From contig OZ241829.1 in NCBI GenBank assembly GCA_965202585.1, positions 66,216,001 through 66,280,000 of the forward strand: 64,000 bases of DNA. The letters are read 5' to 3'. Of this stretch, positions 1 through 64,000 are shown piece by piece. Under the pieces are notes generated by a model. It was not told where the DNA came from and did not search any database. It saw nothing but the letters and a program-made list of their open reading frames with translations. This stretch comes from Thalia democratica. Its lineage: Eukaryota. The position numbers were made by a program, and so were the translations under genes. Every line of letters begins with the position of its first letter. The first letter of the stretch is position 1.

Positions 1-744
1 TACCACGGTTTTGCTTAAACTTCATGTGCAGATTTTTAATTTTTTGAATCTTCACTTAAAGGAAACTCGACCTTATTTTTTTGTCTAAAATCTAAGATCC
101 AGTTTTGTTGAACGTGCAAAGTTTTTTTCAGATGCGCGACCCAAGAGGCCGAAGATTCGGGTATGATGCTCAGCGTAAATAGAATGAGCGACTATATAGT
201 TGTTAGCTTTAATCCGTTTGCGTGGTCTTCCGGAGTGCACACATCGCAAGTACTCACCTGCCAAGTTCGTCTCTGCACATCGGGCTGCCCGGCTCCAGTG
301 AGTCGATTAAACGCTGCTTTAAACAATACACTTTCATTTTAAGTTTTCAAAAGTGTGTTGATGACGTCACCATTAAAAAAAAATCAACAAATTTAGCAGT
401 TTTTTGCAAAGCTTTTACAAAAATATGCTAAAGCAACTAGGTCACCTATAAAAGGGTTTCCTAATAAAAGATTAATGATTTCATAAGTATTAGCTTGTTG
501 TGACGCAACAAGCTCTAAAAACTTACGAAGAACAACTTTTTTTTTGTTTGCGCATTTTAATGAAGAAAATAAAACAGTTTTACGTGCTTCATAAAAAAAA
601 ATATTTATGTTTAATTACTGAAGTTCTGTTAGACTAAATTTGCTTTGCAATTCACAGCTCAGTAGGTGGTCAAATTAATTATGTAAAGATATTTTGAAGA
701 CATTTGATATATAAAGTTTTTTCACGTTTATTTTTGGGTTACAG

Positions 745-858
745 TATACTTGTACAAGCCGGGCAAAAAGAGATTTAGGTGACGTAGAACACATGAAAAC
801 TTTTGAAATTTCTACTGATTGGGAGACCACAACCGACAGAGATAACAGCTGTGCTGAG
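745..858 (+). CDS. Internal exon of an extracellular protein with a furin-type cleavage site (gene continues left of the window)
   Basis: Acceptor tttttgggttacag| and donor |gtcagt; 114 nt, phase 0-0, open: YTCTSRAKRDLGDVEHMKTFEISTDWETTTDRDNSCAE. RAKR fits the R-X-K-R furin consensus. Confidence 0.6.
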
Positions 859-1320
859 GTCAGTTTGCAGCAGTATAGACTCTATGTTAAAATAATTCAA
901 ACAATTAATTCTTACAAAACTTGTGTGCACTTCTAGTTTTACAAAACTTCTTTGTACACTTTGTTTAGCAAACTTATGCACAAACCAACATTTTAAACTT
1001 TTGTTTGCACACAAATACAAAAAATTCTTGGATCATGTAAAAATGATGACCCCAAGCTTTTAACAATTGTAAATCAAGACATCATATATGTTTTATTAAA
1101 TAATGACCCCATGTGGCTCAATTTTAGTAAATTAGCTGTCAAGTATGCACGAAGGGGTACTTTTTAACGGCTTGAATTGTTTTATTTTTACAATTTTTTC
1201 CCTAAACAAAAATTTTTGATGGCTGTTCTCTTACTCTAACTTAAGAACACATAACAAATAATTACATCTATGTCATAGTTTATTCAAATGTTTGTTTAAC
1301 TTATTACTAATATTTCTCAG

Positions 1321-1386
1321 GATAACGGCGGGTGCGAAAGTGACGAATACTGCCACATTTTCGACGATGAAGTACAATGTTCAAAA
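1321..1386 (+). CDS. EGF-like exon, in frame with 745..858
   Basis: Acceptor tatttctcag| and donor |gttagt; 66 nt, phase 0-0: DNGGCESDEYCHIFDDEVQCSK. Joined to the previous exon it reads CAEDNGGC...C...C, the C-x2-xNGGC EGF-type pattern. Confidence 0.6.
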
Positions 1387-2439
1387 GTTAGTTGTTACAT
1401 TTTGCATGAAAGTTTTACTTGTAGTAGACATTTAGGTTACACTCACGTAGCATCACGTGCAATAGGTTTGGTTAGAAAGCAAGAAAACTGATAAGCTCTT
1501 TGAGCAACAGCTAGCATATTAAACAAATTTTAAAGACAATAAAAGTGTAACATTATTCACAATGAATCTATTACCTTGCTTTTAGTTAAACTCAGCACTG
1601 TTTAAAAGGGAACAAAAAATTATCAGAATTCTGAACCTTTTTTTGTTTCCTGTCAAAGTTTATATCGCTCGGGAAGCACGTGTTGACCGGTTTCATGTTT
1701 CCTGTGCAACCCCATGTCAGAACTGAAACAAACGCAATAAAAATGCGATTTTCTTTCAGAATAGTTTAATAAAAATTGTATCTGTATGTTGACTTTTTGA
1801 TATTAAAGAAAATTTATTTCATATTTTTTATAAGTATATTGAGTTCTTATTTCGATAAGTGTTTTTGTAGGAAAATGACTATACGCTATATAAATATTTA
1901 TAATTACATTGCAGTGGGGCAAATTAAAAAAAAAAACTTTTTGATCGAAATTAGTTAATCTAAAGTTAAAAAAAACTATTTTTGAATGAAAATTTAACTT
2001 TTAGGGTTTCATTTTCAAACAGGAAGTTTTTGACCAAATCACGTATTGTTTTTATTTTTACAACATAAGAAAAACATTAGATTTGTAATTTCAGTTTTTT
2101 CTAAAATAATTGTTTACGTCTGCTATTAAAAAGTTTTAAAAAGTAATTTTATTTTTGATTGAAGTTCGACTTTTTGCTAAATTATTTTAACTGGAACTGT
2201 TTGACTAGGTAAATGTTTTACATATCATAGAATTTTTTTTGTGATATAAGACAAGTTAACGATTAATATCAAAAAAAAAGTTATATGGCAAAAACTTTTT
2301 ACTACAAAAAATTATAAAACTACGTCATTTAAAAACACTTAATAGCAAAAAGTTAACAGACAGATATGGATTTTTATTGCATAAACTGTTTTAGAATAAA
2401 ATCATATTCATCCGCATTTTATTACTTTAATTCCAGTTT

Positions 2440-5400
2440 TTACAAAGTTGCGCAGTAAAATCTAGATACTTTAGGTCCTAACAAGTTGACTGAGACTGAA
2501 CTAAATACTTTATACCGCGTGGGTAAATATAATAGCAAAATAAAAACAAGACGAATTACACTAAAACTAAGATATCAATATACTAGAAAAGTATTACTGA
2601 GTCTAAGAAATCTCAAAACATTCCACAATGGAAGAGAAATTAATATCTGCATTACATAATATCTGCGTACAAAACCAGAGATTGAGCATTTTAGAAGATT
2701 AAGAGTTAAACTGAAAGAAAAAGAAGCAGAAACTTCAAGCAGAAATTTGAACATTAGGTACATGATCATTTAAAACAGAATAGTTGAAAACACTGGACAG
2801 CCCTCTCGGTGTAACACCTAGGATTTCTTGGTCTAGTAAGTCAAGTTTTTTAAACTCTTACTTCAACTTTTTAACTCAAAAAGTTAAACAAACAATTTTA
2901 GGGAAAAATAATTGGTTTTTATATTAGTGCTTGTACTAAAGCCTCTTATTAACAGTTATTTGTAATAACTTATACTCTTGTAAAAATGTTTTAATAAAAG
3001 TTTCATATTTACAAACATAAAATCTGTTTTAAATAAGATAATTTTTGTCGAATGTCTAATATGTGTACAAAAAGTCGAGAATTATTTTTCTTTACTGAAA
3101 CATGTTTAATCTAATACTTTTGATCTAAATTTTTGTCCCTTTAGGTACAATATTATCCGTAATGATAAACTAAGCAGGGGGAAGCGTTGCTGTTATTTTT
3201 AGAAACTCTATTAAATTTGTTGAAGCTAAAAATAACGTTATTTCCTTTGATGGTTTTGAATTCATATGTTTTGATTTGATTTTTAATAACATTTTTATGT
3301 GTCTACATCCCTCCAAGTTCTTATAAATCTCTATTAATTGCTTAAAATGTGATCAAAATTAACAGACACTTTAACCCGAAAAAGTTTCCTTTTTAAACTT
3401 TTAGTATCTTCAACTTACCAAATATTGACTGAAATATTCCAAGCACAACCTACAATGACTGTCACATAGGCTTTATTTTTTTTTAGATAATCTTTTTACA
3501 CAACTTATTGGTTCACCTAGACATAAAGACTGTAATATTCTTGACTTACTGCTTTGTAATTATATGGGTTTGGTTAGAGTTGAGTTTCATTCTGTAGATT
3601 AGCCTTTAAACGATGCTAATGACCACAGCGTTATGTCGTTTAGCATTTATGTTGATAGGAGCACAAAGCTAACTTCTCGGTCGCTCTACCCAGACTTTTA
3701 CTGAGCAAACTTTGATAACATTAATAAATCTTCTTCATAAACAAACTGGAAAGTTATACATAACGATTCAAATAACTTATAAAAATTTTATGACGAATTT
3801 ATAAAAAAAATAATCTTTTCAATCAAACCGTTTGTGCCTTTAACTAAATATCACAGAAAATTAAAAATATAATTTTTACAATTAAAAGAAAACTGTTGAG
3901 AGAAAAACTAAAGCTTTATAAACATTGTAAATCAGACAAGCATATGATATAGAAATAAAAAAGTATCAATGGAATATAAAAAAGCATTTAATATGTTTAA
4001 TATAAAACATGAAAAAAGTTTTTTCTAGAACATAAACGCAAAAATAAATTTACTGGTATGTAAACCTAAGCTTAAGATATCACCTACTATTTCTGTATTG
4101 CATGACGAAAATAATTCAACAATAGTATCTGATTTTGATAAAATCTCTTTTTTAATAAGGCTTTTTAAAAAGTATTTGTTAAAGACGATTAAAATAAAAA
4201 TTTTGAATTTATTGATAAAGACTGTCTAGAAATGAAAAATTCCTATAAGCAGTGATGAAATAAATAAATTTGTCAATCATTTAAAAGATAAAATAACAAG
4301 AACACTAGATAATATTCTTTCATTTTTATTGAACGTCCTACTTATTTTAGAAGTTTTCTAATATCACTAATCTTTTATTGTTCTCTGGCTATATCTTTTG
4401 TGCCGAAACAATAGCAAATTTCATATATAATACCAATACACAAAAAAGGTAGCAAATACAACCCTTTAAATTACAGACCAATTTCTTTGACAAGTAGCTT
4501 TTGCAGAACTTTTGAACATATAAGTTCTATTAAAATACTTGACCTTTTTTTTAAATAACCTTATTTCACCTAAACAGTTTGCTTTTCTCCCTAACCAAAC
4601 ATCATGTTTTCAATTATTAGATTAGTTACACTCTCGTTTGGTGTCATTTTTAAGCAATAGGTCTACTAAAGTAATCCAAAAAGCTTTTGACTCTGTCTCT
4701 CATTTTAAGCGAATTAAAACATTATCGCAATACAAAATTGATAGCAGTCTAGTTAGTTGGTTCAAAGAGTTACTAAACGATAGAACTCAAGACGTAGTAA
4801 CTAATAAAATATGTTTAGAGTATTTACCTTTTTTTTAGTGAAGTCCTTCAAGGAGAGGTTATTGGCCCATTATTATTTCTTATTTACATAAATGATATAG
4901 CTTCAGAAGTTGATGTTAGTAGCAACTTTAACCTTTTCGTAGATGACACAAGAACTTAAGTCGATCGAACACAACGTTACAGGTTTCCTTAGGTAAAACT
5001 TACAACTGGCTAAAGTAAAAAAAATTAAAGTTAAAGCCTAGTAAATTTCAAGTTTTAAGTATTCCAAAATACACTACTATCTCTACTTTTGACCTTAAAA
5101 TAAACAATACAAATTTAGGTTCAACTAATATTGGAACATACTACACCATTATGGTCTATATGCTTAAAAAATGATATTAACCATATAAAATCTGTTCAGA
5201 GAAAATATACCAGATTATTCTACAACCGCAGCAATATTTCTTATACGTTTTATCTTAATATACTAAATAAACTTGATAATTAAATCTTTAGAATACAGGA
5301 GACTTGAATTTGACCTCATTAATTTTTCTAAACTAGTTAATGGTAAAACTAAATTAATATACAATCAATTTTTTAACCTTATAGAACTAATTACTTACTG

Positions 5401-6027
5401 AGATGAAATAGCAAACAGTTTACATGCAAACATCATTTCAATAATTAAGCTTGGCATAATTTTATTTTTATCAGTCAGTTGAAGTATGGAACAAACTTTC
5501 AAACAAATTAGTTTCTTGCAAAAAAGTTAAAGTATTTAGATTAAAGTTTAAAATTTTTGATTTTAACAAAATTTTAGTTAGTAAAATTAATAAGTAGTTT
5601 TATCAACCGTTGATTTAATTTTAAGATTTAGCTTAATCAATAATTCATTTTTTATTAGCAGCTCCTTTACTCTATTAATGATAAGTCCCTTTTCAATGTG
5701 TTTAATTATGATTTATCTAGCCAGTCCATTCTTGTTGTACTTGTGGTGTGAGGTTTTTAGTTCTGTTGTTAGTCAATGCATTCAAATATTTGGTGTTGAT
5801 CGTTATACGACAAAGCGTAAATAAGTATAAGTTTATGGTTGAAAATTTTGGTTTTTATGTTAAACTATAAGTTTTATGCTAAAATATGTATTTATCTTTA
5901 TTTTAACAAAATAAAATTTTTGTATTATTTTAACTTTTGATTTTTTCATTCTGTGTCTTTCTGTTTAAGTGGCCTAGATTTTGATGTCTAGGTCCATCAT
6001 ATGAACAATAAACTTGCAATAATAAAT
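2440..6027 (+). mobile_element. Degenerate, near full-length CR1/L2-clade LINE (ORF1 remnant, APE endonuclease, reverse transcriptase, T-rich 3' UTR)
   Basis: Frame-broken motifs in canonical order. ORF1-like LYRVGK...RRITLKL (~2510-2760). APE: YNIIRNDKLSRG-VAVIF (~3145), FTQLIGSPRHKDCNILDLLLCN (~3495), DHSVMSF. RT: NYRPISLTSSFCRTFEHI (~4470), KAFDSVSH (~4680), VLQGEVIGPLLFLIYIND (~4845), LFVDDTR (~4935), KSVQRKYTR, SLEYRRLEFDLI, VWNKL. Many stops and frameshifts; both ends approximate. Confidence 0.85.
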
Positions 6028-8297
6028 GCTGAATGCTCCTAACCTGTTTTTTTTTATACATTGTTTAACTTTTCAAATTTATTGTTCAATGTACGAAACT
6101 AATTATGACATATGATATTAAACAAATAATAATAAAAGAAACAAATATGCACATTGCACAGTCTTTATTTTTTTGATATCTCATTTATTGATTTATTCTT
6201 ATCGAGATTATTTTTGTTAAATCAATATACTGCCCTTTTTATGATTAAAAAAAACACTCTGAGACATAAACCTACATTGCAATTAGTTTTAATCAACATT
6301 TTGGTATTTTGAATCATTTTTTTATTGTGTTTATTAATTGCAATTTTTTAACAGGTGATCAAACAAACAAGAGAAGCTTCAACCGTTAATTAACAATACA
6401 TCTAAAGTAATTTTGTTTCGCAAATAATAAATATTGAAAACGCATATTTTGTATCTTTAGTAGATAAATAATGATATCTTCCTCTCGATTACGAACTTTT
6501 TAAGTCCAAACTTTCAGTTGAGTTTTTTTAATCAAAAACTTAGAGTTAAAATCAATTATTCATTTAGGCTGGATAAAAGAGCGTACTTATAAGGATAATT
6601 ACTCTATTTACTAGCATATACAAGAAATAAGAGTACGGATTTTATTTGTAACTAAACTTTAAAGTAACTTTTCTTATTTTACGAGCTTTTATCATTTTTA
6701 CAATGATAATGACTTAAAAGTAAAATAGTTTTCTAACCATTCTTATTGCTTTTGCTATAGAAAACTTTAGTTAGTAAGCTAAATGAAAATAAACCTTTAA
6801 AGTCATGACGTTTATTCAAATTTACGAAACTTTATAAAACCTTATGTATCAAGTATAAATTTTAAGTTTCTTTTAACAAATTTGAATGAAACTTTAAAAA
6901 CTTAGCTAGTACTGGAGTAGTTTATAGTTTTAGAGAAGTTAAGAAAGTTATCATAAAATTATAGCAAAAACACCAAGAAAATTGCAATGAGTTTCTTAAA
7001 CGTTAAATTTTAAAAATTTAGTTTTTGTCTAAAAGTATTTTTTTACACATTTTTTATTTAACTTGTTAATCAGTTAATTAGCAACAAGAAAAATATTTAT
7101 CTAGTGAATAAGTATATAAAGCTTACGTTATTGACATTATCAATTTGTAAAAACATAGTATTTTTCAATAATACAGTAAAATCACTAAAAGTTTAAAGAG
7201 TACATCAACTTAGTGAGTAAAAAAATGTATATTTGACAAATAAATTTAATCAGCAAAACTTTAAATTTCTCATGCATGTTCATGAAAATTTATTTGTTTT
7301 GAAACAATATCAAATTTTCCGACAAAATTAAAGTATCGGACAACAAAAGAAATTGAAGTTATCTGGACCCTTAAAACTTTATAACGTGTTTAACTTTTGT
7401 TTGTGATATAATCATCTTAGAAAACGTCAATTTTAATCAAAAAACCTGTGCATTTTCTGTACAGATCAGCTCATTTTATGAAGAAATAATATTCAATGCT
7501 TAATTCTTGTAAGAATGCTTGCTAAATTTAGATTAAACCTCTGAAAGATTCCTAAAACACTATGCTGTAGTTTAGTATAAGTAATTTCTTGTAGATAGTC
7601 TCCATACTCTCATAAATACCAGGTTCATGTCTAAACTATACGACCATTCTAATGGCATTAACCTTACAAATATTTGTCTTAATATTCACAAAACGTAAAA
7701 CTTAAAGTTTCAGCTGTCAATTAAAAAGAAAAGTTTTCTTTTCAATATTTAAAACTACTGATGAAAACATACAATTTATCTTTTGTTTAAGTTATGTAAG
7801 ACACAAAATAAGTCTTAATATATTACGGTCGATCTAGTAACTTCACAAAACTTTGATATGTTCTTCAGGCGTAAAACTAGCACAACTATAAGTTTCATCC
7901 GATAATTCAAAACTTAAATAATTGCAATGTTCTAAAAGGTTTTTTGTATAGTACCTCTGTTTTTAACAAACAGATTGTAAATTAATAGCTGTATATGTGC
8001 TTGTTGAAAATGTTTTAAAGCTAGTTAAAAAGTCATAAAGGTAAAGAGAACTTTTTTAAATTGTAAAAATTTTTATATACCCTAGCAAAAATACAACACG
8101 TCGCGACTTGTAGCAACTACTTTAAATTTAATTACATACATAAACCATTGACTTTATTAAAAAGTATAACTTTAACTAATCGATATTATAAAACGCACAA
8201 AAACTACAAGATCTTTTTAAGAATATTTATTAGTAAGATCATTAACACTAAGCAGAAAACACGAAATAAAGAGATAAACAATAAATCATAAACTCAA

Positions 8298-9385
8298 TCA
8301 CCTTTTTAGTATGCAAAAAAGAAAATTATCAATATTCCAGTGGCGCTCGCAAACAGTTTTGTGTTTTTTCTCGTCGTTGTCGCAACGCTCAAATTCGATC
8401 GTTTTCAAAACGTAGTCGTACACCAGGTAGTTCATTGTGGTGCAACTTCTTATGCCCTCGAAGGTCTGCACGTTTCCAAAACTTTAGAATGTTCACATAC
8501 TTCACAGACTTCACACTGTCTAAGATCGACCTTTACAAAACAGGTTGTTATTGTGCTGTATGCAGTTTAAAAGTTACTTACCTCAGTTATACTCTGTTGC
8601 AAAACAAAAAAAATCAAAGGTAGACACATTAGTGTACGTAGAAAGTTTACCTTGCTAGCAAGTAGTAACTGTACCTAATGAAAAAAGGTAAAAATGAATT
8701 GAACTGCAATTATTATTTGTTAGCTTGTAAACTAGTATCAACTAAACTTGATATTTATCATTGATTGAAAGTAGTTATCGTCTTGTTGGATGTTCCATAC
8801 AAAAGAGCGTCTGGCAAAATCCCAAGCTACACCCTTTTCCATGCACGCCTTTCTTGCTTCTCTGTAGTTGTTAGTGTTGTTATGGTAAACGTCCGTGTTC
8901 GTGTCTCTTTTCGTCGTATCCCAAAAATTTTGGTTACCTCCACATCCGATCTGCAATTATTAAGTTGTAAAAAAGCAAGTACTTATGGCAGGAGTGAGTA
9001 TAAACTGGTATTATCAGCCAGTTAAAACAGTTTGTAAAATTGCAGCTAGTCCACGTCTTCACTGTCGTGAGGGCTCTTCATTGGACGCCAGGGCTTGCGG
9101 GACGTGCGTTCTGTCTGACCACCCTTGTATTTGTACGTGCAAGTGTCACTGTACTCCGGTACGTAGCCAACTTCGTCACGGTCGAGTAATCTTGTGGTCG
9201 ATGTGCTGGTACGTTGTTTTTGTTGCCACAATTCAAGGTTTCGTAAATATAGCGGTTGAAATCGCTATGCGTGCTTGCACTCAGTTACAGCGTCTAGTTT
9301 TAACGAATCGAGTGCAAAAAAAGTATAAGTGTCAGGAGCTTAAAGTGCGAAGCGTTACATTAGTAGAAAGCGTACAAATAATTTG
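8298..9385 (-). pseudogene. Decayed coding-like segment, possibly C-type-lectin-like
   Basis: CpG/GC-richer island. Minus-strand fragments with C/G-ending codons: YREARKACMEKGVAW (~8820-8870) and FEGIRSCTTMNYLVYDYVLKTIEFERCDNDEKKHKTVCERHW (~8330-8465). No continuous frame; acceptor ataattgcag| at 8950. Confidence 0.35.
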
Positions 9386-12300
9386 CCCTTAAAGTAAACA
9401 TACCACTATTTATAACCTTTAAATGCTATAAACACTATAATACAATAGTAAACAGATATGCGACTGCGCAAGCTGGTTTGCGTGTAGACGTACTTTAAAT
9501 GATTATACACCAATTTATTGTTAAAAAAGGTACTTATGGCTTAAAAGTTGTGACCTACCGAATCCAAAAACTAGGATCCGATCAGTTTAAACTTTTGGGA
9601 ATTGTTAATGTTGAGTAAGACTTTGAAGTTATTTTATTCGTTTATTACCTATGCTGCGAAAACCTCATAGTCGATGGACCAGAATAACTAGAAATTCTTT
9701 CTACGGGCATGACAAATTATTTAATTGTTTTGTAATTTAAATGGTGGTGCATTTACTTATGCTTGATAGTTTAATTGTATCATTTCAGGTAATTTTATTA
9801 ATTTAGTGAGTTTTTTTAGTAAAGAAGCACTGTTTCTATGAAGAAAACATACAAATGCACAGTCTACATCTTTGGTATGAATTTAACTAAATTTACAGTG
9901 TACAGAAACCTGTAACGTTTCAAAATTATTTTCAGAATAAAGTTATGTTGTGTTTTATTGCTTTATAAAATAAAATACTTAATAGTAAATTAAAAAAGGT
10001 TTTAGCGCGTTATACGCTAATACTCACAATTAGACCAATACAAGAGTAAACTTTCAAAGACAACAGTTTAATTGTTATGTAGTTTCTTTTAATATTTTAA
10101 CGTATTACTTAGTTTTGAAAATTTCGAAAAAATACATTCTTAAAACGAAACTAATATTCTACGTATCAAGTCATTATTTTACAAAACAGTTTAAAGTAAA
10201 TGCATTTTTATTTCACAACAGTACTTAGTAACAGTACTATTTTTTACAATAACATTGTTAGTTTGATAAAAACAAGTTCTTTGTAAACGTAAACTAAAAC
10301 TTTAACTCATCCCCATTACTATTAGTAAGCGCTTGTTTTAAGCAAAACTGAAAAATGTAATTTATTAAAAATTTAAGATTAAAAAAGTTTAAACATTTTA
10401 AAACATCAAATTTAAGTTAACGATAAAAACAAAAGCTTGATTACCTTTTGGTTTAATGGTTGCAGGTGTTTAAGTTTTAACAAAATTATCATTGTTTAAA
10501 TCACTTTAAAAATAGTTTTTATACCCATTTTTTGTTACAAAAATTAAAAAAAAATTAAAGTTACAAAATACATTCGAACTAAAAACTCTTAAAGTCGTTA
10601 AACGTGTTAAAGTTAATTATTATTTAAGTATTAATAATAACTTTACGTACAAGGAATAGCAAAATATTTTGAAGTTTCCAAATTCCTTAAAATAAATCTG
10701 TCATAGAAAATAAAACCCTTTAGTACTATGTCAATAATATAGTTGTTAATCATAAATTATAGTTTATACATATTAGCTAACTAAAATTTTAAAAACTAGC
10801 TACAAATTAAAGGGTTATGATTTAACGACACATGGTCTTATGTTCAGTTTTTGCTTCTTCATATTTATCTTCTACAATATCTTCTACAGTTTTTTTAACA
10901 ATTAATCTCAGACTTTTCCAGTATAAATTTAAATTGAAAACCAACAGATCTATTGTAAAACTTATATTTTTTTTTTGGTCATAAAATGCTTTTTTTATCG
11001 TTACAAAAGGATTTTTGTCATAATGCAAAGAACAATCTGTAAAGTTGTTCAGAAATTCTGCAAAAAAAAGTTATTTTTTATATTTTTATATCGAATTTAT
11101 TTTACTAAACTGACTATGTCTCAAAAATTTCTTCTATAAAAACAGTTTATTGTTTAAAACATTAGCCTTTAAATAGCTTATGCTAGTTTTTTTGAAACTA
11201 GTCTTGGACCCCGCAATAACCTTGGTAAAATTAAGTTTAATACTTAATTTGCAGTTTATAGATTTTTACATAAACAGACTAAAACAGTTATAATAGTTTA
11301 TGCGTCAAGCTTGTTTATATGAATGTATAATTTAATTTAGTATTTTTATAGTTTAGTTAACAATGAATTAATCACTATTGTTCTGTGTTGTTGTGATTGA
11401 GTTGGTTTTTGTTCAATATATTGTATTTTAGTTTTGTACCTCAAAACGGAAACTAATGTAAAGTGCAATACAAACAATTGACTTATTGACTAGAAGATTT
11501 TGTACAAAAACATACAACGAAATTTGAAACACTTACATATCTAAAATAAGAAGTTTCTTTTTGTGCAACCACTATATGTTCTAATGTTTTGTAGTAGAAG
11601 TAAGCTTAACGACATTGTTTAAACATTCTCTTACAATTTTAGTTTTTGTGTGTGATATTAAGGTGATTGAAACAAAACAATTAACAAAGTGTTATCAAGT
11701 ATTTTAAAATATTTTTGAGGGAGATAAAGTATTAATTTTTTTCTTTACTTTTATAACTTTTTACATTTCCATAGTTTGTACAAAAAACTAACGCGTAATA
11801 AATAATAAAAAAAAAGTTTACTTGTTAAAAGCAGCTGAGAACTGTTTAATTATATGACGTTTTAACTTATGTTTACAGCAATGTCTTTAATAGTATATTC
11901 CTTTTTCACTATTAAAACTTATTGCATAGTTAATACAAAGTACACTTAATGCTTTTTTAATAACAAAGTAAATCTATGTTGAAATTAAGTTATGGTAACT
12001 GAAAGTAATAACTTTATAAAATTTAAAAATCGAAAACAGGCAGCGTAAAACTATGTTTGTTAAAAGTACATTATTGTTTGAAATAGATAAAGAGTTAATA
12101 AAACCACCAATACTTAAATTTAACTTTTTATGTACGATGTTGAGAAGCAAGCATTCAAAAGTTTAAAAAATGCAGGTTTAAATTCTTAAATTTTTTAAAC
12201 AAAAATCACATACTTTTCAAGTTTTATTATATACAAAGCTTTCAGTAAAAATAAGTGGGAGTTCACTGGTCAAAGTGCAAATGTTTAGAGTTTTACATAA

Positions 12301-12622
12301 AAAAACATTTTTTAATCTGTAAGATTTAATCTAAAATAAAGCTTAAAAAACTATTTAAAAAACCAATAGCACGTAAATGGTTTCAAAAAGGTTTAAACAC
12401 AAAGTTGAAAATTGTGTAATACATTTTTGTTTGTGAAAAAAAGTTAAGATAATTTTTTTTAAACTAACATTATTTTTGACATGATTACTTTTAAATACTT
12501 AATTAAACTTTAATTTAAGTCCTATAAAGATATTATTATTCCCTAAAATACAAAATAACATTAAAAGCTAGTTTCTAATTGTTCAAAACACTGTTTTAAG
12601 ATTTTTTATGGAATGTATTAAT

Positions 12623-13463
12623 TGGGAACGGGTCTAAATTGCACGAAGACCTAAATGCACGAGGTTACTAAATTGCGCGAGTGGACTAAATTGCACGAGA
12701 ATAAAATTGCACGAGTGAACAAAATTGCACGAGGGAAAAAAATTGCACTAAGACGATTTTGCACGAAGGGTCAATTTTGCACGACTTACATTTTTGCACG
12801 TGAGGTAAAATATAAAGAAAATTAAATAAAAAAAATAAAAAACTAAATATAAAAAAAAAATCAATAAAAAAAATAAGTTACTTACCGAGGGAGGAGTAAT
12901 AGTGATAGTATAAGTAAAAATAAATAAATAGCTAATAAAAACTATAAAATTATAATAAAAAAAAATAATAATAAAATTAAAAAAAAGTTAATTAAGATAA
13001 AAGCTACCGACCGAGGGTAAGGGTTAGGGGTAATAGTGATAGTAAAAAAAATTGAGCTAATTAGAATTATATTAGAAAATTAAATAAATAAAAAAATTAG
13101 AAAAAAAACTACCGACTGAGGGTAAGGGTTAGGGGTAACAGTGATAGAAAAAAAATAAACTAAATTAAAAAAAAAAAAATAAAAAAAAACTATAAAAAAA
13201 TAAAAATAATAAATTATAAAAAGAAAAAAAAAAACCGTGCAAAAGTATCTCCGTGCAAAATTGTCTGCCCGTGCAAAATTGTCTTCGTGCAAAAGTGACC
13301 CTTCGTGCAAGAGTATCTACGAGCAACTTTATCTTTGTGAAATTTTATCCCTTCGTGCAAAAGTGTCTTCGTGCAAAAGTATCTTCGAGCAATTTTGTAA
13401 ACTCGTTCAATTTTGTCCCCTCGTGCAATTTTGTACGCTCGCGCAATTTAGACAGCTACCCGT
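12623..13463. mobile_element. Non-autonomous TIR element (MITE-like) with subterminal TTGCACGA arrays and an A-rich core carrying telomere-like repeats
   Basis: Left end tgggaacgggtctaaattgcacga; right end tcgcgcaatttagacagctacccgt. About 10 roughly 18-nt TTGCACGA units face inward at left and a similar number of TCGTGCAA units at right. ATTAAT lies on both flanks. Confidence 0.75.
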
Positions 13464-15470
13464 ATTAATTACGGTGTTCCAAAGTAATAATAAAACATAA
13501 AATTGTAAAAATAATTAATAACTTACTAGTAAACTGCTTAATATTAAATCACTTCTAGCTTCTTTAAAATAAATGGTCTTTAGATGGTAATTTTTTTCAC
13601 AATGTAAAAAGTTGGTTTATAACTAAAAATTTTTCAAAATATCGATTTTAGCAAAATTTGAAGTTTAAGTGAATAGAAATCTATACATTTTAAAAACTAG
13701 TTACATTAATGCAAACCTTTGACACAGCTAGATATAACTTCAACTGCAAACTATACCTTAAATAAAAGCTAGTTTTTGTGAATTGAAAAAAAAAAGTGTT
13801 ACACCAGTAAAAAATTTTACGTAATAGTTCGTCGCTGATTTGTGTAGACTTTTCGCAACTTAAGGAGTAGTTTACAATTTAGTTGGGTTGAAATTTGAAT
13901 GTTTTTTAAAAACATATACACTTATGTTTAATAGTATAAAATTTAAACCAGTTATTGGTATTAAAGAATTTAACAACTATTTTCAGTGAAACTCTTTTAT
14001 GTTGGTAAAGTTTTAATTTTAACCGCTTTTTTAATCCAATATTAGCAGCATATTCACTAAAAGTTTTTGTTTAAACGGTTGATTAACATGTATCATTCTT
14101 ATAAGTATAGGCTGTTTTATTTTAAATTTTTACTCTGTTTTCTTAACAATAAAACCATGCTTGTTTCGTACAGCTGCTTTGCACAAAACTTCCTGTAAAA
14201 TGAGTAGGTTTTTAATTCATGTAACACAACAGTTTGTCATTAAATGAAATATATTTTTTACTTGATTTAGTTATAGCTTATTTTCTAATTGGGTCACGTA
14301 AAACTTTGTTGTAAGAAACCTTAAACTAATTCAATAAATATAAAAACCTTAAAACATAAGTACAAATTAAAGTTGAACGTAATTGATTGCTAACTGCTAA
14401 AAAGAACATTGAAGACAAAGTTTTTTTTTTTAATTTTCAAGAAATATTTTTCTGACCTTTTGTTCACAATTGTTAATTATCAATTGTTATAAATACAACA
14501 ACTTTTTAGCTTATATGTTTATCTTGAAAGCTTTTTTTATAAAAATAATCTATAAAAAACAAGCTTTATTGATCGTTGATGTAAATTTATTATTTAAACT
14601 TTAATATTCCCGTAAAAAAATAGCTTTAAATTCCAGAAAGTATGTATTTGTACAATAATAAAAATATTTTTTTCAAAACATTAAATTTTTTCATTATTTT
14701 TAGATTTAAATAAAAATTTACTAAAAATTTTACTTTAAACTTTAAATAATAGTCGTTTAAGTCATCAAAACCACTAACAAAAACTAAACAAAAAAGGCTA
14801 AAACCTTTTTTTATAAAACACTTATAAAAGGTCGCAAAAACTCTACGTTACACTTTTAACTTTAAACCCTTGGCTTTTTTTTTACATTATATATATATCA
14901 ACTTCTTATGTTATTTCAATTAGTTAAGATATTAGAAAATTTTAGCATAAAGGTTTTTTATTGTAAGAATATATTATTATAATATAACTAAAATAATAAA
15001 AAGCTATGCAAGGTTCTTAACTAAGTAACATAGTAAGCTAATATATTGCTTAACGATATTGTTTTTACTTTATATAATGATTAAATGACAATAACTTTTA
15101 AAGTTTAACTATATACAACTTTAGAAGAATGTTTTATTTACACTAATTACATCGTTCATATATATTTTTTTAAATACTATCGCTTGTTTAAGCTATGTAC
15201 TAGAAAATAATCTTAGAATTTCAAGTGACATTCACAAATAATAAGAATATGCATCTTATTTCAATTTAATATTTTTAACCAGTATCTTTTGTAATATTTT
15301 AAGAAAGTTTTACTAACTTGCACTTTAAAGAAAGTGTCATTTAAATTAAAAAACGGGAACAAGTATAATTAAGTCATATATAAATTAAATTTTAATACCA
15401 TATTATTTAATTTAGTTTTTTTCATGCTGAAAATATATATTAAAGCGAAATTTTGTTTATTATTTATTTT

Positions 15471-15570
15471 TTATTGAACGACAAAAAACGCTCAAAACGT
15501 TTGGTCCAAGGACCTGGTGCACAAAAAAACTTTTCGGTTTTTGTGTCATAGACCATAGCAGTTTAACGTC
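15471..15570 (+). repeat. Dispersed repeat fragment, second copy at ~54498..54590
   Basis: ttattgaacgac...cgctcaaaa...tttggtc...ggtgcacaaaaaaa...ttcggtt occurs at both positions in the same orientation. Confidence 0.6.
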
Positions 15571-16033
15571 ATTTTCAAGACTATTAGTATTTTTAACAAG
15601 TTAAAATTTTTATAATAAATATAATGAACTAGTACAAAACAAAGTTTATAACTGGTATACAACTTGCTAATCAAAAAAAGTTTTAAAATGATAATAAAAA
15701 TGACACGAGTAGGTGTTTTAGTTTAAAGAGAATAAAAGTTTAAATTCAACATTTTTCAAACTCTTAAATTTTGATTTTTTCAACCTACACAAAAACAATA
15801 TGTAGGTCGATATTTTTACTTTTTTTAACTTAAAATTCGTACTCGTGTCAATTTTTTATTTTTGCGCACAACATTTGAATGCACGTATTTTAACACGTGG
15901 GTTTTTATTTTTTGTTTAAAGCACATGAGCTTACAGTCAAACGACACATTTGAGTTTTTCTGTTGAAGGCTTAACATCAAAGTTTCAGTTTGAGTTTAGC
16001 TTTTTACCACAGTTTCAGTTTGAAGTACAAAGC

Positions 16034-16136
16034 ATGAAGGTCGCATTGTTGTCATTAGTTGTGGTTTTCTGCGTTCTTTCGACGGAAGCTTTCACAATTA
16101 CAATTCCGTCCGACCAATCTGGCGGTACATTAAAAG
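16034..16136 (+). CDS. First coding exon of a small secreted protein (signal peptide)
   Basis: ATG at 16034, MKVALLSLVVVFCVLSTEA-FTITIPSDQSGGTLK: basic n-region, hydrophobic core, small-residue cleavage site (S-T-E-A). Donor AAAG|gttttt, phase 1; GC-richer than flanks. Confidence 0.7.
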
Positions 16137-17570
16137 GTTTTTGCTTTTATAACTGTATGTACTTTATTTTTAAATCTAATTTACGTTAAAAAGTATGACC
16201 TTTTATAAATATATGAAACTTTTTTAAACTTTATATAGCAACATTAATATTACAACAGTATTGACATTGCAGTAAGACAATAATTACGACTCAATAAAAT
16301 GCTCTCGTATTAATGTTTTCAAAAATACACTATCTACAGTTTCGAATCTCATAAAAAAATTAATACAATTTTTTTATTACTTACCGTCTTATATTCCTAC
16401 TAGCAAATAGAAAAATAACAAAAATAAGAACGACATCCTACTAATATCTTCGCATTGAGCAACTAAATTTTATTAAACATTTTGTAAAGCTTAGCAAAAG
16501 AAACTTAAAGTAAAACTTATAGATATATTTTTTTAGTTTTCTGTAATTTTTTTATGCAAAAACCCGTAAGATTTAATACACAGGTAAAAAAACATATTAT
16601 TTTATGCAACGCACGGATATGATAAAGACAAAAGTTGTAAAATAATTAGTATTTAAAACTGTTTTTAATTTCTTCAAACTTTTTGTAAAAAAACAACGCA
16701 GGTTATTTTATTTCTAAAATTAAAATTAACTTAAACTGAATGTTTATAAAATTCTAAATAGCAGTAGCAGGTAAAGCAAAAAGATTTATTAACTTTAATA
16801 CCTGTTTGATAATTATATTTTAGTTTGTTGTTTACGATAACTTTACTGTGGTTTTTGTCAACCCTCATATGACAAATCAAATTACAAAAACTCAAATTTA
16901 GACAGTTAAAGTTAATGATGTAAATAAAGCCATTTATCAAAGTATCATTAAAATAAAATCCTACAGAAAGTCTGTATAGATAAATGACTATTACGATAAA
17001 AAAAACTATGTGAAAAGAAAATAAATATCTAAAGAGGGAAGTGAGCTTTGAAACATTAAAAGTTTTGTAATACTAAAATAAAGTTCTTACTTTGTTAACA
17101 TGTTTATTCTTTGTGCAAGTAAAAAAAGCAGTGGGTAGTTTTAATTTGTTCTGCTTACACTAAGGAATTAAACATATAATTTTAAACAGTAATAATAGTG
17201 AAACAAAAGTAAATAAATTTCATTTTTGTTTTTACAATTTTTCCAGAGCATTAAAAGTATTTTAAACTTTAGACTAGTTTTATTTAATATTTTAAATACA
17301 TCTAACTTTTTTTTTTGTAAAATTCATAGAAAAGTTTTTTTTTTATTTTCAAAGGTTTTTAACATATATTCTATTACCTTCAAAACACAAAATTATAATC
17401 ATAATTTTAATAACTACTGGTAAAATTAGTAGGTGTTTTTATATAAAGCATACCAGTATAGCAAAGTCACGAGAGAAATAATTTATAAAAACCTTTCTAC
17501 ATTAAAAAATATGTTCAGAACCGATGTTTTTACATTATTTATTACTTATTTGAATTGATATTTACATAAG

Positions 17571-17672
17571 AGCATGGTGACGATCATTACATGAATACGA
17601 ACGGGATGAAAAATATTGATGAGACAGTAATAAGTTACCATCCACATTTTTCGGATTCTTACATCAAAAAAG
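17571..17672 (+). CDS. Candidate second exon of the secreted-protein gene
   Basis: Acceptor tttacataag| and donor AAAG|gtttca; 102 nt, phase 1-1, open in frame with 16034..16136: (E)HGDDHYMNTNGMKNIDETVISYHPHFSDSYIKK. Confidence 0.45.
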
Positions 17673-20666
17673 GTTTCAAATAGTTGTTTTGTTGTTTACA
17701 TTCATTAGTTTCCTGTTTATGAATAAAATTGTTCAGCAGTTTTAACGATTCTAAAAAATCTAGTCGTAGGTTGAGAATACTTTGGTTTTATTTGTTTTCG
17801 TAAAGTAATAGGATTATTTAAATTTTCTATTGACAAATTATTGTAACAAAAGCAAAGTGTTAACGTTACAGTTAGTACAACAAATAGGGTTTAAGGCAAG
17901 TTCCCTCGTATTAATGTTTTACCAAACACTAAAACTACAGTTTTATTTACCATTCTATATTTCATACTCGCTAGTTAAAACAAAAATATAAAGCCTTAAC
18001 GGCATCATTTTTTAGTTTTTGCAGCAATAAATCAACTAAAGTGCGATATTTTTGCAAGTTCAGGTAAAGAAGCTCAAAACACAAATTGTAAATTATTTAA
18101 ACAAGTTTCTTTATCTTTTTAAACCTGTAAATATTGCTATTTTTTTAAACGATGACTTTGAGTCGATCCCTTGGACCTAAGATAATAGATTCAGTTTTTA
18201 TGATAAAATCGCTTTCAAAATTTTTAAAGCCCTTATGGGTAGAACTAAATATTTGAATAGTTGTTTTATTCGGATTAAAATATTGTATTTTGAAGGTCAT
18301 TGCTAATATTTTTAAGTCATTTGAGAACTATGAAAAACATCTTATGTACTTTTTTTTACAAAAACTTCAAAAGTATAAAAATTAGTTCAATATATTTATA
18401 AAAATGTTTTTTTGAAACTTTAACTTTAAACCACTAATTTTAATACTTTAAAAACAAAAGAACAAACTTAAAATAATAGTTACTTTTGCTGCAATATTAA
18501 TACTGGTTTCAACTATTTGTTAAATTGCTTAGTGTAAGCAGAAAAAATGTACTCACTGTTTATTCTATTTGCACATAGAATATATGTGTTAACAAAATGT
18601 GTATCATACTCAAAAACATGATAGTTTTTATTAATTATGAACTATTCGTTTATTAATAAATGTTTTCTTTGCCTCGAAAACAATTCACTGATACTTAAAA
18701 ATGCTTGTTTACTAATAATACAAGTCCGATGGTGATTGAATTTCGTCTCGTTGGTCATCTGAAAAAACTTCAATTAAGTTAAACGTCCGTAATGTAATTT
18801 AGTTTGATTCACTTTTTTAGTTTTAATTACAAAAAACTTATTTTTTTACACCAAATTTATTTAAAAGGAATTAAAACAAAGAAAGCACAAACGAAATAAC
18901 ACAAAATAATAAAAAATATATATTGTTAAATTAAATATAACATATTTGTAAAAAATCCATCCAAGCTCTTTTTTCCCTTTTATCAACTATTTTTTTCAAA
19001 TTTTAGCAGATTGATATTTGAGAAAAATTTAAAAAAACCTCAAGTTATAATAAACTAAAACGTTAAAATTCAAAAATTATTCTGAGTAGAACTATTTTAA
19101 AATTTAGTTATTAAAGACGAGTTTAATAAATTTTAATAAAAGAACGTTTTTGTTAGGATAGTCTGTTTTTAAAATAATTCCTGATTAAAAAATCTAAATA
19201 TGAATAAACTTTTACTGATCAGGTAAAAAGGGTTCAGGTTAAGTATGATCGGCTTAGAAATGATCGCCAGTTAAAAACAAGACTACCAATAAAAACTCGT
19301 TTATGCTCAATCTAAAAACAACTAATTGGATATTTTTAAAAGTAGTAAAAATTTTTCAACACCATTTCTTTTGTCTTTAAAAATTTTTTTGTTTTCAACC
19401 ATTTAAAAAACTATTTTATAAAAATTATGCAAACTAAATCTAAAGAATTTCTTTTAGAAATTTCAATCAAGTCAATTTTCAAGTAAAATTTGAAGACTAG
19501 TTTTATTTTTAAAGTTTAGGCAGCTACAATTTGTTAATTTATCTTTTAAGTTTCACTCCTTTATCTTAAAAAAAAATTGTTTTTAAAAGTTTCTTTAATC
19601 TAAATAATGTTCAATGTGAAAATTTACTTTTTAATTTATTACCAGGTTTAAGCGGGTAAAAATTACGACCTTGTCTTATATTAGTAAAATAGTAAAAATT
19701 GCACTGAGCAAGCTTATTTATGAAAATTTGACAAGGTCTCAACTGTTTTCCCAATGAAACCTGGTAATAAGTAGAATAGCTAGTTTGCACGATTATTATT
19801 GTTAAAATAAGCTCCTCACTTAATAGTAAATTGAGCATCATTTTCCAGTTAAGAAAAATATTTATATAATAGTTTGTATCAAAATTCCTTTTAATTTGCT
19901 AAACCTAGAATATTATTTATAATTTAACACACAAATTTAATATTTACTGATTTCCGATAACTTAAAAAATGCTGACCTTAGTTACACTGGTAAAAATAAT
20001 AATCTTAAACCATAATTAAATAATTTTTAGCTATTAAAAATTGTTTACCGTAATATGTTTGTTGTTTAATTAATTTTTTTAACAGAATTTAAGAGAGCTT
20101 TCAGTAATCCTTTAATATTTTTTTTAAATTTTAACCATGCTCTTACTAATTTAGTTAGTTTTATATAATTTATATTAAAAAGAAGTTGATAGTGTAGTTT
20201 ACTTTTTATATAAATTTATATAAATTAGTTCTAATAAGTAATATTGAGTTACATTATTAGTAAAACCAAACTGCAAAGTAGTGTACTAGCAGAGTTAGCT
20301 GAAAAAATCTTACATAATAATTTAAATGTAATGAAGTTATAGTTTTGTACATTGTTTTAAATAAAATAATTTTAGTTTTCAAAACAATCAATCACATATT
20401 AAGTTAGCTTAAAAAGTAATTAAGTTTAACTTTCCGTATAGTGTAATTATTACTGAAAAAATACTGTAATACATACGTTTATATTGTATTTCATACTTAC
20501 TGTTGAGGTTTCTTGACACATAAAAACGTAAATACTTTTAGTACAAAGCGACGGACAGATAAATGTTGAATAGAATCCCTTCATATGAAGACACTTGAAA
20601 TCACTTAAACAACTTAACTACTTAATGGTTGTACAAATGTGATGTTCACTAATTTTTGTGTTTCAG

Positions 20667-20690
20667 AAACTATTGGCCATAGTTACGCTG
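20667..20690 (+). CDS. Candidate 24-nt microexon
   Basis: Strong acceptor ttttgtgtttcag| and donor |gtaact; phase 1-1, open: (E)TIGHSYA. Assignment to the 16 kb gene is unproven. Confidence 0.25.
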
Positions 20691-22869
20691 GTAACTTTAA
20701 CCATTTTGAAACATAGTTAATTTTTTTTTACTTTTTGAATTGTTTTTATCATTTCATCTATGTTATTTAAATTAAAACTTTTTATACATAATTTAAGAAA
20801 GCTTTTAGTAATCCTATACTAACATATATTGTATTTTTAATCATGATCTTACTTAAAAGTAATTTATTTGTTTTATTACTTTTGAAAAGGAAGTTGACTG
20901 TAAATACGCTTTTTTTTATAATAGTTTACGTTTATAATATTTTTACTAAACTTGCATATTTTTATTCAGTTTATCATTTTATATCAATAAATTTAACACG
21001 CTTAAGATATTTGTTAGTTAAAATAAAGTAGAATCAGTTTGGTATAGAATAACTTTAGTATACTTATGAGCACGAAAAGCTTGTGATATGGATCAATTTT
21101 GTATACTACAACTAATTTTTGTACACTACACTAAATCAATTCAGTGTAGTTTTTTAAGCTCTAACTAATTGATTTAACCAGTGAAATTTTAATAACTAGT
21201 TAATTTTAGGTAAAATAACAATCAATAAAAAAATAAGGTAAAGAAAAAACAGTTTTAGAATTTATATCAGAATATACTTTTCTATATATATCATACAATT
21301 TAGTTTTAAAACTTTTTTAGAATCTTCCTTTAAGAACTACTTAAACTATTTTGAATCAAAAACTTTGAATAGAAGTACAAATAAACAAATCAAATTTAAA
21401 AACTGTGTATTTTTTAATAGTCAATTTAATTGAATATTTAAAATGCTCGTTGTTGTGGACAAAAATGTTAAGTTATTTTTTCTGAAAAAAAGACTGTAAT
21501 AACATACTATCAATCTGTAATAACATATTTTAAAATATTTTATACGTTTGACCCTATCTGTATATACTTCGTTATCTTTTTGTATAAAGTAGTTAAAGTT
21601 TAGAATTATCAACAATTTTTTTTAATAAGTTTGTAAAATAATTCAGTTAAAACAAAAAAGGATTACCATTTAATACTACAAATTTACTAAAACTGAAAAA
21701 AGTTATACTTTTGATACATTTCTTAAAACATTTTACTAAGAAAAAATAGTTTTTTGATGTTAACATTAAACATATTGACAAATGAAATAAAATCAGTAAA
21801 CTGATAATAAAATCAAACTTTTTATATTTAACCTAAAAATTGTCAGTATTTGTCTTTTTTCCACTGTTAGCTATCATACGGATTTAGGGATTTTTGTTTT
21901 TAAGTTTAGGAAAACACTTGTCTTATCCATAACCTTTACTAAACTATTGAGTGACAAAAAAATAATTAGTACTGAATACTTAACTTACTTGTGAATATAA
22001 ATAGTAGAGTTTTTTGACATAATATAATAAAACCCTTTGTTATTTAAGTTTAAAAAGAATCAAAATAAATTAATAATGATTGAATAAAAACCTAGCTAAA
22101 CTTAAGTAAGACTAGTAGAAAATTAAGCATTTTAAAATGTAAAATAACTTAAAGAACTCAACAATACACATCAAAATACAAATATAAAAACCTTGTTAAA
22201 AATACAGTTCAACATGTTGTTCGTACGATTGTTTTAAAAGAACAGTTCCTGAACAGTACTAGTTAAAACTAAGTACCGAAACTTAATAATGTTTTTTAAA
22301 CCTTTGGTAATAGAAGTTAGGTCTAAAACTCACCTAATCATTGAAATGTTTCTTAGCCATACGTTTGTTTTAAATAGTTTAGTTTGAAGCTTTTTTTCAC
22401 GTAATTAATCATTTTTTGATTTTTTTTTATTTACTGTGTTTAAAAATAGAAGTCTTTAAGCTTTAGATTTTTTTTTGTACAAAATGTCTTAACTATAAAA
22501 AAAGTAACATTTATTCTTGTCGTTAATGTATTTAATGTAAGCTTTTTAACAAGTAACTAAAAAACTACTTTAAAACAAAAAATAAATTTATATGAAAAAC
22601 TAATTTAGTTGATAATTATAAAATAAGATTAAATTAGCTAATATTTGTTTACTTGTAAATAACTTTGTTTTTTTTAAAACAAAGAGGAGTATTTTATTCA
22701 AATACTAGATAATACTAATAATGGTAAAACAAAAACGATGAATTATCGCGATGCAGACATTAATGTGAAAATTGGATCTTAAAACTTCTAATTAAAACAC
22801 TATGTTTCTAAATAATGTGTTAAAATCAACTGGCACCATGTAAGTCAATACAAATTGTAAAAATGTAAC

Positions 22870-22937
22870 AATACTGGGATTCGAACTTACGACACTCGCT
22901 CTCCGCGCACATCAGTACGATTGTTAACACCTCTACT
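22870..22937 (-). mobile_element. tRNA-derived SINE-like head (Pol III boxes)
   Basis: Minus strand reads tagtagaggtgttaac (A-box-like) ... aagttcgaatccca (B-box, GTTCGAATCC at 22876..22886). No cloverleaf could be folded. Confidence 0.35.
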
Positions 22938-23118
22938 AAACGGGTAGGAGTCTAGTATGCACGAAGACATTTTTAAACGAAAGGTCACTTTTGCAGGAAG
23001 GGACATTTTTACAAGAAGAAACTTTTGTACGGCGTTAATTTTGCATGGGCGGTCACTTTTGCATAAATACACCTTTACACGAAGAGTCAATTTTGCACGA
23101 AGATACTTTTACCCGTTT
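22938..23118. mobile_element. Short derivative of the TTGCACGA MITE family
   Basis: AAACGGGTA ... TACCCGTTT terminal inverted repeats enclosing degenerate ~18-nt ttttgcacgaag units, all in one orientation. Confidence 0.6.
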
Positions 23119-23369
23119 CAATATTTTTAAAATTATAAACAGTAACATGGATTTTTTAGTTCTTTACAAACCTAAACACCTTTAAAAAGTTATTTATTGT
23201 TGTGGAAACCGTGCAGTAGCACAAGAAAAAAACAAACAGTGTTAATTTATCTTCTTAAAAAAACACTATTTAATATTAGCCATCTGTTTGTAGGTATCTC
23301 ATTGTACAGTTATGAGGATCATAACGAACCTTTAGACACACAATTGTAAATTTACTTGAGTGACTTTTT

Positions 23370-24030
23370 TTAATTTTTTTTTGTCGTTCAACTCGTTCAG
23401 TATCGAGCACAAGCAAATATCTTGGCACCACCAGGATCACTCACGCAGCAAACTCACCTTTTCCACTCTGGAAGTTGGTTGGTCCTGTGTCTTCTTCCTC
23501 AAGCATCTTATTTGTGTTTACCTTCAGACGGCTGCGTATTTTATTCAAGCACGTGCTTGGTGAACACGTCTGCTCTGTTGAAATGAACTCTGAAGTTTCT
23601 TAAGTCGCCGTGTTTGAGTAGCTGTAAACTTTCAGGCGGAAGCACCTCGTTGACAGTAATAAATTCGTCACCAACATCGTAAAACACACAGAAAAATGCA
23701 ACTTCTTAACAGTCCGACATATAAACTTCCTTCACAAACCTCAAGCACGTGCAGAGTTTTTGAAGCCTTCTCTCAATGTTACACTAGCACTCTCCGTTTT
23801 CCTAGTACCGCAAAACAATATCAAGTTGTTGCTTTCTTCATGTACTGCTTCCACTTGACAACTTTCAGTTAGTTTGCATATTTTAAAGTCAATTAGTTTG
23901 TATCTTGTTTATATGTGTCCAGATGTAGGTTCTTTCGTTGTGCTCACCCTCGTCACATTGGAAAGTTTTATCACAAACTTGTACTCGTCTGGTGTATTTG
24001 TTATGTTATAACAAAATTTGACATTGCTTT
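23370..24030 (-). pseudogene. Decayed intronless ORF, possibly PDZ-like in part
   Basis: GC-richer island with consecutive coding-like minus-strand fragments separated by stops and frameshifts: NITNTPDEYKFVIKLSNV; LIDFKICKLTESCQVEAVHEESNNLILFCG; TLHVLEVCEGSLYVG; YDVGDEFITVNEVLPPESLQLLKHGDLRNFRVHFNR. GDEFITVN...LQLLK resembles the PDZ GD(E/R)IL.VN...LL signature. Confidence 0.35.
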
Positions 24031-25595
24031 TATTAAAAAATAAGATAAGGTTTTAGTCAAAAAAGTGACAACCCTTTTTTCTGCATAATATTACATTAAA
24101 GCTGTTATTTGTTGGTTTTGTAGAACCGTGGTCTGTTTTAAACTTGGTGTTTATAGAACCGTTGCTCGAGTCCCAGTAAGTTTACTTTGTTGTACGTTTG
24201 GCTACTTAATACTTGGTTTTGTTTTAGCTTAAAAGAACGTCGCGGACCGTAAATTTTTACTATAGACTAATACTTAGTTAATAGTTTATGGTGGAAAAAA
24301 CAATTTGTCATTCTTTAATATCATACAAAATTTACATCTAACATCATAAGTAGTTTATCCTATCTATTTAAAATTAGAGGTAAAACCTATTACACTACAC
24401 GCTGTAATGCTTTTAGTAATTTTGATAAACAGTAAGTAAAATATTTTTTTCTAAAAATTATTTTTTGTTGCCGCTCACCTGCCGACAAGTCATAGCAAGT
24501 ATTCGGTTTTATAATCACGTCACTCTATTATTTCAGACAATCAAGGATTTAGCAGACACAAGTTCATACAAATAACTGAGTATAAAAACTGGGTTAAAAA
24601 TGCAGTAGTATGGTATTGAAGTTTTTTCATCCACAACACTGTTTAAGACAGTAATAAAGCAGTACATTCTCAGGGTTTAAACTCCTGACCCACTTAACCA
24701 TAACGTATAAAAAATATTAAAAAACACTTTATTGTTAAAAGTTAATAAAATGTTCCAATCAAACTTTATTAAATCAGAAGCGCATCAAGTTGCAGCTTAC
24801 AGCAAAAAAATGGCATTCTTTTTTTAAGTAAAGTAGTATTTTTCTGTACCATTATATACACTTGAATTTTTACTTTTAAGCAAACTGACGTGTAAAAATA
24901 CAAACTTCAGTATGCATAGTTTGTTGAGAAAACGAAGCATTCTGCGGCATTGCTAAAAACACGATCATTAAAACAGTGTGGATTTCATGGCTTTTATCAG
25001 TGAGGCTAATTCGATTTCGCGCACTTCGTAGATAAATATTTCATTTTTTCAAAAGTATTAAAAAAGTTTTCAAGTGCTGGTTAGAACTTTTTTAGAAACA
25101 TATTTCATTCTTTACTTTATAGAAACATTGCAAGCAGCCTTCTTTCTCGTTATACCATTGGTCTCAAAAAAGCGAACTGGTGAACACAAAATTTATTTTT
25201 GGTGCATGAACCTTAATTTTAAAAGTCTCCCTAAAATTTTAAATTACACTACATTTTCTAAAGTTCGTTATGAAGTGCAAAAAAAATTCACAGGTGTATG
25301 TAAGGCTAATTTTGAAACTAACACTAGATATTAAAGAAAGCATTTGAAAATCTTACTATATTATGGAAAAAATTGAAACTTAAACCAGATATTTGTATTT
25401 GCGACTAAGAACACAATGTGGTGCACAGAATTTTATAAGAATAAAGACCACTGTATTATACCTTTCGACGATCCGCGTCAAAGCGACAAATTAAAAGTTA
25501 ACTGATGTGCTTAACATTTAAATAGAAATTATTGAAAACTACATTTTATTTTATAACTTTTATAGAAAAAAAACAAGTGATGACAATAAATACAT

Positions 25596-25601
25596 TTTAT
25601 T
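25596..25601 (-). promoter_or_regulatory. Polyadenylation signal of aminopeptidase copy A
   Basis: AATAAA on the minus strand ~65 nt after the stop, at the position homologous to the AATAAA of copy B. Confidence 0.55.
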
Positions 25602-25666
25602 AACTAAATGACCTATGCACGGCAGATATTTTCAACCGAAAAGAACCTAAAAACACATTAAAAAAT

Positions 25667-28126
25667 TTAATTGAAGTACTCCTTCAGGGCTTGCCCGTTC
25701 TTCTTCCACAGCTGGATCTTCAGCCCGATCTTCTCCACGCACTGCTTCAGCTTCCTCTCGCAGTTCTTGCTGATCCTCGGCGTGAGGAACTCCTCCACCT
25801 CCTGCAGCATCTCCTCGGTGGCGAAGTTGGGCGTCGAGGCTTGCACGATCCTCGCCAGGTGGTGGTTCTCGCTGTACTTGTCGTAGAATACCTGCCATTG
25901 CTCCTTCACAAACTTCCACGACTCGTCCCTGCCAAGCTTGGACCTGCTCGCCATTCCTGCCAACATCCTGTACTTTTCGTTGTCTCTCACGTTGTCCGAC
26001 ATCATGTACTCTTGAGCGAGCTTCAAGCACTCCAATTCCTCAACGCACCCCAACGCGCCCTCGATCTCCGTCTTCTCCTCCATTGAATCGGCCTTCTTGT
26101 GCATCTCCACCATCTTGTGGTAAGCATCAACGCCTCCCTTGGCCACGTAAACCTCGTAGACGGGTTGACGAATCTCCGGGTTGATCGGCGTCTGCTTCTC
26201 AAAGAAATCGTTCATGACCTCCATGCACTTTTGGTTGACTCCGTCGTCGTTGGAAGCCGTGATGAGGAGCGCTCTCAAACTTGCGTCCAAGTGGGACTCT
26301 CCCTCCTTTGCTTCCATCCCGACGTGCGCCACGATGTCTTTATACAGGTCTTTTTTGAATTGGGAAAACACTTTCGAAGCTTGTTCGTCGTTCCACAGAA
26401 GCTTGGTCATGGCGCTCATTGACTTGATGATCTCCTTCCACACCGGGTACTCAGTGTCGCCCTTGAAGCGCTTCAGCAGGTCAATGTAGGTGGCGAAGGA
26501 GCATTGGCCGGTGGAGGCCATCGCGTGCACGTCGCTCAAGACGTTGAGGCGGTCAAAGCAGTCGAGCTGTCCGTTTTCGATGGCTGTGATCAGCTTGGTC
26601 AAAATATCTTGGCTGTAGTTCACTCTGTAGAAGCCGCGGAAGCCAGGGTTGACTTTGAACCATTCGTTCGGACCGACGCCTTCCACCGTGATCTGATCGG
26701 ATTTCGATGAAAAGATGAAAGACTGGTGTTCTTCGGAGGTCGACGTGGAGATTGAGAGTGGCACCTGCCACAAGCTGTCGCTGCCTTCATCGGAAGAGGA
26801 GAGGCAAAACTTTTTCTGGGACAAGTTCAACGTCACAGAGTTGTCATTTTGGCTGGCGACGGACACGTTGATGACGGGGAATCCCATCTGCTTGGTCCAA
26901 GTCGACATGACCTGCTCAACAGGCTTGCCGCTGGCGTCCTCAAAACACCTCCACAAATCTTCAGTTTGCGTGTTGGAGTAGGCGTGCTTTTTGAAATAGG
27001 CCTTCATGCCTTGCTTGAACTTTTCCGCTCCGATCCAAAAGTGAATCATCCTGATGATGTTGCCTCCCTTTTGGTAAGATATCGCGTCAAAGATCTCGTC
27101 CACTTCGGCCGGGTGGTTCACCGGAATCTCGATGGCGTGGCTGTTCTTCAGGCTGTCCAGCTCCAGCGAGCGAATGGTGTCGTCATTGACATACTGCTCC
27201 CAAACCTTGAAGTCCGGGTTGCACACGTTTGTTGCGTCATACTCCATGAAGGTGGCGAAGCCCTCGTTGAGCCACAGGTGCGTCCACCACTCCATTGTGA
27301 CCAGGTTGCCGAACCACTGGTGCGACACCTCGTGGCACACCACGATCGTCACCCACTGCTTCTGCGCCTCCGACGACTCCTTCTCGTCGACCAATAATGC
27401 CGACTCCCTGTACGTAATCAGCCCCCAGTTCTCCATGGCCGAGCAGGCGAAGTCGGCGATGGCGATCAGGTCAAGTTTGTTCATCGGGTACGGGCAGTCG
27501 AAGAACTCTGTGAAGTGCTGCACCGACTTGATTGCTACTTCCAGAGGGTACTTTCCCTGGTCGGACTTTCCCGGGGGCGTGTAGACTTTGACGTCGATTC
27601 CGTCCTCGGTCTTGCCCTGGACGTAATCGAACTCTCCCACCACGAAGGCCAGCAGGTAGGTGGACATCTTCTTCGACTTGGCGAACACCACCTTCTTCGT
27701 GACGTCATCCTCGAGAACCTCCTCGCTGACGACGTTCATGTTGGAGAGGGCGACGAGGTCCTTTGGCACGTTCAAAGTGACGTCGAAGGTCGCTTTCAGG
27801 GCGGGCTCGTCCCAGCAGGGGAGGCACTGCCTGGCGTCGGTGGACTCGAACTGGGTGACCAGGTTGTAGCTCTCCACCCCGTCCTTGCTGGTGACTTTGG
27901 TTCGGTAGAATCCAGCCATCTTGTCGTTATGGATACCATTGAAACTCATCTGGAGGACGGCGGGTCCCTGGGGAATGACGTCATCGAACACGAGGGTGCA
28001 GGTTTCTTCCTCCTTGTTCAGGTTGACTTGGGTTGGTACGTAGTTTGTCCCGGAGTGCTGGAGGCTGCACTCTTTGATTTTCAGCTCCTTGCTGTTCATT
28101 TTGATCTCATTAGTGGCTTCATTGAC
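25667..28126 (-). CDS. NPEPPS: Puromycin-sensitive aminopeptidase-like M1 peptidase, copy A, exon 2 (819 aa)
   Basis: Acceptor gaaaacag|GTCAAT at 28127-28128, open to TAA at 25667. M1 motifs: TQFESTDARQCLPCWDEP, KMSTYLLAF, SAMENWG (GAMEN variant), HEVSH-18x-E (CHEVSHQWFGNLVTMEWWTHLWLNEGF), DEIFDAISYQKG (catalytic Tyr). No signal or TM segment, so cytosolic PSA type. Confidence 0.93.
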   Translation of the reverse strand, partial: VNEATNEIKMNSKELKIKECSLQHSGTNYVPTQVNLNKEEETCTLVFDDVIPQGPAVLQMSFNGIHNDKMAGFYRTKVTSKDGVESYNLVTQFESTDARQCLPCWDEPALKATFDVTLNVPKDLVALSNMNVVSEEVLEDDVTKKVVFAKSKKMSTYLLAFVVGEFDYVQGKTEDGIDVKVYTPPGKSDQGKYPLEVAIKSVQHFTEFFDCPYPMNKLDLIAIADFACSAMENWGLITYRESALLVDEKESSEAQKQWVTIVVCHEVSHQWFGNLVTMEWWTHLWLNEGFATFMEYDATNVCNPDFKVWEQYVNDDTIRSLELDSLKNSHAIEIPVNHPAEVDEIFDAISYQKGGNIIRMIHFWIGAEKFKQGMKAYFKKHAYSNTQTEDLWRCFEDASGKPVEQVMSTWTKQMGFPVINVSVASQNDNSVTLNLSQKKFCLSSSDEGSDSLWQVPLSISTSTSEEHQSFIFSSKSDQITVEGVGPNEWFKVNPGFRGFYRVNYSQDILTKLITAIENGQLDCFDRLNVLSDVHAMASTGQCSFATYIDLLKRFKGDTEYPVWKEIIKSMSAMTKLLWNDEQASKVFSQFKKDLYKDIVAHVGMEAKEGESHLDASLRALLITASNDDGVNQKCMEVMNDFFEKQTPINPEIRQPVYEVYVAKGGVDAYHKMVEMHKKADSMEEKTEIEGALGCVEELECLKLAQEYMMSDNVRDNEKYRMLAGMASRSKLGRDESWKFVKEQWQVFYDKYSENHHLARIVQASTPNFATEEMLQEVEEFLTPRISKNCERKLKQCVEKIGLKIQLWKKNGQALKEYFN

Positions 28127-29084
28127 CTGTTTTCAATATTTTGTTGGTTTAGAAGTTTTATTTTTATTAAAGTCATAAGAGGGGTCCATCTTGTTTTCTA
28201 CAAGTTGATCTTGTTCGTGAACTTTTATATAAATTTTCAAACATATTTAATCGCTTAACGAAATTCAAAATTATTTTGATATATAAACAATCAATTTCAG
28301 TTATCTCAACAGGTTCCTATTAGAAGGCACAAACCAAAAACATTAAAAAAAATTAACTCATTAAAAATATATCTTCTCTTTTGTATATTAACTAATCTTT
28401 TTCAAAATTTCACAGTACGTCTATCAATGATATGTCAACTTTTTCAATGCAGGAATTTTTAAAACTTTAAAAATTAAATTTCAAAAAAAATATATGTATT
28501 ACTTGTTCTTTTTATTTTTCTATGTTTTTAAAACTGCAACATTTAAAGGAATATCATGCAACATAAAGGAATGGTTCCTGGAAATTTGAGGTCTCTAGCT
28601 CAAAAAATGAAAACGGTAGATATTTGATCAATTTTTTTATTTTAAATAAAAATTGATGATAAAGCTTACTTTCTATCCCATAATTTTGTATTAGAAACTT
28701 TTTACAAAATTTAGAATAACTAAATATTTTTATTTAATAAGTAATAAGTACAAGCCAGTTTTTAAAAGTTTTAAAAAAAACTTAGGATTTGTTTTTTTAC
28801 AAAAATTAACATTGTTTTTTGTATGAATGCTTTAAGTAATAATACAAGGCAGTTTTTATTAAGGTTTTTATGAAAACCAAAGTTAATTTTTGTATAAAAA
28901 AAATGTTTGTCTCCCCTATGCTCTTAATATTTTATAATATTAGATGAGTTTTATAACTGAAAACTTTATTAATGATTCAGAACAAAAACAATCTTGTATT
29001 ACAAGCTTTAATTAGCAAACACTACAGTGAAGCTTGCCAAATCTTAATGTAGATAAAAACTTTTACAAAAGAAACAAAACTTAC

Positions 29085-29195
29085 AATAATTTCAACAGAT
29101 TGATGCCCTTCAAAAGTGAAAGTTTCAAATGAAGGTGTTAATGTGAGATCATAGTTCATTGGTGTAACATTGGTAGGCAAACGAGAAAATTCCAT
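29085..29195 (-). CDS. NPEPPS: Aminopeptidase copy A, exon 1 (37 aa); intron 28127..29084
   Basis: MEFSRLPTNVTPMNYDLTLTPSFETFTFEGHQSVEII then |gtaagt, phase 0. RLP..V.P.NY.L.L.P....F.FEG is the canonical M1 N-terminus and joins in frame to VNEATNEIKMN. Confidence 0.92.
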
Positions 29196-29657
29196 TGTAG
29201 TTGTTTAATTATTTGTATAAGTCTGTTGAATTATAGTGAATTAAATACATTTATCTTTATACATTAGTTGTTTTATCTATAAAGAGAAAAAAATACCATG
29301 TATTACTAAATTCTGAGTCTTGTTCATCGTACAAAGGAAAATTCACATTTATATACATTTTTATTAAAAAAAATATTTTCACTTATATTACTATCTTAGT
29401 TTTTAAAATACTTACCTAAACTGTGTATTGTTTATATTTAGCAAACACTTACACAATTAATATTTTCTTTTTGCGTTACAACATGATGAAAAATCAAATA
29501 TTACGCACAAATATTTGGTTTACTAGATTTTGAAAATAACATAGCTTAAAATTTTAATTGGTTTAAACTGAACAACAGATCTATTAGATATGTATTACAA
29601 AACAAAATAAACATGTAAAAATATTTTTAATCATCAACTTATCATGATTAGTGTTAT

Positions 29658-30047
29658 CAGGGTTGCCACGGACTTTTGGCAATTTTTTTTAAGGTTTTTA
29701 ATATTTCTTCCAGGTATTTTTAATTACTCGTTTAAAGGTCTATTTTTAGTTCAAATTTAAGTTTAGAAAAAAAAATGTGTTAAATAGTATAAAAGCATTG
29801 AAAAGATACTGTAAAACTTCTTCAAATGTATTTTAAAATTAAAAGATTTTTGATAATTACAAAAAATAATATCTATATTGTACATATTTTATTTCGAATC
29901 ATTTTTTTTACATAAAACAGTTAAAATATCTAAATTTTTTAGAGTTCTAAGTTTTTTAAACTTTATAAGTGTTTTTGTTCAGAATTCCAGGTGTTTTTAG
30001 CCTAAATTGTCAAATTCCTGGTTTTTCCAGGTAAAGTGGCAACCCTG
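29658..30047. mobile_element. MITE with 12-bp TIRs (hAT-like termini)
   Basis: CAGGGTTGCCAC ... GTGGCAACCCTG perfect TIRs with internal ttccagg motifs. No clear 8-bp TSD (flanks tgttat / tgatat). Confidence 0.7.
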
Positions 30048-31199
30048 TGATATACTTATGATATACTTTTCGGTAAAACAAAATAAATAACCAGTAAAAT
30101 GCCAGACTAGGGGTAAGTTAACTGCAGCCAAAGACCCGCATGGAAAAATATGCAGCCTGCAATGTACTTTACAGCTATGAATATAGTTTTACGACCCATA
30201 AGAAATATGGAGTGATTTAAATTACCTATATGGTGTAATTTTATCTTAAACCCACTCCACACTCATAATAATATGAACAACATTAAATGATATCTAAGGT
30301 TACTTTATACAAAACAAGCAAAACAAATGAGTTGATTAATCTTCTAATATATAACCACAATACAATAATATAAGCACTAATTTTTAAATATTAAAACCAA
30401 CTTGTATAAATCACTTTTAGAACAATTAAAAGTTATTGCAAGTTTAAGAGGAAAAACTTAAGGGTATTCAACTAATGTGAAAACATTAAATATTTAAGTC
30501 TTACTCAAAAAAAAATTAGCATGATAGTATTGTTAAGAACTCCTTATACTTTAAAAATGATCAAACAATAGTAAATAAACACGCACAGTTCTTACAAGAT
30601 AAGTCTAGTTATTACTTTAAGCAGGTTCACAATAACAAAACTACAACTGAGCAGCAATATTTTTTTAGTATTTTTGTACTAATTTCACCTACTAGACATA
30701 AAAATGATAAAACAGCAACTGCAAACAACAATTTCATTACACTTTTTCAAAACAATTAAAAACATAAGGATTTTGGTAAAATTTTATAATTAACTTGTAG
30801 CAAAGTAATATAGTAGCAAAACAGCTTAATATTGAGAAAGAAAAATTAACTTGAAGTCACAAGGACAAGTTTTAATCTTATTAAAAAAACCTGAAATTTA
30901 AAAAAAAACAGTCCTGAGTCTCCTTGAGTTTCATCAAAGTTAGTTTTCAAGTGTGCTATAATCACCCACCACTAATTTATGTCCCACATTGTGTTATTTC
31001 TTTTAAATTTTTATTACTAACAAAGTAAAATTTCAACTGGTAAAAAAAGAAAACAAAGTCAATGATTTCAATTATTTTTACAGATGTATAAATCTGGCTG
31101 AAGCATTTTAATTTTGAAACAGGTGGGGATGAGTAAATGGTTTCTCTAAATAACCAGCTAATCAATGTTTTAATATTAAATAAATAATATAAACAAGCC

Positions 31200-33973
31200 T
31201 TGTAGTTTGCCAAATAACCTGAATGATTGGATACTAGCCTGAAATACACCAAGCTAGTCTAAGATGGCCTGGGTCAGCTTGGGATTCATAAGTTTTTTAA
31301 ACTGGTCTAAGTTATCCTGAGTGATTGGCAACTTTTCAATCATATATAACTATTAAAACTATTATTACTATTCACTGAACTCAACTTAACATACTAACTC
31401 ATAACAACATTAGTTTATAAACTCATAAAACAACTTATTTAGAGACTAAAACCATATTTTATTTATATAAAATTCCTTTAATCCTAAACCAGTTTTGCAT
31501 ACTAAGTTGTTATTCCTAGCTTGCTTAGTCACAACTGATTGAAAATAGAATGCATTCTGCTTAAATACAGTTACATTTCCAATATGTTTCTTTGAAAAGT
31601 TCATAATTAGTTCTTTTGAAAATAATAAAAACACTTAGTAAGCTGATATATATTTTATCAAATTCAATCTAAGTTGCCAAAAACCAGTTTAGTAAGAATT
31701 CAGTATAATTGATTACATTAAAAAAATTAATTTATTCTATAAAAATAAAAGTTATGTAGCATGATCATTTTTTCAAGAAAGTCTTAGAAAACCAACTATA
31801 GGACCGGAAAAACCAGCTTGAGTGACTTTTAACTAATACAAGTTATTTTAAATAGTCTCAAAAAAAAAGCCATAATAGGACCCGAAGACAAAAAAAAAAC
31901 TGTTACTTCTAATTTGTCAAAATAATATGAATAAAACTTAATAGAAACACAGTTTTAAAAAAATGGACATTAACTCAAAAACTAGCTTAAGATTGTGGAA
32001 AAACTTGGAAAATAGCATAAACTTTGCCACAAAAATTTCAAACAAGCCTGAGTCAGCATGAGTAGACTGAATGCATTGCAACCCTGATGAGATCACCAAG
32101 TATTTTTCAAATAAATTTAAACTTTTTTTACTACAACAAAATTACATATATATTATTTGTATTAATAACAAATATTTGAAAACTATAACCCCACTGGTTT
32201 TGGACTACTTAACATGATTTTAACTTCTCATTAAAAATTAATAACCTACTTTATGCTATTTTATAACTACCAAGCACAAACAATACTTCTATAGTAGAGA
32301 TAAATACACACAAAAATATTATAGTACTTGTATACTAAATACATGAATTAATTTAGAATTCAAAGTGAAAAGAACTAGAACCTAAATAATATAGTTAAGT
32401 TTAAGTAAAAGGACATAAAAACATAATAAACTAAAATGAGAATGAACTTTTTAAATCTAAATTACAAACACTTATTGGAAACAAGTATTGTTATAAAGCA
32501 TTTAAAACAACAATAAGTTCACTTACTCAAACTTCCTAATATATTAGAACTGTCTGTTGAAAGGTTTTGACTAAAATGTTAAAACTTTCAGTTCTAATGA
32601 GCTTATATAGGCTTTAAATGAGAATGAAATTTTAATAGAAACATTGCATCAGGCAAATGTATGTAGTTTTAAGTAATTTGATATGTAATTTGAACTAATT
32701 AGATTATCTTTCTTTATTTGACTATCTCTCTTTATTTGATTGTCTCTCTTTATTTTATTTTCTTTGCTCATGCTCTCAATTTTCTCGCACAAGCTTTAAT
32801 TGGAGTTTTTTAAACTCAACTCTGCTTAAAGTTATTGATTTTATTACGAACAAAATAAACTTGTTATAAATTTTACAAAAGTGTTATTAGGTTAAGTGTT
32901 TTTATAATTTAAGTACAATAAGCTCATCGAGCTTAAAGAAAGCAAAAAGATAACAGTAGCTTGAGTACATTGAGTTAAGAGAATGTAATGAGATTAAGCT
33001 AGGAGCTTTTATAAAACTTGATACAGTAGATCTATTACCAATTACTAAGCTAATAACTTTGAAAAAAATAAGCTTATAAATAAGCATGACTTGTTAAACA
33101 ATGAGGTTATAAATTTTTAAACTAAGAACCAGACTTACTTATCTGTTTTAACATGCTTACATAAACTGATTAACTAAAAAAATATTATAAACAGATCAAC
33201 ATCTGAAAACTAGCAACTTTAAAGATTTTTGAAAATGCTAAGTAAAAATTTTATTTATTAAACTTAAAAAATACCTAAAAGCTTTTTTTTTTGCTAACTT
33301 AACAATGATTTTTGTTTAACTTACAAATTAAAAACAAAAACATTAAAACAACTATAAATTAAATATCATAAACAGATCAACATCTGAAAACTAGCAACAC
33401 TAAAGATTTATGAGAATGCTAGGTAAAAAATATTATTTGTTTAACTAAAAAAATACCTAAAAGCTTTCTTACTTTTTCCAACTTAAATCCAAGAACATTC
33501 CCTAATCTATAATTCCATTTAAGTTTAATTTAAATTTCTGAATGTAACTAGATAATAATATTATAGTTTTATGTAAGCCTTAAAACTTAACAACATTGTT
33601 TAGGTAGCAAAAAGAGTTAATGTTTAAAATAAAATCACATTGAAGTGACAAAGACAACTATTATTAAATTTAAATAAAAAAACAAAATCAGCCAGAGTTA
33701 TGAAAAAAAACTGCATACACACTTGAGTCACATGAGTTTTACCAAAATTCTGGTTTATAATGAGCTTTTTTCATAGTCAGCTACAAATTGCCCAGTATCA
33801 ACTTATTTCCCACAGAGTGGTTAATTTTTATAAGTGTCAAGTCTAAAAGTTCAACTAGTAAAATTGAAAAAATAAAACTAGTGATGTATATGAATATATA
33901 TATATATATATATATATTAATTTAGTTTTTTTATTTTAAATCTAATATTTAGTATAAGGAAGCATTAATACAG

Positions 33974-34010
<37 letters not shown>

Positions 34011-36150
34011 ATATATTTTCCCACCTGTTTTAAAATTAAAGAAAATCTAAATAGCTAGCTAATAAGTATTGCAATATTAAAACTTTGCAAAATAACCTGA
34101 GTGATCAAATACTAGCTTGAATTACAAGCTAGTCTAGCATGGTCTGAGTTTGTCAAAAAATTAAAAAAGTATTAGCCATAATTGTAAAGTGATATTAATC
34201 AAGCTTAAAAATTAAAAATGCTAAATAATACCAATTGAAGGACTTAACACAAACACAACTTTTTAATAGATTCATAAAATTAAAAAATTAGCCTGAATTT
34301 AGTAACATTTAATAACCTTATTATGTACTTTATCAAAGTTAATCAAAGATGCCACTTTTAACATAAAAAGTATTTTTCCAGTTAAAAAGTTAAGCATAAT
34401 TAATTTTTCAATATAAGAATACCATGTTTTTTTTTATTCAAAATAGGTTAATTATAACTAATTCAATATCTATTTACTGATAAGAGTTATGTAGCATGGT
34501 AATTTTTTCAAAAAAGTCTTAAAAAGTTGACATAAGGACAGAAAAAAAGCCAGCTTGAGTGAGTGAAAACTTATCTGATTATACAAGTAAGCCTGAAAAA
34601 TATAATAATTCAAAAGCTGAAAAATAGAGTTAGTCTAAAATTATCAAAAAAATAAGAAATACTTACCAACAACACATTAAAAAAAAAATTTTACTTAAAA
34701 ACTAGCTTAAGATTGTGGAAAAACTTAAAAATTAGAATAAACTATGCCATAAAAATTTCAAACAAGCCTGAGTCAGCATGAGTAGCCTGAATGCATTGCA
34801 ACCCTAAGAAGAACACCAAGTATTTTAAATAAAGTGAAACATATTTTATACTTTACCAATTACATAAATATCATTTGTATTAATAACAAATATTTGAAAA
34901 CTATAACCCCACTGGTTTTGGACTACTTAACATGATTTCAACCTATCATTATAAATTAATAACATACTTTATGCTATTTTATAACTACTAAGGACAAACA
35001 ATACTTCTATAGTTGATAAATACACACAAAAATATTATAAAACTTTTATACTAAATATATGAATTAATTTAGAATCCAAATTGAAAAGAACTAGAACCTA
35101 AATAATATAGTTAACTTTAAGTAAAAAGTTAAAAAAAAACATAATAAACTAAATAGGAATGAACATTTTAAATATAATTACAAAAACTTATTGGAAATAA
35201 AAATTGTTATAAAGCAATTAAAACAACAATAAATTCACTTAATCAAACTTCCTAATATATTAGAACTGTCTGTTGAAAGGTTTTCACTAAAATGTTAAAA
35301 TTTTCAATTCTACTGAGCTTATATAGGCTGTAAATGAGAATGAAATTTTAATAGAAACATTGCATCAGGCATAAGTATGTAATCTTGAGTAACTTGATAT
35401 GTAGTTTGAACTAATTAGATTATCTTTCTTTATTAGATTATCTCTCTTTATTTGATTGTCTCTCCTTGTTTTTTTTCTATGCTTACTCTCGCAATTTTCT
35501 CACCTAAGCTTTAATTGGAGTTTTATTAACTTAACTCTACTTTAAGTTATTGTTTTTTATGGCGAACAAAATACACTTGTTATAAACTTTACAACAAGTG
35601 TTATTAGGTTAAGTGTTTTTTAAATTTAAGTACAATAAGCTCATCATGCTTAAAGAAAGCAAAAAAGAAAACAGTAGCTTGAGTACATTGAGTTAAGAGA
35701 ATGTAATGAGATTAAGCTAAGAGCTTTAATAAAACTTGATACAATAGATGTATTACCTATCAGTAAGCTAATTATCCAAATAACATTAAACTAAAACCTT
35801 TAATAAAACTAGATACAATAGATGTATTACCTATCAGTAAGCTAATAACTTTGAAAAAAAAAGCTTATAGATATGCATGACTTGTTAAACAATGAGGTTA
35901 TAAATTCTTAAACTAAGAACCAGACTTATTTATTTGTTTTAATATGCTTAAGGAATCTAGTTTCATAAAAAAGATTAAAACATAAACTGGTTAACTAAAA
36001 AAATATTATAAACAGATCAACATCTGAAAACTAGCAACACGAAAGATTTTTGAAAATGCTAAGTAAAAATATTATTTGTTTAACTAAAAAAAATACCTAA
36101 AAGTTTTTTTTTTGCCAATTTAAGTAATGCTTTTTGTGCAACTTACAAAT
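31200..36150 (+). repeat. Tandem segmental duplication, units ~31200..33480 and ~34090..36150 (offset ~2.7 kb)
   Basis: Colinear shared blocks, e.g. attaataacaaatatttgaaaactataaccccactggttttggactacttaacatgattt at 32161 and 34879, and aaacaagcctgagtcagcatgagtag at ~32040 and ~34760. The sub-repeat acagatcaacatctgaaaactagcaac occurs three times (~33191, ~33372, ~36011). Confidence 0.85.
33894..34007. repeat. Two (TA)n microsatellites between the duplicated units
   Basis: (TA)n runs at 33894..33917 and 33974..34007. Confidence 0.9.
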
Positions 36151-39100
36151 TTAAAAAAAATTACAACAACTTTCAAATAAAATCATTTTGATTGTACTTT
36201 TTTAATTCATTCATGAAAAATAAAAATTAATTCAATTCAAGATTTTTATTCCACAGGCTGTTTGCTTTTTAGCAATTTACATAATTTTATCTTATTATTC
36301 AAATTGATGATAGGTAGTTTTTAAAACTGGTTTTACACAAAAAGTACTTTTATATCATAATATAAAACTTTGAACTATTATATTTATCAGAGTAATTTTT
36401 TTACAGCTTAATCAATAAGAAATATTATCTTTAACTTTATGTATGAACAAAATTGATACAACTAAAAATAGTATTATAAGCTAAAAACAACACCAAAAAA
36501 TTCAATATTTTTATCATTAAAAAAACAAATTTTCTAACATACAAAACAAAAAAAGTTTTATAAAATATACTAGTTTTTGAAATCATTAAGCTAATAATTT
36601 TAAACTTTAATGATAGACATGATCAAAATAGCTACAAAACTTGTAAAAGTAGTAAATAGTAGATTTGGTGATAAATTTATTCTGTACAAACTACTAAAAT
36701 AAAGTTTAAAATACAACTTAACTTTGAAATTTTTTAGTAACAGCAAAACAAGTAATTGTGTATTTATACACATTAGATACAAAACTTTATATATCTTTTA
36801 TTCAAAGATCAAATAAAAGTTTTATATACTACAATAAGTAACTTATAATTAAGGCTATATGTAGTAAGACAAAACCTCACTTAAACTTGAGTAAAAAACA
36901 AGACTTGACTCTTAATGGCCTTAAATTAAATTTTATAGATGTTATTGACAGTATAAATTAGATAATTGAAAAGTAGTCAAGCTAAATATACTTTATTACT
37001 AAGCATCCACAAAAAATGTATAACACTTCCCTAATCTAAAAACTTTTGAATGTAAGGACTACAAAAGCTTTGAACTGAAATGAAAAGCAGAATTAAAATT
37101 TAATATATATTAAATTCTTACATTAAAAAACATTGAAATATAAATTAGTAACTTTCTTGTACATTATACAAAATTTTTCATTAAAAGTTTCATTTGTTAT
37201 TTACTGAAGTTAATATTTACAACTAAAAATAAACAAATTATGTATTTTTTTGTATAACTAAACTGTATCCATACTTTGGAAAAATAAAAAAATAAATAGT
37301 TCAAATAAACTAAATCTAGAAGATTAATATATATAATACCTTTTTTTTATTTAACAAAAATTGAAACAAAATGAAGATTTATATATTTTTTTAAGTTAAA
37401 GACATTAAACAGTTCAAGTAAATGACTATAATAAAATTTATTATGGTTTAATATAATGATTAAACGTAGCTTAGACTTAAATACTTTTTTCTAAGAATAT
37501 AACATCCAATGATAAAAATACGCAAACATTAAACTTGCTTTAGAGTTAGTTATACCTCAGTAAAATTGGTAAGTGTGACTAACAAAAACAAGTTACTTCA
37601 ATCCACCTTACTACCAGTTAATAAAAACTAACATCAAAAAAGTTATTTTACAACTGAAGTAAAAAAATTTGTAAACAACTTGTACTTAAGACTAACCAAA
37701 AGAACCTAATAGTTCTTGGGACAGTTGGATGACCCTCACTTGTTTTTGGAAGTCTTACCCACACAATCTAGTTTGAACAGTCTCTCAGAATATCATCTGT
37801 TAGACCTGAATCTGAATGAAAAAAGAAAAATTAGCTGTTGGTTTAACTAAACCCCATCCTTTTCACTGAACTAATTATTTGGTCATGTTTAAAAAAAGTG
37901 TTAAAGTTACCATATAGGGCAAATATTTTATCATTCATAGCTAAATTCTTATTGACTTAACGATTTAATTGAATAAATCAAATTTTAAACTATTTTTAAG
38001 TATAAATTGCTTTTTTTATCATTATATATAGTAAAAATATCTTAATAACTTCCATCAAGTAAAAATTAAAAAAAGTTGTTATATAAAATTTTATTTTAAC
38101 TTAAATACTTAAAATCTAAACTAAAAAATTATTATATGTACTTTTAAAACTTTTAATCATTAATGTTTATTTTTTCACAGAGCAAAGACTAAATGGAACA
38201 AATTACAAGGAAGACTGTGTGGTATTGTGTGCAAGGGTGGAAAATTTTTGTTAAAAACCAAAAAGATTTAATTCATATACTATACAATAATTTTCTATAA
38301 AAAACAGAAGGAAACATGTTTATAGAGTAATTTAAAATTTTCTCACATCTTAATTAACTACTGATTTTTTTTTCTATTTACAATATCTTTTTTTTTTCCT
38401 ATGCTTCGTCCAAAAACTACTTATTTGCTTTTATTAGATTTATACAAATGTTTTATGTCTTATAAACAATGGTTTTAGAGCAAGATTTCCCTAACTTTTT
38501 TTCAAGTTGTCCACTTAAGAGAAATTAAAAAGGCTATGGCCTTCTCCAAAACGACTACTCAAAAAACTACCATTTAAATTCACCTAATACCTTTTTTTTT
38601 GTGCTTTTCATCTGCAACTCAAAAACATCTAGTGTAAGTTTCAAAGTTACTAATGAAAACACTTAAGACATTTTTTTTGCTCTCCATCTGCATCTCTAAA
38701 ATATCTAGTGTAAAATTAAATATTTTATGACAGAAAAAAAATTTGAAAACTTCTTCTGCCCCTTTACTAGTTATTGCCCCCTGACCTAAAATCGCCCCCG
38801 GTACCACCCACTTTAGGAAACCCTTTTTTTAGAAAATCATCCATTTAGTTGTATTTTATGATAAATGTGCATTAAATTAAAAATTTCTTTTTTGTGTTTA
38901 CTAGCTTATTGCCTTCTACTTTAAACAACTAAGCTTAAACCTTTTTATTTAGTTCTATATAAATTCAACTTTGTTAAACTTATGTTTATGCTTGTATTTT
39001 GTTTAGTTTTAAATTGTTGTTTTTTTAAATAACTTTATTTTCTTTTAGTGTGTCCTGTTTAAGTTTAATTTTAATTAAAAAAAATTGTACTCCTCCAAAG

Positions 39101-39967
39101 CTTTAATAAAAAGTTTAATTAAGTGTCTTTAACTATTTAGTGCTAAAGGGCATTATCTAAACTAAACAGTTTGGTATATTATTTCAGATTTTAAAACAGA
39201 AAACAAATACACAAGAAATAAACTACATTTTAAATTATTATTGTTATAAAACAACCTTTTTTCAATTATTCATCTGTTTCCAATGATTTGTGATACCTTC
39301 TTTTGTATTTTTCAAAAGGTAAAACTACATTTAGAAGATTTTCATTTCAAGCAATTTTAAAATTAAGTGCCTACAAAAAAATTAAACAACAACTTTAAAA
39401 GGAAATTACTTCATTAATATAACTAATTTTATTAAGGATGTTTTATAAGACTTGTTTTATTATAAAACCTTATTTAGAAAAAAAAAACCTATCCAAATGC
39501 TTTACTAAACCAAAAAAAACTTCTTAAACAAAATAATTTATATTTTGTATATATTTTTAAACACGTTTCGAATCAAATTATTATTTTAAATTAAATTACT
39601 TAAAAAGTTATTAAACCATATGTAGGGTTTAAAGCTAGTTATATTAAAGTTAGTTGTCTAAGAAAGTTTTCAAGCAAAAATAATTAAAAAAAAGTTGGAA
39701 AAGATTTTTTTTTTTAAATAACTTTTGCTATAGCATTTATTCACATTTAATACCTAATATGCTCCTACAGTAAATGAAATAAAATAAAACATGGATGAGT
39801 TTATAATCATAACTTAAGTAAAAAATTTTACTTAAATTTATTTGAAATATTTTTAAAAAATTGTAAGTTTGGTAGCAAAAAACAATTTTAAAACAAAACG
39901 TACTCGAATTGCTTCTGATGATTTAGCTGCCTCAATCAGTTTTTTTAATTTCAATGGAAATTTTTAA

Positions 39968-40278
39968 CAGAGTGGCCACTGGTTTTTAAGATATTTCTTC
40001 AAGGTTTTCTGAATTTCTTCCAGGTATTTGAAAGTACATGTTTTTGGGTCGCTTTTTAGTTTAAAGTTTAAGTATGAAACTGTGTTAAATAGTATAGCAA
40101 CATTGAAAATATACTGTAAATCTACTTTAAATCTGTTTCTTAATAAAAAAATTGATGATAACAAAAATTTTAAATCTATATGGTAGATTTGTTATGTCAA
40201 ATCAAAATTTTACAACTAAAGATTTAAAAATTGTTTAAAATTTCAGGTTTTTCCAGGTTTTGTGGCCTGGCCACCCTG
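39968..40278. mobile_element. Second member of the CAGGGT(T/G)GCCA MITE family
   Basis: CAGAGTGGCCA ... TGGCCACCCTG termini; internal tgtgttaaatagtata...cattgaaaa.atactgtaaa shared with 29658..30047. Confidence 0.65.
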
Positions 40279-42079
40279 TTATTATTAAAACAATATAACT
40301 TATCTTAAAGTGGAAGACAACAACTTCAGACAATTTAATTCATCTGTAGTAACTTTAAGGCAATAGATTTTTCAACATAAGTATACAGTCTTTTATTGAT
40401 TTTTTTGCTATTTTATTAAAAAAATAAATGTATTATTAAAAATTGATACTCAACTAAATTAAACTGTTAAAACAAGAAAGAAAAAACTTGAGTAATAAAC
40501 TTGAAAGTATGCTTTAAAAAACTAGATAAAATAAGTAAATAAATAATAATATTTTTTTTACTTTTACAATTTTAGTGTTTTTGTATTTTTGAATCTCATG
40601 TTTTGAAATCTCATGTTTTGCAAGCATGCCATGTTTGAAAATCCCCTGTGTTAAATAGCTTTATTCATGGTAGCTTGAAAAACTCGAAAAACATTTGCAA
40701 AAAAGTAGCAAATAACTTTTTTTCAATATAAAATGTTGCCAGTGAACAACTATTAATAAATAAACATTAAAAATCTTAATTAAATAAACAGGATGCTGAG
40801 TAATTTAGACTATCTTGAATATTGTTGTATCTTATATCCAAATATGCCGTTTTGTCAAACTACAATAAAAAGACTTATTAAGTATAAAGCATAAATTAAT
40901 TTAAAGTACTTTATTTTATTCCCTCCCCTATGACGTCATCACAAATCGCAAGGTTTTGAACCAGTAAATGTTTAAAAATGTTTTTAAGACAGTTTTACGT
41001 TTAATTATTTTAAGTTACTACTTGAGATTTATTTTTATTTAGTTAAATTAAATTTCGATGATTGATAAGTAAAGATCAAATCAAAATAAAACTTTTAAGT
41101 GATTTTAAATACGAAAAAAGCAAAGTTACTCATTTTTTGACAAAAAAACCATACTTTTTAAAGTAAAGCATAAAAACTAAACTAGGGAAATGGGTTACCA
41201 TAAATTAAGATTTCAAAATGCTTTTAGCCACCTTACAGTTTTGCGTTTATTTGACATTTTTAAGTTTGCTTGTATGATTTAAGATTCCCAATAGTTGTGG
41301 AAACTAATAATCTTTTTAAGCTAGATATCAAGCAGGTTGTTAGAAAATTAGCTATTCCTAAATTGTTCCTTTTTTAATGAAAATAAACACCTTTCATGTG
41401 GCAAACTTGTGGTAAAACTGCAGGAGTTCAAAAAGAAACGGAGCAAAGCACTGTTTCAAACGTACACTTCCTCAACTAGTAACAAAGAGTACTTTGGCAA
41501 ATTGAAAAAAAAGTTCTCTTCATTAAAATTCTGACAGTAGCACCAATTATTTTTTATTGCGGCAGTAAGCACGTAAGTTATAGAAAAAGTTAGCTTGAAC
41601 GTGTAGTAGTCGTCGAAGCAAAAAAGTCGAAGCAAAAAGTTTGAAAAGTTTCAAAACGTTTTCTCAAGTACATAGGTGAATAAAATTGTAAGCGCTGTTT
41701 GTGTAAAAAACTAACTTTAACTAGCTAGCTGATATTGAAATACCAACAAATTATTTTTTTAATTTTACCAACCAACAGTATTCAATAATTACAATTTGTT
41801 AAAACACTAATACCTTGTTAGACTTAACAATTAAGTTAAGACTAAGAAAACTTATCTTTTATTCTATAAAATATTTTAAACTTGTTTAAGATCATGTAAC
41901 ATGTTAAACAGTCATATAAATTAGTATAAAGTATATTTTTTTTACAAAGAACAAGTTATAGGTAAATATGTATAAAAATTTTATAAAACTACTGCTTATT
42001 TACTATGTTTATATTTTTTACATAGCAGCATATTTGAATGTCTTACAATTGATTTTACTCCAAAATATAAAAATTATAC

Positions 42080-43737
42080 ATGGTAAAAAATGCAGTTTAG
42101 TATAATAAAAGCGGAGACATTTTTCAAAAGTTTTTCTCAATGTAGAGGTGTTATTAACAACGTCATTAAGAGTTATCAAGAGAATTACGAAACCATAAAA
42201 TCAGATTAAAAGAATACACAAAAGTTAATTGAAAAGGCTAAAAAGCTTTATGGTTATGACACTGCTTATCTGAAATAAAACCTTTCTTCCAGGCTTCAAA
42301 GACAAACTTGAGTTGTTGAACGACAATTGCCCTGATCATAAGATTTCGAAAAACTCCATCATTGGAAGAGACAATATGAAAGAAATAATATTTTGGTCAC
42401 AACTAGAACTCTTAGATGACTCCAAAAGTGTTAAAATTTACAGAGTCGGCTCATCTGACATGCTTGCGGCAGATTCTAGCCTTTTTGAAAGCTCGCAAAA
42501 AAAATTCTGTTACACGAAACTTCGGTAAAAAAGTAGAAGGGATCTTGAAAACAGGGTTCAAACCTTCGCGAAATGAATAATATGGTCCCGTGGTGTATAT
42601 CTCTAGTAGTATTAAAACCGAACACGAAGATAACATTTGTTATGCCCAAGTTCAACTGTTGTTATAAACTCTTATACTTTTTTGTGAACCATAATTCCAA
42701 GCGAATATGCACCAGCCTAAGATTTGAAAGCAAGTACTACATGTTTGAAGGTTATCTCAAGAACGGAGCTTGCAAGTTGTGCACGTCAACAAAATGTTCA
42801 AGGTTCCGGGCACTTTTCAGGACTGCCCGAACAACAAGTTTGACGGGAAGGAAAACTCTAAACGGAACTTTTCACAGGGACGGTACCTTGAACGAAGTTG
42901 TCGCCCATCACGACCTCGTGCGACCCGCTGGAAACCGCCAAGAAACCGGTGATGAGTGAAATTGTGGACCAGGTGGTTGGCAACGGCTTTCCTGGAAAAA
43001 GATCTTAAAGGTATTTCTTCCGGCACGTAAAAGATCAAAGCAAGTTCGCCACTTTGACTCGTTAACGAGAGAGGTCGGGAGGAAAATAGCCGGTTGGAAG
43101 CTGGAGCACAGCGTGGTTGTTTACAGTCCGCTCGAAGAGGAAGTGGAACGCGCCGTGAAGCAGCTTTCATTTCAACTTGGCAGCCTTTTTGAACCGAAGG
43201 ACGATGCAAAGTACAGGACGGAGCCTTTGCAGGAGCAAGACGATGACTACCAGTTTGTCATAAATTTTTTCGATAAGAATAAAAAAGTAAAAAAGATATA
43301 AACCAGATTCATCAAAGTTAACCCCGTCAACAAAAGTGAAGAACTCGGTTTAAAGGACAAATGTTGTTTTCCGTGAAGTTTAATCAAACCAGCGCAGCAA
43401 TGTTCTGACAAACGGTTATTTCAAAGTCTGCAAAACAGAAAATACGAGCTGCGAACCTATTTGCGCCACGACAAACTTTGAAGCTCAAAAAGAAGACGGT
43501 GCAAGTTGTTGCATGGACGGCATCGTACCGAGAAAGCTCTCGTTTGTCGTCGTTGCAAGCACGGGAGCGAATCACGAAGAATTTCGGGTGGAAGGCAGCG
43601 AGTTTGTGAGAGGCAGCAGGGGAAGTAGCTTCGATGCGGGTGAATTGACTGTCGGAAGAGCTGAGGTTGGTGAGAGGAAAAAAAATTGCCAAGTTATAAG
43701 AGATTTTATAGAACCATTTATGCTCCGGCAAAACTGA
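42080..43737 (+). pseudogene. Decayed gene with two tandem PARP-like (ARTD) ADP-ribosyltransferase domains
   Basis: Reconstructed across frameshifts and stops. Domain 1: VKIYRV ... L-H-E-T-S-V-K-/K-V-E-G-I-L-K-T-G-F-K-P-S-R-N-E-*-Y-G-P-V-V-Y-I-S (42510-42605) ... KLLYFFVN ... GTLNEVVAHHDLVRP (~42885-42930), matching HGT..GF..YG.GVY..NE.V. Domain 2: PLQEQDDDYQFVINFF..VKKI, QMLF..NVLTNGYF, KLSFVVVAS..FIEPFML (more degenerate). Confidence 0.55.
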
Positions 43738-45139
43738 TCATCTTTAAGTTAAAATGAAAGTACAAATAACTCGTATATTTTGTTCTTAGGGATGGGTATA
43801 AGCATAAATTGGTTTTGATACCAGTTTACAAAATAAAAATAAGATCTATTGATAAATTTCTCTACTTTATGTTTGGTTTGATATTAAATTTCTCATCTAG
43901 AAAAATTTTATACACTTCTTATAAATTGTTTTCGATTTTTTAATTATTCTTAAAAATTTATAAACTTATTTAGCTTTCAGCATGATATTCTAGCTAGATT
44001 ATATTACTATAAAAGTTGTTATATAAAAAAAAACCATATTGTGGTAATTTTTATTTTAATTTTAATAAAGGTTCTTATAGTTTTTATTTAAAATAAAATA
44101 TTGAAGGTCGTTGTGAAAATAAACCATTTTATAATTTTTTTAATTTAAAATATGACACTTGTGGTATTGCTTATTTGCTTCAGTCACAGTTGCCAGAATT
44201 TTATAGCTATTTTTGCCCTTATATAATTTTTAATGAAAACTTGACATACAAAATATTTTAACCGTTTGGTATCTCCCAAGAGCTAAGTTTGACTTACTTT
44301 GAATATCAATGAATGCTTAGCTTACTATTAAAAAATTATAGTATAGTGCTTTTCTCACAAATTTAAAGTTTATGAATGTAAACTTTTTCATTACTAAATA
44401 CTTAAACTAAAGCCGTTGCATTAGAGCAGAGCAAATTCCTTTACTGTTTTTTAGTTGATTGAAAAGCTACTTTCAAAAATTATAATTTTTTGTTTTTAAA
44501 ACTAATAATTATTTCTAAATGGAGAATTTTGTGAGTTCGCACATTCGGTTAAATGTGCAAGTTATGAGTTTGCACTGCTGCTTAAGTTTGCATTTTAAGA
44601 AATTGTGTTAATAGTATTTTTTCTATTTTTTGCTAAGTAAATATAACTTGAAAACTTTTTTATAAATGTAGTTATTTTTAATTCATTAACTTCTATTTAA
44701 TATACTTGAACGAAATATATTAAAAAATATTATGATACAATGCAAAAATTACATTAACATTAAATGGTCTAATCAACAAAAACCATTCGCTAGTTTGCAG
44801 TTTTAGCGATATTTTAAAACTAAATTTATATAAGTTATCAATACTTATGCTTTTAAAAACAAAAAATTCCCTAAATACTTTTGTTTCTTTATTAAAAACT
44901 TACCTTATTTGTAAAAAATATTGCATTCAATGTTTACATTTTTATCAATACCTAAACTATTTTATATTACCTTTAACATTTATAAGCTTTCAGTAAAAAA
45001 ATAAGGCTTTTTCATAGTTAACATTTTTATAACATGTGAAACTCATGTAAAAGTTTTAAATGGTTAACTTTGAAAAAAAACTGTAAATTAACCCTATAGA
45101 CAGAAAATATATTTAACAACAACAGTATATATAGAAGAA

Positions 45140-45660
45140 TTTTTATTTAAATTTAAGCTGGTCTTATAATATTTCTTGTTCATCATAACAATGAAAAATA
45201 TAAGGATTAAAGCTATTTAAAATAGATACTTTTATTAGTACTTATTAAAACTGAATCATAGAAAATAGAATTTCCGATTAACGGTTATTTTTTATTGATT
45301 ATTTTTTAGATTTGAAAAAAAATTCAAATGGTATAAGTTAATCTACAAAAAACGCTTTAAAAAAGACTAATAAAAACTAAAGCTTTTTTACAAATAACAA
45401 TCAAAGAAAAAGTAAATGTCGATATATAAACTAAAATAGTTAAGAAACAGTTTATTATTTTTAACTTAGCAAAACTAAAAGTGTGAATACACCCTAAAAA
45501 CAGTAAAATCTATTAAACAATGAAAAATACATAAAAGCTTTATTTTTAATTTGAAGCTGGTCTTATAATCCTTTATGTTCATCATAAAAATGATAAAACA
45601 TATGGATTAAAGCTATTTAAAAAATTACTTACATTGGTATTTATTAAAATTATTTAAAAA
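45140..45660 (+). repeat. Direct repeat of ~110 nt, offset ~400 nt
   Basis: aagctggtcttataat...gttcatcataa.aatga...ggattaaagctatttaaaa at ~45155 and ~45554. Confidence 0.7.
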
Positions 45661-47341
45661 AATATATGTTATTTACATTCTTGTTCTAATAGTTTTATGT
45701 CATTAACTAAGTGAAAATGAAAAAAGATCAAACAACATCAGTAAATATACTTTGGAATGTAAAAAAGTAGATTAAGAATATTATCTACACTGGTATTCAT
45801 AATAGTTAAATTTTAATCAAAATGTAGTGCTTAAAATTATAGTTTTAAAAATTCAATTAAAAACTTTCAGTGTGTAATAAAAAAAACTAACTTTTATCCA
45901 TACTTTTAAAAATAAATATAATCGATGGGAAGATATAGCTTAAAATACTTTTTACACTCATATAAAATTGAATATCAAAAACTACAACATTAATTGAAAG
46001 ATTACACACTTAACCTCCAATGTACAAGGTAAAAAGTGTAATTAGTTTAAAACATTCATATATTACCAATTATGTAACAAAAAAAACAGAGATTAAGAAA
46101 AAAAAAATTAATGTTATATGTTTTAAAACATTACATGAGCTTACTTATATACAATAATTAACAAAAAGGTATGTTCCTTTAATCTAATTAATTTAAAATT
46201 TACTACACAATTTTTTTGATCATATAGTATATATGAACTCTGTCTTAAAAGTTTTTTTTCTGAGATTAAAAAAATTAAACTACATGTTTCAAATAACTTA
46301 CTACAATACAACTTTCAAATAAGCTTTAAATAACTAAGCTTTAAAAAGCATTTAATATTGCAAGCTTGAGTAATTTTGTTTGTTCTACATAAATATGAAA
46401 ATCAATTAAAACAAAGCATTTTGAAATCAATTTTTAAACATAAACTTAGTTAAATGTAGTTTAATAAAAATAAGTATAAAAAAACACTAAATAATAACCT
46501 TTTTGTCGATATAAAGTGGACTTAAAAAGTAAAGAAACTTTTAATGCAATCAAAAACTAAATTGCTTTAAACAGTTACTTTTTTTTAGAGTCACCTACTT
46601 CTTTAAAAAAGCTTAAAGTAGCATCAAAGTTAAAAGAAAATTCACACAAGAAGGAACTTTCTTTTGAAAATTTTACCTTTTCAACATAAAACTCGTTAAA
46701 ATGTTATATGTTTGATTTGTTATTAACATGTAGAAAACAAAAACAGCAAAAATATTTTTTTTGTTCAATTTAAAGTAGATTAACACACTGTTATAGTTTC
46801 ATACAACAAAAAAATAGAATTAAACAGGAAATTTTAAGCACATTTTAAGTTAAAAAACAATACATTATCTAATTGTTAAGATTTTTACACAAATCAGTGA
46901 TTGATAAACCTATAATTTTAATAAATGATAAAACAATAGAGGAACATGTTCTTTGTATAAAAATAAATCAAGTTTAACTTTAAAAAAAAAAACTGTGAGT
47001 GATAAAACTACAAATATGTACTAAACTAATTAATAAAAAACATCTCTAAAAAGTTTTCATTTCCTAAAAACTCAGATGAAATAAAACATTAAGAACAAAC
47101 TATTTCAATATATCAAGTATACCTAGCTCTAAAGTTTGTGATTTTACACTTAAATCTTAATAAAGATTGCAAAACCTCTAGGAAACACAACAACTTGTTC
47201 ATAATAATACATACTGTTATATTTTATTGCAAGACATGTATAAAGGTAATTTAAACTTTTTTAAAGAGTTTAAAATTTCAGCTTAACCATTTAAAAATGC
47301 TTTTAGCATTGAAACATATTTTAAAAAAACAAGTTTCAAAC

Positions 47342-48404
47342 CTTTTGAATTTGGGTAGTTGAAGCATCTAATGTGGGTCTGCTGTTTTTTGAATTGAACT
47401 TTTTAATTTCGGACAAAGAAGCTAATTTGAGATATCTATCGAACCACTTTCATTGGTAGTATTTTTTCATATCAACCTACAGAATATAAAAAGTAATTAT
47501 GCTCCCTTTAATATATATACTGGTCATGAAAATGCATGAACAAGGGCATTCAAGTAGACCAACTAAAGTCAAAAATAAAAGTCAAACTATATACAATTTA
47601 TTCATATAATTTTTGAATTTGTGATTAAAGAGATTTTGATAATAATGTTTAAATGTTCGAGATGATCAACAGAACTAGAATTGACTATTTTTCTAAAATT
47701 ATTTCATAAGAAAAGCGTTACAATTTATATGTATAATTTTTGTAGCTTGTTTTACTTAATTTGCTTTAAATAACTTTTATGCTTTTTAATTTAGGGTAAA
47801 TTTACAATTGATAATAACAAGCTTTTTTTGTAAAAAAACTGTTACTTGGTTAAACCCATTCATATTACATAAGACTCTAAAAATAATTTTCAAAATGATT
47901 ACAAATACATAATAATTATATATAATATTATTACAAATTTAGAAATTAAAAACTGAAAAATTAAATAAGAAATTAAAATCTTTCTACTAAATAACTAGAA
48001 GTACTTAATTAAAATCTAAAAAAAAATAACTCTTTACAAGCAGAACCAATATTACATAATGTTAATAAATTTGGTATATAAAAAATAGTTACAACTTTTG
48101 GATGCTTACCGAAATAGCTGAATTTGCCAGCTTTAAAAGTAGCCTTGTCAACAAAAAGGGAATTATAAGTCATCTCCAGTTTTCTTTTTGAATAATCCTT
48201 GCACATGGGCCAAAGGTCATGTTTTATTACAGCTGTGCACTCCGTACGCCTCAAACGAGCAGCTCGTACTTTATCATCAAACATTTAAGCAAGCAGCTGC
48301 TTATGCCTAGTATTGCCTCAAGCATCTTAGCTTGAGTTGTAACATTTATGACAACTATTGTGAATGATGAGGGAGCCTGGTGTAGATTTGTTTTTAAGCC
48401 TCCA
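47342..48404 (-). pseudogene. Two degenerate spliced exons (48110..48404 and 47342..47476) of an unidentified gene or transposase
   Basis: Both have AG acceptors and GT donors and one dominant frame interrupted only by in-frame stops: WRLKNKSTPGSLIIHNSCHKCYNSS*DA*GNTRHKQLLA*MFDDKVRAARLRRTECTAVIKHDLWPMCKDYSKRKLEMTY... and VDMKKYYQ*KWFDRYLKLASLSEIKKFNSK.... Their phases do not join directly. Confidence 0.35.
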
Positions 48405-49480
48405 CTACAAATAATTGATTGTAACTTAATAGTAATTATAATTTCAGATCAAATTCTCTTTATTGAAATTTAAAAAAGTCATACTACAATAACGTTTGTG
48501 AAAAAGTCTTAGAGGCCAAAAAAAAATCAGTAAGTTTAAAAAATGATCTTTGCTCTTTTTCCAAGTATACTTATAATTTAGTTAATTTAAATTTAACTTA
48601 CTTTTTTGAATTTAGTTTTTATATTCTAAGTTTAATTAATTTTGTGTTTACAAATTAAGCAACAATTACAACACTGTTACATAATTAAGTTACAAAAATA
48701 TTTTTAGAGTAATTTAAAGTTTCTGTAGAGTGAGGTTTGATTTACATTTAATAAACTTTTAATAAATAAAAATTCATTTATGTCAAATGAACACTCATAG
48801 TTAATAACACCATATTACAGAAGGCGCATTCAACTAAACGCAGTTTTACAAATGTACAAAAAATAACTTTACATAATAGTTATATTTTTATGAAATGTAT
48901 TTAGCTCATATTAATTAAAACTACCATTTGTTAAATGCTGGCTACTTATAGCATGGTGCATTAGAGTAAAACTTTAAGTATTTTGGTAATATTTAAAATT
49001 CATCAATCATTTTGTAAAAATAAATAAATTACATATATAATCTGTCCATACTATTTATAGGTTTTGTTTATGTCTGTACAGTTTATTGTTATGTTTAATA
49101 TATTCTATAACTTTTACTTAGAAAAATAAGTGAACAAACTAAAAAGCATCTAGAAATTTATCAAACTATACAAATATCTGCTGAAAAATATGCATGCAGT
49201 TATAAAAATTAAAAAAAAAATTTTCATGCTCATGCATTTCTCTTTTACCAACATTTATTTCATATAAACCTGCTTGCTTTTGATGTAACAATCAAATAAA
49301 AAAATTTTTTTAAGAATTTAAACAAATTGTAACATTTCATAGCATAACATTTGTTTCAAATCAACCTGCTTGCTTTTGATGTATCAATTATTTTTTCTTT
49401 AAAAAAATTTAGTTTTTTTTTTTTAAGAATTTAAACAAGTAGAACAACAAAAACAACATGCAATTCATAAACAACTTCAT

Positions 49481-49677
49481 TAAGTAGTATAACAACATTA
49501 AAAAGATACTGTTAAGCTACTTCAAATGTGTTTAAAAAAAAATTATGAGAGATTCTTTATGTCAAACCAAAATTTTACTACTTAATATGTAAAAATTGTT
49601 AACAATTACAGGTTTTCTAGTAACTTGTTTTGAATATTCAAGGTTTTTCCAGGATTCTAGATTTTTTTACCACTCTG
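49481..49677. mobile_element. Partial third copy of the CAGGGT(T/G)GCCA MITE family; another left end at 49776..49786
   Basis: Shares tagtataacaacattaaaaagatactgt and ggtttttccagg with the 29658 and 39968 copies and ends taccactctg; CAGGGTAGCCA follows 100 nt later. Confidence 0.45.
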
Positions 49678-52600
49678 TCAAAAGTTTATCTTTATGTTTT
49701 ACACAATTTCTATAATAATTCATTAGTTGGGTATGTTGTACATTCCATACCACTTGATAAACTATTTATATTAAACAGGGTAGCCAGTGATTTAAAAAAA
49801 ATTTCTTCCTGGTTATCTGATTTTGTTCTACATTTTAGTTTTTAAGTACAAGTTTAGTTGTTTTTTAAGTATAAAATTAAACTAAAGGTAAAAAAATAAT
49901 GAAAAGATACTATACAGCTACTTGATATAAATGGGTTTTTTATTAAACAAAAATATGAAAAATATTTAAAGATATTATCAGTATATAATAGTTCATTTTA
50001 TAAAGAACTTGTTTAAATTTTTAATTTTAAAATTCAAGGTAAAATGGGGAACTAAATAAGTTTTCTTTTAAAAATTTTTGAGAAAATTTTATAAAGTGTG
50101 TTGTACCTTTATAATCAAATTGAAAAGTATTTTAAAAAACAGTGTAAAATTAAGTGCAGGAGCACAAATATAGAAAATCAATATAGTATGACAAAGTGTT
50201 AGTAGCCTCCTAAAACAGATCAAACTTATTTTTAGTCTGGAACTATTTAAAAAATCATCAAAGTAAATTGTATATATAAAAATATAACAACTAGTCCAAC
50301 ACTATGCAAAATAATTAAATCTATTGTTTCAATCAATATTTTCCAATCACCATATAAAACAACAAACCGAACAAAACAGTTGCAAATGTTTCAAAATGAC
50401 ATTAAATAATCAAGAAGTTATTTTTGTAATTTTTTTGAAAATAATTTAAGGACATAGGGCATATAATCATAAAACACTTTTTTTCACAATTTGATATTAT
50501 TTTATATATTTTTACTAAGCTACAAAATGCTTTTTACAGCTTTTAAAAATTCAAAACAATTTTTGAGATATAGCCAGTCAAAGTAAGAGGTAAAAATAGG
50601 TTCCTTACAGGAGTTGCAGACTAAAACTGCAAAAATAGACTATTTCACTAAAAATTTATCTTCTCCTACGTTTTTTGAGATTAGTTTTTAAAAATCTGGG
50701 CCAGAGAGAACCTTGTATACACTAAACACATTTAACTTTGATTATAAAAACTAAAATGTGCAATATTGTATCTAGAGGTAGAATTTAAAAAACAAATTTA
50801 CTACTTCTGTATCAAAACAGATCCTTTCTTTTTTTTATAAAAATATCCTTTAAAGACTATCCTTTTGAAACAGTTAATATTTTATAATCTTTAACTAATA
50901 TATCTACCAAAAATTCAACTTCACAAACTTCATACAAATTTTGTCTTAAATATAAGTCCATTAGCAACCAGAGAAAAAGCACATTTTCAATTTATAACTT
51001 AAAGTTTATTAAAAAAAGAAAAAGAAAACATGTGAGGCTCACAACTAAGGTCGATGGATTGGTGTGCAGAAGGACCTTTCAGTCATGGGCTGCGCACCAT
51101 TTGCTTGTGACTAATACTTTGAGCTAAATTTAAAAACAATAATAAGTGAAAATAAACAAAAACTTAACAACTATTTATACATACAATAAAAACAATGGTA
51201 AGCACTTTTTTTAACCCATTACTGCCAATATTGACCATGGAAACTGTAGTCTACCATGGGCTCCACCCACACTGTCTCCTACCCTAGATTTTGATTTTTA
51301 CATCATTTAAATTTTACTTTTCCCTTTCTACAATAGCAACCAAAAAAATGCAATAAATAACTCAAAAATAAATAAAAGGAAAGAATAGGTAAATTCACTA
51401 CAATAAAATATTTAGTATAATCATAATACTTAAGAGCACCATGTATTTTAAATATTGTCTAGAAAAGTTTTGTATATGCATATAGGTAAAAATTTTAAAT
51501 ATTTGCTTAACTGTTTTATTAAATAGTAAACTTGTTTTATTGAATAAAACAATCAACATGTCCAACCAGCATAAAGTTTGTTTTAATTTAAGTAAATTAA
51601 ATGAAAAACGTAAAAAAATATCTAAGTGCAAAAAAGAGTTTAAAAATTTGCTTTTTTACAATGCTTATGTTTACTTATAGACCAATATTCAAGAAATTTT
51701 AGTTTGAAGTTTATAAAGTAAATTTTTAAGATATAATATGTATAAAATGAAATGATAAAATACTTTCTATCAAAAAGAATAGAAATTTTTTTAACTAATA
51801 TACTATAAATTGAGCTGTTTGATTTTTTTCTATATGGTGAATAAACATCAGTCTCATACTCTACTCCTTATTTTATTCAAACAATGAAATTATTTTAATT
51901 ATCTTAAACTAACAAACAAGATTATTATTAACTTAACCCTTTTTAATGACAGTTTTTAATTAGATTTCTAAAATTTTTTTTAAGGAAAGAACTGATTGTA
52001 ATAATTTTACTTTTATCATTCAACAAGAGTTTGTAAACTTATCATACATTAATTTCAGTTTACTAATTATTTATGCTGTTTTACTCTTTATAAAAGGTTA
52101 CTTTAGAGCAAAAAAGTATTACTAGATGAGCTAAATGTTAGAGTCATCAGAAACTAAAATTTTAAAACTTAAAAAAAAGGGGGTTTTATTTATTCAAAAG
52201 GCAATTTTTTTATTAAAACGGCAATATTTTTTTTCCATAAGCTTTTAGTGTAAAATCACTTATCGCAATTATTTAAGGGCTAAAAGCTAATTTATTACCA
52301 CCTTCCAAAAAAGCAATTTTTTTACTAAGATTTATAGCTTTATAGCTACTTATGGTAACTGTGGCTTCAGTAACCACAAGTTACAAAAGAAGTAAACGGT
52401 TTTTAAAGATAGTTTTCTAAAATAACATGCACTTTTGTTTAAATCTGTGTTATAATGATCTATACTTTATTGACAAATAAAAGCAACATATATTTTTATA
52501 TAACCCAAGCAACAATTTACTTATGTTTCTAACTTAAATTTTCATGTTTAGAGTATTTTTCAGGCTACGCTAATTAAGCTAAAAATTAGAATTTATAAAA

Positions 52601-53130
52601 ACCATTTTTGTAATACTACGTATTTATATATTATCGATTTAGCTTTAAAATACTATAAAACTTAAAATTTAGACGTAATATTTAAACTATTTTGTTATAA
52701 GACTAGTTATGTGGTAAAAGGTGCAAAAACTAGTAAACGGTAATATGAACTTAATAAAAGCTTAACAAAAATCTTAAATAAATAAAATATAAATAATTCA
52801 CAAAGAATATTTAATAGATAAACTTTTGTTTACAAACAATTTGTTGTAGTTGTATTGTATTATTTTTATCTTAATAATTTAATTTGAAAGATCCCAAGCT
52901 AAGGGATTCTCAAAATACTTGTAAATCTCCGCACCAATTTACGAATAAACCACGCGTCGCAACTGAAGTCTAATATACATAAAACTAACAAATGGTGAAA
53001 TGTCATTTTCACATAAGCTATCAACTTAATCATAGTTAATGGCAAAAGATAAAGACGTTTTTTAAGCTAAAATAAAACAACTAACACAGAAAATGTCAAT
53101 TTAAAACAATTATACTCTAACGTACTATAA

Positions 53131-53260
53131 ACGGGAAAGGGTCAAATATGCACGAAGAGACACTTTTGCACAATTTTTTTTTTGCACGAAGATAATTTTT
53201 CACGAAGACACTTTTGCGCGAAGACCATTTAGCACAAGGGGAAGTTTTTGCACGGCGGTT
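53131..53260. mobile_element. Left-end fragment of the TTGCACGA MITE family
   Basis: acgggaaagggtcaaatatgcacgaag followed by about six ttttgcacgaag-type units, matching the left end at 12623. Confidence 0.6.
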
Positions 53261-53637
53261 TACAATCTGTATATTGGATTTGGCCCACAAAGCAGAAACT
53301 TCTTTGGCGTTCGTTGTAAATTTATCTTGAAAACAACTAAAATACATTTACCTTTTCGCTTGTGTTTTTAATTAAGTTTTCCGTAAACAATACTTATTGA
53401 AAGTTATTATTTCAATATAACCATTTGTTTAAAGATTTGAAAAGTATATACGGCACAGTTCTTTTAAAATAAGGAAGCTTGCTAAGATTTCATTTTTAGT
53501 ATGATCGACTGAAAAGGATGTTATAATAAGTCTAACCCATCGACTAGAAAAGTTTTCTATCCATATTATTGGTAATAAAAGAATAATAGAACATTATATC
53601 AAAGTGTAATTTAGCATAATTTCTTTTTTTAATAAAA

Positions 53638-53685
53638 GGACCCGTATTTGGCCGGATCTTAATTAAAAAAAATAAATACGGGTCC
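53638..53685. repeat. 12-bp perfect inverted repeat with 24-nt spacer in a GGATCC-rich patch
   Basis: ggacccgtattt (53638..53649) and aaatacgggtcc (53674..53685); further ccggatcc and ggatccgg motifs extend to ~53870. Confidence 0.7.
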
Positions 53686-54648
53686 GACCTGAAACTTTCT
53701 GGATTACTGGGTAACCATTTGATTTCTGGGTAACTTTCTGGATGCAGTAGGATCACTATTTTAGTTAGAGCTTAATTATGCCTTAATTATTTTACAACTT
53801 TTAAATTACCCGGATCCCATCGGACCTCAGTTGAACAACAACACCTGGATCAACTTTGGATCCGGTTATCACTTATCACAAAAAAAACTATTTAAGTAAA
53901 AAAAGAAAGTTAAACTGTTATCAGTGGAAGTAAATCAGCTATATAACTTGTTAATAATGTTAATGACATATTTTTGATTTTTAAATAAATGTTTTGTTTA
54001 TGCAGGCAAGGTTTTTTTTTGAATTTTTTTTTTATCTCAACTTTCTCTAATCTGCGTAAAAGTATATATTTTGTGATTTTAGGTTGTGTTTGGCTTCTGC
54101 AAAATATCTCCCAAGTTAAAAGTGTATCTCTTGTTCGTATCTTTCAAGTGCCATGTAAAATTTGACAGCTCTGTGCTAAATTTGTTTGAAAAATAAAGTT
54201 CTGATCTATTTAAAATCTCAATAGAATCCGACAAACTTTTATAAGTTACGATTTCAAAGTCTTTCGCAGGACATCGTGTTTTTGTAAGTTTAAAAACATA
54301 ACTAGTTTTTGTTGAGTTGTGTTAAAAATTTCATTAAATAAATTACAAATTTGCTAAACTATAGCTAATTTAATAGCATGTTTAAAATTTTGACTACTAA
54401 AATAGATAATTGTTTTGAAAAAGTTCTAAAAATTAGAAAAACATATTAATACATATGTCGGAATTTTTAGCGAATTTCTTTAAAAAGTATATATAGTTTA
54501 TTGAACGACTAAAAATACGCTCAAAATATTTGGTCTTCAGACTAGGTGCACAAAAAAAAATTTCGGTTGTCGAGTCGCACACCACGCATACCTTTTACGT
54601 CTTGTCCAGGACTTCGAACTACGCATTAATTGAAATATTCGTTTAATC

Positions 54649-54765
54649 CAGGGATCGGCAACATATTGCCCTCAAACAGTAAATCTACGGCCTGCGAATA
54701 TACTTTTATTTTTAATGGGATGCGGACCGTCAAAGGTAAGTTGTGTTGCCCGCGAGCATGTTGAT
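54649..54765. mobile_element. hAT-like MITE fragment
   Basis: CAGGGATCGGCAAC start followed by cggcctgcga, tgcggaccg and gcccgcgag motifs, as in CAGGGGTCGGCAAC..CGGCCCGCG-type hAT non-autonomous elements. Confidence 0.4.
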
Positions 54766-56981
54766 CAAGCACACTAAAAATTATTTTGTAATTTGTTTTT
54801 TTAGTTATAGTCTTGTATTCAGACTTATTCCATTTTTTGTACCTGATAAAAAGTACTCTACTAGTTTTATTGCAAAGTTAAAAACACAGATTGTCTTTTT
54901 CTGAGTATTTATTCACAGTAAAAACATCAGGGCCTTTTTTTACATCTGTAAGTTTTAGCTAGTTAAAACTATGAAATGCTTTTTTATCTTTGGTTGTTCT
55001 TCAATTTTTTACATATTGAATAATTCTTATTAATGCATATTATAGTAGTTTCCAATGTAAACTAAGCTTTGCACAGTAATTAACTAAAAAGTTAGTTCTT
55101 ATCACACTAAGTGTTTTGTTAAGCAACTAATTTACATGTAACTTTCCATCATATAAGTTTTTTCGCTGCATTTTGTAATTGGTTTTTAAAGAAACAAGAT
55201 TAAACAGCCGTTGCCAGTAGCAGTCGAGTAATTTTCATGAAAAATAGTCCTAAAAATTAATAAACCTCTACGACAAGCTTTTGGAAGTTTTTCTTATAAT
55301 TTTGAAAAATGTTTTTATACTTGTGAAACCGTTTGTTTGTTTTTCTTGCAAAATAAGTTTTGCTTTAAAGTTACTATATGTAAAATCAACTTTCGTACGT
55401 TATTAATTGAAACGTTGATTAAATTTGATAAAACACGTTTTTAGATTACTAAATAGTATTAAGTGTTGTTCATTAAATGGAAATAATTATGAACTTTAAT
55501 AAGAAGTGTACTGGTAATGAAACTGCATTTACTCAGAAGATATTCCTTAAAATTAGTTAGTTGTAAAAAAGCCAGGAGTAGTAACAGCTTAGGATAAGAA
55601 TCAACAGTTGGCAACTAATTATTACAGGTAGAATAAAAACAGCTTATGTGATATTTTAAATAAGGCTGATGTTAAAATAATTGTGGTAGTCTTTTGTAAA
55701 AGTACTACTTTAAACCATATATAAACAAGCAACAATAAAGTTCTTATAGATGCTAACACTTAAATAAATAGTCTATTTATAAGTTTTTACCATAATTTAT
55801 AATTTTAATGTTTTGAAATAGCGTAATGAAACTGTTGTCTTCGCATGCTGTATAACAAAAATATAAATAATACACCATAAAGTTTTATTTCATTTAATGA
55901 AATCCACACTTAGCCTATCAAAGCAATTGTTAATAAAACAAAAGTTTGCACCTCTCTTGAAATCCAAAAAAAATTCCTTAAATTCATTTAGACTGCCCAT
56001 AATATCATGATTCAATAATGAAACTAACTTTCTAAACATGCTGTTTCATTGTTTAGAAAGTCTATTTAGGTGGTCTAGTACATAAATACTATGAAGTATT
56101 ACTACTCAGTTGTTATTGTGAACCTGCTTAAAATTATAATCAAATCTATCTTATAAATACGGTGCTTGTTGATTTACTATTTTTTTTTTTTTCTTGAAAT
56201 ATTAACACTTTTTAAGTAAGTTCTGAATTTGTTTTTCTGTTAGTCTATATTTTGAGATTTAATTGTTCTAAAAGTAATTTACACAAGTTGTTTTATTTTT
56301 TAATACAGCCATTATACAATTTTGTCGTGGTTATATAATAAAAGACTCATTTACTCATTTGCTTTTCCTAGTTTATATAAAATAACTTAAGTATCTTGTA
56401 GTATTATTCAGATGTAGTTTCAACTCAACTTTCTTTAATACCATGCAAGACAAGCTTAATCTTAGGTTTAACAATGTAGAAAGAAAAATCTTTTTGTACA
56501 CAGAAACAACTTATATTAAAAATATTATTTTCACACGTATGCTCACTTGAATTAAATGCTCAACTTGGTAGCCCATATACTGTATTCAATCAAATGCATC
56601 ATAAGAAAACCGCTAATATAGTATGTTTAGTAGCTACATCTCATATTAAGTTCTCTCGTTTAGCTACGCTTTTTTGCTGCGGACACAATGTGGGTGTAGA
56701 TTCGTGAGAGGTGACTGTAATATTATTTTGTAATATAACTATAAAATAGTCGAGTGCTTTTTATTAAATACAAATGTAGAAACAAGGGCAAAAATCTCGC
56801 CGTAGTTAATAAAAATATATTTAATTGTGAATTTTTAGATGACGAACAAGTACGTTTTTGGTTTCAATTTTACAGTGTAAATTATGTTTGTTATATAAAA
56901 AACTGTATTCAAAATTAATACTTTTAACAATTGTAACTCTGCAGACTTATATAAATAACTAAAATAACTAAAACAACTACA

Positions 56982-57092
56982 ATGGAATTTTCTCGTTTGC
57001 CTACCAACGTTACACCAATGAACTATGATCTCACATTGACACCTTCATTCGAAACTTTCATCTTTGAAGGACATCAATCTGTTGACATTATT
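56982..57092 (+). CDS. NPEPPS: Aminopeptidase copy B, exon 1 (37 aa); intron 57093..57878
   Basis: MEFSRLPTNVTPMNYDLTLTPSFETFIFEGHQSVDII then |gtaagt, phase 0; 7 of 111 nt differ from copy A exon 1. The track ORF start at 57840 lies in the intron. Confidence 0.92.
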
Positions 57093-57878
57093 GTAAGTTT
57101 TTACTTCACTAGTTATTTTTATACATTTTGTAAATTTTTCTTTATCTGCTGAAATGTAGCTAAGCTTTAAAGCCTCAATAAATTATTATTTAAATTGTCT
57201 TAAATTTTTATAAGTGAGCATCTTTAACATACAAAAGTTAAATGTTTTATTTTCAAAAAAATGCTCCGCTCAAAAGAGATCATCAGGTAATTATGCAATC
57301 AGGATAATCAATTTATAAAATTTTCCTTAGCAATACGTTAAGATCCTTTATTGTTATCTTTATAGATATAAGTTAATATAACTATGGATTTTATTAATGT
57401 TATTTATTATAGAGTGAAGCAATTTTTGTAAATAACTTGGTAAGTCAATAAGTCGTTAGTCATAACACCTATTTACAACAAATTTATACCCAGTCGTATT
57501 GTAATGTCCCCAATTTTAAGTAAGCATCGTAAGATAACTTTTTAATGTTAATTTTAAATATTTAATTTTGATTTTAAACAGATGTCTTAAGTTACAAAGC
57601 AGGGTAGCTACAAAAGCGTGCAACCAATTTACATATCTGCTTAACTTGAATAATTTTTTAGTGTTTATTTTCATGTTATTTTTAATTTTAATTATATAAA
57701 AAAAAATTATTTTCTTACATGTTTGGGTTGATAAAATAAGGTATATAAAATATGCAAGCTAAGCAAATATGCAAGTTAGTTGTAGTTTTTGAAGTTACCA
57801 ATGAAGTATTCACAACTAAGACTTGCAGAAGTATAAACGTTGCAAATCAGTAAAATGTTAAAACATTACACTAAACAG

Positions 57879-60347
57879 GTCAATGAAGCCACTAATGAGA
57901 TCAAAATGAACAGCAAGGAGCTGGAAATCAAAGAGTGCAGCCTCCAGCACTCCGGGACAAACTACGTACCAACCCAAGTCAACCTGAACAAGGAGGAAGA
58001 AACCTGCACCCTCGTGTTCGATGACGTCATTCCCCAGGGACCCGCCGTCCTCCAGATGAGTTTCAGTGGTATCCATAACGACAAGATGGCTGGATTCTAC
58101 CGAACCAAAGTTACCAGCAAGGACGGGGTGGAGAGCTACAACCTGGTCACCCAGTTCGAGTCCACCGACGCCAGGCAGTGCCTCCCCTGCTGGGACGAGC
58201 CCGCCCTGAAAGCGACCTTCGACGTCACTTTGAACGTGCCGAAGGACCTCGTCGCCCTCTCCAACATGAACGTCGTCAGCGAGGAGGTTCTCGAGGATGA
58301 CGTCACGAAGAAGGTGGTGTTCGCCAAGTCGAAGAAGATGTCCACCTACCTGCTGGCCTTCGTGGTGGGAGAGTTCGATTACGTCCAGGGCAAGACCGAG
58401 GACGGAATCGACGTCAAAGTCTACACGCCTCCGGGAAAGTCCGACCAGGGAAAGTACCCTCTGGAAGTAGCAATCAAATCGGTGCAGCACTTCACAGAGT
58501 TCTTCGACTGCCCGTACCCGATGAACAAACTTGACCTGATCGCTATCGCCGAGTTCGCTCACGAGGCCATGGAGAACTGGGGGCTGATTACGTACAAGGA
58601 GTCGGCATTGTTGGTTGATGAGAAGGAGTCGTCGGAGGCGCAGAAGCAGTGGGTGACGATCGTGGTGTGCCACGAGGTGTCGCACCAGTGGTTCGGCAAC
58701 CTGGTCACAATGGAGTGGTGGACGCACCTGTGGCTCAACGAGGGCTTCGCAACCTTCATGGAGTATGACGCAACGAACGTGTTCAATCCGGACTTCAAGG
58801 TTTGGGAGCAGTACGTCAACGACGACACTATTCGCTCGCTGGAGCAGGACATCCAGAAGAACAGCCACGCCATCGAGATTCCGGTGAACCACCCAGCAGA
58901 AGTGGACGAGATCTTCGACGCGATATCTTACAAAAAGGGAGGCAACATCATCAGGATGATTCACTTTTGGATCGGAGCGGAAAAGTTCAAGCAAGGCATG
59001 AAGGCCTATTTCAAAAAGCACGCCTACTCCAACACGCAAACTGAAGATTTGTGGAGGTGTTTTGAGGACGCCAGCGGCAAGCCTGTTGAACAGGTCATGT
59101 CGACTTGGACCAAGCAGTTGGGATTTCCCGTCATCAACGTGTCCGTCGCCAGCCAAAATGACAACTCTGTGACTTTGAATTTGTCCCAGAAAATGTTTTG
59201 CCTCTCCCCTTCCGATGAAGGCAGCGACAGCTTGTGGCAGGTGCCACTCTCAATCTCCACGTCGACCTCCGAAGAACACCAGTCTTTCATCTTTTCATCG
59301 AAATCCGATCAGATCACGGTGGAAGGCGTCGGTCCGAACGAATGGTTCAAAGTCAACCCTGGCTTCCGCGGCTTCTACAGAGTGAACTACAGCCAAGACA
59401 TTTTGACCAAGCTGATCACAGCCATCGAAAACGGGCAGCTCGACTGCTTTGACCGCCTCAACGTCTTGAGCGACGTGAAAGCGATGGCCTCCACCGGCCA
59501 ATGCTCCTTCGCCACCTACATTGACCTGCTGAAGCGCTTCAAGGGCGACACCGAGTACCCGGTGTGGAAGGAAATCATCAAGTCAATGAGCGCCATGACC
59601 AAGCTTCTGTGGAACGACGAACAAACTTCGAAAGTGTTTTCCCAATTCAAAAAAGACCTGTATAAAGACATCGTGGCGCACGTCGGGATGGAAGCAAAGG
59701 AGGGAGAGTCCCACTTGGACGCAAGTTTGAGAGCGCTCCTCATCACGGCTTCCAACGACGACGGAGTCAACCAAAAGTGCATGGAGATCATGAACGATTT
59801 CTTCGAGAAGCAGACGCCGATCAACCCGGAGATTCGTCAATCCGTCTACGAAGTTTACGTGGCCAAGGGAGGCGTTGATGCTTACCAAAAGATGGTGGAG
59901 ATGCACAAGAAGGCAGATTCAATGGAGGAGAAGACGGAGATCGAGGGCGCGTTGGGGTGCGTTGAGGAATTGGAGTGCTTGAAGCTCGCTCAAGAGTACA
60001 TGATGTCGAACAACGTAAGGGACAACGAAAAGTACAGGATGTTGGCAAGAATGGCGAGTAGGTCCAAGCTGGGCAGGGACGAGTCGTGGAAGTTTGTGAA
60101 AGAGCAGTGGAAGGTGTTCTACGACAAGTACAGCGAGAACCACTACCTGGGAAAGATCGTGCAAGCTTCGACGTCCTGCTTCGCCACCGAGGAGATGCTG
60201 CAGGAGGTAAAGGAATTCCTCACGCCGAGGATCAGCAAGAACTGCGAGAGGAAGCTGAAGCAAAGCGTGGAGCAGATCAGGCTGAAGATCAAGAAATGGA
60301 AGAAGAGCGGGCAAGTCCTGAAGAAGTACTTAAATCGTATAGCTTAA
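57879..60347 (+). CDS. NPEPPS: Puromycin-sensitive aminopeptidase-like M1 peptidase, copy B, exon 2 (822 aa)
   Basis: Acceptor ctaaacag|GTCAAT, open to TAA at 60347. Same M1 motifs as copy A with EAMENWG, HEVSH-18x-E and DAISYKKG; about 95% amino-acid identity to copy A by manual count. Confidence 0.93.
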   Translation, partial: VNEATNEIKMNSKELEIKECSLQHSGTNYVPTQVNLNKEEETCTLVFDDVIPQGPAVLQMSFSGIHNDKMAGFYRTKVTSKDGVESYNLVTQFESTDARQCLPCWDEPALKATFDVTLNVPKDLVALSNMNVVSEEVLEDDVTKKVVFAKSKKMSTYLLAFVVGEFDYVQGKTEDGIDVKVYTPPGKSDQGKYPLEVAIKSVQHFTEFFDCPYPMNKLDLIAIAEFAHEAMENWGLITYKESALLVDEKESSEAQKQWVTIVVCHEVSHQWFGNLVTMEWWTHLWLNEGFATFMEYDATNVFNPDFKVWEQYVNDDTIRSLEQDIQKNSHAIEIPVNHPAEVDEIFDAISYKKGGNIIRMIHFWIGAEKFKQGMKAYFKKHAYSNTQTEDLWRCFEDASGKPVEQVMSTWTKQLGFPVINVSVASQNDNSVTLNLSQKMFCLSPSDEGSDSLWQVPLSISTSTSEEHQSFIFSSKSDQITVEGVGPNEWFKVNPGFRGFYRVNYSQDILTKLITAIENGQLDCFDRLNVLSDVKAMASTGQCSFATYIDLLKRFKGDTEYPVWKEIIKSMSAMTKLLWNDEQTSKVFSQFKKDLYKDIVAHVGMEAKEGESHLDASLRALLITASNDDGVNQKCMEIMNDFFEKQTPINPEIRQSVYEVYVAKGGVDAYQKMVEMHKKADSMEEKTEIEGALGCVEELECLKLAQEYMMSNNVRDNEKYRMLARMASRSKLGRDESWKFVKEQWKVFYDKYSENHYLGKIVQASTSCFATEEMLQEVKEFLTPRISKNCERKLKQSVEQIRLKIKKWKKSGQVLKKYLNRIA

Positions 60348-60409
60348 TGTGTTTTTATGTATTGTAAATTTACGGTTGATAATTTCTGCCGTGCATTGAT
60401 CCTTTAGTA

Positions 60410-60415
60410 AATAAA
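60410..60415 (+). promoter_or_regulatory. Polyadenylation signal of aminopeptidase copy B
   Basis: AATAAA ~62 nt after the stop, in a 3' UTR alignable to that of copy A. Confidence 0.55.
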
Positions 60416-61338
60416 TAGTATGTGTTGTCAATATTTCTTTGTTATTTTTATAAAACTTATTTCTTTTAAAGTTTTTAAACCTAATAAAGTTTTATTTTAA
60501 TTTAAGAGCATACATCTGTACTTAATATTAGTCTTTATACTACCTGAAAGGATCTTAACTATCTGTATCAAATAGATTTTTATCTTATTTATTTAATAAC
60601 TTTCCGATCGAACCTCGTTTTAAAGTTAGAAATTGATTTAATGAGAAACTAAAATACTTTCATGAGACACTTATTAAACCAAATGTTAATTAAATTTTCT
60701 AAAATATTAAGTATGTGAATATAAACACATGAGTGTGTAGAGGTATATACAAAAACAATTATTCAAGTTGACAACAATGCTGGATTTCATCTTCCTAGAG
60801 ATATAATCTTAAAAAATTTACATTTGTTTTTAGGATTCTTGGTAGTATAAATGTAATTTATTTTTATTTTTATTTTTATGAAATGTATAGGTTTAAAAAA
60901 CCGTTAAAAAAGTTTATAAATTAACTCTTGAAATATTTACATACCACAAATAGTTATATTTTCTAAACGACTGGATCCCCTTAAAATTTGTCTGTAAAAG
61001 TTTTACTTTCAAGTCCAATACATTGTCAAGAAAAGTTATATTGTAATCAATAAGAGAATTAAAAAAATAATTTTAAGTTGTGATGCAACATTTTTTAACT
61101 TGTCAGATCCGGCCGGATCCGGTAGTTAACTAATCAATAGCTATAATAACATGACCAATATAAGTTCAGTATAAAAATTAAAAAAAAATATTAGAATCTA
61201 ATATTAAAAGGAAGGCACTATGGTAAAAAGCTAATCGAAGTTTAGTTATATATATAAAAGTTTTAAAATCACAAACTCCAAACAAATAACGCGGTCAAAC
61301 TTGTTTTGTACAAAAAAGTGTCAATTAAAATTAACAGC

Positions 61339-61941
61339 TCAAAATGAGACGAAACGGAATTTGTACACAAGTTTTATCCGCATCTTCTTTCCAGCGTAAA
61401 AGCTGGCGTCAACTTTCCACATCCATCCGAAAGCGGCGCCACCCGCACGAACTCCGCCGTCTGAGTGAACTGCTTGGCGTCTCTGAAAAAGGGTACGGTT
61501 CTGGCCAAAAACCGTGTTTGCGTTGGGAACGCAGTTGACGGGTCCGAAGACATACGGACCCAGATCCCCGTTTTCGCTCCCCCATGCTGGTCGTTGAGCT
61601 GCTAGCGGTGGTTCCCTTCGTGCGAGGCGTGGTAGTACCCCGTGGTGTCGTCTTCCTTTCGTTTCTCGGAGTACCTTTCACGGAACAAGCCGCAGTAGTA
61701 ATACGGCAGCTCCCTCCCTCCAGAAGGGGACGCCCCCCGTTCGCCCGTTCTTTTCCCTTGAGTGCTTTCTCACTACAGTGCCGGTTGTTTTTCCCGTGGC
61801 CCGCGTGTACCTCAGCTCGGTGAAATCCCGGACGACGTAATGACGATTCTGCAGCGCAACGGGCCGGACAACGGCTCGAACTTTGTTCCCGTTTTGCAGG
61901 GGCGCTCTCAAGAGAACGAAGCAAATATCGACCATCACCAT
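61339..61941 (-). pseudogene. GC-rich decayed intronless ORF of unknown family
   Basis: Sharp GC island; minus-strand frames with C/G-ending codons alternate: VRAVVRPVALQNRHYVVRDFTELRY / ELPYYYCGLFRERYSEKRKEDDTTGYYHASHEGNHR*QLNDQH / WGSENGDLGPYVFGPVNCVPNANTVFG...FGWMWKVDASFYAGKKMRIKLVYKFRFVSF*. Confidence 0.45.
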
Positions 61942-64000
61942 TTTATTAAAATGCAAGGGTCGAAACCAAATAAGGTTAAAGCTTGATTAACCGTAAAACT
62001 GAAAGACACAAAACGAAATGACAAAAGTTAAAAATAACACAAAAAAAGTCATACTGTAAAAAATCAGGAAACTTTAATTAATTTAATCTAAATTTTGTGT
62101 ATTAACATAAAAAACAAAATAATATTAACACATAAAAATTATGCTAAACATCAAAAATATAAATGCATCGGCCAGCCGAAAAGTTTTAAATCCAAAGCCA
62201 AAGTCACGTCAACAACGAACAAGCCAAAAGAAACTAATTCGCTTAGAAGCTTATTGCACATTTCAACTGAATGATAAAAAAAAGAAGTGTACCGATCATC
62301 ATTGTTGAACTAATGTCTTTATGAGAATTTTTTGTTACTGCCTTCCATTAAATAATTATTTTTAAACAGTTCGAAGATTTTTTAACTAATTGGATTTTTA
62401 CCGTTCAATAGTTAATAAAAAGTAATGTGGCCAATTTCAAGTTTTTGTATTCTAAAAATTCAGCATTAAGTTTTGTTAGTTAAAGTCAACTTATGATTAC
62501 TTTGTTACTATAAAAGTATAAAAATTTTTCTTCTTGTCAGCTTTGTAACCTACTAATGAGATTAGCTCGAAGTATATCTAGTTTATTGAAGTGTCCTGTT
62601 TTTCTTATTATATATTTACTAGTCAGTGCTATTTGTTAGTATCTAGTATTGTCTGGAATTAGTTGGAACAAAGTTAGTTTATTACACTACTTTTTTTTAA
62701 ACTTTGTAGCTGTCATTTACAGTTAGTAATATGAATAGCTAAATTTTCATCTACTTTGAGTGTTGTTTGTGTGAAACAAGAAAACTCACACGTACCTGCT
62801 GTTTCAAACTTGTAACTATTTTATACATTTGATCAAGTTTTTAGGGTCAAACTCGGTATACACCCAAAAACTTTCCACAAAAAAAAAACAATTTCAGATT
62901 AGATTTATAAATGATAATGATAAATATGATAAGTGTTTAGAAAAAATTCCTTAATATATACGTATAAAACTAACTTTATAACAATTTAAAAAAATAATTG
63001 CATTTAAGTTTAAACTTTTGTAGCACAACAAAGTTTTAAGTTTATATTACATAAAAAATATACACTTTGATTTATATACTTTAATTAATCTCTAGTTATA
63101 AGAAAAATACGGGTTCGACCATCATTAAAAGTTTGGTTATGCAAAATATTTCTGGTACTTATGATATTTAAAACTTTTTTCTTGATTTCAATATTTTTAA
63201 CTAAAAATGCAGAAAGATTTACAATAGTAGGTTTTTAATAAAATGTACAGAAGTTAGACAATACTAATTAAATCACTTTCACAAATCAGAAAAAAAAAAT
63301 GTAAAAGAAAAAGTGTATGAACAAATTGCAGATTTTTTTCTGCAGATATTATAAATAGTCTTAGTAGAATTGTAAAGTTTAATAATTCTTTTTTTCTATG
63401 TTTTAATAAAAATTTATATAGTAAGTATATTAACAGTTGTAACTTCAGTCTATATGCCATTTGTACCGCATCTATAAACAAATATCTCATAAACGTCCCT
63501 TTTAAACTTGTCTGCTTAAATTATTATTAATATATGGAAGTTATTTCCAATCAATCTTTTAAAGAGTGTTATAATGTATTGTACCTTTTTTTAGTATTAA
63601 CCTCCCAAACTTCATAGTAAAACTTTTTTAGTCTAATGTAGTTGAACTCGTTAAAAATAAATAAGCATGCCTTTTTAAGTATAGAAAATTAAGTTAAAAT
63701 ATTAAAACAAAAGCTGTTAGTTTGTAAAACTTTTATAGTCTTTGAAGTACAAAATAAAAACATTATCAACTAATTTTACAGTATAAACAAATTTCAAAAG
63801 TAAAGATGCATGCAAAAGACTAGTAAGTAAATAATGTTCAAAAAAAACTTTATTAGTTTTTAGAAAAAAAAGTTTTGTAATTGTATATAAACTATAAACT
63901 TATTTACTTCAAAAACTAAATTTTATTATTAAAATTTTGCGATAATATATTAAAAAAATTGAAAAGTTATTAAATTAGAAATATACTTTACTACAGTTTA

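Follow-up and report, generated by a model that had tools for sequence, protein, structure and literature searches.

Asymmetric divergence within an inverted pair of M1 aminopeptidase genes from a Ser-for-Gly subfamily in Thalia democratica

The window analysed here, a stretch of 64,000 nucleotides of the genome of the pelagic tunicate Thalia democratica, contains two genes for M1 zinc aminopeptidases, copy A and copy B, and the locus is a case of ordinary divergence between paralogs in which one motif variant is rare. SAMEN in place of the usual exopeptidase motif GAMEN is the hallmark of a lineage-specific subfamily, of which copy A carries the norm; within the pair, the motif of copy A is the ancestral one and the derived state is confined to copy B. 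Copy B is probably a folded peptidase under reduced constraint, that is, a diverging redundant paralog and not one half of a two-enzyme system. M1 aminopeptidases include the drug targets ERAP1/2, IRAP, APN, and PfA-M1, and their GAMEN loop is regarded as nearly invariant.

Structure of the two genes

Copy A (minus strand, 856 aa) and copy B (plus strand, 859 aa) each consist of two exons and encode an intact M1 aminopeptidase in which the zinc site and the catalytic Tyr are kept. The features are as follows.

Copy A
29196..31675, minus strand, upstream region, within the inverted duplication unit
29085..29195, minus strand, exon 1, 37 codons, begins MEFSRLPTNV
28127..29084, minus strand, intron, 958 nt, phase 0, GT..AG, GTAAGT donor at 29084
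25667..28126, minus strand, exon 2, 819 codons and stop, 2.46 kb
27428..27454, minus strand, exopeptidase motif DFACSAMEN, residues 262-270, equal to the family consensus
27263..27334, minus strand, zinc site HEVSH-x18-E, residues 302-325
27143..27166, minus strand, LELDSLKN, residues 358-365
27065..27085, minus strand, AISYQKG with catalytic Tyr388, by alignment to human PSA

Copy B
55411..56981, plus strand, upstream region, diverged counterpart of the copy A upstream region
56982..57092, plus strand, exon 1, 37 codons
57093..57878, plus strand, intron, 786 nt, phase 0
57879..60347, plus strand, exon 2, 822 codons and stop, 2.46 kb, GC3 78%
58551..58577, plus strand, motif EFAHEAMEN (D262E, C265H, S266E), six base changes in 58553-58564
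58671..58742, plus strand, zinc site HEVSH-x18-E, intact
58839..58862, plus strand, LEQDIQKN (L360Q, S362I, L363Q)
58920..58940, plus strand, AISYKKG (Q389K), catalytic Tyr388 intact

Splicing of exon 1 to exon 2 in copy A is visible both in a contig of an RNA run and in the spliced protein P0125 of relatives, and the joint 57092>57879 of copy B, with GT..AG ends, is present in an RNA-run contig. Codon usage in exon 1 of copy A is AT-rich (GC3 22%), and its exon 2 has a GC content of 54% and a GC3 of 81%. The genome is AT-rich, and such a GC3-rich exon is out of equilibrium in AT-rich DNA. Copy B keeps its start context, the GTAAGT donor, the acceptor, and the AATAAA poly(A) signal, and its 859 codons contain no stops or frameshifts. 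The original stop codon has been lost, and the shifted stop adds 3 residues.

An earlier note on this DNA, made from the letters alone, had described head-to-head twins, and the divergent orientation is borne out by an inverted repeat, 25645-28132 versus 57873-60360, which is 96% complementary. Exon 2 is 95.4% identical between the copies, the flanks 70-79%, and the introns give no alignment; the homology of the copy A upstream region to 55411-56981 is patchy, again at 70-79% identity. By codon, 40 non-synonymous differences (including the lost stop of copy B) and 44 synonymous differences separate the copies (dS 0.09), and the 87 differing positions are scattered over the whole exon. Additionally, the intron of copy B aligns at 68% with that of the environmental contig L031, and the way in which copy A, copy B, and the environmental contig are related differs between the intron, the exon, and the 3' flank. 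The two genes sit on the arms of an inverted duplication that is old and measures about 5-6 kb, with one two-exon gene per arm. Because the flanks are merely 70-79% identical, exon 2 was probably homogenised earlier through gene conversion. The coding divergence of copy B is recent, with protein change since that time 4-10 times faster than in copy A.

A bidirectional promoter shared by the copies was ruled out, since the start codons lie 27.8 kb apart. In the DNA between the genes no ORF of at least 110 aa was found, except for short frames that lie within a GC-rich, low-copy repeat, and an Rfam scan of the 64,000-nt window returned no matches.

Catalytic residues and fold

Both copies carry the HEVSH-x18-E zinc site of the M1 zinc aminopeptidases (gluzincins, MEROPS M01), and in the alignment Tyr388 of AISY(Q/K)KG falls on the Tyr in AISYSKG of human PSA. 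The intact HEXXH-18x-E site and catalytic Tyr noted earlier are thus present in both. The N-terminal-domain partner Glu (QFE, residues 129-131) is also retained in both, as is the Met-Glu-Asn core, with AMEN followed by W. At the first position of G-X-M-E-N, copy A has Ser and copy B has Glu, so the Gly of the M1 motif is lacking; among the fetched homologs, Gly stands there in 292 of the 320 motif instances tallied. In human PSA the aligned residues are DFAAGAMEN, and the earlier view that neither copy is canonical GAMEN holds. Translation likewise returned the motif difference as it had been reported, DFACSAMEN at 27428-27454 on the minus strand and EFAHEAMEN at 58551-58577 on the plus strand. 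The identical stretch before the motif exists; its length, however, is 161 residues (101-261), longer than the roughly 140 first given. The differences LELDSLKN versus LEQDIQKN (358-365) and SYQKG versus SYKKG (385-391) agree with the earlier description.

The same three Pfam domains, Peptidase_M1_N, Peptidase_M1, and ERAP1_C, were found in exon 2 of both copies, far over the cut-offs. AlphaFold2 predicted the same fold, with a pTM of 0.85 for each; motif-local pLDDT was 66 and 67 (exon 2 residues 221-230), and the models do not discriminate the pockets. The model of copy B matches PSA 8SW0 (E 5e-65, TM 0.84) and closed ERAP1 (TM 0.90). The closest solved structure by sequence is human PSA (NPEPPS, E 1e-215, about 41-46% identity), which is also the best Foldseek match. 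As in PSA, both copies have a four-domain architecture without signal peptide or membrane anchor and keep HEXXH-x18-E, the exopeptidase-motif Glu and Asn, the catalytic Tyr, and the N-domain QFE. Nevertheless, the copies are not orthologs of PSA, as canonical GAMEN multi-exon genes sit elsewhere in the genome and the SAMEN genes are of the two-exon type and have expanded to about 25 copies. Copies A and B are best described as putative cytosolic PSA-like enzymes of a Ser-for-Gly, lineage-specific M1 subfamily.

The SAMEN subfamily

The SAMEN subfamily is defined here by a two-exon gene, the motif DF-x-x-S-AMEN, and a zinc helix with HEVSH. Copy A shows all 3 features; copy B shows the gene structure and HEVSH, with Glu replacing Ser. 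DFACSAMEN occurs letter for letter in 21 intact tandem paralogs on another chromosome (C10), in two pseudogenes, and in most of the environmental relatives, and is therefore the ancestral state of the family. In total, at least 24 intact SAMEN-type copies exist in the genome (a family of roughly 25), related pseudogenes are located on C2, C10, and C5, and SAMEN was found in 23 environmental relatives.

In the tree, the SAMEN clade (support 100/100) lies outside the canonical PSAs on a long stem. Together with a GAMEN sister group it forms a separate clade, also at 100/100, and a grouping as PSA orthologs was not obtained. The clade has fixed 35 replacements, including G266S and HELAH to HEVSH, at columns where 105 canonical PSAs show at least 93% conservation. 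Of the 221 catalytic-domain columns, the 11 that vary most within the clade include residue 265.

A search for a separate canonical GAMEN copy, proposed in the earlier note, found three multi-exon genes (C9:18.82, C2:23.74, and C5:49.32 Mb) with up to 83% identity per exon to tunicate PSA. As canonical genes exist elsewhere, copy A simply represents the family norm. Since it keeps the consensus and has evolved under strong purifying selection, it most likely functions as an aminopeptidase of broad specificity, like its many paralogs. The best-ranked literature on salps/Thaliacea, PSA, and gene family expansion made no mention of the peptidase.

Known variation at residues 265 and 266

The differing loop was said to shape S1, and this is correct. 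In PSA, Ala315 lines S1, and Gly316 opens the GAMENW strand (PMC10343166). Residue 265, which is Cys in copy A and His in copy B, aligns with Ala315, directly before the Gly position. According to PMC6222927 (citing Dalal 2013), the residue preceding the Gly is a known variable determinant of specificity. Its equivalents, Met260 in EcPepN, Val459 in PfA-M1, Tyr267 in LTA4H, and Ala315 in PSA, tune P1 specificity; the His of copy B was seen in 0 of the 197 homologs tallied at this position.

At the Gly position itself, laeverin carries a His that alters specificity, as reported in PMC6584185 (citing Maruyama 2009). Like copy B, laeverin (aminopeptidase Q, HXMEN) has a bulky polar residue in place of the Gly and, going by the same paper, is naturally active. 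However, laeverin belongs to the APN group and is bound to placental membranes, so the likeness is one of analogy and not of relatedness, and copy B has Glu at the Gly position and its His one residue earlier. Further variants, SAMEN, SGMEN, and EAMEN, are found in fish 'alanyl aminopeptidase-like b', where Gly changed to Ser independently in gymnotiforms (P0252, P0266, P0269) and to Glu in Aplochiton (P0165). All of these fish variants stand in otherwise intact M1 enzymes, which unlike copies A and B belong to another M1 subfamily, the membrane APN group. EAMEN as a conserved feature of this fish clade was ruled out, as a single sequence out of about 119 relatives carries it. Being absent from the orthologs, it lends no support to Glu fitting long-term function.

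The S1 entrance of copy B is rewritten at two places: the 'naturally variable S1 residue', 265, has gone from Cys to His, and residue 266, which stands at the Gly position, from Ser to Glu. Such an entrance would be bulkier and charged; the P1 preference should be shifted or narrowed, or general activity lower.

Asymmetric evolution of copy B

Polarisation assigned 26 derived residues to copy B and 7 to copy A. The copy B lineage has accumulated 24.8 synonymous and 31.2 non-synonymous changes, compared to 15 and 3 in copy A (Fisher p=0.006), and its branch is tenfold longer (0.040 versus 0.004). Compared by branch, dN/dS showed an asymmetry, with omega about 0.31 for B and 0.05 for A (about six-fold), but over the whole branch omega of B is not above 1; these values are confined to the recent A/B branches, as dS against the C10 paralogs is saturated by a GC3 shift (pS 0.79). 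Copy B also evolves below the neutral rate, 31 of 56 changes being non-synonymous versus 80% expected (p=3e-5).

Seven replacements in copy B fall at near-invariant columns (95-100% conserved), including D262 (100%), R277 (99%), L363 (98%), and K476 (95%). Two of the replacements, D262E and R277K, are chemically conservative. GC-to-AT changes make up 43 of the 56, and GC3 is lower in copy B than in the other two of the trio of A, B, and the environmental contig. The changes at the motif differ from this dominant type. Given the density of change in the B lineage, six base changes within 12 nt exceed chance, with a p of about 1e-4; p is about 0.006 for at least five multi-hit codons and about 1e-5 for two triple-hit codons, and every multi-hit codon is non-synonymous.

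Uniqueness of the copy B motif and read evidence

The 27-nt sequence of the copy B motif occurs once in the 802 Mb genome when up to 3 mismatches are allowed, so a donor paralog for micro-conversion was ruled out, and no local template of at least 8 nt was found in the window. Rarity among M1 homologs, raised in the earlier note, applies to one motif of the two: SAMEN is not rare in its own subfamily, but Glu at the Gly position is essentially unprecedented, with a single fish sequence carrying it out of 316 homologs. JGI metagenome contigs, scanned for the exact pattern, gave no match to the B motif, exact-protein look-ups with the A and B sequences gave no record, and a protein search with the motif region gave no B-like protein. 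All 12 members of the nearest 90% protein cluster, as well as two metatranscriptome runs, are A-like at the B-derived sites covered.

In four public runs, only A-type motif letters were seen in the contigs, which are Logan contigs where near-identical paralogs are collapsed and one branch is dropped, and from which depth, strand, and absence are not readable. The contig across 58544-58619 is A-type in all four runs, including X1, which is labelled as the same organism. Contigs of X1 are A/B mosaics whose depth is about double that of the intron, with B-type letters at 58783-58855 (the LEQDIQKN cluster), 59194, and 60048 at roughly single-copy depth.

Interpretation

Two readings fit the data: copy B may be a peptidase whose S1 entrance has been rebuilt, or redundancy may have left it to drift. 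One candidate explanation, tentatively entertained here, is that copy B was neofunctionalised by positive selection, His265 and Glu266 together with L360Q, S362I, and L363Q yielding a new P1/P1' specificity, for example for basic N-terminal residues, and copy A and the paralogs retaining general activity. The clustered and exclusively non-synonymous multi-hit changes, their departure from the GC-to-AT type, and the lack of a donor or template would be expected, as would an intact frame with an overall omega below 1, and laeverin and the variable S1 residue offer precedents, by analogy, for specificity control at the same positions. However, the whole-branch omega stays well under 1, multi-nucleotide mutation events can imitate the pattern, several changes lie at near-invariant structural columns, and the B state is not conserved in any other sample, RNA-run contigs being A-like at covered sites. 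A redundant copy sliding to loss of function, in which damaging changes persist, including a complex motif mutation, is likewise possible though doubtful. The six-fold omega and the altered conserved columns are consistent with it, as are the GC-to-AT spectrum with the lowest GC3 and the absence of B-type states from RNA-run contigs at covered sites; more than 20 paralogs provide redundancy, and pseudogenes are already found on three chromosomes. The deficit of non-synonymous changes against neutrality, the conservative D262E and R277K, and the intact frame, splice, start, and poly(A) signals argue against such decay, under which the open frame would be lost in time.

Two further explanations carry much less weight. 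It is improbable that EAMEN is an assembly or consensus artefact over a true SAMEN locus: the sole contig over the motif is A-type in every run, X1 included, and neither JGI metagenome contigs nor protein databases contain the B pattern, but Logan contigs collapse near-identical paralogs and drop one branch, X1 does contain B-type letters elsewhere in the exon, six in-frame substitutions are untypical of long-read error, and A/B differences extend over the whole exon. Least credible, and very improbable, is the earlier proposal of a co-regulated, purpose-built system of two enzymes with complementary specificities. It draws on the head-to-head orientation and on differences concentrated by the active site; against it, the starts are 27.8 kb apart with only short repeat frames between, the motif of copy A is indistinguishable from that of 21 other paralogs, and all sampled relatives are A-like. 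With copy A the norm of a family of about 25 copies and only copy B derived, the idea of a special two-enzyme pair is not supported, and a diverging redundant paralog under reduced constraint is preferred.

If copy B were a recently neofunctionalised M1 aminopeptidase, with the supposedly obligatory Gly of GAMEN changed to Glu and the S1 gate residue to His, which is conceivable but not the expected outcome, nature would offer a series of replacements, G to S to E at the Gly position and A to C/Y/L to H at the gate residue. Such a series would show how P1 specificity can be altered through a remodelled exopeptidase loop. Should copy B only be decaying, there is nothing unusual in the finding. 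Provided that A-type and B-type enzymes are active, they would be ready natural variants for studying loop control of P1 specificity. The locus also presents a clean case of asymmetric divergence after duplication, with a probable background of gene conversion, in a subfamily that expanded and fixed Ser at the Gly position under strong purifying selection.

Structure of copies A and B and of their motif loops

Copy A belongs, as an ordinary member, to an expanded SAMEN-type subfamily related to puromycin-sensitive aminopeptidase (PSA), and copy B is a young duplicate that is evolving asymmetrically fast. The window is very AT-rich (GC about 22-27%), except for two GC-rich blocks of ~2.5 kb. 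Together they form an inverted repeat (25645-28132 and 57873-60360, 96% complementary), each arm being the large exon 2 of one gene.

Gene models of copies A and B
29195-29085, minus strand: copy A exon 1
958 nt, phase 0, minus strand: copy A intron, GTAAGT donor and CAG acceptor
28126-25667, minus strand: copy A exon 2, gene product 856 aa
56982-57092, plus strand: copy B exon 1
786 nt, plus strand: copy B intron
57879-60347, plus strand: copy B exon 2, gene product 859 aa

The splice model is backed by a metatranscriptome contig containing the GT..AG joint 57092>57879, and by the environmental protein P0125, which runs exon 1 directly into exon 2. Both products score far over threshold for the Pfam domains Peptidase_M1_N, Peptidase_M1 and ERAP1_C, and the closest solved structure is human PSA (E 1e-215). 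Copy B is without stop or frameshift and retains its start context, donor and acceptor, with AATAAA ~65 nt past the stop. AlphaFold2 models of the two exon-2 proteins have a mean pLDDT of 84-85 and a pTM of 0.85, with equal local confidence at the motif; the top match of the B model by E-value is PSA 8SW0, and it matches closed ERAP1 at TM 0.90. The two pockets are not told apart by these models.

The loops DFACSAMEN (27428-27454, copy A) and EFAHEAMEN (58551-58577, copy B) read exactly as the earlier note gave them. They do follow a run of identical residues, which is 161 long rather than ~140. The comparison of the copies also reproduced the reported differences LELDSLKN versus LEQDIQKN and SYQKG versus SYKKG, and the zinc site HEVSH-x18-E and catalytic Tyr are present in both, as had been described. 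Synonymous differences between the copies affect 44 codons and non-synonymous ones 40; the 40 include the lost stop codon of B, which appends three residues.

In the motif stretch, GAC TTC GCC TGC TCG of A stands against GAG TTC GCT CAC GAG of B. Six of the seven base differences (58553-58564) are packed into 12 nt; by polarity six are derived in B and one in A (silent, Ala264, 58559). Given the overall change density of B, clustering this tight has p about 1e-4, and B carries two triple-hit codons (p about 1e-5) and at least 5 multi-hit codons (p about 0.006). No donor for the B motif sequence was found genome-wide within 3 mismatches, and no local template of at least 8 nt within the window. 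The earlier observation holds, the motif difference is statistically non-random, and the change in B is a compound event. The low probability of the cluster, together with the lack of donor and template, indicates either a multi-nucleotide mutation (tolerated or favoured) or substitutions selected repeatedly.

Role and rarity of the motif residues

Ala315 of human PSA forms part of the lining of the S1 subsite (its counterparts are Met260 of EcPepN and Tyr267 of LTA4H). The substrate lies along the GAMENW edge strand, which starts at Gly316, and its N-terminus is bound by Glu319 and Glu180 (PMC10343166). The residue preceding Gly is variable and is known to determine S1 specificity (PMC6222927, citing Dalal 2013). 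G428 of IRAP is important in substrate and inhibitor binding (PMC2604898), and His at the Gly position of laeverin confers distinctive specificity (PMC6584185). Ala315 aligns with residue 265 here, which is Cys in A and His in B. Gly316 aligns with residue 266, which is Ser in A and Glu in B, and the earlier statement that neither copy is canonical is therefore true. The S1 entrance of copy B would be bulkier and charged.

Across the SAMEN clade residue 265 is C, Y, L or H, which places it with the 11 most variable positions among 221 catalytic-domain columns. At the Gly position, 320 motif instances in 316 homologs comprise 292 G, 23 S, 3 L, 1 F and 1 E. The sole E is a fish singleton, absent from the orthologs of that fish protein.

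Several natural variants of the loop were seen besides. SAMEN or SGMEN occurs in P0252, P0266 and P0269 from Gymnotiform fishes and EAMEN in P0165 from Aplochiton, all of them membrane alanyl aminopeptidase-like b proteins that are intact in other respects; thus the Gly of GAMEN was replaced independently in vertebrates, with Gly to Ser arising independently in some fishes. In the environmental protein P0011, 71% identical to A, the loop TDSEFAMEN is shorter by one residue, and Phe takes the Gly position, preceded by Glu. Either this is a further sign of a loop hot spot in the clade, or P0011 is a broken copy.

The SAMEN-type subfamily

Relatives of A and B are many in the 802 Mb genome. A tandem array on chromosome C10 (8.92-9.20 Mb, loci L003-L023) holds 21 intact single-large-exon copies at ~12-13 kb spacing and two broken fragments. 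Two array members that were compared are nearly identical (dS 0.006, dN 0.001), and the array reflects either very recent amplification or ongoing homogenisation. C2, C5 and C6 also harbour copies and pseudogenes. DFACSAMEN occurs in all 21 intact C10 copies and in both C2 pseudogenes, the copy at C6:45.97 Mb has DFSYSAMEN, and 23 environmental proteins, the majority from marine metagenome assemblies, have SAMEN as well. The best named relatives of A and B are tunicate PSAs, and the environmental relatives are marine.

A separate canonical GAMEN copy, for which a check had been proposed, does exist: three multi-exon PSA-like genes lie at C9:18.82, C2:23.74 and C5:49.32 Mb. A few-exon gene at C6:46.19 Mb carries DFPIGAMEN. 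In the maximum-likelihood tree, the SAMEN proteins form one clade with 100/100 support at the end of a long stem. Sister to this clade is a set of GAMEN sequences including C6:46.19, and neither group falls among the canonical PSAs of tunicates and other animals. Fixed replacements in the SAMEN clade number 35, all at columns with at least 93% conservation in 105 canonical PSAs; Gly266Ser and HELAH to HEVSH are among them. Since SAMEN is common to C10 copies, pseudogenes and environmental proteins, copy A is typical of a large lineage-specific subfamily. The suggestion that A and B constitute a special two-enzyme system was not borne out, B being a fast-evolving duplicate.

Evolution of the inverted pair

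The inverted unit extends over about 25553-31675 versus 60460-55411. Identity between A and B is 95.4% in exon 2 and only 70-79% in the upstream and 3' flanks (3' UTR 78%), falling sharply at the exon 2 borders, and the introns are unalignable. dS is 0.09 between A and B, and 0.32-0.35 between either copy and the environmental sister (contig L031). The sister intron aligns with that of B (68%) and not with that of A, and its 3' flank is 88% identical to A and 75% to B, so that intron, exon and 3' flank yield three different relationships. This discordance agrees with an old duplication followed by homogenisation of exon 2, and suggests exon-limited gene conversion. Strong constraint on synonymous sites would be the alternative explanation.

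Differences between the copies were polarised with the environmental sister and the C10 copies. Derived residues number 26 in B and 7 in A, with 7 ambiguous. Counted by codon, B has accumulated 24.8 synonymous and 31.2 non-synonymous changes, and A 15 and 3. With about 495 sites of the synonymous and 1962 of the non-synonymous kind, this gives an omega of about 0.31 in B versus 0.05 in A (Fisher p=0.006). In the tree the B branch measures 0.040 and the A branch 0.004.

What these changes mean for B can be read in several ways. Replacements specific to B fall at near-invariant columns (D262 100%, R277 99%, L363 98%, K476 95%, L360 92%); at the same time B is far from neutral, with 31/56 changes non-synonymous versus 80% expected (p=3e-5). 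Copy B is probably a folded paralog, relaxed yet still constrained, in which the S1 entrance would have been rebuilt, a reading that overlaps the outcomes of both neofunctionalisation and decay. Taken separately, genuine neofunctionalisation of B is possible though doubtful, and decay under redundancy is to be held at the same tentative level. That the B motif is an assembly artefact is very improbable. Logan contigs, in which paralogs collapse, constitute the read evidence, and at 58544-58619 each of the four runs gives a single contig with A-type letters. In run X1, labelled with the organism that matches the stretch best, contigs match the B intron exactly, and exon contigs are about twice as deep as the intron and are A/B mosaics, as expected from collapsed paralogs. 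B-type letters appear in X1 at 58783-58855, 59194 and 60048; the first interval spans the LEQDIQKN cluster, which is thereby independently supported. The two metatranscriptome runs contain spliced SAMEN-type sequence of a close relative.

In run X3, from a differently labelled organism and compared over 56982-60400, the B intron is present, about 97% identical. Contigs of exon 2 in this run, at 3-4x intron depth, carry A-type letters at 42/44 covered sites differing between A and B, and the fast divergence of B may thus be specific to the assembled lineage.

Base composition and other features

GC3 is 78-81% in exon 2 and 22-32% in exon 1 of the same gene, with flanks of about 24% GC. Among paralogs it is 0.89 in the environmental sister, 0.81 in A, 0.78 in B, 0.45 in the C10 array, and 0.39 and 0.27 in the two C6 copies. 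Changes from GC to AT versus the reverse since the A/B split are 43:6 in B and 14:4 in A, an excess indicating that the GC-rich state of exon 2 is now decaying.

A GC-richer island at 42601-43800 (up to 52% GC), near the symmetry centre of the inverted duplication, holds no convincing ORF. Similar sequence occurs at about six further sites in the genome (identity about 65-67%), and the island is therefore a low-copy dispersed element. A second GC-rich island, at 61301-62000, ~1 kb downstream of B, has overlapping low-complexity ORFs on both strands and is essentially unique genome-wide, with one weak partial match on C6. The spacer between A and B also contains a local direct duplication (32140-35475), whose 178- and 300-nt segment pairs are 91-92% identical and both about 2717 nt apart.
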